Notes under the pieces: generated by a model | What the model saw: the letters and a program-made list of their open reading frames with translations, nothing else | Databases searched by the model: none | Told to the model about the DNA's origin: nothing | NCBI GenBank assembly: GCA_000934665.2 | Contig: JYFJ02002148.1 | Coordinates: forward strand, 1 to 62,567 | From: Catajapyx aquilonaris | Lineage: Eukaryota | Reading direction: 5' to 3' | Length of the DNA: 62,567 nucleotides | Translations under genes and position numbers: made by a program | Shown here: positions 1 to 62,567 of the stretch, in pieces | How positions within the stretch are numbered: the first letter of the stretch is position 1 | Layout: every line of letters starts with the position of its first letter

Positions 1-721
1 TTCTAATTATTATTTTCTCATCATTCTTCAGCCCATTGGCAGACATATTTAAAGTAGCACATATCTGCTCAATTTCCTTGTTACAGTCGATCAGCAAAAC
101 CCGGATAACTTGAACCAAGTACACTATTACAACAGGAATGACATATAACATGACTAAGGAGTGCCACTTCATTAATGCATCGAGCATGTTGCGCGGTACA
201 AGGTGGACACCACTTATGGCATACAAATAAATATACCCGGAGGATACAAGTAGAGGCATGGCAATAGTAATGAGAATTAACAAGATGGACCATCGACGAA
301 GTATCTTTTTGTGTTGTGTCATGTTCAGTCGAGAAAATCGGAGGATCAGCATCATGATTTTGGGCAGAGATGCTTGAACCAGAATGTAACTAATCCAAGG
401 ACTTCCGTACACGACTGTTTCGAGAAACATGACAGTTATGGAAGCCGTTTTACTCTGTACGCTAATATGCCTCTTTTCTACTGGTAACCAAATAAGCGAT
501 GCGATGTACGTGGCCAGCAGAAGAAAGTGTACCATTGCAGGCCACCGTTGGTACCACTTCCAACTCTGCTCTTTCCTGGGCCACGGACAAGGAGCGATTC
601 CTCCAATGGTGGCCAAGATGGACAGTGGTCTAAACACGGTCCAAAACGCGTCTTCTTCTAAAGAGTGGTCACCCCGTTTGACCTCCTCCACTGAGAAGAC
701 TGCATGATTCCTGCGGACCAT
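1..721 (-). CDS. Gustatory receptor paralog, exon 1 (runs off the left edge of the window)
   Basis: Colinear near-identical copy of 3629-4349 (offset 3628). ATG at 721-719 begins MVRRNH. No stop was seen in the segments checked. The 3' exons lie outside the window. Confidence 0.8.
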   Translation of the reverse strand, partial: MVRRNHAVFSVEEVKRGDHSLEEDAFWTVFRPLSILATIGGIAPCPWPRKEQSWKWYQRWPAMVHFLLLATYIASLIWLPVEKRHISVQSKTASITVMFLETVVYGSPWISYILVQASLPKIMMLILRFSRLNMTQHKKILRRWSILLILITIAMPLLVSSGYIYLYAISGVHLVPRNMLDALMKWHSLVMLYVIPVVIVYLVQVIRVLLIDCNKEIEQICATLNMSANGLKNDEKIIIR

Positions 722-1599
722 TTTGTATACTCTCTTTCCCTGCACTACTCTTCGCAAAACTTGTCCTGTTCGTGGACACATGCATTCATTGATTTTCCCT
801 CCAAAGGTGACTACGCCCTTATGAATGGTCAAACAACAATGCAGCACAAGAGGAACGTGTCACTATGAGAAAGATGGACTCTCATAATTATTATAGTGGC
901 AAGTCTCCAGTTCATTTTGATTAAGATTGATAATGTTATTCCGTGACCTTGAACTGTGCGAGAACTATCAAAGCCAGTTATTAATGATTCCAGTGTTTAT
1001 TGCAATATTTTTGTCGCCATAACTTATGGCCGTCCGCAATACAAACCTCTGTTACAGTAACCCGCTGCAGTTATTTGCATGGGAGCACCTGTCATCTTCT
1101 GAATTTATTAACCCTCTTTATGTGAGTGGGAGAAAGCAAATCATTAACTCACTTCTATCCATATGTACTTAGGTAAGTGCTGTCGAAAATATGACAATTA
1201 CAAGAATTTGTAGCACGTGTCATCGACCACTTACGTAATCCTTGATGCTCGGATTGGTGACAATGACATTGGCACGAATCAGTTGAGTCAAGGACAAATT
1301 GCTCTGAAATATTCAAAGCATCCCCCCAACCTGGCGCTCAAAATGGGGGTAATTAGGGAAAAATAATATGAAAAAAAAAATCATAACTTCAGTCCTATAT
1401 AGCAAGTGGAACTGTGAGGTTTTGAACACAGATCCACAGCATCTTGTTGCACATATTTCCATCCTCTGAAAAGCAAAATTAGATAAGCATAAGCAACTCG
1501 GTAATACCATAGTCTTTCATAAGTCACTGCAGTCGAGTCACATTACACAAACATTATTAAAAAAAAGTCATGGTGTACTACCCCAAGTTGGAGAAAAAG

Positions 1600-2720
1600 A
1601 ATGCAGGTGAGTTAGATTGTATGCGCAGGAATTAATTGCTACAAGTACCATTCAATTTGGCTCTTCTTCTGTAGTGGGAGGAATTTCTTCATTCTTCTTT
1701 TCTTGTTCTTCTTCACCATCACCTGTAGTCAACTCAACAACAGGTTCTATTGAGAGCTCCTGAGATTCAACTCGAGGCTCGCCTAAGTCCAGCGGCTCAG
1801 CAAAGATGCCTTTGTTACTGATCGCTCTTGGTTCTTGGCTCTTGGCTGCAAACTGCCCATCGTCCTAAAAATAACAATGCTATTAACGGCCAAATCAGAT
1901 TAGAGCAGAGTGGACTGTAAGAGTGCCTTTGAAAACTGGCAACGGGGCAAAACATTAAATTTTAAAATCATGTATCAAAAATATGGCACGTTTCTTGTAA
2001 AACTGCTGACAAAAACATGTCACAACATTTGACACGCTTTCAGAGTAGTTAGAAATGAATCCTTTGCTCGCTCCAAACTTTGCACAAAGAGCCCGAATTT
2101 TATTGCTACGACCAGTTCTCACCTTCATGTAAAAGCTGCAATGAGGGCCATGTGTCCCCGGTTTTTGCTTGCAATTATTCGAATGCATTGTTGTCGACAT
2201 TATAGCATTGCCCACCACCTGCATGGGCTTGTTTTTCATAGTGAACAGTTCCTGGCGGACCCAGGCAAGTGACGTAGCATCCGTTTTTGGATCGTGCATG
2301 AGTGCCGTCAATTGCTCTAAGGAACTCATTGACTCTTCTGAGACATGGGTATGAGATATTGCACTGAACACAGAGGTAATTTCTGGGTGAGCCATCCACA
2401 TTTTGAAAGCTGTCTTCTTTCCTATGTAATTGTAGAAAGATAACTCATCACATCCTGTGAAGCAGTGGAAGCCGCGGAAAGCATCTGACACATCTTCAGC
2501 TAGGGCCGCTGCAATGAGGTGGGCCCCAACATAGTTCCGTTTGTTGCCTGAACCCCTCAACAGCCATAGTTCGTGCAGTCCAAGAGTTTTAAGGTGAAAG
2601 AAGAATGAGACTCCTAGAACCTCGACAACACCACCAGGATGCTCTTGGCTCCATGTTCTACCATGTCCTGAGCATGCAATATGATGCGACCGTCTGCCTC
2701 TTCCAATATGCACCGCTTTC
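1600..2720 (-). mobile_element. Decayed DNA transposon fragment with an XPG/FEN1-like H3TH nuclease segment (AcademX-like)
   Basis: ORF 1955-2713 contains LWLLRGSGNKRNYV...FHCFTGCDELSFYNYIGKKTAFK...LEQLTALMH...VRQELF, matching the 'H.FTGCD..S.F...GKK.A.K' motif of the XPG-like domain in AcademX transposases (from recall, not searched). An acidic exon-like stretch follows at 1864-1651. No TIRs were identified. A deleted copy lies at about 5130-5700. Confidence 0.55.
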
Positions 2721-2860
2721 CTTTGAGTGAAGTTTGGACGGTATGTGACGAAGCATAAATCACTTCACCTTAGTTGGTGACTGCAAGTTAAAACGCAAAA
2801 ACTTTACACACGTGTAGTTGTGCCAAAACCTTCTTCTGTGTTAAGATGCGGGATACTGCT

Positions 2861-4349
2861 TTATTTACTGGAATCTTCGCCACTTCTGAATTGTGCCAGC
2901 ACAATCAGGTATGTTGTGATAGTTCCAGGCTTCCAGCCAACTACAAAATGAGATGTTACGTGTGTTAGGACAATGCTCTCGACGAAATAATTAGGATACG
3001 ACATTATAGTAATTTACCGCTGTGAGTAGTCCTCGGTTGACTGTGAAGTAATCGGCAGCAGTAATCTCCATTGGTGCACTGCTCATCATTTGGATTAGTG
3101 AATCCAGCTTAGGAGAGGCAATTTTGAAAATATACGTACAATAATTACACTGTAGAACAATGCGAATCTGCAAAGAGATACGTACATTTACCTTCACTCG
3201 TAAGTCGGTGGCAAATCGATTTGCGAAAATGAGATGCGGCAATGTCATGGTGCTCTGAAAATGGGAAATATTGCCTTTAATTTATTGGGGACTATATTAT
3301 ATTCATCGATTCTACGAGATACACTAGATTTGGCATCCTGTATGAAGATGCTTTCGCATCTGACAAGTGAGTATACTTACTATCCGTGGAACTGATCCCA
3401 GAATAAGAGTGAATGCAGCTGCTGCTGATATGTTGAGGCCAACGTTGATTAAGAACGCCAGAGTGATGAAAGTATCCATTGTTGGAACCAAAATTAAATA
3501 AAACAGGATGCTGGTGACCCATACAGTGAGTACGAAGTACACAACCACAATGCAGAGTCCAAAGGTCCTGCTCATGAATCCCACCAAGATGCACAATTCT
3601 CGACACAGGTCAGTGGCAAAGATCAGCTTTCTAATTATTATTTTCTCATCATTCTTCAGCCCATTGGCAGACATATTTAAAGTAGCACATATCTGCTCAA
3701 TTTCCTTGTTACAGTCGATCAGCAACACCCGGATAACTTGAACCAAGTACACTATTACAACAGGAATTATATATAACATGACTAAGGAGTGGCACTTCAT
3801 TAATACATCCAGCATGTTTCTCGGTACAAGATGGACACCACTTATGGCATACAAATAAATATTCCTGGAGGCTACAAGTAGAGGCATGGCAATAGTAATG
3901 AGAATTAACAAGATGGACCATCGACGAAGTATCTTTTTATGTTGTGTCATTTTCAGTCGAGAAAATCGGAGGATCAGCCTCATGATTTTGGGCAGAGATG
4001 CTTGAACGAGAATGTAACTAATCCACGGACTTCCATATATGACTGTTTCGAGAAACGTGACAGTTACGTAAGCCGTTTTACCCTGTACGCTAATATACCT
4101 CCTTTCTACTGGTAACCAAATAAGCGATGCGATGTACGTGGCCAGTAGAAGAAAGTTCACCATTGCAGGCCACTGTTGGTACCACTTCCAACTCTGCTCT
4201 TTCCTGGGCCACGGACAAGGAGCGATTCCTCCAATGGTGGCCAAGATGGACAGTGGTCTAAACACGGTCCAAAACGTGTCTTCTTCTAAAGTGTGGTCAC
4301 CCCGTTTGACATCCACCACTGAGAAGACCGCATGATTCCTGCGGACCAT
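2861..4349 (-). CDS. Gustatory receptor (7tm_7 chemoreceptor), 4 exons, possible frameshift in the last exon
   Basis: Exons are 4349-3381, 3254-3192 (STMTLPH..LRVK), 3107-3018 (90 nt, LDSLIQ..ITAADYFTVNRGLLTA) and 2940 or 2929 to 2861 (GTITTYLIVLAQF..*). Three phase-0 GT-AG introns near the C-terminus and the TYxxxxxQF motif are GR hallmarks. Exon 1 encodes multiple hydrophobic helices. Confidence 0.9.
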
Positions 4350-5700
4350 TTTGTATACTCTCTTTCCCTGCACTACTCTTCGCAAAACTTGTCCTGTTCG
4401 TGGACAAAGGCATTCATTGATTTTCCCTCCGAAGGTGACTACGCCCTTATGAATAGCAAAACAACAATAAAGTTTTGACTAATGTGACTCACTTTGGTTT
4501 AGCATGATTCAAATGCCGAACAGTAAGGGTGAATAATTGCATGCTATTACAATAGAATGCATCACAAAAGGAGAGTGCACATGTCACTATGAGCGAGATG
4601 GACACGTCATTATGAGAACTATGGACTCTCATAATTATTATAGTGGCAAGTCTCGAGTTCATTTTAATTCAGATTGATATAATGTTATTCAGTGACCTTC
4701 AACTGTGCGAGAACTATCAAAGCCAACAACCTGAAAATGTGACTATTATTAAATGATTCCAGTATTTATTGCAATATTTTTGTCGCCAGAACTTTACGGC
4801 CGTCAGCAATGCAAACCTCTATTATTGACAATGATGTAACCCACTGCAGTTATTTGCATGGGACGACCTGTAACCTGAGTAACCAGTTTGAGGCGAAAAT
4901 CGATTGTTACTATCACCTCAAACAATATTGGTCACCTGGGTTACTCAGCAATGTTATCATTGGGCGAAGACTTCTCGTGTCAAATCGCTCACATGTAAAC
5001 AAACAACTTCTTATAATTGCTTCATAAATATTACAAACCTCTTTTAACAGCCTTCATAGCACACTCCATAGCATGGATGTCCCACGTAGCCCATTTTGGT
5101 CCGGGCGCCATGCTCAAAATAAGCTGCACAATTATTTCCATCCACTGAAAATCAAAATTAGATAAGCATAAGCAACTGGTTAATACCATAGTCTATCGTA
5201 AGTCACTGCAGTCGAGTCACCTTACACAAACATTATTATATAAAAAAGTCATGGTGTACTACCCCAAGTCTGAGAAAAAGAATGCAGGTGAGTTAGATTG
5301 TATGCGCAGGAATTAATTGCTACAAGTACCATTCAATTTGGCTCTTCTTCTGTAGTGGGAGGAATTTATTTATTCTTATTTTCTTGTTCTTCACAGTCAC
5401 CTGCAGTCAACTCAACCACAGGTCCTATTGGGAGCTCTTGAGATTCAACTTGAGGCTCCCCTAAGTCCAGCGGATCAGCAAAGATGGCTTTGTTACTGAT
5501 CACTCTTGGTTCTTGGCTCTTGGCTGCAAACTGCCCATCGTCCTAAAAATACGTAACAATGCTATTAACAAACTTTGCACAAAGAGCCCGAATTTTATTG
5601 CTACGAACAATCCTCACCTTCACATAAAAGCTGCAATCAGGGTCATGTGTCCCCGGTTTTTGCTTGCAATTATTCGAAGCTGCCTGCATTGTTGTCGACC
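3629..5700. repeat. Tandem segmental duplication of 1-~2200 (GR exon 1, upstream region, transposon remnant)
   Basis: 1-~1085 matches 3629-~4865 and ~1450-2200 matches ~5130-5700, with indels including loss of ~1888-2074 in the second copy. Confidence 0.85.
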
Positions 5701-6208
5701 ATAAAGGTCAACTGATATTTCAACTTTTCTTTCACTATTTAAGATGAACGAATAATTGTGGCCCAATGCAACCACATCTTAATCACACCAATTTACAGAC
5801 CATTTTTACGATGAGGTTATAATCAGTTAGCTTACCACGAGTAGCCTATTGGCCATCAGTAATAATGGGTTCTTGTGTCACTATTATCACAATTCAAGGC
5901 AGATTTGGACGTTGTGTGAGACGTTAATTTGCCATTCCCCATAGTACTGGATTCAGGCGAGACAGCTCTGGGTTCAGAAGATTCCATTTCGGCTGTCCTG
6001 ACTCACATCCTCCACCTCGGGAACAGCATCCATCATTGGCTCTTCCTTCACCTCCACCACCTCCAACTCCACCATCTCTTCCTCTATCATTATAGCCTTG
6101 CCCACCACCTCCAATGCCATGGGTCTGTAAAAAAAAATCTAGCATTAGCCCCAAGCATGAAACAGACTCTCTCAGATTTGCATGAAATGGGACAGTAGGT
6201 GTATCATA

Positions 6209-6363
6209 GGGGCCGTGCAGACGGGCCAAGCTTAGCCACGCCTGGCCGCGGCCGTGACGGTTCACACCTGGCAAGCCATGGGCAGGCCACGGCTTACAGA
6301 GTAGGCCAACTTCCTGGAAGTTGGCCAGGGCCGCGGCTAAGCTTGGCCCGTCTGCACGGCCCC
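6209..6363. mobile_element. 155-bp MITE, PIF/Harbinger (Tourist)-like
   Basis: Perfect 29-bp TIR GGGGCCGTGCAGACGGGCCAAGCTTAGCC. The 3-bp flank ATA occurs on both sides (6206-6208, 6364-6366). Internal hairpin GGCCAACTTCC-T-GGAAGTTGGCC. The superfamily is inferred from the GGGCC ends and 3-bp TSD. Confidence 0.75.
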
Positions 6364-7520
6364 ATATTCATTGGTAGGAGCCACTTCTCTCTATGGCCAG
6401 GTGCTTTCGATCTATGATGTGGCAATAGATCCCTTTAGGGGTGCTATCATAAGCAGGGTTGTGAACCGAACCCTTGCTCCGTGAACTCGATAACATCGGA
6501 GCCACTCCGGAGCAGTAGAGCCGGGTCTGGAGCGAGCGTCGGAGCTAGGTTCAGGTTCGAGTCGGAGCCAAGGTCGGAACAGGTGCGGAGTTTGGTTCGG
6601 GCCAATGCCTTCGGAGTTGAACCTGGTTCCGGAGCGGGTTCGGATCGGTTCAGAGCTCGGTTAGGTCTAACATACCAACGCAACAGGGGGAATGGCAGAA
6701 AAACTGCTGGATTTACTCCAGTGTATGTAGTCATGTGTGGCCGCACTGGTCACTCATAATACGGACATTAGTATGGTTGCTTTTACCTGGTGTGAAAATA
6801 CTCGTTCCGTTGCCATTGACCTGAGGAGGAAGCACCTGAGGAAAGGAGGACCTCAGCCGCAGGTAGGTCACCGGCTGATAGAAGCTGTCTGCTGCGAAAT
6901 GGGAGAAATATGTCACCACAGCTGCTCAGATACTAATTATTATACTCTAATTAACTACTCACAAAGCTTATTGACGCCAAGAGCAGCTCATTGGAGATGA
7001 TTAAAGAGAACTTCGAAAGAGAACAAGCTTGAGAGAGAGTCGGCCATCTTTGACAATGGGCGCATTCCCATCCCTGCTCTTTCAGAACCGTTTTGACCAG
7101 GTGGCACCACTGATCGATACCGTATTCACAAGGGCCGCCTTTTACCGTATATCCCCCAACAAAAACAAATGTAACAAAAGCAATTAAATAAACATAAATG
7201 AATCACACAGATGCTGTTGTGACAACTTGCATTTCAACATGACTTTTGACAACAATGCTGGAATGGCTTCAACGGTGTCTCTGCCGAAATAAATGACAAC
7301 GCATAATTATATATTATTATTGCGATGACAATTTGATTTTACTCTGTGCCTCTCTGTTACATACTTGCTTTAGCAAAACATGCATTATTAGGGATACAGC
7401 TGCAATGTTGCTTGTCCAGGCTGCGCACTTTAACAACAATGCATACTAATAAATATAAATGTAACATTCGCGGATGCAAATATTGCAAAAAAAAATATGC
7501 AGATGTGACATACTGTAGGT

Positions 7521-7951
7521 CGGGAGCATATATACTACATAAGAGGCGCAAACTTAGGTCCCATTGATTTCCGCGTCTCTCTGTTTAGGGCCGTTGTGCC
7601 AATAAGGCTGGCGGCCATTTTGAAGTGGGGGCAACGCCAACGATGGATATAAATAGGGTACAGGCAAAATTAGTTTCCGCCATCTTTGATTCGCGCGTGT
7701 TCTTGCCGTGTAGTTGCCATGGCCGCCAAAACCATCAAAGCTTTGATGATTTTGGCGGCCATGGCAACTACACGGCAAGAACACGCGCGAATCAAAAATG
7801 GCGGACCCTATTTTTGCCTGTACCCTATTTATATCCATCGTTGGCGTTGCCCCCACTTCAAAATGGCCGCCAGCCTGGGCACCGCCCCAAACAGAGAGAC
7901 GCGGAAATCGAATGTTTACGCCTCTTATGTACATAGTATATATGCTCATTG
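7521..7951. mobile_element. Fold-back (near-palindromic) MITE, P-element-like
   Basis: ~430-bp near-perfect palindrome centred at 7740/7741 (catcaaag|ctttgatg). 8-bp TSD CTGTAGGT at 7513-7520 and 9685-9692, the right copy displaced by the hAT insertion. A second family member lies at 24787-25060. Confidence 0.85.
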
Positions 7952-7952
7952 C

Positions 7953-9677
7953 CAGGGCCCTGCAGAGGGGGGGCAGCTGGGTACACTTGCCCCGGGCCTC
8001 AGTACGGCCAGGGGGCCCCGCCAGGGGCCCCAGGCCAGACTTATTCAACCAGCCGACAGAAACTTACTGGGAAAAATACCCAATCCCAATGGCGTCTTAA
8101 CACATTAGGGCCGAATCATTTCTGGAGGCCCCATTTCAATAGTGACTTATAATTCCCAAATTTTGGCAATAATAATAATAATTAGCCAATTTGGGGCCCC
8201 TACTTAGGTTGGGGACTCGGGGCCCTATAATTCAATACCGGCTCTTAAATGGCAATTTTTTCCAATAGAAATTCGCCAATTTGGGGCCCCCTGTTTCAGT
8301 CGGGGGCTATTGGAGCCTCTCCATATGCAAGGATTCGATCAGACATTCAGACTTGCCCAAACACTCACTAATTCTCTCACGCTGAAAATGCAACCACTCA
8401 AGAGGTGGGGAAAAGGAATAGGGCTTGCCTATACATAGAGTACAGTTCTGTTTAAAGGGGAACCTAGCCAAAATTTTGAAGGCCTTAAAATGAGCCCTTG
8501 GCGAATATTGTTTTTGGTTAGTAAAAGTGGTCAAAACCCAATGAACATGATTACGTACATCAAAAGACGGAGGAAGACGAGGAGAATGCAACAATAGAAT
8601 TAGCTTTACTCGAATATGTAACCAGAAAACCGTGCGTCATTCCATCGGTCACATATCTCATAATTTGGGCCCCCTAAAATTAGTGATGAATCTGCAAAAC
8701 ATCCCTCATATTTTACCTGGTTTCAAATTGAACATAACCTTTAACTTTAGAGCTTATGGTGGTCAAAACTCATGTCACGAAATATGACTGAAGTTACGCA
8801 AACACATCACTAATAATTATCGGAGTCCAAGTTCTTGGACATGTGACTGAGCATGTGATGAATATATAGAACGAATGGTACACGTTTTTCAGCTAACATT
8901 TTTGAGGAGAATGTGTTAATTTCATAGTTCCATTTTCAAGTCTTTTTACTTCATTTGTTTACTGGGTTTTGACCAATTACACTAACCGAAAGAGTTCTTC
9001 CAAAAAAGGCCTCAAATTAGCAATTTCCCAAATTCGCGAATTTATTCCTCCTCACGGTATTGAGCAATATGGATGAAACTTGATATTTAGCATTATGGAA
9101 TGATTGTGCACTTCTGTGTTTATTTCCACCAAAATCCGAGAGGGTCAAGCAATGTTTCGTCCCACTTGATTCGGAATGACCCCAAGATTTTTTCGAGGAC
9201 TTTGATTCTTTGACAGCCACAATTAACGTTGAAGACAAAATTCAGACAGAGTGATAGGTCATTATGAGTTACCATGACCTAAGGAACACATAGGGCTACA
9301 AATGGCGATTAATTTCCAAGAACAAAAATGTTGATTTTTGTTACATATTGTAATTATTATAAATGCCTCCTGTCGGGCATTAAAACCCCTAATTAATTAA
9401 GATACTATGTGTGCAAGAGGAGCCATGACATTGCAATAGTGGGGGCTTGGTTCCCCAACACCCTATTTGTGTGCATTTATAGCCCTTTTCCTCTTTTCCA
9501 CATCTCGACTGGCTGCATTTCCAGGGTGTGCATATTGTTCTGTGCTTGTGCAAGTGAAATCAGTTGGCTACCTACTGGCGCATCTCATTGACTGACTTTG
9601 TACATTTTATGTCGTTATAAGAAGGGGCCTCTAACATGATCCTGCCCCGGGCCTCAGACAAGCTCTGCAGGGCCCTG
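7953..9677. mobile_element. Non-autonomous hAT-like DNA transposon (1725 bp)
   Basis: 15-bp TIR CAGGGCCCTGCAGAG and perfect 8-bp TSD CTCATTGC (7945-7952, 9678-9685). Repeated subterminal GGGGCCC motifs. No transposase ORF. Confidence 0.9.
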
Positions 9678-9754
9678 CTCATTGCTGTAGGTTAGAGTTA
9701 GTGCATTCATTCACTATTAATTACAGTTTTTTCTTTTCATTTCTTTGACTCAGT

Positions 9755-11719
9755 TCATTCATGTTTTCCATCTTCGGGAAGGACAGCAGCAGGACAACCT
9801 AAACATTTCTTACGGAAGGGAATAATTTTACATGTCACACTACGCGACTTGCCAACATATTGATGGTAAAGTTCTCCCAAGAAGACAATCAACCCAACAA
9901 TGCTTCCAGTCAAGAGAATCAGGAAGGGACCTTCCACATGATCCCAGGTGAGCCGGACATTTTCATCTTCAAGTTCGTACCAATTGTGGAATATTTTTTC
10001 TTTGGCAGCAGAAATCAACAGACGATGCTCTTCAATACTCAGCCGAAGGTTCTCCAGACCAATGCTGTTGAAGACGTGCATCCAGTGGTCAATGTTCTCA
10101 GCCAAGATGTTGTTCTTCAGAACAATCAGTGAGGTGTGGACGATGGCCAGTGTGTCTGAGGATGTGAAGGTCTCAGCATTCCGGTATACTCGGGCGTAAT
10201 ATGCGACATCCTTCAAGACAGCATCAGACTCGAGTATCACAACATCGTCTGTCAGGATGTCTTCATGGCGCATCTCTATCCCGCTCACGACACGGATTTT
10301 ATCCAGAAAGTAGGCGTATGTATCACGGAATTCGCTCGCTGCTTCTTCCATGAACTCTTTTAGTGCTGGCGACGTTTCTATGGAGAAACTTGACTGAGTC
10401 AGTTCTTCAATGTTTTTGGGTATTTTTTCCACGGGAGGAAAAATCATGATGTCGTACAGCTTGCTTTCGTAACAAGTGCAAAATATCATGCAGAAATATA
10501 TCCAAAACGCGAGAAACATTCTGCATGAAGGAGATGTTGGTGAAGGAGGGTGTTGATCGACAATGTATCTGGCCATGAATTTAAATATCTCCAGAACAGA
10601 ATTAAAAGGAGAAACCATTCCATGTCGGTTGTGAAACTTGGAAATAAATGACACGCATCCAACTGCAAGCAAAAATGATGCAAAGAAAAAGGACCACGAT
10701 CCAATAGTGTAAGGCAACAAAAGAATTAAAGGTGTTATTATAGGGTGAGGCTTACGTGCAATGAAAGTGAATCTGTATGCATCATGAGGAGTGGCACATT
10801 CAAACACTTTGTAAATCAGGTCCAGCACTGGAACCTTTGGTACGAAGGTCAGTTTGCCGGATATAAATTCTTCCATCAGTTCGAGGCTTTTGCTCATATC
10901 AGAAATTATGGCGTCGACATCTATATACTTCATCTCCCAGTGGAAATTCATTCCTTTGCCCAAGAAGCACATGTGGTAGTCACTTTTGAATATGCTGCAC
11001 GCACTGTCGCTCATATTCCACAAGTAAACACCTTCCAGACGTTTTCCATGTAGGTCTTTTGCATAGTCTTTGAACAAACTGTTCTCAGACACTGATTCGA
11101 TCTGTGGTTCTCCTTGGTCGCAGAAGAAGCACGCCGAGTGTGCCTTGAGAGCACCGTTGGCTCCTCCTGTGCTCAGCGACACCTTGTACTTGAGCAGCGA
11201 GGCCGGTTTGTCCAGCATGAAATCCGGATGAGTCGAGTCCCGTATCCAGAACACGAACCGGTCCTTTGTCTTCCTCACTCCGAGCATCCCTTCGTCCGGG
11301 TCCAAAATGATGTCCATCATGTCCTCGTAGGTGTCCTGGCATGTCGCAACCATGTGCACCAGACACTTGGATGCGCGGTATGGCTCTCTGAACACGGCCG
11401 CATTGTCTCTAGATGTCGGTTGGCAATCCCAGGTGCTCTGAGAGCTTGTCCTGATGATCACGGGTCGTCCAGCAGATGACATGTTGGACAGGAGTGTGTC
11501 CATACTCTGAGGGATGGGTCCGTTCCAGTCGTGGGTGATGGCCAGTGGACACTCCATGTCCATGACCAGGTCATGTCCAAGAATATAATTGACAAACTGA
11601 GGGATCCGCTTGGCAGCAGCATTTTCAGGTTTTAAAGTCGCAAGACCCGATGCAATGCTGACAATGGAGAAAAGAACCACTGCTCTCATCAATACCATTT
11701 TGAATTCAATCCATCGCAT
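9755..11719 (-). CDS. Divergent ionotropic receptor IR-1 (intronless; A-type leader, X-type body)
   Basis: 654-aa ORF, likely start M at 11698. Signal peptide, M1 (LLLPYTIGSWSFFFASFLLAVG), pore segment (RYIVDQ), M3 (RMFLAFWIYFCMIFCTCYESKL) and M4 (LTWDHVEGPFLILLTG..FLGE) give iGluR/IR topology. Confidence 0.9.
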   Translation of the reverse strand: MRWIEFKMVLMRAVVLFSIVSIASGLATLKPENAAAKRIPQFVNYILGHDLVMDMECPLAITHDWNGPIPQSMDTLLSNMSSAGRPVIIRTSSQSTWDCQPTSRDNAAVFREPYRASKCLVHMVATCQDTYEDMMDIILDPDEGMLGVRKTKDRFVFWIRDSTHPDFMLDKPASLLKYKVSLSTGGANGALKAHSACFFCDQGEPQIESVSENSLFKDYAKDLHGKRLEGVYLWNMSDSACSIFKSDYHMCFLGKGMNFHWEMKYIDVDAIISDMSKSLELMEEFISGKLTFVPKVPVLDLIYKVFECATPHDAYRFTFIARKPHPIITPLILLLPYTIGSWSFFFASFLLAVGCVSFISKFHNRHGMVSPFNSVLEIFKFMARYIVDQHPPSPTSPSCRMFLAFWIYFCMIFCTCYESKLYDIMIFPPVEKIPKNIEELTQSSFSIETSPALKEFMEEAASEFRDTYAYFLDKIRVVSGIEMRHEDILTDDVVILESDAVLKDVAYYARVYRNAETFTSSDTLAIVHTSLIVLKNNILAENIDHWMHVFNSIGLENLRLSIEEHRLLISAAKEKIFHNWYELEDENVRLTWDHVEGPFLILLTGSIVGLIVFLGELYHQYVGKSRSVTCKIIPFRKKCLGCPAAVLPEDGKHE

Positions 11720-11995
11720 CGGTTGTACGACCGTCTCTTCCTACACCATCCGTAAAACTGTACAGTTGTGTTAGTTTCGATCCGAAAATCGCCCAAGAGA
11801 ATTGTTAATTACTGAACTCCCGTCAACAATTCTGAGTAAACCTTACCGGGAGGAAACAAAGGTAACCTACATGATCAAACGACTCTCGCACAAGGTCTCA
11901 TCGATTGAATCCTTGGAAATGAATCGTTACTTATTAGCACCATGGATTATTCCAGGTGTCGAGTGCAGAGTTACGCAATGGCTAGAACCAGTTAT

Positions 11996-13903
11996 CTAAG
12001 TGTAACATTTCAGGTCACGGCTTCGTCCCTTGGGAAAACTTGTCATACACGGTTTTAGAGCACATAACAGTTCTCCCAAGAAGGCAATCAGAGAAGTTAT
12101 GCTTCCAGTCAAGAGAATCAGGAATGGACCTTCCACATGATCCCAGGTGAAACGGACATGATCATCTTCAAGTTCATACCAACTGTTGCGCAATTTCTTC
12201 TTGGTAGTCATTATTAAGCGACGATATTCCTGCCTGCTCCGGCGAAGGTTCTCCAGACCAATGCCATTGAATACATGCGTCCAGTGGTCAATGTTCTCTG
12301 CATAGATGCTGTCCTTCAGGACAATCAGTGAGCTGTGGATGAGAGCCAGTGTGTCGGAGGAAATGAAGGTCTCACCATTGCGGAAGAGTGTGGCGTAATA
12401 GGCGACATCATTCAAGACCTCGTCGGACTCGAAGATTACGACGTCAGCTGTCAGGATGTCATCGTAGTTCCTTTCGACATAGCCTGGCAGGACACGTACT
12501 TTGGACAGAAAATCGGAGTACATGTCTCGGAACTCCTTGCCTGCTTCTTCTAGGAACATTTTCACTACTCGCGTTGTTTCTATGGAGAAACTTGAATGAG
12601 TCAGCTCTTCAATGTCCCTAGGTATTTTTTCAACTGGAGGAAAAATCAGGACATTGAAGAGTTTGCTTTTGTAGCAAGTGCAAAATATTATACAGAAATA
12701 TATCCAGAACGCGAGAAACATTCTGTAGGAAGGAGATGTGGGTGAGGGAGGGTCTTGCTCGACAATGTATTTCGCCAGATATTTAAAGATTTGTAGAACA
12801 GATTTAAAGGGAGTGAACATTCCATGCCTCTTGTGAAACTTGGCAATAAATGCGAAAACTCCAACTGCAAGCAAAAATGATGCGAAGAAGAAGGACCACG
12901 ATCCAATAGTGTAAGGCAATGCCAAAATTAAAGGTGTTATTACCGGACATGGCTTACGAGCAATGAAAGTGAATCTCCATACATCATGAGGTGTGGCACA
13001 TTCAAACAGTCGGTATATCAGGTCCAGCACAGGGGCCTTTGGCAGGAAAGCCAATTTTCCGGTTCTGAAACCTTCCATCAGTTCGAGGGCACTCCCAATA
13101 TCGGAAAGGATTGCATTGAAATCGACCTTCGTGATACGCCAATGGAAATTCATCACTTTACCCAAGAAACAGATGTGATTATCTAATGTGTTCAAGCTGC
13201 TGCATTCTTCGTCGCTACTATACCACATGTACACACCATCCAGACGTTTTCCATGTAAATCATTTGCATTATCTCTGAACATGGCTGAGCCAGACACTGA
13301 TTCGATCTGTGGTTCTCCTTGGTCGCAGAAGAAACACACCGAGTGTGCCTTGAGAGCACCGTTGGCTCCTCCTGTACTCAGCGACACCTTGTACTTGAGC
13401 TGCGAGGCCGGTTTGTCCATCATGAAATCCGGATGAGTCGAGTCCCGTATCCAGAACACGAACCGGTCCTTTGTCTTCCTGACTCCGAGCATCCCTTCGT
13501 CCGGGTCCGAAATGATGTCCATCATGTCCTCGTAGGTGTCCTGGCATGTCACAACCATGTGCACCAGACACTTGGATGCGCGGTATGGTTCTCTGAACAC
13601 GGCCGCATTGTCTCTAGATGTCGGTTGGCAATCCCAGGTGCTCTGAGAACTTGTCCTGATGATCAGGGGTCGTCCAGCAGATGACATGTTGGACAGGAGT
13701 GTGTCCAGACTGTGAGGGATGGGTCCGGCCCAGTCGTGGGTGACAGCCAGTGGACACTCCATGTCCATGACCAGGGCATGTCCAAGAATCTTGTTGACAA
13801 ACCGAGGGATTAGATCGCCTCCATGATTTTGTTGTGTCAGAGTCACTAGACCCGATGCAATGTTGGCAAAGGAGAAAACAACCACTGCTAACATCAACAC
13901 CAT
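11996..13903 (-). CDS. Divergent ionotropic receptor IR-2 (intronless; A leader, X body)
   Basis: The ORF track starts at a GTG (13972). The ATG homologous to the paralogs' start (MVLML) is at 13903. Same IR motifs as IR-1. Confidence 0.9.
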   Translation of the reverse strand: MVLMLAVVVFSFANIASGLVTLTQQNHGGDLIPRFVNKILGHALVMDMECPLAVTHDWAGPIPHSLDTLLSNMSSAGRPLIIRTSSQSTWDCQPTSRDNAAVFREPYRASKCLVHMVVTCQDTYEDMMDIISDPDEGMLGVRKTKDRFVFWIRDSTHPDFMMDKPASQLKYKVSLSTGGANGALKAHSVCFFCDQGEPQIESVSGSAMFRDNANDLHGKRLDGVYMWYSSDEECSSLNTLDNHICFLGKVMNFHWRITKVDFNAILSDIGSALELMEGFRTGKLAFLPKAPVLDLIYRLFECATPHDVWRFTFIARKPCPVITPLILALPYTIGSWSFFFASFLLAVGVFAFIAKFHKRHGMFTPFKSVLQIFKYLAKYIVEQDPPSPTSPSYRMFLAFWIYFCIIFCTCYKSKLFNVLIFPPVEKIPRDIEELTHSSFSIETTRVVKMFLEEAGKEFRDMYSDFLSKVRVLPGYVERNYDDILTADVVIFESDEVLNDVAYYATLFRNGETFISSDTLALIHSSLIVLKDSIYAENIDHWTHVFNGIGLENLRRSRQEYRRLIMTTKKKLRNSWYELEDDHVRFTWDHVEGPFLILLTGSITSLIAFLGELLCALKPCMTSFPKGRSRDLKCYT

Positions 13904-15177
13904 TTTGAATTCCCGGATCTCTGTTGTATTTCCAGACTGTCCATTCCCACGCATTGTCTGAAAATGTGCCACTGTTTATCTCGTGTATACGGAATCGTAC
14001 AAGAGAATAGTTGATTACACGTATTACAGCAGAGTCGGTCAACAATTCTGTGAAAATATTTGCGACACACAGAGTAACTCCTACACATGTCACATACTAT
14101 GTATATCAAAGGAATCATGTTCAATGTCCCATCAATGTTGTTGCCGACTGAATTCCTGGAAACGAGTCGTCATTATTGATTATTATTATTATTGATTTGA
14201 GTTCTCAAATGTTATGCAGTATGCAATTCTGACTCACCATGTACCCTTCCCGAACCGGATGACAAATGGAGCCAAGTCATAGGGGCTGCCTCCAAATGAA
14301 AATGTATTATATAGACTAGGGTCACACAACAATACTCATCCGTTGCCCTTCCTCCCCTCCTATAGAATTGATTGCTGTTTTGGTCCGGATGAGACACTCC
14401 GGATGACACCCCAGTGGATTATTCGATTCTGACACCCCCAAAAACCCTCAGAGACAGACATACTCCAGAGACAACCGGAGTTAGTTTACAAAAAAAAGGA
14501 GACAGAAGGGTAGGGGAGGTCGACATTAATATTTCAAGGGATGTAGGCCATTTAGTGCGTGAGTATGCAAACTGTCCTGGATCCCAGTGGTCCCCAAAGG
14601 GCCTGGGCGACGGCAAGTAGAGCAATTGCAAGGAAAATGAAAATTCCAACCCCCTCCGACTCTGGCCCCGGGGCCAAAAAACCGGGCTGCTCTAATCCCA
14701 AATGCAAAACAAGAGGAGAGAAAAAAAGTTCGTTTTTGCATGCAAAGGGACCTGAGGACACAGCGACTGGAAAAAAGAGGTACAATCACGACTGTTGCCA
14801 TGTCACAAGTTAGGACCCGATCTTAGATGCATTAAAATTGGTAGGCTGGATTGGGGGTTGTAAGACTTATAATGAATAATTTAAAAAAAATGGATTGTAC
14901 CAAATCTGTTTTTTGTGGACGGAAATGTCGTTTTAGGGAAATGTTGAAATGCATTAGTTAAGTCATAAATAAATTAAGCAGGTTTTTATAGTAATTTGAA
15001 ATCATACAGCAAGCCTTACATTCCGAATACCTTGTCATTAGAAATTAATATTTTTATTCAAAATAATGACACATTAGATGCGTAGAAAAATAGATCGTCT
15101 GCACACAGGAAAATCCACAAAGTTAAATTTTGGCAGCTTGCTTACAGCAAAAAAAGTATTATTTTTAAATCTACTGC

Positions 15178-15179
<2 letters not shown>

Positions 15180-15269
<90 letters not shown>
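15180..15269. repeat. (AAT)n microsatellite, ~30 units
   Basis: Pure AAT run. Confidence 0.98.
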
Positions 15270-15270
<1 letters not shown>

Positions 15271-15559
15271 GAGAGCAAACGGCGGCCTGGTAGCATTAGA
15301 AATAAGTGCAGTGCTTATTTACCAACCAGCACATGCAGAGAGCATAATCGTTGATATTGCCAATCGTGCAAGCTGCGCGAAGTGTGGTGCGTACTCCGTT
15401 GCGCTCGTAAAAAATCATATATAGTCGTCACTGATTGTAAACAAGTGAAGGTAGTGAAATCGTAAGGTCAAATCTTCACTGTCGATTTTTTGACTTTTTG
15501 GACTAAGTAATTTGCAAATACTTGCGACACATGCCAGTCAATTCCAGAAGTTCAATCGG

Positions 15560-15765
15560 CTTCAATCGATGGGACCTTGAGCAAGAGTCTTTTGATCACA
15601 CGTGTAGGAGTGACTAACATGTGTCTCAAAGTTTTCAAGAGAATTGTTTACCGACTCGGTAGTAATTAACAATTCTCCCTCACCCACGTCCCTTTCATAC
15701 AGAATGTTTCTATCTGGCGTCATGGATGTATTTTTGTATAATTTTTTGCACATGCTACAAGAGCG
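15560..15765 (+). pseudogene. IR relic: A-type upstream region fused to an M3 fragment
   Basis: 15560-15676 matches the upstream of IR-5 and IR-3 (atcgatgggacct..agaattgtt..aacaattct). It is joined directly to PSPTSLSYRMFL..WMYFCIIFCTCYKS coding sequence, which is frameshifted. Confidence 0.8.
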
Positions 15766-15769
15766 TCTC

Positions 15770-16010
15770 CATGTCTCGTCCCACCATCTCCAGTTCCACA
15801 TCAAAGATTCCAGCTGTATAGGCGGAAAAGGCACTCTCCTCATGAACATCTCCCTCCCGGCTCCATCGTAGGCCACCAGAGCCCCTCCAGCTTTCCTGCC
15901 CTGGGTGACGGATCCGTCCGTGAAGATCACCACATCATTAACCAGCTCCTATAGGTCCATTGTCCTATGTCGAGGCGCTCCCAAGTCCAGGGCACTGTCC
16001 CGGTCTCGCA
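15770..16010 (-). mobile_element. Non-LTR retrotransposon RNase H fragment
   Basis: VVIFTDGSVTQGRKAGGALVAY matches the RNase H first-strand motif IYTDGS..G.G. There is an in-frame stop just upstream and the fragment is truncated. Confidence 0.65.
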
Positions 16011-17049
16011 ACCCAAGTCAGGTCAAAGTGTTCACTACTACTCCTACTGCTCAACACGGAACATTGCTCTCCAACAACAGAGTGTTTACACACAATGTTG
16101 TATATCGCGAGGTTTTATGAAAACTTTTCTCATGTCCGATTCAGGAAGTGTACAGTAGGCTATATGTCCATTGATTCAATGCCGCTCAATTTTTCAACCT
16201 CGTATTACGACGACCAGCTATACGCTATTTCTTACTTGTCACTCCGCGAGCTCTCTCATTCAATTTTTTCATTAATTGTCTTCCTCATTGCAGGTTTTGC
16301 CAAATTTTGGCTACGGGTGCACTAGTTATAAGAGAGTTATGTGACCTGGGGAAATCTAAACTATTTACCTACAGTACAACCTGTTGAGAAGTACGAAACA
16401 TAATTTACAATCTCATCTAACATGTAGGCCTGCTAATTAAAAAAATATCTCTTGCAGATTTTCCTCAAGCCAATTTATTCGTTGGCGGAATACGATACAA
16501 AAAAGTCAAAAATTAATATATTAAAACGGACGATTTGTCACATGTAGGTTTGCACAAAGACCATTCACCCTTCTTCAAGACGGTATATTATGCACTTGAC
16601 GACTTACTAATCTCCTCTGAGATTGAATTGAGACAGCAAATCTGTGATTTAGCACCGAGTTATCCCTGGTGTGATAAGCGATTTCGACATACGCGTGACG
16701 CTATAGTTTACGAAAGATGTCATAAAACAGCAGCCTGCACAAAGATGTCGTTTCGACATTCCTTATCCGGGTTATCTGGGAATTTAAAAATTACTATCAG
16801 ATATATCTTTCTAAGTGAACTGGATCAAAAACCGAGGAAATAGACTCATCAGTCATAATCTTGCATATTGCGGATACAGTTTTATTATCAGAAGCGATTA
16901 TAAAGTGAAACTTTCCTCAGACAGATATAAACGTGCTTGAGGAAAGTCCCTGTACTGCAAGTAGTAATATATATGCTTATCACTATGAGGTTCACTATAT
17001 AAAATGTGTTACGTGTGTTTCACAGTGAGCAGTTTCCATCACTTTCACA

Positions 17050-17757
17050 ATGACGCAGGTGGTAGCAACAATTGTCTTGACTTTATTGGTGTCATCAGTG
17101 TCATTAGGAGCATCTCCACCTCATCCTTCATCGCATGTGAAACCAGCAGCTCTATCTGAAAGTAAGACTAATATTGTTACCTTCATACAGCGCTATTCAG
17201 GGTGGTCCAAAACGGTTACAAAATCCGGTGAGGCTTAATTTCAAAAGATTTTCTGATTCATTGCGATGTATTTCAGAGGCTTGCAAGGTGCCCTTTCAGA
17301 ACATTGGTTCAGGATGCTACTATTTTAGTGGTTCCAACCTGAATAAAAACTGGTGGCAATCTGCTGAGTACTGCAGAATCATTGGAGGAAACCTGCTGAC
17401 CATAGACGATCCTGTTGAAAACCAGGACATTCAGGACTATTTGCTGAGAAGTAAGCTTTTTACAACATTACAGAACAATATATTGTGCCCAAGTTCCGGC
17501 TACAATATTAGTGTTAACTTTCCATAGATTACCCTCAAGGCCACTTCTTCATCGGTGGGTACGACCTTGGTCACGAAGGACTTTGGTATTGGCAGGCAAC
17601 ACTAAAGCCTATTGGATTCACTGACTGGTATCCTGGACAACCAGACAATGCTAGAGGGATTGAAAATTGCTTGGTTCTGGAGACGCAGCATGGATTTCGC
17701 TGGAACGACAGGCCCTGCACCATGACCAGCAACTTTGCATTCATATGTGAAGCTTAG
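17050..17757 (+). CDS. Secreted single-domain C-type lectin 1 (QPD, galactose-type motif), 3 exons
   Basis: Exons 17050-17161, 17277-17450 and 17528-17757 with phase-1 GT-AG introns. Signal peptide, then C..PF..IG..CYYF, W..AEYC..IGGNL, FFIGG.D..EG.W.W, W.PGQPDN..ENC, WNDRPC and FICE. Confidence 0.93.
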
Positions 17758-18039
17758 CTATATGTTGCGTTGTCTATTAACGCTAACTTTAATATCTGTG
17801 GTCGGAAGCTTTGTTGTTAGCGGCATACGTAGCATGCTGGAAAATGTACTATTGAATAAAAGGCACATTCATTTTCAAGGTAATATTCAATTTCAGAGAT
17901 TATTATTAAACGTGGCGTAATATTATGTCGTCTGGGACTTTCAAATTCCGGTTGACATGAGTAGACCAATAACTTATAATGCAGGTTGATCCAATGCACG
18001 TACGTTGATCCAATGCACATCTCCACACTAGTCACCTAA

Positions 18040-18180
18040 TTCACTTGGGATCACGTTGAAGCTTCATTTGTGATACTTATAGGTGGCAGTGGCAGCTTAC
18101 CATTATTGCATTGTTGGGAGATTTGATTTGGTGGTGTGTGAAGCGGCAAAGAAAAGAGAGGTTTCCCAGCAAGAAGTGAA
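18040..18180 (+). pseudogene. IR M4 / C-terminal relic
   Basis: ttcacttgggatcacgttgaagcttcatttgtgata translates as FTWDHVEASFVILIGG. Duplicated at 25487-25623. Confidence 0.75.
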
Positions 18181-18300
18181 AGAACACTGTTAGCGGCATA
18201 TAAAGAATTCCCTCTATAGGAAGTGCGGAGGTTCTAGGAACAAGTTGTTGACATTAATTTTGAAGTCCCTTTGTCCCAGTAGGTACGTGTAAACAGAATC

Positions 18301-18443
18301 CAAGGGGGTAATCACTCGACTGAAAAGTGTACACTGGAGTACCAAATTCAAGGAGTACCACGGAGTAATAGAGTGAGGTGCCTGAGGAGTACTAGGGAGT
18401 ACACCCAGGTGTACACCGGAGTACCGAAGTGATTACCCCCTTG
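18301..18443. mobile_element. 143-bp MITE (CA..TG ends, 8-bp TSD; hAT- or P-like), family M1
   Basis: TIR CAAGGGGGTAATCACT and TSD ACAGAATC (18293-18300, 18444-18451). The empty site is present in the duplicate at ~25734. Confidence 0.92.
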
Positions 18444-18608
18444 ACAGAATCTATCTGTTATTACCTCTCACACACCAAAGCTTCCTCTTGACTTTTGACT
18501 TTGACTGTGAATAATACTGGACGGTACAGTTAACAAACACGCCACTCGGGTGTCAGAGAACCAAGCGCCCATCCTGAGTATCAAAGTTAAGGAAACGAAT
18601 TAGAAACC

Positions 18609-20410
18609 ATGTTGTTTCCTGCATTTGCTGTGTACCTGTGTGTACCTGTGTGCTGTGTGGAGGATATACCTTATTTCGTCAGCAATATCTTGAAACACAA
18701 TCAACTGTGTCAGAGTTACGGCGACCCGACCATAAAGGCCCCGCGCCACACACAATCAACTGGTGAACAAAGAATGTCCACTGTTGATTACCCACGATTC
18801 GGACGGACCCAATCCTCGAGTCTGGACACACTCCTGTCCAACATGTCATCTGCTGGACGACCCCTGGTCATCAGGACAAGTTCTCAGAGCACCTGGGATT
18901 GCCACCCGACATCTAGAGACAATGCGGCCGTGTTCAGAGAGCCATACCGCGCATCCAAGTGTCTGGTGCACATGGTTGTGACATGCCAGGACACCTACGA
19001 GGACATGATGGACATGATTTTGGACCCGGACGAAGGGATTCTCGGAGTGAGGAAGACAAAGGACCGGTTCGTGTTCTGGATACGGGACTCGACTCATCCG
19101 GATTTCATGCTGGACAAACCGGCCTCGCAGCTCAAGCACAAGGTGTCTGTGAGCACAGGAGGAGACGGTGCTCTCAAGGCACACTCGGTGTGCTTCTTCT
19201 GCGACCAAGGAGAACCACAGATCGAATCAGTGTCTGTGATGGACACTTTATTCAAAGACTATGCAAAGGACCTTCATGGGAAGCGTCTGGAAGGTGTTTA
19301 CTTGTGGAGTACGAACGACAGCGCGTGCAGCATTTACGAAAATGAATACCACATGTGCTTCTTGGGCAAGGCAATGAATTTCCAGTGGCTCATGAGATAC
19401 GTCAATTTCGACTACATTCTTGCAGACACTGGCAGAAGCCTTGAACTGATGGAAGATTTCAGATCTGGACAATTGTCCTTCATACCAAAGGCCCCTGTCC
19501 TGGACCTGATATACCAACTGTTTGATTGTACCACACCCCATGATGTGTTAAGGTTCACTTTCATTGCGCGTAAGCCACGTACTGTAATAACACCAATGAT
19601 TTTTATATTGCCTTACACAGTTGGAGCATGGTCATTTTACTGCTCATTTTTTCTGCTTGCAGTTGGATGTATGTCAATTATTGGCAAGTTTCGCGCAAGA
19701 CAGGAAATGTTTTCTCCCTTCAGTTCTGTTCTAAGCATCTGTAAATACATGGGTAGATGCATTGTCGAGCCTCCCTCACCCACATCCCTTTCATACTGAA
19801 TGTTTCTGGTGTAATGGATGTATTTTTGTATAATTTTTTGCACATGCTACAAGAACAGGCTCTACTATATTTTGATTTCTCCTCCTGTTGAAAAAATACC
19901 TCGAGATATTGAAGAACTGAGGCATTCAAGTTTCTCCATAGCAAAGTCACAGGTTGTCAATGTGTTTCTAGAAGGTGCAGTCAAAGAGTTACGTGGTATG
20001 TACGCATACCTCTTGGCCAAAATAAGCGTTATAAAGTGGATAGAGTGGCATTACACTCCCATTCTGACCGATGACGTTGTGATCTTAGAGTCTCACCCAG
20101 TCTTGAAGGATGTCGCCTTTTACGCCCCTCTACGTATATTCAAATGCTGTGACCTTCACATCCTCCGATATTCGGGCCATTGTCCCCACTTCATTGATAG
20201 TTCTCAAGGACAGCATCTATGCAGAGAACTTGGACCATTGGATGCATGTATTCAGCAGCATCGGTTTGGATCATCTTCGGCTGAGTATTCACGAGAATGA
20301 ACTCGCGATATATACTGCAGATGAGAAAAGGCGCCAGAACTGGTATGCACTGGATGCGGAACCGGTGAAATTCTCCCGGGATCATGTCGAAGACCCCTTC
20401 CTGATTCACT
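18609..20410 (+). pseudogene. IR pseudogene (B-type leader, X-type body)
   Basis: 55-nt net insertion near the 5' end plus a 1-nt deletion. AGA>TGA stop at 19797-19799, a second stop shortly after, and a frameshift near 20130. Truncated in M4 at ~20410 by unrelated sequence starting TTAAGGCGAG. Confidence 0.88.
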
Positions 20411-20998
20411 TAAGGCGAGACCCTACTAAAAAAAATATATTTGTTGATACTGAACGTATCAAGGCGTCATGTTAGTACCATGTTGAAGATACTTTAAAAA
20501 TATCATAAAACAAATGTTAATTAGTTATGTTCAGTTGTTATGATTTTATGGCCTTATTAATTATTACCTGGTCATCACCTATTAATCCTGCTGTTTGCTG
20601 GTGTATGAATATATTTCTCTTTGAAATTGTACGTGACTGGATGAGATCTGCAGATCTGCATATATTTTTATGAAATGCGGAAAGATATTACAGTATGACT
20701 CGTCCTATAGTAATTGCATAACCTTGCACTCGACACGTGGCATATTCCTGTGCCAATTAATGATTCAAATTCCTGAAATGCAGTCGATGAGACCTTGTGC
20801 GACAGTCGTTTGATCATGTAGGCTACCTTTGTATCCTGTACTGCATGTGTCTCAAAGGTTTACTCAGAATTGTTGATTGGGAATGCAGTAATTAACAATT
20901 CTCTTGGGCGATTTCAGTATCGAAACAGACACAACTGCACACTTTGACGGTAGGTGTAGGAAGGGACAGTCGGAAAATACAACTAAAGCGATGGAAAA

Positions 20999-22873
20999 AT
21001 GGTGTTGACGAGAGCAGTGGTTGTTTTCTCCATTGTCATCAGCACATATGGTCTGGTTACTTTGACACCTGAAAATGCAACAGACAAACAGATCCATCAG
21101 TTTGTCAATAATATTCTTGGACATGCCCTGGTCATGGACATGGAGTGTCCACTGGCTGTCACCCACGACTCGGACGGACCAATCCCTCAGAGTCTGGACA
21201 CACTCCTGTCCAACATGTCATCTGCTGGACGACCCGTGATCATCAGGACAAGCTCTCAGAGCACCTGGGATTGCCACCCGACATCTAGAGACAATGCGGC
21301 CGTGTTCAGAGAGCCATACCGCGCATCCAAGTGGCTGGTGCACATGGTTGTGACATGCCAGGACACCTACGAGGACATGATGGACATCATTTTGGACCCG
21401 GACGAAGGGATGCTCGGAGTGAGGAAGACAAAGGACCGGTTCGTGTTCTGGATACGGGACTCGACTCATCCGGATTTCATGCTGGACAAACCGGCCTCGC
21501 AGTTCAAGTACAAGGTGTCGGTCAGTACAGGAGGAGCCAACGGTGCTCTCAAGGCACACTCGGTGTGCTTCTTCTGCGACCAAGGCGAACCACAGATCGA
21601 ATCTGTGTCTGATGACACCTTCTTCAAAGACTATGCAAAGGACCTTCATGGGAAGAGTCTGGAAAGTGTTTACATATGGAGTATGAGTGACGAAGAGTGC
21701 AGTATCTTGAAAATGGATTACCACGCATGTTTTTTGGGCAAGGCAATGAATTTCCAGTGGAATATGAAATACATCGATTTCGACGCAATTCTTTCCGATA
21801 TAAGCAGTGCCCTCGATCTGGTGGAAGATTTCAGAACCGGAAGATTGTCCTTCATACCAAAGGCTCCATTGTTGGACCTGATATACCAACTGTTTGACTG
21901 CGCTACACCCCATGATGCCTTCAGATTTACCTTCATTGCACGTAAGCCACGTCCCGTAATAACACCAGTGATTGTGATAATGCCTTACACAGTTGGAGCA
22001 TGGTCATTCTACTGCTCATCTTTCCTGCTTGCTGTTGCATACGTGTCATTTCTTGCCAAATTTCACACAAGACAGGGAATGTTTTCTCCCTTCAGTTCTG
22101 TTCTAAGCATCTGTAAATACATGGCGAGATACATTGTCGAGCAATGCCCTCCCTCACCAACATCTCCTTCATACAGAATGTTTCTGGTGTTGTGGATGTA
22201 TTTTTGCATAATATTCTGCACTTGTTACAAGAACAAACTCTTCGACATCATGGTTTTTCCTCCAGTGGAAAAAATACCCAGAGACATTGAAGAACTGAGT
22301 CACTCAAGTTTCTCCATAGAAACGTCGCCAGTAGTGAAAACGTTTTTAGACACACTAGACGAAGATTTCCACAAGAGTCACCCAAATCTTTTGGCAAAAA
22401 CACGCGAAAGAAGCAAGATCGAATCCCGCTACCTTGACCTCATGACAGATGACGTGGTGATCTTCGAGTCTGACGCATGCTTGGAAAATATCGCCTATTT
22501 CGCTGATGCATATACCAATGACGAGACCTTCATATCCTCAGACACACTGGCCATCGTCCACACTTCACTGATTGTTTTTAAGGACAACATCTTGGCTGTG
22601 AACATTGACCACTGGACACATGTCTTCATCAGCCTTGGCCTGGAGAAGCTTCGACGGAGCATTGACCACAATCGCATCTCTATGGCTGCTGCCCATAGTA
22701 AACGCCTCAACAATTGGTACGATTTAGATGATCATATCCGATTCACCTGGGATCATGTGGAAGGTCCCTTCCTGATTCTATTGGCTGGAAGCACAGCTGC
22801 GTTGGTCGTGTTGCTGGGAGAACTGTGCTGTGTACATGATCTTAAACCGTGTGTGACACGTTTGTATATATGA
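20999..22873 (+). CDS. Divergent ionotropic receptor IR-3 (A leader, X body)
   Basis: 624-aa intact ORF with signal peptide and M1, pore, M3 and M4 IR motifs. Its upstream region is an inverted homolog of the IR-1 upstream region. Confidence 0.9.
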   Translation: MVLTRAVVVFSIVISTYGLVTLTPENATDKQIHQFVNNILGHALVMDMECPLAVTHDSDGPIPQSLDTLLSNMSSAGRPVIIRTSSQSTWDCHPTSRDNAAVFREPYRASKWLVHMVVTCQDTYEDMMDIILDPDEGMLGVRKTKDRFVFWIRDSTHPDFMLDKPASQFKYKVSVSTGGANGALKAHSVCFFCDQGEPQIESVSDDTFFKDYAKDLHGKSLESVYIWSMSDEECSILKMDYHACFLGKAMNFQWNMKYIDFDAILSDISSALDLVEDFRTGRLSFIPKAPLLDLIYQLFDCATPHDAFRFTFIARKPRPVITPVIVIMPYTVGAWSFYCSSFLLAVAYVSFLAKFHTRQGMFSPFSSVLSICKYMARYIVEQCPPSPTSPSYRMFLVLWMYFCIIFCTCYKNKLFDIMVFPPVEKIPRDIEELSHSSFSIETSPVVKTFLDTLDEDFHKSHPNLLAKTRERSKIESRYLDLMTDDVVIFESDACLENIAYFADAYTNDETFISSDTLAIVHTSLIVFKDNILAVNIDHWTHVFISLGLEKLRRSIDHNRISMAAAHSKRLNNWYDLDDHIRFTWDHVEGPFLILLAGSTAALVVLLGELCCVHDLKPCVTRLYI

Positions 22874-24335
22874 AGACGTGTATTCGTAACCGTGTATGAA
22901 ATGGTCAATCGAACTTGGAAAACTGACACGGTGTGCCGGTATGTAGCCTGTTCATATTAGTTGCACATAAGGATTTATTACTGCTTTTTCGTCACAGGAA
23001 CTTGCCAAAATGAAATGAGATCCTTCAACAGAGGTCACAGTGTTTACTGTACATGTCAGTAGTTCCTTTGTTCTGTCCGTTTTTTGTCATTACTATTATT
23101 CACACATCATAGACTTGCTTAGAGTCCTGATCCCCTTTTTTGATTGATGCAAAACAATCTAGTGTTAACTTTTCTGTGCTCTGGAAATCACGTGATAACA
23201 TCAGGCCACGTATAGAGAGTTGCCTGTTGCGGCACAGCAAAGGTACAGGCACCATCGCAGTTGATTATAATAGCTGAATGCACTATTCAAAGTTATTACT
23301 CTTAAGCATCAATATGAGTATTCATTTTGACTTTGATTGTCCTGTATTTGAGATCTTATATTGTATTGTATACTAGGAGTGTGACTTCAACACTCTCTCC
23401 TGTCCTATTGTTGCACCCATGCATACGAAACAAATAGTTTTCTGTTCCATATAATTATGTAAGTGATATGCTTCGAATAGTTTGAAATATAATAAATACA
23501 GATAGATGAGACATGACTAGGAATCGAACTTTTTTTCTTTTGCAAATAATATATTACAATCTATTCAACCCGATAAGTCGTCCCCACATCCCTCACAGAG
23601 TTCTCTCGGATCCAAGTTGTGGTTGTGGATCCGAGTTGCCTCCATATATGACTAACCATGTGTCCAACACTGTACGAACCATCATTTACAATCTCATCTA
23701 ACATGTAGACCTACTAATTAAAAAAATATCGCTCGCAGATTTTCCTCAAGCCAATTTATTCGTTGGCGGAATATTATACAAAAAAGGCAAAAATTAATAT
23801 ATAAAAACGGACGATTTGTTACATATAGGTTTGCAAAAAGACCATTCACCCTTCTTCAAGACTGTATATGCACTTGACCTCCTCTGAGATTAAATTGGGA
23901 CAGCAAATCTGTGATTTAGCACCGAGTTATCCCTGGTGTGATAAGCGATTTCGACATACGCGTGACGCTAGTTTACGAAAGATGTCGTAAAACAGCAGCC
24001 TGCACAAAGATGTCGTTTCGACATTCCTTATCCGGGTTATCTGGGAATTAAAAAATTACTATCAGATATATCTTTCAAGTGAACTGGATCAAAAACTGAG
24101 GAAATATGGAATAAGAGTGAAGTCATAATCTTACATATTGCGGATATAATTTTATTATTAGATGCGATTAGAAAGTGTTACTTTCATTAGACAGATATAA
24201 ACGTGCTTGAGGAAAATCACTGCACTTTTTTATTGTACTCTGGTACCGATTGCGCATATGCTTATCACTGTGACGTTCACAATAAAATGTGTTACGTGTG
24301 TTTCAGAGTGAGCATCAGTTTCCATCACTTTCACA

Positions 24336-25333
24336 ATGACGCAGGTGGTAGCAACAATTGTCGTGACTTTATTGGCGTCATCAGTGTCATCAGGAGCATC
24401 TCCACCTCATCCTTCACCTCATGAGAAACCTGCAGCTCTCTCTGAAAGTAAGCCTAATATTGTTACTTTTATACAGTTATACAGGGTGGTCCAAAACGGT
24501 CACAAAATCAGGAACTTATATATAAAAGTGAGGCTTAATTTCGAAGGATTTTCTGATTCATTGCGATTCATTTCAGAGGCCTGCAAGGTGCCCTTTCAGA
24601 ACATTGGTTCAGGATGCTACTTTTTTGGTGGTTACAACTTCAAGAAAAACTGGTGGCAATCTGCTGAGTACTGCAGGATAATTGGAGGAAACCTGATGAC
24701 CATAAACGATCCGGTTGAAAACCAGGACATTCAGGACTATTTGCAGAGAAGTAAGCTTTTAACAACATTACCGAACAATATGTTGTCAGGGAGCATATGT
24801 ACTACATAAAAAGCGCAAACTTCTGTCGGCGCCTTTGATGTTCGCGTCTCTCTGTTTATGGCGTTGCCAAGGCCATTTTGAAGTGTGTGGAACGCCAACG
24901 AGGCATAAATAGGGTACAGGCATTTTTTTTTGCATGTGCCCTATTTATGCCTCGTTGGCGTTGCCCACACTTCAAAATGGCCGCCAGCCTTGGCAACGCC
25001 CCAAAACAGAGAGACGCCGAAATCGAATGTTTGCGCCTCTTATGTAGTATATGCTCCCTGATATTGTGCCCAAGTTCCGGCTACAATATTAGTGTTAACT
25101 TTACAGATTACCCTCGAGGCCACTTCTTCATCGGTGGATACGACCTTGGTCACGAAGGACTTTGGTATTGGCAGGCAACACTTAAGCCTATTGAATTCAC
25201 TGACTGGTATCCTGGACAACCAGACAATGATCAAGGGATTGAAAATTGCTTGGCTCTGGAGACGCAGTTTGGATTTCGCTGGAACGACAGACCCTGCACC
25301 AGGAGCAACTTTGCATTCATTTGCGAAGCTTAG
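24336..25333 (+). CDS. Secreted C-type lectin 2 (QPD), 3 exons
   Basis: Exons 24336-24447, 24577-24750 and 25107-25333. Paralog of lectin 1, with a MITE in intron 2. Confidence 0.93.
24787..25060. mobile_element. Fold-back MITE (same family as 7521-7951) in lectin-2 intron 2
   Basis: TIR CAGGGAGCATAT. 7-bp TSD ATGTTGT/ATATTGT (24780-24786, 25061-25067). The empty site is in lectin-1 intron 2 (~17480). CA..TG ends with a 7-8 bp TSD fit the P superfamily. Confidence 0.88.
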
Positions 25334-25486
25334 CTATACTTTGCGTTGTCCAATCAGAAGCATAGGATACATACAATAAGGTATACATCCTCACAAGGTA
25401 TACGTCCTCACAAGGTATACGTCCTCACAAGGCTGTGCCATGTAGGAACTTTTACCCAATGCACAGCTCCACACTAGTCACCTAAT

Positions 25487-25623
25487 TCACTTGGGATCAT
25501 GTTGAAGCTTCATTTCTGATGCTTATGGGTGGCAGATTACCAGGATTTATTGAATTATTGTTGGGAGATTTGATTTGCTGGTGTGTGAAGCGGCAAAGAG
25601 AAGAGAAGTTTCCCAAGAAGTGA
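25487..25623 (+). pseudogene. IR M4 / C-terminal relic
   Basis: Translates as FTWDHVEASFLMLMGGRLPGFIELLLGDLICWCVKRQREEKFPKK*. Confidence 0.8.
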
Positions 25624-25884
25624 AAAAACACTGTTAGCAGCATATAAAGAATTCCCTCTATAGGAAGTGCGAAGGTTCTTAGGAACAAGTTGTTGACATT
25701 AATTTTGAAGTCCCTTTGTCCCAGTACGTGTAAACAGAATCGATCTGTTATTACCTCTCACACACCAAAGCTTCATTTGACTGTGAATAATACTGGACGG
25801 TACAGTTAACAAACACACCGCTCGGGTGTCAGACAACCAAGCACCCATCCTGAGTATCAAAGTTAAGGAAACGAATTAGAAACC

Positions 25885-27702
25885 ATGTTGTTTCCTGCAT
25901 TTGCTGTGTACCTGTGTGTACCTGTGTGCTGTGTGGAGCATATACCTAATTTCATCAACAATATATTGAAACACAATCAACTGATGAGCAAGGAATGTCC
26001 ACTGGCCATCACCCACGACTCGGATGGACCCATCCCTCAGAGTCTGGACACACTCCTGTCCAACATGTCATCTGCTGGACGACCCGTGATCATCAGGACA
26101 AGTTCTCAGAGCACCTGGGATTGCCAGCCGACATCTAGAGACAATGCGGCCGTGTTCAGAGAGCCATACCGCGCATCCAAGTGTTTGGTGCACATGGTTG
26201 TGACATGCCAGGACACCTACGAGGACATGATGGACATCATTTTGGACCCGGACGAAGGGATGCTCGGAGTGAGGAAGACAAAGGACCGGTTCGTGTTCTG
26301 GATACGGGACTCGACTCATCCGGATTTCATGCTGGACAAACCGGCCTCGCAGCTCAAGTACAAGGTGTCTGTGAGCACAGGAGGAGACAACGGTGCTCTC
26401 AAGGCACACTCGGTGTGCTTCTTCTGCGACCAAGGAGAACCACAGATCGAATCAGTGTCTGTGGACAGTGTGTTCAAAGACTATGCAATGGACCTACATG
26501 GGAAGCGTCTCAGAGGTGTTTACATGTGGAATGGTAGTGACGTAGGATGTGCCACTCACTCAGTTTCTGATCACTTGTGTTTCTTGGGAGACGCGCTTAA
26601 TTTTGGTTGGGCGGTTGACAAAGTGGATTTCGATGCCATTCTTTCAGATGTAACCAGAAGCCTTGATTTGATGAGGGATTTTCAGACAGGAAAAGTCGAC
26701 TTTATTCCCAAAGCTCCTGTCCTTGACCTGATCTACCAACTGTTTGATTGCGCAACACCTCACAAAGCGTATAGATTCACCTTCCTTGCACGACAAGCTC
26801 GATCAAAACTTACACCTTTTATTATAGTAATGCCTTTTACACTGGCTTCCTGGTGCATACTCCTCATGTCCTATTTGGTGGCAGTAATATCCTTTGCAAT
26901 CGTGTCCCAGTTTCACAAACGGCAGGGAATTGTAACTCCTTTCAAGTCTGTCTTGCACATTATGAAGCACCTGGGACGGATTATTGTTGAACAGTATCCT
27001 CCATCCCCAACCTCTTCGTCTCTCATGATGTTTCTAACACTGTGGAGTTACTTCTGCCTGATTATCAGTACCGGATACAAGAGCAAGCTGTACGACATTG
27101 TAACGTTCCCACCTCTGGAGAAAGTGCCTAAAAATCTACCCGAGTTGACGAAATCGTCCTTCTCCATCATAATGTCTCGTGTGGTCAACATGTTCATTAC
27201 AGACGCCAACAAAGATTTTCGCGACACTTACGACACTCTTCTTTCCAAAATGAAAGTCGTGCCTTCAGTCTACGACTACTACAATGACATCCAGACAGAA
27301 AATATTGTCATCTTGGAATCCGATTCTGTGTTGAAAGGTGTCGCCTTCTATTCCAACGCCTACAGTAACTTCATGACCTTCATCTTCCCAGACGACTTGG
27401 CCTTCGTCCATGCTTCTCTGATAGTCCTGAAGGACAACATTTTTGCGGAGAACATCAACCATTGGATGCACATCTTCAACAGCATTGGACTGGCATTGTA
27501 TGGAGACAGCATAAGCAACGCTCACTACTGGTTAAAGGTAGAATCGGAGAGATTAAGACACGGGATCAAATCAGGTGATGAAATTGTCCGATTCACTTGG
27601 GATCACGTTGAAGGTCAATTTCTGATCCTTTTTGGTGGATGCTTATCCGGATTTATAGCATTGGTGTGGGAGTTAATTTGTTGTCGTATTCGACAAAAAT
27701 AA
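25885..27702 (+). CDS. Divergent ionotropic receptor IR-4 (B leader, Y body)
   Basis: 605-aa intact ORF. Leader MLFPAFAVYLCVPVCC, body LRGVYMWNGSDVGCATH..., and IR TM motifs. Confidence 0.9.
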   Translation: MLFPAFAVYLCVPVCCVEHIPNFINNILKHNQLMSKECPLAITHDSDGPIPQSLDTLLSNMSSAGRPVIIRTSSQSTWDCQPTSRDNAAVFREPYRASKCLVHMVVTCQDTYEDMMDIILDPDEGMLGVRKTKDRFVFWIRDSTHPDFMLDKPASQLKYKVSVSTGGDNGALKAHSVCFFCDQGEPQIESVSVDSVFKDYAMDLHGKRLRGVYMWNGSDVGCATHSVSDHLCFLGDALNFGWAVDKVDFDAILSDVTRSLDLMRDFQTGKVDFIPKAPVLDLIYQLFDCATPHKAYRFTFLARQARSKLTPFIIVMPFTLASWCILLMSYLVAVISFAIVSQFHKRQGIVTPFKSVLHIMKHLGRIIVEQYPPSPTSSSLMMFLTLWSYFCLIISTGYKSKLYDIVTFPPLEKVPKNLPELTKSSFSIIMSRVVNMFITDANKDFRDTYDTLLSKMKVVPSVYDYYNDIQTENIVILESDSVLKGVAFYSNAYSNFMTFIFPDDLAFVHASLIVLKDNIFAENINHWMHIFNSIGLALYGDSISNAHYWLKVESERLRHGIKSGDEIVRFTWDHVEGQFLILFGGCLSGFIALVWELICCRIRQK

Positions 27703-27902
27703 AGCACATGACCAGGAACCGAGTTTTTTTTGCAAATAATTTAGTACAATCTATTCAACTATGGAAAAGTAGTCGCCACCTCCCTCAACAGAGTTGTCTC
27801 TTGTTTGTCCAGCATATTCCAATCTCATGAGGAGATAAGGTTGGAATGGAGACGAGAAAGGTACACAATCATAAGACTGCTGATTACACAAACGGCTCAG
27901 TG

Positions 27903-30696
27903 ATGTTGTGCTGGTGGGGGGTTATCCTGCTTGTGGTCCTAGTTAAAGCAGAAGTAGAACCAACTTCAACATTTGGTTGGCTTGAACCTCGCATAGTCAA
28001 TGGTTGGTATGGTTAATTTGTGAAAAAATTTGAAGCAGTTTCGCTCAGCTGTTATGTTGGACAAAAATAGATGAAGCCTAAGGATATAATTATGTTTCTT
28101 GAATATAGACATGGTTGTAACTGAAAAGCATAGACATCAGTGCATCAGGCTCCATGGTGATCAAACTCTGCGAATGAAGAGTAACCACGGCGCTCTCGTC
28201 GTATATCAATCTACAGATGTCAGGAATTGTCATGTCAAACTGTACCGAATTGAATTCACTCAGAAGCACTGCATTGGCTCGTGCCCTGTTATGCGGTATG
28301 ACAACTGGCATCGCCATCAATATATCGGCTCATCTTATGCGCAGTTTGACAACCTGACTGCAGGGTGTTACTGTGTTGGAATCAATTATTCTAAGAGGTC
28401 ATGCCCACCCGAAATGACAACTGTTTTCTGGATTGCAGGACCTGGAAGTGAATCGCAATGGCTTTTATCGGTCAAGCCTTATTTTCTGTTGTAAGTGCAA
28501 TTAAATAAATTTTAAAATGTACTCTCCAGCATTTACCTCCACAAATTAACAGCCAAAACATCCTGTATTAACATACGCTCCTGTACTAACAGAAAGGAGA
28601 TAATCATGAGACTCACATGGCCACCTAGATGCAATAACTCAGTGAAGGCGACCCTCCATTATGGTGCTTTTCCTTGCGACATAAAGTGTGACAACTCTGT
28701 CAACAACTGCACAGGACTGTCTCGCATAACAATACAACTGAGGCCTGACGTGAGTTAGTGCCAATCATTTTTTTTTGTTGCCTTTCTCTGTTGCATAGAC
28801 GTACGTCCGCTTCAATTGTGGCCACTTCAAAGAAATTGTACTGTCTGTTCATGAGAGGTATGCAGCGATCCGCCTCCTCAAAACAGTGATTGGTATTGTG
28901 TTTATTTGCACCTGAATGAAACTCATTTGCTCTTATCTCTTTACAGTCCAACGGGACACACACTTTTGGAAATCTTCAACCTGGAAACTATTGTGTTCGA
29001 GTGAGTTTTTTTTAGATGCTTGATTAATTTTGCTGGTTTTTATGGGATGAAGTCAGAGAATTTGGTGCCAAATTACAGAAAAACTATAGTAATCTACGTA
29101 GGCTATACTTCAAGTGAATATTACATTTCTGGTATTGCAGGTGAGACCGATACAATGCAATGATCCAACATGCTGTGGACACGTTTATAGCAAAACTGTT
29201 CAGTTACGTATGTATTATTTTTGTGACTAACTTATCTGAAATCAAACCCAACCATCTTAAAAGTTTGCAGACTATTTTAAATCATTAATATCGCAATGTT
29301 TTTTTTTGCTGATTTCCCTGAAGGATTTCCTTTTTTAGTTTTTCCAGGTCTGTCAAACAATGATGATCATGATGATGGAAAGAGAAAGTCTAATTTGGTC
29401 CATGACGTTGTTGTCATATTTTTGGTAATAATTACCATATTATTGTGTTGTGTAGGCTATGGATGTTTGCTCCGGAAGTGGTATATGAACCAGGAAGGTA
29501 CTGGTATGTATTGGTATTGATCATAAGAATTCGGTGGTTAATTGACCTATTTTTTTCAGGTAGTGAACTTCCACGTTCACATTCATTTTACCCGCTGTTT
29601 CAACCTAAAATTGTGATATTATACACTCGAGACTCTCCGCAATTGTGCAAGACATCCGAATTGTTTAGAGAGACGTTGAAGGCCGCCAATTGCAAAGTAA
29701 GCTTCCATGTGCTAAATATTAAATACCAAATACCAACATAGACACTAACACACTTGTATAAGTAGTGTGATATTATGATGATCAGGTTTTAACTTATTTA
29801 TGACTTATTGCAAAATAATACGTCTGTCTTAGTTTCAACAAAAAAAAAATCGTTGTAGGTGTTTGACCATTTTGAAGACACGCATTTCGACACAGTTTCT
29901 TGCGATCCACATACATGGTTTCACCGTCACATAACTAATGACGACCAGACTAAAGTGGTGCTGATTACGTCAGCAGGGATGGTTAGTGTGGAGGATATTG
30001 TTATTCGTGATCGAGACCGGAAGGAGGTGCAACTCACACAACGAAGTGGATTGGATAACATGGTTATTCTAGCTGTGAAAATGGTGGCTGAACTGGATAA
30101 GCCAGCAGAAAGAGTCATTGTCGTAAGGTAATTGGTTTGATGCAGGATTAACATTATTTTATTCACATATAACATGTGATGTATACAGAAATGGAATTTC
30201 TTAAAACATAATTATTATATTAGAGTTTGTTGCAAATTAATGCATTTTTGGAGCATCAAAAATATTTTGTAGTGTAAATTGATGCGTACATTTTCATTCA
30301 TACAGTACATGAACTTTGCTTTAAGATTTGATGGGATTACATCAGCGGCTCTGAAATATTTCAGTCGCAAAAGATGCCTTGTACTTCCAAAGCGTATTGA
30401 TGACCTTATAAAGCACATTTACAGGTAATGCCATGAGTTAACAGACAGTTTACTCAGTGATAAGATAATAGTTTGTGGCGCTCATTGACCTAAAATAATG
30501 CATTCATATCATTTTATCTAACCTTTACTTTATCAGGAGGGCACCGAATGAATTTGTACGACGTATAATGTCATCTGGAGATTTTAAGGAGGCTTACAAA
30601 CTGTTTTTTGACAACATTATGGCGGAGAAAAATGAGAAGTTGAGTCAAGAGGCCCAAGAAGGAAGAATTCAGCTTTCGAGGATATCAACTGTCTGA
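27903..30696 (+). CDS. IL-17-receptor-like type I membrane protein with cytoplasmic SEFIR domain, ~10 exons
   Basis: Signal exon from 27903 (MLCWWGVILLVVLVKA). Further exons: 28109-~28447/28490, ~28530/28552-28749, 28947-29000, 29141-29207, 29348-29503 (TM), 29560-29696 (PKIVILYTRDS), 29859-30127 (VFDHF..DPHTW..KVVLITSAG), 30326-30424 (LVLPKRIDDLIKHI) and 30537-30696. Intron phases are consistent from exon 3 onward. Two 'F.NL..G.YCV' FN3-like motifs lie in the ectodomain. The exon 1 donor and the exon 2/3 boundaries are ambiguous. Confidence 0.8.
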
Positions 30697-30773
30697 TTAC
30701 AGATAGTTTGCATGATCGTTATACTTTTCTTCATCCCCTTCACCAATGTATACAAATTATATGCTACAGGCCG

Positions 30774-30918
30774 CAAGGGGTTAACCACTCGAGAGTAAAA
30801 TGTACACTGGAGTACCAAATTAATTCAAGGAGTACCAAGGAGTACCCAAGAGTAAGGAGTACCTAGGAGTAACACTGCAGGTGCTGTACACCTAAGTACC
30901 GAAGTGGTTAACTCCTTG
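30774..30918. mobile_element. MITE family M1 copy
   Basis: TIR CAAGGGGTTAACCACT and TSD ACAGGCCG/ACAAGCCG. Confidence 0.88.
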
Positions 30919-31004
30919 ACAAGCCGACAACTAATTTATTGCAATACAGCCTATTAAGTTGTGTTATAAGTTCAAAAATATATTGATGAACGTTAACATG
31001 AACT

Positions 31005-31395
31005 AACACTGTGGAGTTACTTTTGCGTGATTATCAGCATCGGATACAAGAACAAGCTATTTGAGATTCTAACCTTCCCTCCTCTGGAGAATGTCCCTAA
31101 AAACCTACCATAGTTGACGAAATCGTCCTTCTCCATCGTAACGTCGCGTCTGGTCAACACGTTCATTACAGACGCCAACAAAGATTTTCGAGACAAGTAG
31201 GATTTATTGCATTGTTGTGGGAATTGATTTGTATGAAGCGACAACAAACGCGGATAGTAATGTTTGCCCGGAAGTGCAGAATACTGGAAGCATCACTTAT
31301 GGTGAATATCAGATAGGAACATATTTACCTTAAATAACTTACTGGAAGGATTACGGGATTTGCTGTACTTTTGGGAGAACTGCGCATTGTGCATG
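31005..31395 (+). pseudogene. Collage of IR C-terminal fragments
   Basis: 31005-31195 is a Y-type M3/S2 start with a TAG stop. It jumps to a Y-type M4 end and stop (matching 34400-34530), then to an X-type M4 piece (ctggaagg..tgggagaactg). Confidence 0.8.
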
Positions 31396-31794
31396 TTTAT
31401 AAGAGATAGTCAATATTATGCTTCTACACAATGCGAGATATTTACTTCACATGGTAAGTTCAGTTACTTTGAAGAAAAAAGATATTAATATGTGAAACAT
31501 GTTTATTACCAATGACAAACATTGGGCTTATAAAGTATTCCCTTTTGACAAAGCGTGGACAAGGTTTTGACATACTTATAGTCACTTTGTCCCAGTATAC
31601 GTGTATATGCTACAACGTACTCTATGTATGTAATTAACTGTTACACCTCAAAGCTTCCTTTGACTGTTGAGCATTCTGGACGGTACAGTGTTAACAAACA
31701 CGATACTCGAAAATAACAATTCATTCGAATGTCAAACAACGGGTGTGACAGAGAGTGAAATATAAGGATTCATAAAATTATTATATAAGGAACC

Positions 31795-32330
31795 ATGTGG
31801 TTTTCTGCACTTGCTGTTTACGCCTTAGCCAACAGTACAAGTAATGTATATCTCCAACAAGTCGTAGGGGAGAAAATACCTAATTTCATTTACAATATCT
31901 TGTAAGTGCCGGTGAACACGGAATGTCCACTGGCCATCACCCACGACACGGATAGACCAATCCCTCAGAGTCTGGACACACTCCTGTCCAGCATGTCTTG
32001 TGCTGGACGATCCCTGATAATCAGGACAAGTTCTCAGAGCACTTGGAATTGCCAGCCGCGTATCTATAGAGACTTTCGCAGAAGGTCCCATCGATTGTTT
32101 TCGACTGACGCTTCCTGTAAAATAGTCGTTATCTAGCACCTGGATTTTTATGACTCTCTGAACACTTCCGCATTGTGTCTATTGGCTCTCTGAACACTTC
32201 CTCATTGTCTTGATTGGCTCTCTGAAAACTTCCGCATTGTCTCTATTGGCTCTCTGAAAACTTCCGCATTGTCACTTCCGCACTGTTGCTATATATAGAC
32301 AATGCGGAAGTATTCAGAGAGTCATAAAAA
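31795..32330 (+). pseudogene. 5'-only IR fragment (B-type promoter and leader plus the first part of the shared block)
   Basis: MWFSALAVY..IPNFIYNIL* then VNTECPLAITHD..SLDTLLSSMS..SSQSTWNCQP. It is broken at ~32070 and resumes briefly at 32296-32326. Confidence 0.82.
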
Positions 32331-32403
32331 TGCAGGTGGCAGATAACGACTCTTTTACAGGAAGTCAGTCGAAAACAATCGATGGGACCTTGTGAGAAAG
32401 TCT
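32071..32403. repeat. Inverted repeat (~110-bp arms) enclosing a ~32-bp tandem repeat
   Basis: 32071-~32181 is the reverse complement of 32296-32403. The unit (t)tggctctctgaa(c/a)acttccgcattgtctcta occurs about four times. Confidence 0.85.
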
Positions 32404-32605
32404 TTTGATCTATGTGGCACGTGTATAGGAGTGATTGTATGCGCCACAAAGGTTTCAAGAGAATTGTTAACGGACTCTGCTGAAAAATATTAACAATTCT
32501 GTCGGACAATTTCCGGCTCGTAAGAAGACCCAACTGCACACTTCCGAGCAAGGTGTAGGAAGAGACAGTCGCGGAAGTACAACAGAAGAGATCCAACAAT
32601 TCAAA

Positions 32606-34522
32606 ATGGAGTTGATAAGGGCAGTGATTGTTTTCTCCTGTGCCAGCATTGCATCAGGGCTAGTTACTTTCACAAGTGAAAAGGCTACAGATGAACAAAT
32701 CACTAAGTTTGTCAACAATATTCTCCAAAGTGACCTGGTCATGAATACTGAATGTCCACTGGCTGTCACCCACGACTCGGACAGCCCCATCCCTCATAGT
32801 CTGGACACACTCCTGTCCAACATGTCCTTTGCTGGACGACCCCTGATCATCAGGACAAGTTCTCAGAGCACCTGGGATTGCCAGCCGACATCAAGAGACA
32901 ATGCGGCCGTGTTCAGAGAGCCATACCGCGCATCCAAGTGTCTGGTCCACATGGTTGTGACATGCCAGGACACCTACAAGGGCATGGTGGACAGCATTTT
33001 GGACCCAGACGAAGGGATGCTCGGAGTGAGGAAGACAAAGGACCGGTTCGTGTTCTGGATACGGGACTCGACTCATCCGGATTTCATGCTGGACAAACCG
33101 GCCTCGCAGCTCAAGTACAAGGTGTCTGTGAGCACAGGAGGAGACGGGGCTATCAAGGCACACTCGGTGTGCTTCTTCTGCGACCAAGGAGAACAACAGG
33201 TCGAATCAGTGTCTGAGGACACTTTGTTCAAAGACTATGCAATGGACCTACATGGGAAGCGTCTCAGAAGTGTTTACATGTGGAATGGTAGTGATGTAGG
33301 ATGTGCCACTCATTCAGTTGCTTCCATGCACATGTGTTTCTTGGGAGACGCCCTTAATTTTGGTTGGGCGGTGGATGAAGTCGATTTAGATGCCATTCTT
33401 TCCGATATGAGCAGAAGCATGGATTTGATGCTTGATTTTCAGACAGGAAAAATCGACTTCATTGAGAAAGCTCCTGTCCTGGACCTGACATACCAACTGT
33501 TTGATTGCGCAACACCTCACACTGCGTACAGGTTCACCTTCCTTGCACGACAAGCTCGATCAATACTTACACCTTTTATTATAGTAATGCCTTTTACAAT
33601 GGTTTCTTGGTGCTTATTCCTCACGTCCTATTTGATAGCAGTAATATTCTTTGCAATCTTGTCCAAGTTTCACAAACGGCAGGGAATGCCAACTCATTTC
33701 AAGTCTGTCTTGGATATTATCAAGCACCTGGGAAGAATCATTTTGGAGCAATATCCTCCTTCCCCAACCTCTTCGTCTATAATGATGTTTCTAGCACTGT
33801 GGAGTTACTTTTGCTTGAATATCAGCACCGGATACAAGAGCAAGCTATTTGACATTCTAACCTTCCCTCCTCTGGAGAATGTCCCTAAAAACATACCTGA
33901 GTTGACGAAATCGTCCTTCTCCATCATAACGTCGCGTCTGGTCAACACGTTCATTATAGACGCCAACGACGATTTTCGAGACACTTACGACACTCTTATT
34001 TCCAAAATTAGTGTTGTGTCTGAAGTCCGCGACTACTCCTATGCTATCCTGACAAAGGACATTGTCATCTTCGAATCCGATTCTGACTTGAAAGGTGTCG
34101 CCTACTATTCCAACGCCTACGGTAACTTCAAGACCTTCATCTTCTCTGACGACTTGGCCTTCGTCCATGCTTCTCTGATAGTCCTGAAGGACAACATTTT
34201 TGCAGAGAATATGAACCATTGGATGCTCATCTTCAACAGCATTGGACTGGCATTGTATGACGACAGCGTAAGGAACGATCACTACTGGTTAAACGTAGAA
34301 TCGGCGAGATTAAGACACGGGTTTACATCAGGTGATGAACTTGTGATATTCACTTGGGCGCACGTTGAAGGTTCCTTTTTGATCCTTTTTGGTGGAAGCT
34401 TAGCAGGATTGATTGCATTGTTGTGGGAATTGATTTGTATGAAGCGACAACAGAAGAAGATAGTTAGCCAAGAAGTGCGGAATACTAATGATGAATATCA
34501 GATAGGAACATATTTACCTTAA
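32606..34522 (+). CDS. Divergent ionotropic receptor IR-5 (A leader, Y body)
   Basis: 638-aa intact ORF. Leader MELIRAVIVFSCASIASGLVT, with a body closely similar to IR-4. Confidence 0.9.
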   Translation: MELIRAVIVFSCASIASGLVTFTSEKATDEQITKFVNNILQSDLVMNTECPLAVTHDSDSPIPHSLDTLLSNMSFAGRPLIIRTSSQSTWDCQPTSRDNAAVFREPYRASKCLVHMVVTCQDTYKGMVDSILDPDEGMLGVRKTKDRFVFWIRDSTHPDFMLDKPASQLKYKVSVSTGGDGAIKAHSVCFFCDQGEQQVESVSEDTLFKDYAMDLHGKRLRSVYMWNGSDVGCATHSVASMHMCFLGDALNFGWAVDEVDLDAILSDMSRSMDLMLDFQTGKIDFIEKAPVLDLTYQLFDCATPHTAYRFTFLARQARSILTPFIIVMPFTMVSWCLFLTSYLIAVIFFAILSKFHKRQGMPTHFKSVLDIIKHLGRIILEQYPPSPTSSSIMMFLALWSYFCLNISTGYKSKLFDILTFPPLENVPKNIPELTKSSFSIITSRLVNTFIIDANDDFRDTYDTLISKISVVSEVRDYSYAILTKDIVIFESDSDLKGVAYYSNAYGNFKTFIFSDDLAFVHASLIVLKDNIFAENMNHWMLIFNSIGLALYDDSVRNDHYWLNVESARLRHGFTSGDELVIFTWAHVEGSFLILFGGSLAGLIALLWELICMKRQQKKIVSQEVRNTNDEYQIGTYLP

Positions 34523-34569
34523 ATAACTTAGGGACCACATATGCATTGTAATGAATATTGTCTCAGTGT

Positions 34570-34910
34570 AGACTTGTCTCATCGAAAAAGTTATAAACCT
34601 GCTATGCCCGTCTGTCTGTCCGTCTGTGGATATGTATCAGGGCATAAACAGCGGGAGATAGAGATACACTGTTTTCCTAGAGGGGTTTCATTGTCAACTT
34701 CCGGGTACCACTTCCGGTTTTCCGGGTTCACTCTATCCGCCAAGGTCAAATATAAAGATAGGTAACCGTATAAATTGGGTTCCTTGGCAATGAAGAATGA
34801 GAATCGCCAATTAGAATCGCATCGTGTCGTATCGTATCACATCGGGTTTGCCAGCCTCATTTCCAGCTGCCCAATGAAAAAAGTCTACTCGAATCACACT
34901 GGCGTTATTT
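34570..34910 (+). mobile_element. DINE-1/HINE-like (Helentron-associated) element fragment
   Basis: Starts AGACTTGTCTCATC, with a (GTCY)n microsatellite ccgtctgtctgtccgtctgt near the end. A related reverse copy is at ~60300-60451. The classification is from recalled structure. Confidence 0.5.
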
Positions 34911-36059
34911 GCCAATCTTATTTGATTATAATATTTAAATTGACACTTTCATTTATTTTTCTGTCCACAACTAATAAAGTGATCAGTGTAGTCATGTACT
35001 TGTCACAATTGTCTTTTTCATTTTATTCGTCAGGAGGGAAGCGCGTCAAAGTTAGACCGGACCATATGCCTACAGGGTGTGTGCTGAAGAAGAAATAACT
35101 GTTGTTTTTAGCCTTTGTAACACTGCTTAAAATAGCTTTACATTCAGTCCAGACAACATCACAACCTGCCAAATACTGTCGCCCTCGTCCCACATTGTTG
35201 CCTTTAACCTCCCTTCCCAGCACATCCTCTCGAGACAACCCCCTCCAGCTTTACACCCCACTTCATCCACCGGGTTATTGCCCAAGCCTCGCCCCAAAAC
35301 CCCCAACCCAACACCACTTTTGAATTTTTCAGCAGCAATTTTCTTCCCCTTCCGATGACCATTGGGACTGGCGAAGCAAATCCCTACAAATGACCCCCTC
35401 CTCCTACCCCCTCCCCACCTTTTTTTTCTCTATCTCTATCTCTTCCTTCCTCTTCTTCCAAACCTTTACTATGCCGTTTGCATGCACGACTCGTCCTTTT
35501 TCGGTGGGCCTGCCAGACTACCAGGCCCGGATGGCTATTGAGGCCTCGTTGGAGACGCCTCGCCGGGTTTCATCATGGTCTTACGAGGAAATCATAAAAT
35601 ATTGGAAGGCAAACCTTCCCACCCATGTATAGGGTGTAGGGAAGGGTGGGGAGGAACTCATCTTGATTATCCGGATGAATACTTCATGCGACTACGGGTT
35701 GTGTGTATGAGGGGGGGGGGGGGGGTGACCATCAACGCTGGGAAAACGCTTCCATACCAATGAAGCTAGAGGGGGGGAGCTTCTAAAGATGGCGGGGGCA
35801 CATGTAAGGTGTGATCAACTTTTGTTAGCTTCTGAGGCTTTAATGGAGACGGACGGACTGGGCGTGGAGGATTTTTAAGGGGGGTGAAGGACGTGTTGGC
35901 AATCATGGCAAGTTCTATTTTCAGTCATGTTACTCTTACTGTAGCTCTAAGAATCAGATTTGTTAGTTACAACACTTCTTGGTAACTCTGATAAACCAGT
36001 GTGACAACACCTGGTGACTGTGCTACCAGTGTGACATCGCCTGGTAACTGTGCTACTAG

Positions 36060-37196
36060 CAGGGCCGGACTGGCCCGGCCGGCTGACCGGCGATCGCCGG
36101 TGGGGCCAAAGGTGGGGCCAAAGTTTTCCGCAGGGGCCGGTAGATCGCGGTCGCCTGGTTTCGGTCAGTGGATGGGTTTGCCTGAACAATAATTAAAAAA
36201 AAAAAATCCTACCCTTGATAGCCTTTCTGGCTTGTCGGGGACATTCCCCCCACAGCAGGTTACATAATATATTAGGCCTACAGTATATACACTCATAATT
36301 TGGTAAGGCTCAAAGGCTGATTGAACATTTGAACTATCGGGAGGGGGGCCCGGTACCTTTCCCGTCTTGAAGGTGCAAAATGTTTGGGGCCACTGGTCAG
36401 CTATAAGGGACAAATATAACCGGCTGGCTTATCTTTTCACGGCAGGGGGAAATCAGGTGCCTTCAATTAGGAACCCTGACTTCATCTGGTCGCGACTCAC
36501 GCTCACAGGGCAAGAAATAAGCATGTCAAGTCACTTCTTCGGCCACCAACAGGATAAGAATTTCAGTGCATTTTCCGAGTCGTGCTCTCACAATAAATGA
36601 CATATTGACAACCCTATGTACTGAACCCTTGAGGGCTCACCATCTGGGACCAGCCAAGAGCTGAAGAAGCCAGTACTGCATGGTGCATGCCCTTCTTGTG
36701 GAGGCACTACATGACTGGAGAACACGCAGCACGGTGAACGGTCAGTGACAGTGGCGGATTTTTTTTTTTTTGGGGGGGGGGGGCACGGGGGCACGTGCCC
36801 CCCCCTCCCCCCGAGCTCCCACAGAGGAAAAAAAGTAAAAAAGAAAAAAACGGGGGGGGGGGGGAACTCGCAAAAACCCTCTAGAACAGTGCAAAATGGC
36901 ACTGTTCTATGGGTTCTTGTCCGTTTTGCGGTTGCGAGGAAGGGTTGTGACCTTGAACCGAAAAAAAATTTTTGCCTGCGGCGGGCCCTGCGCCACCGCC
37001 CCCCAGAGAAGTACTCTTGTGCCCCCCGCCCCCCCAGAAATGTAATGCAACAATAATTTCCCTTGATTTTATACTACTTACCTTACCAATTTAACTACAA
37101 TAATGTGAAGGTTATGGGAACGGTAAATGATTGAGCAATTGGGGGCCAACACGATTTAACAGCCGGTGGGGCCAACCACTAGCCAGTCCGGCCCTG
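36060..37196. mobile_element. Non-autonomous hAT-like transposon inserted in a tandem array
   Basis: TIR CAGGGCCGGACTGGC and perfect 8-bp TSD GCTACTAG (36052-36059, 37197-37204). A second CAGTGGCGGA-type terminus lies internally at ~36749. Confidence 0.9.
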
Positions 37197-37204
37197 GCTA
37201 CTAG

Positions 37205-37750
37205 TGTTGGTAACTGTGACAGCACCTGATAACACCTGGTAGCTCTGATAACCCAGTGTGACAACACCTGGTAACTGTGCTACCAGTGTGACAACTCCTG
37301 GTAACTGTGCTACCAGTGTGACAACTCCTGGTAACTGTGCTAACAGTGTGACAGCACCTGGTAACTGTGCTAACAGTGTGACAGCACCTGGTAACTGTGC
37401 TACCAGTGTGACAACACCTGGTAATTGTGATCATACCTGGTAACTGTCATCACACCTGGTAACTGTCCTCACACCTGGTAACTGTCCTCACACCTGGTAA
37501 CTGTCCTCACACCTGGTAACTGTCCTCACACCTGGTAACTGTCCTCACACCTGGTAACTGTCATCACACCTGGTAACTGTCATCACACCTGGTAACTGTC
37601 ATCACACCTGGTAACTGTCATCACACCTGGTAACTGTGATAATCAAGTTTACTAAACCTGGTAACTCCGATAATACTAAACCTGGTAACTCTGATAATAC
37701 TAAACCTGGTAACTATGATAATCAAACATTACTAATAAACCTGCTAATTC
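37205..37750. repeat. Minisatellite array: 30-bp unit changing to a 19-bp unit, then ~23-bp units; begins at ~35980 before the hAT insertion
   Basis: gtgtgacaacacctggtaactgtgctacca, then cacacctggtaactgtc(c/a)t. All units share CCTGGTAACT. Confidence 0.95.
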
Positions 37751-38361
37751 TTACATGGCCCATTTTACACCCATAAGATTCGTATTACAGTAACAGTTTT
37801 GCTTTCAAAATGGTGCTGATCAGCCACAACTATTTATAACTCTATAATTATATAACTCTTAAAATCTTAATTAGGCCAGCCAATGTCTTTTGGCCCAGTG
37901 CAGCTTGTTCTATGCAAGAAGATTAACATCCATTTTCTAAAAAAAAACAACAGCACATATGCCAATTAAAAAATTGCAAATTGCACATTAGTGATGATCC
38001 ATGTTTATACGGCTTCGATCTAAACCCAAACAAAAAAAAAACTCGGGNNNGTGGGGGGGGGGACAAGAGAGCAGTCTATTAGTCCCATTTTATGGCGCGT
38101 TGAAAATAGCTCCCGCAGAGACTAGCAAAAACACATTGCGGTAACCGCTCACAACTCGCTAATTACTTGGCGAAAAAGGTAGCCAAAGCCCGAACAGTAA
38201 TCCCAAATCACGCTGGTTCTATCCCATAATTAATTTTGGCTGGCTGAGGGGCTAAGCCATATTCGCAGCCACAACTGATTTTCCCGCAAATATCATTCTA
38301 CTTCCATTACATTACGAGACACACGTTGGAGCAGGGTCAATCGGATGGTTCACTAATTTTA

Positions 38362-38785
38362 ATTAATTTTAGGCAAATTTCGATTACACACTTCTTGTAT
38401 GTAATTTGACACCGTTTGTAGCGACATCTATTGAGCCCATGTGGCGACATTCGGCTCTAGTGGCGACATCTACCGAAAATGCTGTTTGAATCAGATTATA
38501 AATTTTTAATCGTGATTAAATTTTAGGCAAATTTCGGTTGCAGTTTTAGGTGTAATTTGACACCGTTTGTGTAGACATCTGTTGAGCTCGTGTGGCGTCT
38601 TCTGGCTATTGTGGCGATATCTACCAAAAATTCGGCCTGTTTAAACCCGATTTTTAATTTTTAATCAGGACGAAATTTTAGCAAATTTCGGTTACATTCC
38701 GTAGTGTAATTTGACACCTTTTCGTGGCGACATCTGTTGAGCTCATGTGAAAATATCTGGCTCTTGTGGCGACATCTACCAATAA
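38362..38785. repeat. Degenerate ~155-bp tandem repeat, 3 units
   Basis: aattttag(g)caaatttcg..gtaatttgacacc..gcgacatct recurs at ~38365, ~38519 and ~38674. Confidence 0.8.
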
Positions 38786-41435
38786 AAGGAGCGAACTTCG
38801 AGCTCGTTTAAACTTCATTTTTTTTGCAGCCCGGATTACACAATAGCAACACTTGTAATGTCCGACGGAACAACTGGTCCGGGAATTGTTGCCAATAAAT
38901 TTGCTCCGCTCCTGGCCGAAGAAGACATTTTGAAGGATGCGAAGAAGACGAGCTTCTCTTCTTTTTTTTATCTCGTCTCTTCCGCCGCCATTACAGTTCA
39001 GAACTCGAATAACAATCCGATAAAATATTCTATTGTCCAGGATTTTGTTGTGAAAATGTCCACGGAGGATCATTACAGGAGTGTTTCCTGCATTATGCTG
39101 TCAGCTTAACCAATGAGTCATGCAACAGTATTCTGACAAATTAGGGCTGGGGTACAGAGACGTACACAGCTATTCCAAAGGGTGGCGAAGTTATGATGAT
39201 TGTACTCACTTATACTGCTTAGGTTTCTGCACCGAGACGCACTGTTGGCCTAATTACAACAATAAGCTCGTACATACGTCTCTTCATAATGGCAGTAGGC
39301 TAGTAAAAATAGTTTATTTGTATTACGTCATGAAGTATTGTAGTTGCCTTGAATGCATTTATTTCACTGTATTATTCTACATACATATACATGGTAGGCT
39401 ATTATATTATATTTCTCTTGACGTTTGTTATATTTTATGTAACGACTTATTTTACTTTATGTAGCTATTATTTTATGTAACGATTTATTTTACATTATGT
39501 AGCTATTATTTTATGTAACTACTTATTTTACATTAATGATATTATCTTAATTATCTTAATAATAGCAATATTATTTATTGTACATTTTGCTATAATAATG
39601 TACCGTGTATCATAAAATTTAAATTTATGCTATATTATTTATCTTTACATTTTTAATACATTATGAAGTATTGTAGTGTCCTGGCAATGTATTAATTAAG
39701 TTACATTATATATTGATGGTATTATATTACTCATCTTGATGCTTTATATATAACTTATAGCAACTTATTTTATGTAGCTCTTTTATTTTATGTTAATTAG
39801 GTTCTCTTAATATTTCATATATATATTATTTTATATTTTGCCATATTAAATTACATATTATTTTACATTTTGCCATATTAAATTACATATATTATTTTAC
39901 ATGTTTTATTATATTTAGATTAGATTACATTTTTTTATTATTTATACACTAATATTTATTTTACTTTGGTACTTGTATGGCAGTCGTCCGCCATTTTTGA
40001 GCCTCTCAGCATCCTCACTTCGACCCGACAATCAGAGTATACTCCTTGTTTACATCCTACCTGATGTCGCAACCGTCTTTTCCCCCCGGTAACACCCTTC
40101 CCAACATACACGCAATTAGTCTCCCGCACGCTAATTGCATATGATTCGTCTCCAAATCCAATTAGCTCCTCTGTTTCCGTTCATGAAATATGCAGTCAGC
40201 CTAGCATGACTGCACTTGCGCCGAGTATGTGCGTATATATGTGGTGCGGCTAGAAAAGCCAGAGAGCTATTATGCCAAGAGTATAGCAGAAGAGGAGGGG
40301 TAGGTGGGTGGGGGAAGGGCGATAATAGAGTTCTATTAAGCGGCGCCAACTGTGTATACACCCCCCCCCTCCCTCCCCATACGTCCCTTTCATCCCAGGC
40401 CGTCTGAATAATTCGCGGCCTCATAATGGCGTCATCCTGCTCTGCGGCCCCCATGCACATTTCATGCCCTCTCCTCACCTTCTGTCAGCCATGATTTCCG
40501 CTCGACTAATGTCCGGCCACTCACCCGGATAATAATATGGGACCGGGCCTAACATTGGGGGATGTGATGTATTCCGGATCGAAGCCATCGCTCACAAAAG
40601 TTCCAAGAGAGAGTGAATAAAAAAAAAAAGAGTATTTGGAGCGATTGACATGCGAGTTGCCAGATGGCACTGAGTTCACTCTGACGGAAGATGGTGTCAT
40701 CATCAATTGGCTAGGGCCTGTGACTCTGTTTGTCCGGGGTGAGTCATCAGCAGTGTGCAGCGAGGGAGAATGGGACATGTATGTGAGAGATATGGTACTA
40801 CATCCACAGTCGGAGAGAGGGGGGGGGCAGGGGTTTGACAAAGGTTTCTGTCCTTTAATATAAGGAAAAGTAAAATCATCAAATTTTTGAAAATATTGGC
40901 CTAAATCATCTACAAAAAATTATAAAAATAAATAAGTAGTATTATAAAAAGAAAGAAAAGAACGAAAATAAAATAAATAAATAATGAAAATAAATAAATA
41001 AAAGTATTATTATTATTATCATTAAGAGAAAGAAAGAAAAGATCAAAAATGAACAAATTATAAAATAATTAATTAATTATCATAAATAAAGTATATTAAC
41101 AGAAATAAATATAATGAATTAATACATAACAAATATGTAAGAGTAGGTTAATATAAATTAAAATAAACATAAAAATAAAATAATTAAAATTAAAATAAAC
41201 ATAAAAATAAAATAATTAAAATTAAAATAATAACAAAAACAATAATACTAAAATAATTAATAATTAAAGCATGAAAATATGAAAAAACAAAAACCTAAAT
41301 TATGAAACGAAAAATTACGGTATTGCATTAAAGAAATTATAAATATATTGATTGAAATTTATTAAAATACAAATTCATATACATTTAAATATATAAATTA
41401 GCATGTATTAAAGTAAACAAGTAATGTGTGTATAT

Positions 41436-41877
41436 TTCGCAAAAATGGGCGAAGAAAATTTATCTTTTGAAGGAAACTGCATTGTTGGAAAAGGGGCAAA
41501 TTAGCCAGTAGTGATTTTGTATGTGAGCAAGTGGGCTGATTATTATTAATTGATGTTATGTTTTAATTCAAATGTCAATTAATTTTAAAAATATTGTAGT
41601 ATTGTAGTGATATTTAATTTTGACATGAAATGTAAAAATTAAAATTGGTATGCTTAGGAATTAAAAAGTGTAAAATTAAATAAATATGAACAATGGTACA
41701 ATATTAATAAAAAAATTTTAAAAAATTTTAAAAATAAAACATCAATTGATAATAATCAGCCAATAATTCGCATGCAAAATCACTTCTAGCTAATTAGCCC
41801 CCTCCCGCTTCTTCAACAATGCAGTTTCCTTCAAAAGATAAATTTTCCTCCCCCATTTTTTTGTCTTTTTTGCGAAA
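41436..41877. mobile_element. Degenerate fold-back element (~125-bp inverted arms, AT-rich spacer)
   Basis: gaaaatttatcttttgaaggaaactgcattgttg..gctgattattattaattgatgtt is mirrored at 41738-41877. No TSD was resolved. Confidence 0.65.
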
Positions 41878-43462
41878 GGGATGGAATTTTACCTATACCG
41901 TATATATAGAGAAGAGTCTGGTGAAGCAACACTGCATTGTGTGGAGAAAGAAAATCAATATCTGCGAACTAACTTTGTGGCAATTTCCGTTCTCGGGTTG
42001 CTAATCTTTATTTATTATCTTTGCCTTTTCCTGGATGAATAGGGTCCTTTTCAAATCTACCTTCAGGGAAGGGTTCAGCAGATCCTCTCAGCAGTCTTTT
42101 TTTTTGTTGGTTGTTGTAGATTCTTTTTATTATGCAGCCCGGAAAATATCTGGCGGTATATAAGAAAAGTGGTGTAAGAATTGGGTGTAATTTCCGGCTT
42201 GAAACCAGATCCATGTCCGCTAAAACGCGATTGGTCGGATTGGCTAAACAAAAGGCTGCTGTGGTGCTTTGGCGATAAATGCTGTAGGGCCAGGATGCTA
42301 AGTTTGCAGAGGAGAAATCAATAAGTATTTTCCTTTTGTTAGCAAATAACTTGCTGGCTTTTTGAATCTGCAAATATTTTTTTTTGGCATTTTGATAGGG
42401 ATGGACTGTTGTGGTAGGAAATTCTGCCGACAGATGGCGCCACGGTGCAATATTATCAGGAGACTTTGAGGGGGCATTTTCACGTGCATTTAATTACTAA
42501 TTAGTGATGCAATTGTTGGAAATATTAGCTGTCACTATGATGTCAGTAGCGGAGGTCCAATCGCTGTTATTTTTTATTTCAAGGCAATTGTTGTTATTTT
42601 TGCCTGAAACTATTTTCACTGAAAGCGGAATTTTCTTTAGCAGATATTCAAGCAGTGTTTTACTTAACTATATATATATATTTTTTTACTTCTAAGCCGA
42701 ATTTATTTAGCAGTTACATTTGAAAGCAGTTATTTTCATTAAAAGCAGAATAATTTATTGTTGGCCTACTCAGCTGTTATATTATTTTGAAGGCAGTGTT
42801 TTACCTGCTTATATTTTTTAAATACTTCTTAGCATATTTTCGTCATTTATTCGCATTTATTTCAATTTAAATACGAATTTTTCCTAGCCGCTATATTTGG
42901 AAGCAGTGTTTTATTCAACTATAATTTTGACTTCTAAGCAGAATTTCTTCAGCAATTATATTTTTGAAAGCAGTTATTTTAACTTAAAGCAGAATTTTCT
43001 TGCTCAGCTATATTTGAAAGCAGTGTTTTACTTATCCCTAACCGTAATTTTTATTTATATGCAGAATTTCTTTAGCAGTTATATTTGAAAGCAGCGTTTT
43101 CTCTAATGTAGTTATTTCCTTGAAAGCAGCGTTTTCCTTAACAGTTGTTATATTTGAAAACAGTGGTTTACTTAACAGTTATTTAATCGAAAACAGTGGT
43201 TTGATTAACAGTTATTTTTACGCGAAGGCAGCATTTTAACAGCTTTCTTGCTTTAAAACACTATTATATTTCATAGCAGTTATTTTACGCGTAAGCAATG
43301 ATCTCCTTAGCCCTTATTTGTACGTGAAATAAATTATTTGTAAGCGAAATTATTATCCTTACCAGTTATTTACATAGCAAGTAGCAACCAACACTTTCTC
43401 TTGACTGATGTTTTATTTCGCTGTATAGTTTGGTAGCAGTTATTTGGCCCCAGGTTATTTGA

Positions 43463-43558
43463 CAAGGGGGTAACCACTCCGGTGTACACCTGCAAGTGGT
43501 ACTCTTTGGTACTCCTTGAATTTGGTATACTCTTTTCAGTCGAGTGGTTACCCCCTTA
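43463..43558. mobile_element. MITE family M1 copy (short, opposite orientation)
   Basis: TIR CAAGGGGGTAACCACTC and TSD TTATTTGA/CTATTTGA. Confidence 0.82.
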
Positions 43559-46104
43559 CTATTTGACGCTTCGGGCCTTAGGCGTTCCTGTTGTAACGTT
43601 TCTAATCGTCATTAATGACTCGGTCTATAATAATTTTGTGAAGTAATTCCCAGTACACTCATGTACACAAAACACGTCCAAACCTAACCTAACACGTCTG
43701 GTCTAGTCCTCTAGCTATCACCAATTTGCAAATAGTCAAATCTCTCAGCTCAAAACGTCTTCTAAAGTCTTACCCCGCCATCTTGTAACACCCACAAAAA
43801 AAAATTAAAATGTCTTCCCACCTGATGTAACATAATCCGGACTCAATACCCTTCCTAAAATCCCTGCAGTGTCAAGCTTGATAGACGCCGATTAAGCCAT
43901 CCAGTTTAAAATGAATGGCGGATCGAAAACTTCCTTCTTCTTACCCCCATAGCAAAGTCGATGTACTTGCAAAATTTGAGACCTTCCCCTTCCTATATTT
44001 TCCATTCATCATTTTGCACAAAGGCGTCTTTTCGCTAGGGTTTCGCAATAATTAGTAGTCATGGAGTTTCCACCCCCCTCGTCTTCCAACCGACTTATTT
44101 TTTTAAAAGGCTCAAAACTGGGGGGATTAATAAACCCCCGCCGGGGAATTAACATGTAACTGAGGCTTATACGCCATGACACTAAACAATAGACCAGGGG
44201 GTTCATATTTCACTAGTAGTAAAAAAAGAAACTGGTTTTACCGAGGGGGGGGGCAACTAAAAACTAATGGACTTCCTAGGCAGGGGTTATGCCGGATTGT
44301 ATATAAGCAAAAAGGCCCAGCCTGTAACGAGTCACAAAACTGCAATTAGCACCCACCCTTTTGTCCATTAACATCTAGTTGGTGTCATTTCGCGCAATTT
44401 GCATAAAATCCCGGGAACACCGACCCAAACACGGTTTTTGGATACAGGACAATGTCCGGTATTTGCCTGCAGCGTAGAAGAGTTTTAATTACATTTTTTA
44501 TTAAAAAAGAGAAGTGCCAGAGCTCCAATTAAGAGAAAACCTTCAATTATGTCTTATTATAGAGCCAAAAACGGTGAAAAACTGGCCGGGCACTGTTCAT
44601 AGCAAATTGACAAAGCCACAATAACGTTCGTTGGCCGGCGGCGCACAAGACGGACAGCACTGTTGGCGTATACAAACCCACATCAATTAATCGCCATTAA
44701 TAATTACCATCGTTCAAATGGACAATCAGGCTCCAAGTTAACAGCGATTTACGTAGCTGCTATTTGTAACAGTTACTCATATAGCCGATATCTCACGGCT
44801 ACAAATAGAGCTGATAATTGTAACAGTAACTAAGATATCTGATATATGTAACGGTTACTAATATATCCGATATATGTAATGGTCATACTAATATAGCTGA
44901 TATGTAACAGTGACTCTAAACTATATAACAGTGAGTATTATAGCTGATATATAAACAGCAACTAAATCAGCTGATATATAAACAGCGACTAAATTAGCTG
45001 ACATATAAACAGCGACTAAATTAGCTGATATATAAACAGCGACTAAATTAGCTGATATTAGTAACAGTGACTAAGGTAGCTGCTACTGCTAATCCGTTAT
45101 ATTATAACGGGTGCATTATTTTGCTTTTGAAGAGCCTTTCACTCGGTTTCAGCACCCTGTACACAGCATTTGTACGCAATATTTCCAATTAAACTCCGTC
45201 ATTTTTTTTGGCTGTTGGAGAGTGTAGGAACCCATTTTGAGGAAAATATGATGAAGGAGTGTGCTGGAAGCTCTCCCCCTCCTCCAATCCACATCCCTTC
45301 CCCTCTCCTCCCTTCCCCCTCCTTTCTCCTCCTTCAGTGTATTGGCAATTTGGACCGTTGAAAGGGCCGAGAGGTCAACTGCAGGTGTGTTTGATATTTC
45401 CGCTGGCCTGGCCTTTCGCCACTTGATCGCTCAACTGATCGCTTCCGCCTTCATGCAGCAGCCCTCCCTCCCTCCCCCCTCTTCTCCTCCCAAATGATTC
45501 GACTCTCCAGAGAGGGGGCTGGAGGAGAGGGGAGAACCCTGGAGGAACAAGAAACAAGCCCTGCTGCAATCATTTTTTTTTCTCCTGCCAGTATACTCAA
45601 CAGCATCACATGGCCCTCTACTATCCAGCAGATGACCGATTTCTATTCCTCTTTGGGATATACAGTCACGGAAATGAGTAAGGTAGCAGACCTGAAGCTC
45701 AAATAAGTCTCTGCAAGACTCGCCGAAGGCATAGGTACTAATTTGGGTTGCATCATGCAAGGATGGAAAGTAGCCTACCCAAGTACTTTTCATCCTTGCA
45801 TGATGCAACCCAAATTACGCGCTGATATCTTTGTAGTGGTGCCAGGTCACGTCCGATGTTGCCTTTGTTTCATATACTGCGGGGAGAGTATCACTAGATC
45901 CTCAAGATGGCAGCATTCACCCCAATGCAAATTCAATAAGTGCCTTAGTAACTGTTACACACATCGGCTCTACATCGCTGCTACAAAGAATATCAGCTAA
46001 TTTAGTCACTCTTACAAATATCGGTTATATTAATTGCTTTTACAAATATCAGTTATATTGGTCAGTTACAAATATTAGCTACTTTAGTCACTGATACGAA
46101 ATTC

Positions 46105-46385
46105 AGTTGGTGGACTAGTGGTTAGCGCGCTCGCCTCTGGTCCCAAGGTTGTGGGTTCGAACCCGGCCGTGGTCGGTGACTTTTCTCCGGGTGGTAGAAA
46201 AGTGAGAGTGCGCCTTCCTTCGGAGGGGAAGTAAAGCCGTCGGTCCCGTGTGCTTTTGACACTGCGCGAGTGCACGTTAAAGATCCCCAGAGTGGCCAAA
46301 TTTCCAGGAGGAGGACCACTCCCCTGGCGTCGGTGTTGAGCATTAGAGGCAGAAATAGGCCGACGTTAAGGCCCACTGAACCCTA
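46105..46385 (+). mobile_element. tRNA-derived SINE
   Basis: A box TGGACTAGTGG (46111-46121) and B box GGTTCGAACCC (46154-46164). The body CCTTCGGAGGGGAAGTAAAGCCGTCGGTCCC..GCACGTTAAAGATCCCC..AAATT resembles arthropod SINEs (Ruka/Talua-like, from recall). Confidence 0.8.
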
Positions 46386-46427
46386 TATCCAAGGCAATAG
46401 TACCTTATAGTAACTGTTACAAATTAA

Positions 46428-46528
46428 TATCAGTTAATTAAGTCGCTGTTACAAATATCAGTTAATTAAGTCGCTGTTACAAATATCAGTTAATTAAGTC
46501 GCTGTTACAAATATCAGTTAATTAAGTA
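46428..46528. repeat. 28-bp minisatellite
   Basis: atcagttaattaagtcgctgttacaaat, about 3.5 units. A related 27-bp array lies at ~44940-45060. Confidence 0.9.
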
Positions 46529-47719
46529 ATTCTTACAAATATTAGATATATTAGCTACTGTTGCATATAACGACTGCATTAGTCACTACGCTACAAAATT
46601 CAGCTGCGTAAATAGCTGCTAACTTACAGTATACTCAGGGTCCTGCACAGGGTGCACATGACAACACCACTAACATCATCAGTGTCGCAACAGTCATCCA
46701 TACACATTCAACATGAATTGAACCATATAACCTTCTTGTCATCATCTCTCCCCCAATCCCAAATAATAAATATGGCTGCTGCCCTGAGGGCGACATATCC
46801 CTCGGATTGTTTGTCCAAAGGATGACAACCCTTGTTTTGACCCCCCCCCCCACCCCTCTTCTTTCATAGCTCCAATTTTTTTCTTAGTTTACTGCAAAAG
46901 AAGGGGCCGGATTCCCTAATGGCAGACATGAGATCCTCCGCTTTTGTCCCCCTCTGTTCTTTTTCTCCCAGAAAAATTTATGGCGGTCCAAGACTGATGG
47001 TGCTGTTCTGGAAAATTCTCCGCCTCCCAATGAAGACCTCAAGGGCTATTTCGCACTTCTTTTTTTTTCTCTCCAGCTGCCCCCTCCGCCTTACCCCTAA
47101 CATGCTATAAAAGGTGGGGAGAAGAGGGGGGGAAAAGGGAATGAATGCATCACCTGTCCTCCCATGCAGAAATTCTCTGGCTGGAAACACGCCATCTTGC
47201 GACGGGGGAAATATGGCTCCAGGGCTAGGTGATCCCCAAGTCTTGAGAATTATTCAAACAGACGCAGCAGGACTTCTTCTTTTGGGGAGAGGGGTTGAAG
47301 GGAAGAAATGGGGGAGGGGAGGACAAATCGGATGTTTCTATGAAGAGGGGCATATGTCGTGTCAGTCATCTGGGGACATATAGAGGACCAGAGTGTCTCG
47401 GTTTGATACGAATCAGATTTTGCTTGGTTGTTGGTTGTTCTTGAGTGTTAGCCACAAACCTTTTGGAATTGTTAAATAAAATAGATGCTGAGAGCAGTTT
47501 ATCAAAAATAGCCGGGTTTGAAAGCAATTAGTGCAAAATAGCAGCTCTTAGGAGCAGTTACTTTAAAAGAGATGATCCTGAGAAACATAATTTTATTATA
47601 ATCAGTTTTCAAAAACCAGCTAGCGTCAAAGAGCAGTTCATGATGAAAGTTATTACAGACCAGCAATAAATTCTCAAAAGCAGTTGTTGCAAAATAGCAG
47701 TTCTTGAATGTAGTAGTTA

Positions 47720-48085
47720 TTGAAAGCAGTTATTGAAGAATAGCAATTCTTGAAATCAGTTATTGAAGAATAGCAATTCTTGAAATCAGTTATTGAAGAA
47801 TAGCAATTCTTGAAAGCAGTTATTGAAGAATAGCAATTCTTGAAAGCAGTTATTGAAGAATAGCAATTCTTGAAAGCAGTTATTGAAGAATAGCAATTCT
47901 TGAAAGCAGTTATTGAAGAATAGCAATTCTTGAAAGCAGTTATTGAAGAATAGCAATTCTTGAAAGCAGTTATTGAAGAATAACAATTCTTGAAAGCAGT
48001 TATTGAAGAATAGCAATTCTTGAAAGCAGTTATTGAAGAATAGCAATTCTTGAAAGCAGTTATTGAAGAATAGCAATTCTTAAAA
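47720..48085. repeat. 30-bp minisatellite, about 12 near-perfect units, with degenerate flanks
   Basis: gaaagcagttattgaagaatagcaattctt. This explains the repetitive ORF 47786-48076. Confidence 0.97.
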
Positions 48086-48238
48086 GCAGTTGGTTCAAAA
48101 TAGCAGTTCTTAAAAGCAGTTGGTGCAAAAATAGCAGTTCTTGAAAGTAGTAGTTATTGAAAGCGGTTATTGAAGAATAGCAATTCTTAAAAGCAGATGG
48201 TTCAAAATAGCAGTTCTTAAAAGCAGTTGATGCAAAAT

Positions 48239-48489
48239 GAAGGGTGTGGGGGAAAAACATGATAACTGACATTTTTGTCATTTTTCACCTAAACACCTAG
48301 CAACTATGTATAAGACATGACAAACAGTTTGGTATAAACTCCAAGTTCATGTATCATGCATGAGACGGCCAACACGGACTAGATCACAACCAGCATTCCC
48401 TATGATTTGTTAAGAAAATTCAAACTTCAATTCGCTCTCCTGAAAAATTACTCTTTTGTCAGTTATCATGTTTTTCCCCCACACCCCTC
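48239..48489. mobile_element. MITE, Sola2-like
   Basis: ~33-bp TIR GA(A/G)GGGTGTGGGGGAAAAACATGATAACTGACA with 4-bp TSD AAAT (48235-48238, 48490-48493). GRG ends with a 4-bp TSD fit Sola2. Confidence 0.8.
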
Positions 48490-50022
48490 AAATAGCAATT
48501 CCCAAAAGCAGTTGGTGCAAAATAGCAGTTCTTAAAAGTAGGCTACGGTATAATAATCCCTGAAAGCAGTTATTGCAAAACATCCGCTCTTAGTAGCAGT
48601 TATTTCAAGAGAGTACCTCTTGTAAGAAATAATTATTTTATCATTACAAATTTCAATATCAGCAATGTAAAAAAACGGCTCATGAAAGTAGTTATTGTGG
48701 AATAGCAATTATCAAAAGAAGTTGGCACAAAATAACAGTTCTTAAAGTAGTAGTTCCTGAAAGTAGTTATTTCAAAAAAGAAGCTCTTGGAAGACACTAT
48801 TTTTAATTGCAATTTTCAAAAGAGGTTAATGTAAATATCAGCTCATGACAGTAGTTATTTCAAAATAGCAATTCTCAAAATCAGTTATTGAAATGTACCA
48901 GTTCTTGAAACAGTAAAGTTAGTGTATATAGCAGCCATGAGAAGCAGTAATTGAAAGTAGGAGTTATTACACTCTACTCTACTGGAACATAATTCGCTTA
49001 GAGGCAGCAATATTTCCAAATTCAATGGTCATAGACTGTCATTAGTCTGCTAATACCATAGAGAAACTACACAATTCGTTCACCTACCAATATACATATT
49101 ATTTCGTATTTATTTAACCGCCCTCGTATTATTTCGTAAGTGAAAGTTTCAACCTCCCAAAAAAATACTCTCAGAACTCTACCTAAAAATTATGCATTAT
49201 GCAAAAAAAATACAAAAAAAACTTGGACTGAAAAATTAGCATATTTGGCATCTAGTTAACCTAGCAACGTTTGAGGTGTGTAGCAGCTTCGCCTAGTTTC
49301 CGGTCTGGTGGGCGTAAAAGGGCGTGACGGAATCCGTCCTTTAAACTATTTAACCCAATTTCCCCAGGGACTATTGTTTTTGCCAAGTTAAAGGAACTAG
49401 CGGGAGAGGAACATTTCGCGAAAACGTATCTCCCTTTCTATTGGTCTCGGAAAGAAATGATACGCTATTTCCTACCGAGACGATCCAATTAGCTGGGAAA
49501 AGGAGAAGCCAAGCAAAGGTTGTGGAGCAGGGGTAAGATGGTGAGTGGGGTGGTGGTGGGTGGGGGGGGGGTTATTTTAGTAGGTGCAGCTTTACCCCCC
49601 CTTCTCTTACCTCCACTTTGCCATACTTCACCTGCAAACCCCTCTAGCTCCAGGCGCCTATTGCCGAAACAGTACCGCCCCTAATGAAGAAGAAAGAACA
49701 CCACATAGAAGGCTATATACTCAAATGAGCCACTGTACAGGGTGTTCATTAGGGTACTTGGGGAAGAGAAAATTTCGTCAGAAAATTTGATCAAAATAGC
49801 AGTTGATGGACGTAGTTATTACCAAATCGCAGTTAACAAAAGCAGTGTGTAACACTTCCTAAAAGCAGCTAGTAAAATGGCAGTTAATAAAAGCAATAAG
49901 TGAAATTAACAGCTAATAAAGCAGTTAGTGAAAATATATGTTATAAGAACAGCATATATAAAATAGCAGTTAAGAAAAGCAGTTATTGCACTTCCTAAAA
50001 GCAGGCAGTGAAAATAGCAGTT

Positions 50023-50023
<1 letters not shown>

Positions 50024-50083
<60 letters not shown>

Positions 50084-50098
50084 GTCGTCGTCGTCGTC
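50024..50098. repeat. (ATC)n(GTC)n compound microsatellite
   Basis: About 20 ATC units followed by 5 GTC units. Confidence 0.97.
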
Positions 50099-50421
50099 AT
50101 CAGCCTTCACGGCGTTTCCCCAAAAGACTGGAATTGCCAGCGGATAACGACGGCGAGGAGGAGCAGTGTAATAAAAGCAGTTATTGCAGGTAACACCTTT
50201 TAAAAGCAGGTGCTGTAAATAGCAGTAAGTAAAAGCAGTTATTGGAGAGTAACACTTCCTAAAAGCAGGTAGTGAAAATAGCAGTTAATCATCATCATCC
50301 TTCACGGCTTTTTCCCAAAATACTGGGGTTGCCAGCGGATAACGAGGAGGAGGAGGAGCAGTTAATAAAAGCAGTTATTGCGTAGTAACACTTCCTAAAA
50401 TCAGGCGGTGTAAATAGCAGA

Positions 50422-50672
50422 AATTTATTATAAGGTGCTGGAAGGCTATATCTTCTATGGGACAAGGCGAGAGATGTTGTGGACTGTGGGAGGTAACAGG
50501 ATCCCGAGAAAACCCACACGAACGCACTGACTTATATACCAGCCCCAAATAAGGCCCCAATAAGGACACAAAATTTAAAGTGTAAATATTAGTTAAAGAT
50601 AGGTTTACTTCACGGCCGCGCGTCCGGTAGTTCAAACCTTCCTCCACAGGACGTTCTATCCATCGCGGCCCT
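50422..50672 (-). mobile_element. Degenerate SINE with a V-domain-like core
   Basis: The minus strand reads a decayed tRNA-like head (GGCCGCGATGGATAG..GGTTTGAACTACC), then CGTGTGGGTTTTCTCGGGATCCTGTTACCTCCCACAGTCCACAACAT, similar to the V-SINE central domain (from recall). Confidence 0.55.
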
Positions 50673-51825
50673 GCCAGGCACGGCCTGTCTGATTGCACGA
50701 TAATTTTAGTTGCGAGAGTAGTGACATGAGCGCTTCTGTCTGATTAATTGACAAAGACACAATCAATTTTTTTGGTGTGCCAAAATAAATTTATGGAATG
50801 GAAAATTGGCAAATTGCAGGCCAACGAATGTGATTATGGCTTTGTCAATTAACCAGGCGATTGGCAGAGCCACAATAATGTTCGCTGGCCTGTCAAAATA
50901 AAATTTATGGAAAGCAAAATTGTCTATATTTTATACACGAATTTTACAGCGATACCAATACGATATTGAACAGGGTTGCCATCTCGATATTCAGAGACCA
51001 CTTCATACAGCTTGAGCTCTTCATCCTTTAAGCACCTTGGGCCTAAACTGCACCAATGATGTGCTATACGGTTAACATACCGCTCACCTCCTCTTTCTCT
51101 CTGATCCTTTACCTAATTTAGCGGCAATAAGGGTCTCTCCTTGCAAAGATGCGGTTCCAAAGGAAGTGCAGCGCTTCGGTCCTAGGGAATAAAGACGTTG
51201 TAGGGGTTATAGGGTGGGTGCCGCCTTGCTTGGTGGAATGATTGCCCCGGGCTTCCTTTGGGTTGCGGAGAAGGAACCACGGACAGAAAAGACGGAGGGG
51301 CTTTCTGTCTGTCGGGCCACGATTTTGGAATTGCCTCACACCCACCCCCCTGTGCTGCTTGGCTCCACCTTCCACAAAAGGTAAGAGGGAAAGACCCTCG
51401 AGGGCACCCACAACTAACACTATATCTACTGAGGAAATGCCATCGGGACACCACAAGGTTCGAGCCGAGCTAACCAACTTGTGACATTTGCATCTTAAAC
51501 CAGGGCTTCCCCACCCTCCCCCCAGCTAGCTATATAGCTTTTAAGAAGGTGATGGAGATGGTGGGAGGATGGAGCTCATCAAAACCTTGAAAGTGAAACA
51601 ACCGGAGATGATCGTGGTCTTGGAGGTGACTAATTTCGCGACACCTTGTGGTATGGGTCTGGTTTGTCAAAGTCCCCAGATTTTCATAGGTACACAGACG
51701 TGGGCTCACTTATGAAACACCCGGTATTATAAAATAATAGTGATATATTGTAAATGGTAACACTAATAATAACAACTCAGTAGAATAATTAGTAAGAGTA
51801 GTAACATAAAATAATATGTCTAATA

Positions 51826-52005
51826 TAGATAATACTGTAGATGATAGCTAATAGATAATATCTGTAGATGGTAGCTAATAGATAATATCTGTAGATGGTA
51901 GCTAATAGATAATATCTGTAGATGATAGCTAATAGATAATATCTGTAGATGATAGCTAATAGATAATACTGTAGGTGATAGCTAATAGATAATATCTGTA
52001 GATAA
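51826..52005. repeat. 27-bp minisatellite
   Basis: tagataatatctgtagatg(a/g)tagctaa, about 6 units. Confidence 0.95.
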
Positions 52006-53713
52006 TAGAAAACTGCAGAGCTAATAATAGATAATATAGACAATAATATTAGACAATAGTAGATAATAATTATATAATAGAGTTAATAACAGAGATATTT
52101 TCTCTAATAGATAAATACGTAGTTAATATAACAAACAAGTATACAAATAATATAAATAACATGTAACAGACAATACAAATGATATGTAACAGGTGATATA
52201 ACTGTTACTGTAGATGTAGATAATAGATAAGATGTAGCTAATAGTATAAAATAATGTTATGGCTAATAGCTAATATAGTTGAAGTAGATAAAAATGACAA
52301 ATCAATAATATAGAGTCAAAAGGGGAAAATGCGTAGCATAATGCACAACATTAATAAAATACGTAACAGCATATTACTGTTCAGTATGAAAATATGACAA
52401 AATATTATTCTCGACGAGTAGGTATTTTTGGTGATATTAAGTTCCTACTCGCTTATTGGAAGTTGCCCTCGGTTGCCCTCTGAATCTCTGATAGTGTCTG
52501 GCAACAGCTGGGTGTTTTCTCCTCCAGTTATCCGTTACACCCACATATTATGACTCTTCAAAGTCAGCTTAAGATTTTTTTAAAAAAAGTAGGACAAGCA
52601 CCGAGCAGTTAATGACATAATTGCGAACTTCATTGACAACTATTTGGCGCGTACAATGCCCAACAATGCAGAGAGCTTCCACCCATACAAGAGTTACACA
52701 TCAATTGGAGGCCCATAACGATTCTGATTTATATCTGGCTAATAGATGGCACGACCATATCTGGCTGACAGGCCCGACAATTCTATCACTGTGGCGAAAG
52801 GCATGAAAAAGCCATTTGTTAAACCAAAAACGCTAGGCCAGTTCGGGCCACGCACCAATGCAGTTCACTAACTGTTTGAGTTGATTCGCTCTCAAATGTA
52901 TGGACTATATAAAAGCCCATTTAATTTCTTGATGGCTTTTTACGCAATCGGCCATTTTGGAAAGAGCGACGAAAAAAAAGTCGCTCCCTTAATGGCTCTA
53001 GCACTATTCATAAACCATTTTGTTACTATGGACTAAACTGCGGTTAGGTTTTATAGGCTTCAAATTTAGAATACTAGTTGGTAAAGCCGCCTACATAGTA
53101 CATAGATGGTGCACACAATATACTGCCACTCTTAGGGTCGTGGAAGTGTACTACATCCATCTAGCTGATGACTCACCCTGGACAAACGACAATATGAACC
53201 ACCCTGTAGATATAGACCCCACCATAGTATTTATGGAGGGGCTGGAGAAAGAAGGCAAAAGAGACAGGTGGTACAGGCCGCATGCAGTGAAAAGCACCGC
53301 CGATGCTTTTCTGGGGCCTACTTATTGCTCTTCCTTCCTCCCACCCACCCTCTACCAACAGGAATTATTCATGGCTACAAGGGCTTGCTTTTAAATTGAT
53401 CGCATACTCTGTTGCAAGCATCGGCAAAGGGGGAAAAAGGCTCTGCCCAAAATCTTGTCTGGGTTTTTTTCTCTTCTTCCTTCCTTCCTCCCTTTTTCAA
53501 GGAATATGTGAGAGGGGAAGGAAGGACGTGAGGCAGGCACTGGGTAAATAATAAATAATAAATATATCAAGTAAAGAAATACATAAAAATAGCTGTATAA
53601 TATTAATAATATTTATATTGTGTCATGTAATAGTTATATCATAACTATTGCATATCATAACTATTAACTATCATCTTGTTTCTTGTATATAGCCTACACC
53701 AGATTCTAGAATG

Positions 53714-54225
53714 GATAATAGTTCTAATATCGATAATTGTTCTAGTATCGATAATAGTTCTAGGATCGATAATAGTTCTAGTGTCGATAATAGTTCTAGT
53801 GTCGATAATAGTTCTAGTATCGATAACAGTGGCAGTATCGATAATGTAACTAGTATCGATAACAGTGGCAGTATCGATAATAGTTCTAGTATCGATAACA
53901 GTGGCAGTATCGATAATGTAACTAGTATCGATAACAGTGGCAGTATCGATAATGTATCTAGTATCGATAACAGTGGCAGTATCGATAATGTAACTAGTAT
54001 CGATAACAGTGGCAGTATCGATAATGTAACTAGTATAGATAACAGTGGCAGTATCGATAATGTAACTAGTATCGATAACAGTGGCAGTATCGATAATGTA
54101 ACTAGTATCGATAACAGTGGCAGTATCGATAATGTAACTAGTATCGATAACAGTGGCAGTATCGATAATGTAACTAGTATCGATCATGTAACTAGTATCG
54201 ATAATGTAACTAGTATCGATAGTGT
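53714..54225. repeat. 18-bp minisatellite with 36-bp higher-order dimer
   Basis: agtatcgataacagtggc alternates with agtatcgataatgtaact, and each unit has the ATCGAT palindrome. This explains ORFs 53645-54409 and 53711-54442. Confidence 0.97.
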
Positions 54226-55386
54226 AACTATTATCTATACTATAATTATTATCGATAATAACAGTTCGATAATAATCGATGATAACCTCTACCCTCTGCC
54301 GCCCATGGCAACCTGTTACCATAGTAACGGGGTTACTATAACAACTGAGTTGCCATGGCAACGGGATTACCAGAGCAATGTGATTATTCGATTTCAGTGC
54401 GTAGAACAAGTCAACATCGCTACTACAAACTATACCCTATAAACTATAAATATTCTAATGATTATAAATAATATTATAATATTATTCCAAATGAAGAAAG
54501 AAAGAAATAAAATCTGAGACTTGTCCCATTATATTCTGTACACTCACTTCCATGATTGTTAGAACACTGCACTGGTTGAATCAGACTGTTCACTGTTCAA
54601 ACACCTCTCTAAACACTCGATTCGCAGCGCTCCTACCGTCGTGAGTCTGAGTCATTCAACCATCCTCTCCACCCCACTCCCTCCCCCCCACTTGGGGGGG
54701 GGGGGGGGGGGAGAATATCGGGCATTGTTTTCCCTCCTGCGACACTATAAATCAAGATTAAGTTCCTGGGAATGGAGTGACTCGCGTACACGTGGAATTA
54801 GAGACCCAAGCAGGAAGGCTTGGAAATTCTGCTCCAGGACAGGGACAAATACTACTACTAGGAGAGGTGGAGGGGGGGGGGAGGAGGAGGAAGGGAGGAA
54901 GGACTGCATTTTGCCCTTCCTCTCCCCACCCACCCACCCACCCACCCACTCCCACCCCTTCCAGCAATGCCCGAGAGCGAGGAACAATTTCCTGAAGATG
55001 AAAAGGATAAGCGTTAACTCCTGCTGGCATTCCCGAGGCCGACAACTCTGTCAAGTTCGCAACAAAAGATGGGGACAAATGATAAGTGGCCACGTTGAAG
55101 CCACCTCCCACCTCCCTACCGCCCACGACCAACATTTTTACACTCTAGAGTTCACACAATATATATGGCCAAAGGTTGGCCATGCAAAATGTGTCGCCTC
55201 ATCTTCCTGACAACCATAGGTTCTTGTTTTAGTTAAAAAATAGTCGGCTATGGGCGCAAAATAGCAGCTATTTCTATAAAGTCACTGCTACTTTGGTAAA
55301 GTAACGGCTATTTTGAGACGTAGAGTAGGGTAGCAGCTACTCTCGACAATTAATGGCTTGTTTTGATAAGTAACTGTTACTTAGAC

Positions 55387-55870
55387 GCACCTGGCGCCTC
55401 ACCCTGTCGTGGTAGTGGGGCTTCGTTTTCTCATGACCCCGAAGAGCTATGCCGGCGGTAGTTTCGTCTACTGGCAGGACAGGTCTTTCTACTCTTCTCG
55501 TCTGTCACCACTTTGCGTTTTATAATAGCCAGATTGCCACAGTCAAGGGGTTAACCAATCGACTGTAAAGTGTACACTGGAGAACCAAATTCAAGGAGTA
55601 CCAAAGGAGTACCTGGGAGTACCACTGCAGGTGTACACCGGAGTACTGGTTAATCCCTTGGCTCCAGTTGTTTAGGCTTCGTCTTAATCAAACTTCAAGA
55701 CGCAAGGAGTAGCAGCTACTTTGGAAGGACTTTCATATCGGGAGACCAAATGTGGCAGAGGTAAGGGCACGCTACACCAGCCTACCCCATGACCTTACTC
55801 TCTTTCCCGGCGGATACCGTCTTTTTTCAGCGGATACAAGCCTAGGAAAGCAGGTATAAGTGCGGCGCCT
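55387..55870 (+). mobile_element. Short element with an RTE-clade LINE 5'-UTR-like head
   Basis: CACCCTGTCGTGGTAGTGGGGCTT..CATGACCCCGAAGAGCTATGCC resembles the RTE/BovB/Expander 5' UTR motif (from recall). Boundaries are uncertain. Confidence 0.45.
55544..55660. mobile_element. MITE family M1 copy
   Basis: CAAGGGGTTAACCA..TGGTTAATCCCTTG, with degenerate TSD GCCACAGT/GCTCCAGT. Confidence 0.82.
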
Positions 55871-56669
55871 CCCGACTTTCGACATAAACCTGCTACAATA
55901 TTTTTGATAAGAAGCAGTAACGACTACTTCAAGACACAGTAGCAGTTATTTTCTATAAGTAGAAGCTACTTGTTGAGACACCCTGTAAGACATCTGAAGA
56001 AGAAATCTCAAGAAGTTTTCCTCCATCTTCTCTTTTTATAAACCAGCTTCGTTCACAGCTTTGTCGGATTTTGAGATGCAGCTCGGCTTTAGCACTTTAT
56101 ATCCTCCAGTCAGATGAGGCATAATGAGAGGGATAAAAAAAAAGTTGGAGGAACGGGGAGGAGGGGAGGAAGGGGGGGGGGGAGAGAAAGAGAGAAAAGG
56201 AGGGGGGAAACTCCCAGGAGCAAGAGGCTTATGTAGACGAATAGCTTGATTCCCTCATGGTTTCATTTTCAAAAGGATTTTGGCGACTGATTTGTGGTGC
56301 TCAGCTCAAGTTGTAAATGTTCAAGTAGCTTACGGGGGCAACATGGCTTTCATATTTTGTGCCCTTTAAGAATGGAAGACGTAATAATAAAATCGCTTCC
56401 TATATAAAGGGAGCTGTAGCCTGCAGTGAATAAGCTGAATGAGAATGTTCTGACAAAGGACTTGAGACAAAGCCGACTATAAATGGCTGGCCAGACAGGG
56501 GTTATTAGCCAACAACGTAAAACCGGAAGGTGGTGTCCGGTTGTGTCATGTCAAGCGGCTTGTTCTTCCTAATATTAACCTGGTTATTACCACTGGAACT
56601 AATTTTACATGTTAATCACCTGTTGAAGTGTCAAACGCGGCAAAATACATTATAAGCAAGATGTCCTCT

Positions 56670-57520
56670 GGAGCAGGCTAGGCCTAGCACACCACATTGA
56701 GCTAGATCTATCACATCAGTAGGCCACACTGAGCTAAGCCTAGTCCAGCTTTGAAAAACGAGGCCCAACTCAAAGCCCAATGAACCTGGAAATTTAGTTC
56801 ATAAGAAAGATAGGAGCAGGCTAGGCCTAGTGCATCATGACTATGAGTAGGGCAGTAGGTCACATTGAGCTAGGCCTAGCACATCATCAGTAGGCCACAC
56901 AGAGCATAGGGTAACTGAGAGAGTAGGCCTAGCTCTAAGCCTAATGAACCTAGAAATTTGCTTCCTAAGAAGCGCTAAGAAGCTAAGAGCAGACTAGGCT
57001 TAGCACATGATGTGTAGGCCACCTTCACTAGGCCTAGAACACAGTAGGATACAATGGGCTAGTATTGGTATTTATTGGACTGGCCATGCCCGTCAAGGCC
57101 CAACAGCCCACTCACTCCAACACCAACAACAAAGGACAAAGGATACAAGGGGCTAGGGCTAGTGAAACTTTGAGACAGTAGGCCTAGTTCTAAGTCTAAC
57201 GAACCTGGAAATTTACTCCGCAGGCTAGGCCTAGCGTATCATGTGTAGGCACCATGGAGCTGCCTAGTGCAGATTTGAGAGAGCTAGGCCCATCTCTAGC
57301 CTAAAGAACCTGGAAATTTACTCCGTAAGAAGTTTAAGAGGAGGCTAGGACTAGTGAATCAGGCGTAGGCCATATTGAGCTAGGCCTAGCACAGCTTGGA
57401 GTGACTAGGTCTAGCTCTAAGCCCAACAGACTTAGAAATTTATTCCATAAGGTTATGAGCAGGCTAGGCCTAGCATGTCTTGAAGACTAGGCCTGGAGCT
57501 AGGCCTAATGAGCCTGGAGG
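56670..57520. repeat. Degenerate satellite rich in CTAGGCCTAG palindromes
   Basis: Recurrent gagcaggctaggcctag and gaacct(g/a)gaaattt modules at roughly 110-260 bp spacing. Confidence 0.8.
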
Positions 57521-58664
57521 CCCATCTTCCCAGTGTTGCTTTAGTTGCGTCCAATATTCCCAAGCCTATCGGGACATAGCCTGAAAGCTGCTCGTTACTG
57601 ATGAGGAGCAAGTATCTTCAGAGTCGGGCCATGACCCCCCTCCAGCCCCAGAAGCGTGCAAATTCCTTGTAAAAACAAGGAAGACATGGTTGGTAGTAAC
57701 AGCAGTCAATTTCCTGGCCCGTGTTTTCAGAGGCGTTAGAGACTTGGAAGGTAGGGAAAGGAATGCGAATTAGCGGCTGCGGGGCCAGGCAAATCCGATC
57801 TGCCTTGGCCCGCCATCAACATACTCAGATCTCCATTCACGGATCCCCAGCCTCCAACCCCCAGCCTCTCTCTCTCTCACTCACTTGGAAATGCGGGCCC
57901 GTTCAAACCTCATCCCCAGAGTGGTTTACTGCGGAAAATCCGACTCATCTAACTCATTCCCCCGCTTATCTGCATGTCAATACGCGGCCTCATTCCGACC
58001 ATTCCTCTACATTAAGGAGGGGATTATGTCGCCGAATTTGTCACGTGCTCAAGGGTACCCAGAGAGGGATCAAGAGTTTTGGATGGAGGGGGAAAAAAAT
58101 TGTGCGACAGGTTTGGTCACCACATGTCGGAATAACTGACACTTATAAGTGACATCAGCCTAAAGTTGTTCCTTATATAGGCAGGTAGACGATTTTCACT
58201 GACAGTTTATTGGCATTGCAATTCGAAAATAGCAGTGACATTACTCTCAATTTCAGCTATTATTGCTATTTCTAAAGTAGCAGTTAATAATGGCATTGCG
58301 ATTTGAAAAGAGCAGTGAATTTTAGATAGGGTTAATAGAGCATCAGTGGTTGACAGTTTGATCCAATAATAAATATTGGGTGGAATCTTCGTCCCACTGC
58401 TAGTTACTGCTAACCTAGCAGTACCATTGCCAACATTGGTACTGCTAAGTAAGCAGTAAGTAGCAGTGGGACGAAAATTCCACCTAAAGTTGCTAATATT
58501 ACGATTCTAAAATAGCAGTGATTGCCATTTCGATTCAAAATAGCAGTTATGAGTGAAAATTCTATTCTAAAATAGCAGTAATTAGTGACACTGTGACTCG
58601 AAAATGCAGTATTTTTAAATATAGTTACTTTCACTAGTTTTCTATATAAGTAACTGAAAATATT

Positions 58665-58997
58665 AGGGGAGACGGAGTGGCGCCGCGGTAGCGTGCGCGC
58701 TCACGGAAGTTAAGGTCCCTGGTTCAATCCCCACCCGGGGTTCCCACCTTCTTTCGTGCAGAGTTGGGCCATCTCTGGCTTCGTCTCGGGTGGGAATTTC
58801 CGCTAGACTAACCCACCCGGGGGAGTTCACAAAATGACCAAGCAACGACATTGCACTTGTACTTTGCACATCCCCTCCTAATTACCCTTGGAGCAATTAA
58901 ATACATATAATTATGTATATCGCTCCAAACCCCAAATGGTGGTAACCCACCCCCCTAGAAATGGCCTATCGGCCAGATAACGGGGTACAACAAAAAA
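58665..58997 (+). mobile_element. tRNA-derived SINE with TSD
   Basis: A box TGGCGCCGCGG, B box GGTTCAATCCC and an ACAACAAAAAA tail. 14-bp TSD TAACT(G/A)AAAATATT (58651-58664, 58998-59011). Confidence 0.8.
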
Positions 58998-60299
58998 TAA
59001 CTAAAAATATTGGGCTGAGTTGACCGACTGAACACTGCGAATATTTGGTCCCAAGCTGCTTATTTCAACCAGTTACTTTTAGCTGCTATCTAAATTATTA
59101 ACTGCAACAATAAGTCTGAGTAGACTAACTGATGTCGCTTTTGGCATCATACTGCTTATTTTAAGTAGCTTTCAAAATTATGTACTGAAAATATTGGGCT
59201 GAGTCGGCCAACTCCTGTGAATATATAGCTTCAAGGCTGCTTATTTTAGCCAGTTATTTTAAGTGATTATCCCAATATTATTAGTCTGCAAATATTAGGA
59301 TGAGTCTAGCTTCAGTTTGTCCGTCCAATTCTCTGTACACAGAAGAGCAATTACACGGCAACTCGTACTTTGTAGAGAGGTTGGTGGGGGCAGTAGCGTC
59401 GTACGTGTGTATGTGAGAGGGGAGTCAGAATGCAAAAAAAAAGTCGAGATCGATTCAAACCCCACCCACACATGTCCCCCTCCTCTCTCGAATTACCACT
59501 GACCCCCATGCCACCCACCCACCCTACCAACCCGATGCACAGCCAACGGCAGTTACGTCTGATACCACACACCAATGCTCGCATCTGCCCATTCCAGTAT
59601 AAATTTATTTCCAAGGCCTGTACTCAACGTTCGGCCGCTGCTTTTGATGTGTTTTTCAGCCTGATAACTGAAGATCTGGAGCGTAAATAATGAGAAACTG
59701 CACACATGGGAGCTTTATTGAAAGTGCTAATGAAAATTCATAAAATCATGCGGAATGGGGTAACTTCAACCCCCCCGACTATACCCATACCGTCCACCCC
59801 CCTCTATTTTTTTGGAAAATAGAGAGAGGGAGAGGGAGAGGAAGGTACCTCTGGCTAACTGTGTTTCGGCCCTCTCATGGGGTAATTGAAATTCCTTTTG
59901 AAGCACTGCCCGGAACTAAAGGGTCATCATCTACATCCAGCCATGGGCAAGGGTGCCCCCAACGATGTTCAAACGCACCCCGAGACTTTTCTCTCAAGAG
60001 CTTGGCGACATTAGGACATTCCTAGAAAACCGGTTTTATAACACTATATAGCCAGTACCGTTCAGAAGCCTTGAAATTGCTTTGAAATTATTGCTAGTCA
60101 CAGTTCAAGATAATTATATTTTAATGTATCTACGTATATGAAACAAATTTATTTCATGTATTTCATTTCATGTAATTCACGGACGGACATTGCCATTCCA
60201 AAAGACTTTTTAAATTAGAAAAAGCCTAAACAAGATTGGCAAATCACGTGAGCGTGATTAGAGTAGACCTTTTCGCATTCCTTCAGGTATGAAACCAGA

Positions 60300-60451
60300 T
60301 ATGAAATTTCATATAACCAATTTGAAAACCGCTTGTCGCTATTTCTTGCGGTTTATAGCCCAGATACCTGTCCACCAACCGACCAACGGATGGACAGACA
60401 GACAAGGCATTTCCATGAGACTTTTTCCGAATTCCGATGATGAGAAAGTCT
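60300..60451 (-). mobile_element. DINE-1/HINE-like fragment related to 34570-34910
   Basis: The reverse complement reads AGACTTTCTCATC..GAAAAAGT..TGCCTTGTCTGTCTGTCCATCCG..GTATCTGGGCTATAAAC. Confidence 0.5.
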
Positions 60452-62060
60452 GAACGCAGTTTATTTTTTTGTGAATTTTTTTAAATTTAACATTCCTAGC
60501 AGTTATTACGTGCTAAAGCACATGAGGCAGACTTTCACAGAACTACTCGATTGAGACAGTTCGACAGTCTCGGTTACTTTTGTGAGTTTCATTTTTTGAC
60601 AGTCTTCATTTCAGCAATCCCACCCTCGGCCTCTATACACATGATTTACTGACAGGTGTTGCTGCATAATATGACATTATAATTATTTCACATTATTCAA
60701 ATGTAAATGAAAACTGTCACCAAGTGGAACTTATAAAAATGACCGAGAAAGTATACTCTGCCTACTCTGCTTGAGTAAAAAAATGGCTGCATCCTTTCCA
60801 CATTATACGTATTCGCAGCTAATATTTTTGATAACCTCTAGAAGTAACTGAAGTTAAAGTTAAAGAAGGATAAGGAATTTAAGGGTGAATATAATTATTC
60901 AACCCAATATTATTAAGGGAAATCATCCTGGCCTATATGCAACAGCACCCTTGTATCACATGAGGCATACCCTGCAGGCGCAAAGGAGGTACGCAGTACA
61001 GTACAGTAATTTATTTCATGTAAAATGTATGTAATTTATTTTGTGAAATGTATGTAATTTATTTTGTGAAATGTATGTAATTTATTTTATACAATTTATG
61101 TAATGTAGTGTAATTTATTTTATGCAATTTATGTAATTTTCCTGTAATGCATATTGTTATTTTAGGTAATAATATGTAGCTCTGTTGTAAATTTTTGTAA
61201 TTTATTTTATGTAACTATGTTGTAAACTTACGTAATTTTTACGTAGCGTAATTATTCATATATAACACATTTTATAGTTTAAAGGTTTAAACCATCTCTT
61301 ACGTCTACATAATTATTTTGTACGATATTTCATAATTATATTCTTAATTAGTGTTGAACAATTTTTCATTGTTTTGTGTACTGTTTCGTACGATATTATT
61401 CTTATTTATTTAACAACGTAATTCTAATAAAATAATTGGAAAAGAATCTTTACTATTGAAAGATGGCCCCTGTGTGAATGACCCTTTACTAGCGGCGCCA
61501 TCTTCACTCCATCATCACATGATCCTCCTAAAATTCTCATCTCCCAATATCTTGATCCTAATGGCCTCACGTTTTCAGTATCCTTTCCCCTCCCTCCTTC
61601 CCTCCACATCCAACCCACCTTCTCAAAAACTGAGCGACAGATGTTCCTACTTGATGTCTTTTCCCCCTCCTTCCCCTCTTTCTCCCTCTTCTCCCCATAC
61701 CCTCCTCCTCTTCTTAAGAAGTCGGCCCACATCTTTGGCAGACGCGGAGAAAACGGAACACTGATTAGTCTCCCAAGGCCTGAGAAGTGGCAAGAAAAGT
61801 GCACACGATCTGCCTGTTGAGTAGCTTCAAAATCCAGGGGTCCTCCCCACCCACTCCCACCCCGGATGAAGATGGCAAAAAGGACTGGTTTCACACAAAA
61901 AAAACCCGCTCTTTCCCTAACCTCCTCAGGTTCTTCTTTGATTTCTTTCCATTAAAAAGGGGGGGTACATTTCGAGTCAACTTCATTTGATCGTACGTAA
62001 CACAGCAGTTAACTGTTTAGCAGGTAAAATAAAGAGCTATATAACGAGTAACAGGTCAAG

Positions 62061-62481
62061 CAACTGCTACTTCACAGTGAATAGTGAAGTAACTGCTACT
62101 TCACAGTGAATAGTGAAGTAACTGCTACTTCACAGTGAATAGTGAAGTAACTGCTACTTCACAGTGAATAGTGAAGTAACTGCTACTTCACAGTGAATCG
62201 TGAAGTAACTGCTACTCTACAGTGAATAGTGAAGTAACTGCTACTTCACAGTGAATAGTGAAGTAACTGCTACTTCACAGTGAATCGTGAAGTAACTGCT
62301 ACTCTACAGTGAATAGTGAAGTAACTGCTACTCTACAGTGAATAGTGAAGTAACTGCTACTTCACAGTGAATAGTGAAGTAACTGCTACTTCACAGTGAA
62401 TAGTGAAGTAACTGCTACTTCACTATACACTATACATACAAGTAACTGCTACTTCACAGTGAATAGTGAAGTAACTGCTAT
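62061..62481. repeat. 29-bp minisatellite, about 14 units
   Basis: gtaactgctacttcacagtgaatagtgaa. Confidence 0.97.
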
Positions 62482-62567
62482 TTATTCACAGCGAACAAAT
62501 GTAGAAAGTGCGAATTCACTGCAAGAGCAGGTCCAGTTACGGTGATTTCATGCTAGTGGACAAATAA

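Follow-up and report, generated by a model that had tools for sequence, protein, structure and literature searches.

Six intronless IR-like genes, five of them intact and one a pseudogene, lie in both orientations in a 62,567-nt stretch of Catajapyx aquilonaris DNA (contig JYFJ02002148.1, hereafter the window), and the question raised by this array is how a block of about 468 nt near the 5' end of the genes has stayed nearly the same while the rest of each gene diverged. Probably, the block was homogenised by interlocus gene conversion and/or non-allelic homologous recombination (NAHR) among the paralogs and encodes an R2-only half-ATD domain. A sequence-only reading had placed the block in all IR paralogs, which stands for six of the six genes in this window and for that scope.

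The gene array and its shared block

A BLASTN search with the block of gene D recovered six copies (11087-11583(-), 13292-13788(-), 18764-19235, 21114-21610, 25989-26460, and 32731-33214) with 92.6-96.4% identity to D, and nucleotide identity across all 15 gene pairs was 93.5-97.0% (14-30 differences per pair), as expected from the near-identity claimed by the sequence-only reading. Its count of 11 differences in 420 nt between 21191-21610 (gene D) and 26041-26460 (gene E) was exact, and its estimate that these two genes differ at about half of their residues downstream agrees with the 199 of 392 residues that they share there. In 60-nt windows, mean pairwise identity was 0.94-0.99 within the block versus 0.47-0.58 upstream and 0.49-0.79 downstream, and 55 of 464 block columns were variable compared with 949 of 1476 columns outside (Fisher p=3.3e-94). 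Both edges had been described as sharp; this holds for the 3' edge, where identity falls within ~10 nt past ...GTGTCTG, but the 5' edge is graded over ~50 nt. Change-point edges were concordant within ~50 nt for the 13 pairs whose tract stays in the block region. With copies that differ by 3-6.5% in the block, homogenisation has been neither very recent nor very frequent.

Table 1. Features of the IR-like array in the window. The 5' module (types I and II) is the promoter region plus the signal peptide; bodies are of types alpha and beta.
Feature	Position	Strand	Description	Block	Basis
Gene A	9755..11698	-	Intact, intronless, IR-like; type I 5' module, alpha body	11086-11553	ORF and start, Pfam, alignment edges
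Gene B	11996..13903	-	Intact; type I 5' module, alpha body	13291-13758	ORF, Pfam, alignment edges
Further IR copy remnant	15618..15762	+	D-upstream-like piece (20844-20903) adjoining D-body-like piece (22149-22232)		
Upstream segment of C	16391..18707	+	Paralogous to 23672-25983; C-type-lectin-like ORF and type II 5' module		Self-BLAST, Pfam Lectin_C
Gene C	18609..20475	+	Pseudogene; type II 5' module, alpha body (chimera)	18773-19236	Three-frame translation, alignment, module identities
Gene D	20999..22873	+	Intact; type I 5' module, alpha body	21144-21611 (protein residues 50-204)	ORF, alignment edges, structure model
Upstream segment of E	23672..25983	+	Partner of 16391-18707		Self-BLAST, alignment, Pfam
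Gene E	25885..27702	+	Intact; type II 5' module, beta body	25994-26461	ORF, alignment edges
Relic	31869..32058	+	Type-II-like pre-block sequence and first ~146 nt of block		BLASTN, self-BLAST
Gene F	32606..34522	+	Intact; type I 5' module, beta body (chimera)	32751-33215	Self-BLAST, ORF, alignment edges

All four combinations of the two 5' module types and the two body types were found (Table 1). In the upstream 400 nt, identity is 72-85% among A, B, D, and F and 88% between C and E, and type I and type II sequences are not alignable to each other. Downstream, A, B, C, and D share 73-83% identity and E-F 88-90%, with cross-type pairs at 65-70%. Homology between E and F begins at the 5' edge of the block, and that between C and E ends at or just beyond its 3' edge. 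The block is also the breakpoint of swaps between 5' modules and bodies, a feature absent from the sequence-only reading, and the four combinations require at least one exchange with its junction in or at the block.

Several degraded copies accompany these genes. Three-frame translation of gene C revealed in-frame stops and frameshifts, and its block carries a 1-nt and a 3-nt deletion in the alignment. The segments upstream of C and E are 87-92% identical (0.92 over 1132 aligned nt). The relic, whose block part is 84-89% identical to the live blocks (BLASTN: 31913-32058, 146 nt, 87.7% to the D block), is what remains of a displaced type-II-like 5' module together with a truncated block. Downstream of it, block scraps in inverted orientation (32149-32245) lie within an inverted repeat (32070-32182 / 32293-32403), and relic and scraps together lie ~0.7 kb upstream of F's block. 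In the remnant at 15618..15762, the block itself has been deleted.

Synonymous sites, conflicting trees, and rival explanations

Protein-level selection fails to explain the block, as the sequence-only reading had argued from its conserved synonymous sites, because dS is low there while dN/dS is similar to that of the body (0.16-0.57 as against 0.14-0.47). NG86 dS was 0.044-0.13 in the block versus 0.23-2.5 in the body (E-F 0.23; among A, B, and D 0.61-0.65; between clades 1.7-2.5), a 3- to 40-fold reduction that is accompanied by a drop in non-synonymous divergence, and the youngest pair, E-F, had synonymous differences at 6 of 92.5 sites in the block compared with 50.5 of 256 in the body (p=0.003). 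The block was likewise correctly described as richer in G/C-ending codons (GC3 0.665-0.697 versus 0.495-0.519 in the body; p=2e-5 to 6e-4 per gene). This raised GC3 is in line with the suggestion that conversion is GC-biased, but no S>W excess was detected among lineage-specific, or private, block changes (21 S>W, 15 W>S; 55.6% GC), so a biased mechanism is not demonstrated.

Separate trees of the block and the body conflict, with each dataset rejecting the topology of the other. On body data, AU tests rejected the block and 5' topologies (p about 1e-41 and 1e-47), and on block data the body topology was rejected (p=0.0115); on 5'-region data, the body topology was not formally rejected (p=0.116), probably due to type I and type II sequences barely aligning. 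Tree lengths were 0.153 for the block, 1.31 for the body (the block tree being 8.6 times shorter), and 2.38 for the 5' region, and bootstrap support for body clades was strong (100 for E,F and 98 for C,D). Of the 28 pairs that can be formed from biallelic informative sites in the block, 16 failed the four-gamete test, which favors the recurrent exchange proposed earlier, although these incompatibilities rest on 8 biallelic sites, whose assignment to copies may be muddled if short reads were led through a near-identical repeat during assembly. Pseudogene C has been homogenised like the intact genes (block 93.8-96.8% identical). Together, the drop in dS, the conflicting trees, the mosaic sites, and the homogenised pseudogene uphold the central proposal of recombinational homogenisation across both orientations, confined to the N-terminal domain.

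A single historical burst, in which the cassette spread once via a few unequal crossovers or segmental duplications and the copies then decayed independently, with neither ongoing exchange nor selection for constancy, would also yield a shared block, and we consider it unlikely. The block tree is star-like, since 44 ungapped columns carry a change confined to a single copy, as opposed to 13 informative sites (counted per copy, private changes number 5 in A, 7 in B, 11 in C, 6 in D, just 2 in E, and 16 in F), and block dS is not near zero, both as such a burst would leave them. Large events have left traces as well: a 2.3-kb segment duplicated upstream of both C and E, the relic 5' of F, and the remnant with its block deleted. 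However, the incompatible site patterns and the tract ends, which differ among gene pairs, suggest more than one event: identity between B and D reaches ~30 nt further upstream of the block, and C and D share a separate stretch at alignment columns 1561-1601. Moreover, dS among A, B, D, and F is 0.25-0.66 in the sequence before the block, and duplication of the whole 5' end is therefore not the source of the block identity.

Constraint at the nucleotide level, imposed by a second DNA or RNA function (an ORF that overlaps or runs antisense, an RNA structure, a target of small RNAs, or an internal regulatory element) with no exchange between copies, is very unlikely. It would fit the roughly equal conservation of codon positions (private changes 13:11:20 at positions 1:2:3) and the open stretches of 107 codons in an alternative sense frame and of 127-130 codons in an antisense frame of the block. 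Yet runs at least as long arose in 750 of 5000 synonymous-codon shuffles for the alternative sense frame and in 2042 of 5000 for the antisense frame; open frames of this length are thus expected by chance, and no overlapping ORF was identified in the block. No Rfam family matched in the window, and no RNA structure was recognised, the block folding with a z-score of -0.11 and 43 of 100 shuffles folding equally well. Constraint of this kind also leaves the re-assortment of modules at the block and the conflict between block and body topologies unexplained, and pseudogene C still holds the block.

It is highly improbable that the identity is an assembly or polishing artefact, with truly more different copies overwritten in each gene by a collapsed consensus. 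Read-derived Logan contigs of X1-X3, which may be the assembly's own source sample and hence not independent support, do break near the block edges (at 11113, 11537, and 13312, which lie 17-28 nt within the blocks of A and B, and at 21126, 18 nt before that of D), and Logan contigs carry the majority base at several copy-private sites (21334, 11346, 21521/21523), leaving copy-specific variants unconfirmed by them. De Bruijn contigs, however, merge only where 31-mers are truly common, and k-mer depth was 158-398 in block contigs versus 20-42 in unique flanks; many genomic copies therefore truly share exact words across the block. Furthermore, the assembled copies are non-identical, unlike a pasted consensus, a contig of X5 from a second study (20995-21231) spans D's 5' edge with 0 differences, and an artefact would be unable to lift 65-70% identity to 96%. 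That the six genes are instead young duplicates, with the block recording their true age and everything outside it diverging 20-40 times faster, is scarcely credible: the idea has no specific support and is formally compatible with the identity profile alone, but it needs saturated synonymous sites (dS 1.7-2.5) and saturated non-coding flanks on either side of 468 nt at a dS of about 0.05-0.13, and it explains neither the four module combinations nor the strongly supported body clades.

The domain encoded by the block

The AF2 model of gene D's protein (pLDDT 84.1) has a discrete alpha/beta domain, whose strands and helices span residues 52-202 and which coincides with block residues 50-204, and the description of these receptors as a constant domain joined to a variable body was accurate in this respect. 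The model also has the S1-M1-pore-M3-S2-M4 fold, a clamshell LBD interrupted by the channel: residues 217-618 (LBD-TMD) match AMPA and kainate chains at Z 20-22 (for instance 8ss7_B, Z 21.2, rmsd 6.5, 363 aligned). For a domain-only model (residues 27-217 of D), the six best matches were iGluR ATD-containing chains aligned to their lower parts (Z 10.1-11.3), with GluD2 first (6lu9_A, Z 11.3, rmsd 3.8, 156 aligned, chain residues 125-406), followed by GluD1, GluA1, and GluK2/K5 (Z 10.1-11.1), while Foldseek placed KaiC CI domains on top (TM about 0.38). The predicted domain is best explained as an R2-only half-ATD, most like the lower part of iGluR ATDs at Z about 11, with the Foldseek list differing. 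About 215 residues precede the LBD, a short N-terminal region as in tuning IRs, which have one of about 200 aa and lack a full ATD, and no Pfam ANF_receptor match was found at E<=0.1 in the ORFs scanned.

Pfam PF00060 (Lig_chan) matched five of the six ORFs (A 38.7 bits, B 30.6, D 28.5, E 21.5, and F 18.0), A alone passing the curated cutoff of 30.8 bits, and did not match the truncated pseudogene ORF of C. Identity to the closest protein relatives was 22-28%, with E-values of 5e-15 and weaker, and those that carry names are collembolan proteins annotated as iGluR-domain proteins. No protein relatives were matched in the word-indexed library, and none of 47 pattern matches to relatives' DNA in a metagenome scan was confirmed.

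In the available part of its description, RproIR75b of the IR8a/IR75b cryo-EM complex is a tuning IR with an R2-only half-ATD (bioRxiv 10.64898/2026.09.30.755715). The genes here resemble this type in having a short N-terminal domain followed by the LBD (S1), channel, S2, and M4, and the model of D residues 27-217 matches the lower part of iGluR ATDs (Z 9.6-11.3). Like the 'divergent IRs' reported by Croset et al. 2010 (PMC2924276), they also lack introns. However, no IR in the libraries searched exceeds 26% identity to them, and their N-terminal region is the most conserved part among the paralogs, whereas in the portions available of both sources that of tuning IRs is poorly conserved or highly divergent (PMC2924276; bioRxiv 10.64898/2026.09.30.755715), being usually described as their least conserved part.

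By analogy with such complexes, the half-ATD cassette may serve co-receptor docking. If the block is homogenised by exchange among paralogs, as we prefer, exchange could be limited to it by identity sufficient for heteroduplex formation only there, and the indel-rich hypervariable linker directly 3' of the block and the saturated 5' region upstream would make this confinement self-reinforcing. Purifying selection on a common protein surface may keep the cassette convertible; judging from homology to insect IR complexes of solved structure, it is there that the half-ATD of the tuning subunit would meet the ATD of the co-receptor. The raised GC3 could then be a by-product of biased repair. The tract corresponds to one structural domain (R2-like half-ATD), which touches the co-receptor in those complexes as far as they are described in the part available, and interlocus conversion, a population-genetic process, may thereby be linked to a common assembly surface, a structural requirement.

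Precedents and module re-assortment

The IR block is a clear, though not unprecedented, case of region-limited gene conversion. Its nearest precedent comes from the clustered protocadherin genes of teleosts, in which regional gene conversion was described for the fugu Pcdh2 subclusters (Yu et al. 2007, PMC1852091), where the homogenised part is >99% identical and the recognition part about 79%, with GC3 of 54-69% versus 38-45% (PMC1852091). As far as that source describes them, both systems are tandem cell-surface receptor arrays in which one coding part is homogenised at the nucleotide level and the recognition part is diverse, GC3 is raised in the homogenised part (here 67-70% versus 50-52%), and synonymous identity was used to exclude protein-level constraint. 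They differ in that the fugu tract occupies the 3' portion of large variable exons (from EC4-6 onward), with a shared constant region spliced on, whereas each IR gene carries a 5'-proximal domain copy of its own; in that identity is lower here and both orientations occur in the IR array; and in that the IR tract is bounded on both sides and is the junction of 5'-module swaps.

For chemoreceptor gene birth, NAHR has been invoked, with gene conversion merely possible (Croset et al. 2010, PMC2924276; Ngoc et al. 2016, PMC5203786). Such NAHR-expanded IR and chemoreceptor arrays share with the present one their tandem clusters, pseudogenes, and mixed orientations (PMC2924276; PMC5203786), but a domain-restricted homogenised cassette and re-assorted 5' modules are not described in the available portions of either paper. 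What is new here is that the block encodes a discrete domain with iGluR ATDs as its best structural matches and is the junction of module swaps. In an invertebrate chemoreceptor family, it would stand as a clean and compact instance of concerted evolution limited to one domain. The block must be excluded from phylogenies and selection scans of IR arrays like this one, and it is a ready probe with which to count the subfamily genome-wide.

Chimeras C and F indicate that swapping regulatory 5' modules at the cassette can give new receptor genes. A more speculative extension, which we regard as distinctly doubtful, is that the cassette acts as a built-in recombination joint of the array, its identity being kept for docking on the same co-receptor ATD and enabling re-assortment of promoter/signal-peptide modules and bodies; if so, ligand specificity could be re-wired among sensory neurons with assembly unchanged. 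The four module/body combinations all lie within 25 kb.

The gene array and the block in common

Six paralogous single-exon genes (A-F) lie in tandem in 9.7-34.5 kb of the window, and each carries near its 5' end a nearly identical tract, hereafter the block. The five intact ORFs are 606-648 codons long. Pfam Lig_chan was matched by five of the six ORFs scanned, with only A passing the curated cutoff, and in an AlphaFold2 model of D (pLDDT 84.1), residues 217-618 align with LBD-TMD chains of AMPA and kainate receptors (Z 20-22). As even the closest sequence relatives among 1.84 billion representatives searched reach just 22-28% identity (those with names are collembolan iGluR-domain proteins), the label "IR-like" is justified by fold and domain rather than by close kinship. 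A homologous-protein search with D retained none of 6483 candidates at E<=0.001, a metagenome scan with the block protein confirmed none of 47 pattern matches, and tBLASTn across the window found family members beyond the six as fragments only.

Features of the window by position
Feature	Position	Strand	State or content
Membrane ORF	2-859	minus	multi-pass
Membrane ORF	3324-4478	minus	multi-pass
Gene A	9755-11698	minus	intact ORF
Gene B	11996-13903	minus	intact ORF
Remnant	15618-15762		upstream-like piece joined to body-like piece
Lectin-like ORF piece	17141-17527	plus	upstream of C
C-terminal-like piece	18039-18160		upstream of C
Gene C	18609-~20475	plus	pseudogene: in-frame stops and frameshifts
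Gene D	20999-22873	plus	intact ORF
Lectin-like ORF piece	24312-25333	plus	upstream of E
C-terminal-like piece	25486-25599		upstream of E
Gene E	25885-27702	plus	intact ORF
Gene F	32606-34522	plus	intact ORF
Dispersed repeat	18301-18446, 30774-30921, 43463-43557, 55544-55660; also around 24850-25060		~145 nt
Minisatellite-like tandem arrays	47489-48915, 53645-54442, 62055-62520

A BLASTN search with the D block recovered all six copies (92.6-96.4% identity) and one 146-nt partial copy, and over ~468 nt all 15 gene pairs were 93.5-97.0% identical, confirming the near-identical block that a sequence-only reading had reported in six copies and both orientations. Mean pairwise identity in a six-way alignment was 0.47-0.58 upstream, 0.94-0.99 in the block and 0.49-0.79 downstream, and 55 of 464 block columns were variable versus 949 of 1476 outside (p=3e-94). 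That reading's count of 11 differences in 420 nt between D and E was exact, and the two genes do differ at about half of their downstream residues (199 of 392 shared). In comparisons across clades, change-point scans locate the edges within D 21142-21192 on the 5' side and D 21609-21659 on the 3' side. The sharp edges that the sequence-only reading described hold on the 3' side, which is abrupt and followed by an indel-rich stretch, but not on the 5' side, which is graded over ~50 nt. These scans and variable-site density were used instead of a Sawyer-type test on condensed polymorphic sites, which was uninformative for the block because homogenising all copies removes the sites that the test counts.

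Probable exchange among paralogs and its alternatives

Nei-Gojobori dS was 0.044-0.13 in the block. In the body, the part downstream of the block, E and F differ by a dS of 0.23, values of 0.61-0.65 separate A, B and D from one another, and comparisons across the two body clades give 1.7-2.5. The dN/dS ranges overlapped (0.16-0.57 in the block, 0.14-0.47 in the body). E and F, the youngest pair, had fewer synonymous differences in the block than in the body (p=0.003), private block changes (bases differing in one copy only) fell on codon positions 1:2:3 as 13:11:20, and the block of pseudogene C was homogenised to the same degree as those of intact genes. Synonymous and non-synonymous change being scaled down together, the tract points to recent common ancestry and not to protein-level constraint, in line with the earlier argument that selection on the protein cannot explain it.

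The maximum-likelihood tree of the block is short (length 0.153) beside those of the body (1.31) and the 5' region (2.38). Body data rejected the block topology (AU p ~1e-41) and the 5' topology (p ~1e-47), and block data rejected the body topology (AU p=0.0115), making block and body trees incongruent in both directions. The 5' data rejected the block topology (AU p=0.0005) and did not reject that of the body (AU p=0.116), probably owing to two barely alignable 5' sequence types. Only 13 block sites were informative, 8 of them biallelic, and 16 of the 28 pairs of these failed the four-gamete test with phasing as assembled; the other differences were mostly private (A 5, B 7, C 11, D 6, E 2, F 16). 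The main proposal of the sequence-only reading, homogenisation by exchange among paralogs, is thus supported by dS, by the conflicting trees and by the homogenised pseudogene.

An assembly artefact is an improbable rival explanation. Contigs assembled from sequencing runs nevertheless leave several copy-private bases unconfirmed, which makes the assignment of block variants to copies, and with it the four-gamete count, provisional. Contigs from three runs (X1-X3) end 17-28 nt inside the block edges of A and B, or 18 nt short of that of D. Against an artefact, a contig from X5, a run from another study covering only 11 of 30 bins, crosses the 5' edge of D with no differences (a second, 25771-26014, enters the E block by only 21 nt and is not counted as bridging), and block contigs have a depth of 158-398 versus 20-42 for unique flanks, and therefore the exact words are truly common to many copies. 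This depth, which is not copy number, hints at additional block copies elsewhere in the genome. Constraint from overlapping ORFs and a structured or known RNA are both rejected, as long open alternative frames were equalled by 15-41% of synonymous codon shuffles, the RNA folding z of the block was -0.11, and Rfam gave no match.

The block is, as previously noted, richer in G/C-ending codons (GC3 0.67-0.70 versus 0.50-0.52 in the body; p=2e-5 to 6e-4), a signature that passages of Yu et al. 2007 (PMC1852091) use for fugu protocadherin subclusters. GC-biased conversion, also suggested earlier, is plausible on this ground, but polarised private changes were balanced and without a GC-bias signal (21 from G/C to A/T, 15 the reverse, at 55.6% GC).

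Module swaps and relics at the block

A new observation, beyond the earlier reading, is that modules are swapped at the block. Over the 400 nt that precede the block, the sequences fall into two types: type I in A, B, D and F, which align with one another at 72-85% identity, and type II in C and E (88%, and 92% over 1132 nt). The bodies downstream likewise come in two types, alpha in A, B, C and D (73-83%) and beta in E and F (88-90%). All four combinations of 5' and body type are found among the six genes, so one or more exchanges must have had their junction at the block. Homology between E and F starts at the block 5' edge (25993/32750), and that between C and E runs from ~2.3 kb upstream across the block and ends at its 3' side. 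Sequence divergence shows F to be a beta body with a type I 5' end grafted on, as dS between F and A, B or D is 0.38-0.66 in the pre-block and 1.7-1.8 in the body. A relic ~0.7 kb upstream of the F block comprises a type-II-like pre-block and the first ~146 nt of the block (84-89% identity to live blocks). After it come fragments of the block in reverse orientation, inside an inverted repeat. In a further remnant, between B and C, the block is deleted.

Pieces of a C-type-lectin-like ORF (best Pfam Lectin_C E-value 2.5e-6) lie in both duplicated 2.3-kb segments, the one before C and the one before E; the duplication unit was therefore a lectin-like gene plus an IR 5' end. Short pieces resembling the C-terminal end of an IR gene, also within these segments, are probably debris of an older copy. 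One dispersed repeat, present close to the relic and immediately before C, reaches read-contig depths of thousands to 26,000 versus ~30 elsewhere, with many loose ends at 18443 and 25060; it probably represents a short mobile element of very high copy number bordering the duplicated segments. A second tract of conversion, small and lying in the body rather than the block, may be marked by 25 concordant polymorphic sites in a row that C and D share at alignment columns 1561-1601 (roughly C 19561-19601 and D 22081-22121); the permutation p is 0.0005 per pair and 0.03 globally.

The encoded domain, precedent and neighbourhood

The block corresponds to D residues 50-204, and the D model has an alternating beta/alpha domain (strands 52-202), then a low-confidence linker and the LBD. 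A domain-only model (D residues 27-217, pLDDT 79.1) was searched against 48,161 representative chains, and the six best structural matches were iGluR chains containing an amino-terminal domain (ATD), led by GluD2 (6lu9_A; Z 11.3, rmsd 3.8, 156 aligned, chain residues 125-406) and followed by GluD1, GluA1 and GluK2/K5 (Z 10.1-11.1). Further matches to GluK5, GluK3 and GluN2B ATDs (Z 9.6-9.8) were interleaved with GABA-B, mGlu, T1R, NPR and bacterial LIVBP-type proteins. An identity with KaiC CI or FlaH from Foldseek against the PDB was discounted as generic alpha/beta resemblance (TM 0.33-0.41, ~0.38 for KaiC CI; rmsd 7-9). Alignments with distant homologs cover the block's second half and show motifs in common there, so the domain is an ancestral feature of the family rather than an insertion. 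Passages of Croset et al. 2010 (PMC2924276) describe the ~200-aa N-terminal region of IRs as highly divergent and without detectable ATD homology; in those of a preprint from 2026 that presents cryo-EM structures of insect IRs (bioRxiv 10.64898/2026.09.30.755715), tuning-IR ATDs are "often poorly conserved" and the half-ATD of a tuning IR (RproIR75b), made up of the R2 lobe only, contacts the ATD of IR8a.

The reading supported here is that exchange among tandem IR-like paralogs homogenises a domain-sized tract, the half-ATD cassette, which also acts as the junction for chimeras of 5' module and body. Its kind, regional gene conversion in receptor gene clusters, is already known, the closest known case being the teleost protocadherins as presented in passages of PMC1852091. 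A homogenised N-terminal cassette in IR genes was not found described in the openly accessible literature searched. Since the block coincides with a structural domain having a published co-receptor contact, it offers a good test case.

Elsewhere in the window, two paralogous membrane ORFs, 95% identical over 840 nt, had no Pfam match; by language-model features, 22 of their 30 named Atlas matches are 7tm_7 gustatory-receptor clusters, mostly arthropod (score 0.96). Given this resemblance, the window looks like a mixed chemoreceptor neighbourhood. Minisatellite-like tandem arrays also occur, and in the one at 53.7-54.3 kb several frames are open, with repetitive "IIDTATVIDTSY" translations.

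What the first reader, a model, noticed from the sequence alone, without database searches (positions are those of the whole stretch)
9755..34522. Combinatorial shuffling: two promoter/leader types and two receptor bodies occur in all four combinations
Seen: leader A (MVLxRAVVxFS..SGLVT) and leader B (MLFPAFAVYLC) each have their own distinct upstream region. Body X (LEGVYLW-type, FCTCY, EKIP) and body Y (VYMWNGSDVGCATH, ISTGY, E[K/N]VPKN) are also distinct. The combinations are A-X (IR-1, IR-2, IR-3), B-X (18609 pseudogene), B-Y (IR-4) and A-Y (IR-5). The switch always falls within the shared block. Inference: crossovers in the identical cassette re-pair expression control and leader with ligand specificity, a mix-and-match route to chemoreceptor diversity.
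Basis: partly seen in the sequence, partly recalled or inferred. Interest (0 to 1): 0.85.

Follow-up and report, generated by a model that had tools for sequence, protein, structure and literature searches.

The report
Recombinant receptor genes sharing a homogenised block
A cluster of six glutamate-receptor-like sensory-type genes keeps one 470-base stretch almost identical by copying between the genes, and that stretch has let at least two genes swap their front ends, one of which is now dead, so this is ordinary gene-family recombination and not a dedicated shuffling system.

Summary
Window 9755-34522 carries six intronless iGluR/IR-like genes (five intact, one pseudogene) plus relics. Upstream plus leader group as (PS,IR4) and (IR5,IR1-3). 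Bodies group as (IR4,IR5) and (PS,IR1-3). Each partition rejects the other's tree (AU p 1.7e-196 and 3e-55). Both switches fall within a ~470-bp block that is 93-100% identical in all copies.

The block is kept alike by interlocus gene conversion, not protein-level selection. Its dS is 0.06-0.14 against 0.26-2.5 in the bodies. Its GC3 is 0.67-0.70 against 0.48-0.51. 16 of 28 informative site pairs fail the four-gamete test.

Native pairings were probably A-X and B-Y, because the B spacer carries relics of Y-gene 3' ends. B-X (PS) is a recent 2.85-kb copy of lectin gene plus B leader joined at the block's 3' edge, and it is dead. A-Y (IR5) is intact. A fossil of a displaced B leader plus block nt 1-176 abuts its A-upstream.

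So I infer two germline recombination events, not a combinatorial system. Spanning reads could not be obtained, and an alternative assembly path without chimeras stays formally possible (about 0.1). This is a new member of a known kind, of modest interest.

The parts
9755..11740 (-). IR1, intact intronless A-X gene (ATG 11698, 647 aa). Block at 11554-11086.
   Evidence: ORF. Pfam Lig_chan 38.7 bits. Coordinates.
11996..13975 (-). IR2, intact A-X gene (ATG 13903, 635 aa), head-to-tail with IR1 across a ~300-bp A spacer. Block at 13759-13291.
15558..15764 (+). Relic of a gene: A-upstream joined by an internal deletion to an X-body piece. The piece (15675-15762) is 90.9% identical to PS 19771-19854 and about 82% to IR2 and IR3.
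   Evidence: blastn; alignment; tblastn
16391..18771 (+). B-type upstream segment of PS. It is a copy of 23672-25992 (87-93% by blastn; K about 0.04-0.08 in well-aligned parts). It includes a C-type lectin gene copy (17141-17527), a relic of a Y-gene 3' end (18039-18160), a repeat insertion (18301-18446) and leader B (ATG 18609) broken by a 55-nt insertion at 18695-18749.
18772..19239 (+). Shared block of PS. It has 14 private differences, including a 1-nt deletion at 18818. The switch from IR4-like to X-like lies at its 3' edge (19241/19246).
19240..20475 (+). X-type body of PS, dead: in-frame stops at 19797 and 19812, a 4-nt insertion at 20126, and further frameshifts near the 3' end.
20987..22873 (+). 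IR3, intact A-X gene (ATG 20999, 624 aa). A-upstream from about 20713. Block at 21143-21611.
   Evidence: AF2 model with mean pLDDT 81. Foldseek top hits are GluA2 chains, E about 1e-19.
23672..25992 (+). B-type upstream segment of IR4. It holds a C-type lectin gene in two ORFs (24312-24809 and 24839-25333), a relic of a Y-gene C-terminus (25486-25599, 60% aa identity to IR4 residues 570-605) and leader B (ATG 25885).
25993..27702 (+). IR4 block (25993-26461, only 2 private differences) and intact Y body. The B-Y gene encodes 605 aa.
31003..31341 (+). Fragments of a dead Y gene. The body piece 31003-31195 is 93% identical to IR5 and 88% to IR4. The 3'-end piece is 31196-31341.
31559..32070 (+). 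Fossil 5' end of a B-type gene. It comprises a B-upstream relic (31559-31701, 73%), then leader B and block nt 1-149 (31869-32070, 84% to IR4 25935-26141). An in-frame TAA follows the NIL codons (my reading).
   Evidence: A read-derived contig covers 31968-32593 with 0 differences in X1, X2 and X3.
32055..32418 (.). Palindrome with arms 32055-32182 and 32293-32418 (84-90% complementary), and 32-nt tandem repeats at 32151-32292 derived from block nt ~144-176. The right arm starts with block nt 141-176 in forward orientation (32291-32326) and runs into the A-upstream.
32343..32749 (+). A-type upstream (about 260 bp, sharing conserved motifs with IR1, IR2 and IR3) and leader A of IR5 (ATG 32606).
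   Evidence: dS
32750..34522 (+). IR5 block (32750-33215, 15 private differences) and intact Y body. The switch from A-like to IR4-like lies at 32782-33127. The A-Y gene encodes 638 aa.

Best explanation
The locus is a tandem array of lineage-specific, single-exon, divergent ionotropic-receptor-like (iGluR superfamily) genes. There are two subfamilies.

Native pairings. X genes natively carry a short intergenic spacer plus signal-peptide leader of type A. Y genes carry type B.

The block. A ~470-bp stretch encodes an N-terminal alpha/beta region upstream of the ligand-binding domain. Recurrent interlocus (ectopic) gene conversion keeps it nearly identical in every copy. This is shown by synonymous divergence, GC3 and mosaic sites.

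Two germline recombination events (inferred). The tract is the only long homology shared by X and Y genes, and it served as the substrate each time.
1. Older event. A B-Y gene, a tandem duplicate of IR4, had its 5' end replaced by A-upstream, leader A and the block start copied from an X-type gene. One side resolved by homology inside the block. The other side joined non-homologously and left the displaced B leader plus block nt 1-176 as a fossil directly abutting the new A-upstream. That junction later gained a fold-back insertion. The product is IR5 (A-Y), still an open frame.
2. Recent event. A 2.85-kb piece (lectin gene, B spacer, leader B, block) from the IR4 locus was joined to an X body at the 3' edge of the block. 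The most likely route is unequal crossing-over between the blocks of IR4 and an X gene. The product is PS (B-X), now a pseudogene.

Conclusion. The four leader/body combinations are by-products of concerted evolution in a gene cluster. They are not the output of a dedicated shuffling mechanism. Chemosensory function and promoter differences are inferred from family resemblance only.
For: Family. Pfam Lig_chan hits all 5 intact proteins (E 1e-9 to 2.5e-3; only IR1 exceeds the curated cut-off). The AF2 model has mean pLDDT 81 and its best Foldseek matches are GluA2 and other iGluR chains, E about 1e-19. The nearest library relatives are named iGluR ligand-binding-domain proteins of springtails, all distant.

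Mosaic. Sliding identity, AU tests and breakpoints within or at the block edges.

Conversion rather than protein-level selection.
- Block dS is 0.059-0.142 in all 10 pairs of intact genes. Body dS is 0.62-0.66 (X-X), 0.256 (IR4-IR5) and 1.8-2.5 (X-Y).
- GC3 is 0.667-0.699 in the block against 0.476-0.508 in the body and 0.438-0.500 in the leader. A published case reads the same signature as regional gene conversion (PMC1852091, passages).
- 62 of 472 block columns vary, 8 are informative, and 16 of 28 site pairs fail the four-gamete test.

B is native to Y arrays. A relic of a Y C-terminus lies about 290 bp upstream of IR4's ATG (nt level). The same order (Y 3' end, then B spacer, then leader B) recurs at 31196-32070.

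A is native to X arrays. IR2->IR1 and PS->IR3 are head-to-tail with A spacers.

IR5's A part is younger than the X/Y split. Leader dS to IR1-3 is 0.34-0.60, and 260 bp of non-coding upstream is about 70% identical, against body dS of 1.8 or more.

Fossil junction. The relic aligns to IR4 25935-26141 (84%). 32291-32326 aligns to 26133-26168 (83%) and is followed within about 17 nt by the A-upstream. A contig of the read sets covers 31968-32593 without a difference.

Chronology is coherent. Relic against IR4 is 15-27% different, of the same order as IR4-IR5 dS 0.256. PS/IR4 upstream K is about 0.04-0.08. The 15.6-kb relic is 90.9% identical to the PS body, as expected if one unequal crossover duplicated both.

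Lesions cluster in one gene. PS is broken in both its B part and its X part, while IR4 and IR5 are open throughout.
Against: - No read or contig spanning a whole block with unique flanks was shown. The runs laid are short contigs, and X1-X3 are one sample, probably the one the window was assembled from.
- An alternative ordering of the four inter-block segments would give only A-X and B-Y genes.
- The unequal-crossover model for PS predicts a second copy of IR3 and its downstream spacer to the left of 16391. Neither is there, so a later deletion has to be assumed.
- IR5's A part is no closer to IR1-3 (about 70%) than those are to each other. The donor is therefore not identified.
- dS for the leader rests on about 33 synonymous sites.
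- Constraint at the DNA or RNA level on the block cannot be excluded as a contributor.
- No orthologous cluster from another species could be examined, because no eukaryote genome collection is at hand and no whole genome is held.
Confidence: 0.68

Rival explanations
1. Assembly artefact. The real genome holds only A-X and B-Y genes, and the assembler took the wrong path through the repeated block. Number the pieces between blocks 0 to 4. The order 0-3-1-2-4 gives B(18609)-Y(IR4 body), A(32606)-X(PS body), A-X (IR3) and B(25885)-Y(IR5 body), with no chimera.
For: - The alternative path is a valid linear arrangement (my reasoning from the coordinates).
- No spanning contig was listed, and the contigs are 1.2 kb or shorter on this stretch.
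- The block has identical runs of up to 96 nt (PS against others) and 136 nt (IR5 against IR4).
- The two frameshifts in PS's 5' part cancel, so its 5' part would read through if joined to IR4's open body.
Against: - Identical runs are short enough for reads of 100-150 nt or read pairs to tile across, and the window has only 3 N in 62.5 kb.
- Chronology does not fit one [lectin + B + Y] duplication. Upstream K is about 0.04-0.08 against Y-body dS 0.256.
- The assembled order explains why the B fossil upstream of IR5 is about as diverged from IR4 as the IR5 body is.
- All lesions fall in one gene under the assembled order, but in two half-dead genes under the alternative.
- PS and IR5 carry 14 and 15 private differences spread along their blocks, against 2 in IR4.
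Confidence: 0.12
2. A selected mix-and-match system. The block is maintained as a recombination cassette because re-pairing of promoter/leader modules with receptor bodies is recurrent and advantageous, so many pairings segregate or arise repeatedly.
For: - All four combinations occur within 25 kb.
- Both switches lie in the block.
- The A-Y product is an intact gene, with body dN/dS of 0.45 against IR4.
- X2 and X3 hold a contig that joins an IR5-3'-end-like 80 nt to 31303. This hints at another arrangement or copy.
Against: - Two events explain everything.
- One product is dead.
- The other carries a non-homologous scar, unlike a clean cassette exchange.
- Regional conversion with raised GC3 arises without any such function in other tandem families (PMC1852091).
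- There is no evidence that A and B drive different expression. No RNA holder was listed.
Confidence: 0.08
3. No recombination between subfamilies. Leader A is ancestral to both X and Y, leader B is a newcomer, and the block is identical because of extreme functional constraint, including at synonymous sites.
For: - The block is translated in all copies with dN/dS of 0.12-0.55.
- The region folds as an ordered alpha/beta unit over residues ~110-204 (block-of-10 mean pLDDT 66-91).
- A-Y needs no exchange if A is ancestral.
Against: - B-X still needs an exchange (four-gamete logic).
- IR5's non-coding A-upstream is about 70% identical to those of X genes, while X and Y bodies are saturated at synonymous sites.
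- Raised GC3 and 16 of 28 incompatible site pairs point to exchange.
- The dead relic of the block is 84-89% identical to the live copies. That shows how fast the stretch drifts once it is out of the exchange or selection pool.
- Alternative-frame ORFs in the block are no longer than expected. Synonymous shuffles reach the observed lengths in 14% and 8% of 5000 trials.
Confidence: 0.05

Closest known systems
Divergent (single-exon) Ionotropic Receptors of protostomes, expanded in tandem arrays by non-allelic homologous recombination (Croset et al. 2010, PMC2924276; passages read)
   Same: The genes are intronless and arranged in tandem. They have the iGluR-type channel and S2 region (Pfam Lig_chan) and an iGluR fold. 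The N-terminal region is short, not a full amino-terminal domain. Pseudogenes and relics fit birth-and-death evolution.
   Different: In that paper's text the words 'chimeric' and 'gene conversion' occur 0 times. Here a 470-bp tract is homogenised across two subfamilies and two genes are chimeras. The nearest relatives found are very distant: best E 6e-27, and 0 of the 150 listed best stretches start before profile position 140. The N-terminal block therefore has no relative in that library. Chemosensory expression is untested.
Regional gene conversion in clustered protocadherin variable exons of teleosts (Yu et al. 2007, PMC1852091; passages read)
   Same: Tandem paralogues have one part more than 93-99% identical at the nucleotide level, synonymous sites included, while the rest is diverged. 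GC3 is raised in the homogenised part (54-69% against 38-45% there; 67-70% against 48-51% here).
   Different: There the tract is the 3' part of the exon and is shared within subclusters. Here it is an internal 5'-proximal tract shared across two deeply diverged subfamilies. In addition it has mediated exchange of the flanking 5' modules.
Chimeric chemoreceptor and opsin genes made by recombination between tandem paralogues. Or22ab of Drosophila melanogaster is one case (Shaw et al. 2019, PMC6502086; passages read). Human red/green opsin hybrids are another (recalled, no call).
   Same: The 5' part of one paralogue, with its upstream region, is fused in frame to the body of a neighbour.
   Different: Or22ab arose by a deletion between introns and replaces both parents. 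Here both parental types persist. One chimera is tied to a duplicated 2.85-kb segment and the other to a templated-insertion-like scar.
Interlocus gene conversion among Drosophila IR paralogues (Almeida et al. 2014, PMC4122928; passages read)
   Same: Conversion between IR paralogues has been detected. [quoted passage not shown]
   Different: It was reported there as minor, as a source of bias in turnover rates. Neither a fixed tract shared by a whole cluster nor leader/body chimeras appear in the passages I read. The supplement tables were not read.

Membership tests
iGluR superfamily / variant Ionotropic Receptors (IRs) | Ligand-gated ion channel region (M1, pore, M3, S2, M4; Pfam PF00060) | tested here: met
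   all 5 intact proteins hit Lig_chan over about residues 320-600 (E 1.1e-9 to 2.5e-3). Only IR1 (38.7 bits) exceeds the curated cut-off of 30.8; IR2-IR5 score 30.5, 28.4, 21.5 and 18.1.
iGluR superfamily / variant Ionotropic Receptors (IRs) | Overall fold like solved iGluR subunits | tested here: met
   AF2 model of IR3 with mean pLDDT 81.2 and pTM 0.71. The Foldseek PDB top hits are GluA2, GluK2, GluN and delta-2 chains, E 1e-19 to 1e-16.
iGluR superfamily / variant Ionotropic Receptors (IRs) | S1 lobe recognisable (Pfam PF10613 Lig_chan-Glu_bd) and ligand-contact residues | tested here: inconclusive
   PF10613 was not reported for the window's proteins at E <= 0.01. It is present in 4 of 4 distant relatives scanned, at about residues 245-346. 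Ligand-contact residues were not examined.
iGluR superfamily / variant Ionotropic Receptors (IRs) | IR-type architecture: no full amino-terminal domain, short N-terminal region | tested here: met
   The proteins are 605-647 aa, with about 200 aa before the predicted S1 region. A language-model look-alike of residues 30-215 scored 0.88-0.89, below the tool's 0.9 line, so it is a lead only (arthropod IR N-terminal clusters, PF24576 in 26% of one cluster).
iGluR superfamily / variant Ionotropic Receptors (IRs) | Expression in chemosensory neurons with IR co-receptors | not testable with these tools
   No RNA holder was listed.
Regionally restricted interlocus gene conversion (concerted evolution) | Synonymous divergence in the tract far below that of the flanking coding sequence of the same gene pairs | tested here: met
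   block dS 0.059-0.142 against body dS 0.256-2.5, in 10 of 10 pairs.
Regionally restricted interlocus gene conversion (concerted evolution) | Raised GC3 in the tract | tested here: met
   0.667-0.699 against 0.476-0.508, in 5 of 5 genes.
Regionally restricted interlocus gene conversion (concerted evolution) | Mosaic of variants shared between different copies | tested here: met
   16 of 28 pairs of informative sites show all four combinations.
Regionally restricted interlocus gene conversion (concerted evolution) | Paralogues within a species more alike in the tract than orthologues between species | not testable with these tools
   No related eukaryote genome or whole genome is available. 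Searches of this scan's notes found nothing.
Chimeric paralogues made by non-allelic homologous recombination | Discordant phylogeny on the two sides of a junction that lies in a high-identity tract | tested here: met
Chimeric paralogues made by non-allelic homologous recombination | Flanking duplication or deletion structure expected from unequal crossing-over | tested here: inconclusive
   PS: the duplicated segment 16391-19239 matches 23672-26461, and a relic 91% identical to the PS body lies upstream. The expected second IR3 copy is absent. IR5: the scar fits a templated insertion rather than a reciprocal crossover.
Chimeric paralogues made by non-allelic homologous recombination | Junctions confirmed by molecules spanning them | tested here: inconclusive
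   contigs bridge the fossil junction (31968-32593). No listed piece spans a whole block.
Programmed combinatorial loci (alternative first exons spliced to shared exons, or somatic rearrangement) | Variable 5' exons share one downstream constant part, or recombination signals flank the segments | tested here: not met
   Each gene is a complete single open frame with its own copy of the block and its own body. No sharing of exons is needed or possible. Recombination signals were not searched for.

The most novel reading that the evidence does not exclude
The homogenised N-terminal block may be more than a passive conversion tract. It may be a selected recombination cassette of a lineage-specific IR family. 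By staying identical across otherwise unalignable subfamilies, it would repeatedly let compact promoter plus signal-peptide modules be re-paired with ligand-binding/channel bodies in the germline. Receptor specificities would then move between sensory cell types. On this reading IR5 is a successful product, PS is a failed one, and further pairings segregate in the population.
Probability: 0.07. Interest if true: 0.75.

Novelty: new member of a known kind. Interest (0 to 1): 0.36.

Why it matters
This is a clean, small example of how concerted evolution of one tract creates a bridge of homology between gene subfamilies that are otherwise too diverged to recombine. That bridge lets whole 5' modules (spacer, start codon, signal peptide) change partners. 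The fossil of the displaced 5' end next to IR5 is unusual direct evidence of the direction and mode of such an exchange.

For annotation and phylogeny of receptor families it is a warning. Trees built on whole genes here would be wrong, and the block has to be left out. It does not open a new class of mechanism.

Tried and rejected
- Whole genome: none is held, so copies elsewhere in the genome could not be sought.
- Word-indexed protein search with IR3: no hit at E <= 0.001 among 8000 scored candidates of 343-1094 aa.
- Profile search of 1.84 billion representatives: 465 hits at E <= 0.001, 58 at <= 1e-10 and 0 at <= 1e-30. All are distant and none covers the first two-thirds of the block.
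- A first tree of the leader from a global alignment was meaningless, because the A and B leaders were force-aligned. It was replaced by the alignment with long flanks.
- Sequencing runs: 5 rows from 2 studies, and no RNA holder was listed.
- Laying X1, X2, X3 and X5 on 16300-34700 gave only short contigs. No listed piece spans a whole block, and 3595 pieces were not shown. The joins are therefore neither confirmed nor refuted.
- X5 (second sample, kind unknown) has contigs on IR3 20995-21231, on IR4 25771-26014 and 26899-27717, and none on PS or IR5. At this depth that says nothing.
- X2 and X3 have a contig joining 80 nt like IR5's 3' end to 31303. With 39 letters fitting both sides this may be a graph artefact, and it was not followed up.
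- Overlapping genes as the cause of block conservation: rejected. The 107-aa sense and 130-aa antisense alternative frames are reached in 14% and 8% of 5000 synonymous shuffles.
- Notes of this scan: nothing by place, by sequence or by words.
- Literature: the search 'ionotropic receptors' + 'gene conversion' + 'chimeric' + 'tandem' found 0 papers. Broader searches gave general NAHR and gene-conversion papers, but no description of this pattern among those whose passages I read. Most of the 27 papers were seen only as listings.

Full report
WHAT IS THERE

Between 9755 and 34522 the window holds six single-exon genes of one family.
- IR1 (9755-11740, -) and IR2 (11996-13975, -).
- A broken copy, PS (18591-20475, +).
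- IR3 (20987-22873, +), IR4 (25867-27702, +) and IR5 (32471-34522, +).

tblastn with IR3 and IR4 finds no further member elsewhere in the 62.5 kb, only relics inside this interval.

The five intact proteins (605-647 aa) all hit Pfam Lig_chan, although only IR1 exceeds the curated cut-off. An AlphaFold2 model of IR3, built on 59 aligned sequences, has mean pLDDT 81.2. Its best matches among solved structures are GluA2 and other ionotropic glutamate receptor chains, E about 1e-19.

A profile search of 1.84 billion representatives gave only distant relatives. There were 465 at E <= 0.001 and none at <= 1e-30, and the best stretches cover the channel half. Four of the six I looked up carry names, all iGluR-domain proteins of springtails. 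I therefore file the genes as divergent, IR-like members of the iGluR superfamily. That they are chemoreceptors is an inference from the family.

I aligned the six genes with 1200 nt of upstream and 400 nt of downstream sequence and scanned them in 100-nt windows.

| Region | Pair | Identity | Contrast pair | Identity |
|---|---|---|---|---|
| Upstream + leader | PS/IR4 | 0.85-0.98 | PS/IR3 | ~0.3-0.5 |
| Upstream + leader | IR5/IR3 | 0.61-0.77 | IR5/IR4 | ~0.35-0.56 |
| Block (~470 nt) | every pair | 0.93-1.00 | | |
| Body | PS/IR3 | mostly 0.74-0.93 over the first ~650 nt, ~0.56-0.77 further 3' | PS/IR4 | ~0.5-0.7 |
| Body | IR5/IR4 | 0.77-0.95 | IR5/IR3 | ~0.3-0.7 |

Maximum-likelihood trees and AU tests make this formal.
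- The upstream+leader partition (599 columns) rejects the body topology by 163.5 lnL (p 1.7e-196).
- The body partition (1300 columns) rejects the leader topology by 275.7 lnL (p 3.3e-55).
- The block (472 columns) is indifferent (0.04 lnL).

Diagnostic sites place the switches as follows.
- PS switches between 18774 and 19267, best at 19241/19246, which is the 3' edge of its block (18772-19239).
- IR5 switches between 32745 and 33127, best at 32782/32788, in the 5' part of its block (32750-33215).

WHY THE BLOCK IS IDENTICAL

Block dS is 0.059-0.142 in all ten pairs of intact genes. The same pairs have body dS of 0.62-0.66 (X with X), 0.256 (IR4 with IR5) and 1.8-2.5 (X with Y). Selection on the protein cannot hold synonymous sites, so another process is needed.

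Three further results point to recurrent interlocus gene conversion.
1. GC3 is 0.667-0.699 in the block, 0.476-0.508 in the bodies and 0.438-0.500 in the leaders, in all five genes. Yu et al. read this same signature as regional conversion in fugu protocadherin clusters (PMC1852091, passages).
2. Of 472 block columns, 62 vary and 8 are informative. 16 of the 28 informative site pairs show all four combinations.
3. A dead relic of the first ~150 nt of the block is only 84-89% identical to the live copies. The stretch therefore drifts once it leaves the pool.

The block has long open frames in a second sense frame and in one antisense frame. These are not unusual, because synonymous shuffles reach their length in 14% and 8% of 5000 trials.

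The block encodes residues ~49-204. This is an alpha/beta region ahead of the predicted S1 lobe, with an ill-predicted loop at 83-107. Its role is unknown.

WHICH PAIRINGS ARE NATIVE

The A spacer is the ~250-300-bp gap between head-to-tail X genes (IR2->IR1 and PS->IR3). It carries motifs conserved in IR1, IR2, IR3, IR5 and a relic at 15.6 kb.

The B spacer lies downstream of relics of Y-gene 3' ends. One lies about 290 bp before IR4's start (25486-25599, 60% amino-acid identity to IR4 residues 570-605). The same order is seen at 31196-31341 followed by 31559-32070. PS's copy of the B segment carries the same Y relic at 18039-18160.

So B belongs to Y arrays and A belongs to X arrays. B-X and A-Y are the derived pairings.

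HOW THE CHIMERAS AROSE (INFERRED)

IR5 (A-Y).
- Its A leader has dS of 0.34-0.60 to IR1-3, and its 260-bp non-coding upstream is about 70% identical to theirs. Y and X bodies, by contrast, are saturated. The A module therefore entered after the X/Y split.
- About 550 bp upstream of its start lies a fossil. It comprises a B-spacer relic (31559-31701, 73%), then leader B and block nt 1-149 (31869-32070, 84% to IR4).
- After a 222-nt palindromic and tandem-repeat insertion built from the junction itself, block nt 141-176 follows (32291-32326, 83%). The A-upstream follows within about 17 nt.
- The fossil's divergence from IR4 (15-27%) is of the order of IR4-IR5 dS (0.256).
- I read this as follows. 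A B-Y tandem duplicate of IR4 had A-upstream, leader A and the block start copied in from an X-type gene. The downstream side resolved by homology inside the block. The upstream side joined without homology near block nt 176-200.
- A contig of the read sets covers 31968-32593 with no difference. The fossil junction is therefore in the reads, although these probably come from the sample that was assembled.

PS (B-X).
- Segment 16391-19239 matches 23672-26461 (87-93% by blastn; K about 0.04-0.08 where well aligned). It includes a C-type lectin gene.
- The match stops at the 3' edge of the block, where the body becomes X-type.
- The relic at 15558-15764 holds an X piece that is 90.9% identical to PS's body and about 82% to IR2 and IR3. 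One unequal crossover between the blocks of IR4 and an X gene would duplicate both, so this fits. The model also needs a later deletion of a second IR3 copy, for which I have no evidence.
- PS is dead. It has a 55-nt insertion flanked by a 13-nt direct repeat in the leader, a 1-nt deletion in the block, stops at 19797 and 19812, and further frameshifts.

THE MAIN RIVAL: MIS-ASSEMBLY

The block is a repeat, so the assembly could have taken a wrong path. The order 0-3-1-2-4 of the inter-block pieces would give only A-X and B-Y genes. I could not settle this with reads. The five rows found come from two studies, all are short contigs, and no listed piece spans a block.

Four points count against the rival.
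- Identical runs between PS and any other copy are at most 96 nt, and at most 136 nt for IR5.
- Under the alternative order, the upstream (K ~0.04-0.08) and the body (dS 0.256) of the supposed duplicate units disagree about fivefold in age.
- The fossil upstream of IR5 is explained only by the assembled order.
- Lesions fall in one gene, not in two half-genes.

I give the rival about 0.12.

COMPARISON WITH WHAT IS KNOWN

- Tandem growth of single-exon divergent IRs by non-allelic recombination is established (PMC2924276, passages).
- Conversion among Drosophila IR paralogues has been detected (PMC4122928, passages).
- Regional homogenisation with raised GC3 is described for protocadherin clusters (PMC1852091).
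- Chimeric receptor genes from neighbouring paralogues are known, for example Or22ab (PMC6502086, passages).

What is particular here is the combination. A tract is shared across two deeply diverged subfamilies, two chimeras run through it, and the displaced 5' end is preserved.

My searches found no description of this pattern for IRs. Most papers in those lists were seen only as listings and supplements were not read, so I make no claim of absence from the literature beyond those searches.

VERDICT

Differential promoter function is untested. This is a new member of a known kind. Interest 0.36.

Noticed in passing
window 18142-18755 and 24282-25509: Read-derived word depth is about 3,000-27,000 in X1-X3, against about 20-90 in neighbouring bins. 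High-copy repeats therefore sit in both B-upstream segments. One of them (18301-18446) has copies at 30774-30921, 55544-55660 and 43498-43557.
   Followed up: partly
window 24786-25061, and 7522-7931: An inverted-repeat element lies between the two ORFs that hold the halves of the C-type lectin domain upstream of IR4. The PS-side copy lacks it. Related copies lie at 7522-7931.
   Followed up: no
window 17141-17527 and 24312-25333: Two copies of a C-type lectin gene (Pfam Lectin_C, split over two ORFs at the IR4 locus) travel with the B-type upstream segment.
   Followed up: partly
window 15558-15764: A gene relic in which A-upstream (about -250 to -70) is fused directly to X-body codons ~379-412. 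A 128-aa ORF on the other strand (15562-15948) has no Pfam hit.
   Followed up: partly
window 18695-18749: The 55-nt insertion in the PS leader is flanked by a 13-nt direct repeat. It shifts the frame by +1, and a 1-nt deletion at 18818 shifts it back. The frame from the ATG therefore stays open for 396 codons although about 20 conserved residues are scrambled.
   Followed up: yes
window 34412-34491 joined to 31303: Contigs in runs X2 and X3 (762 nt) join 80 nt matching IR5's 3' end to 31303-31984, with 39 letters fitting both sides. This is either a graph artefact at a short repeat or a sign of another copy or haplotype with a fuller Y gene at the 31-kb relic.
   Followed up: no
window 23511-23607: About 640 bp downstream of IR3 lies a 97-nt stretch that is 79% identical to the sequence just downstream of IR4 (27706-27800). 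It may be another trace of a lost Y gene ahead of the lectin gene.
   Followed up: no
window 21143-21611 (block), alternative frames: A second sense frame (107 aa) and an antisense frame (130 aa) are open across the block in IR3, and similar ORFs occur in the other copies. Synonymous shuffling shows this is expected for the composition.
   Followed up: yes
window 38048-38050: The only three N in the window.
   Followed up: no
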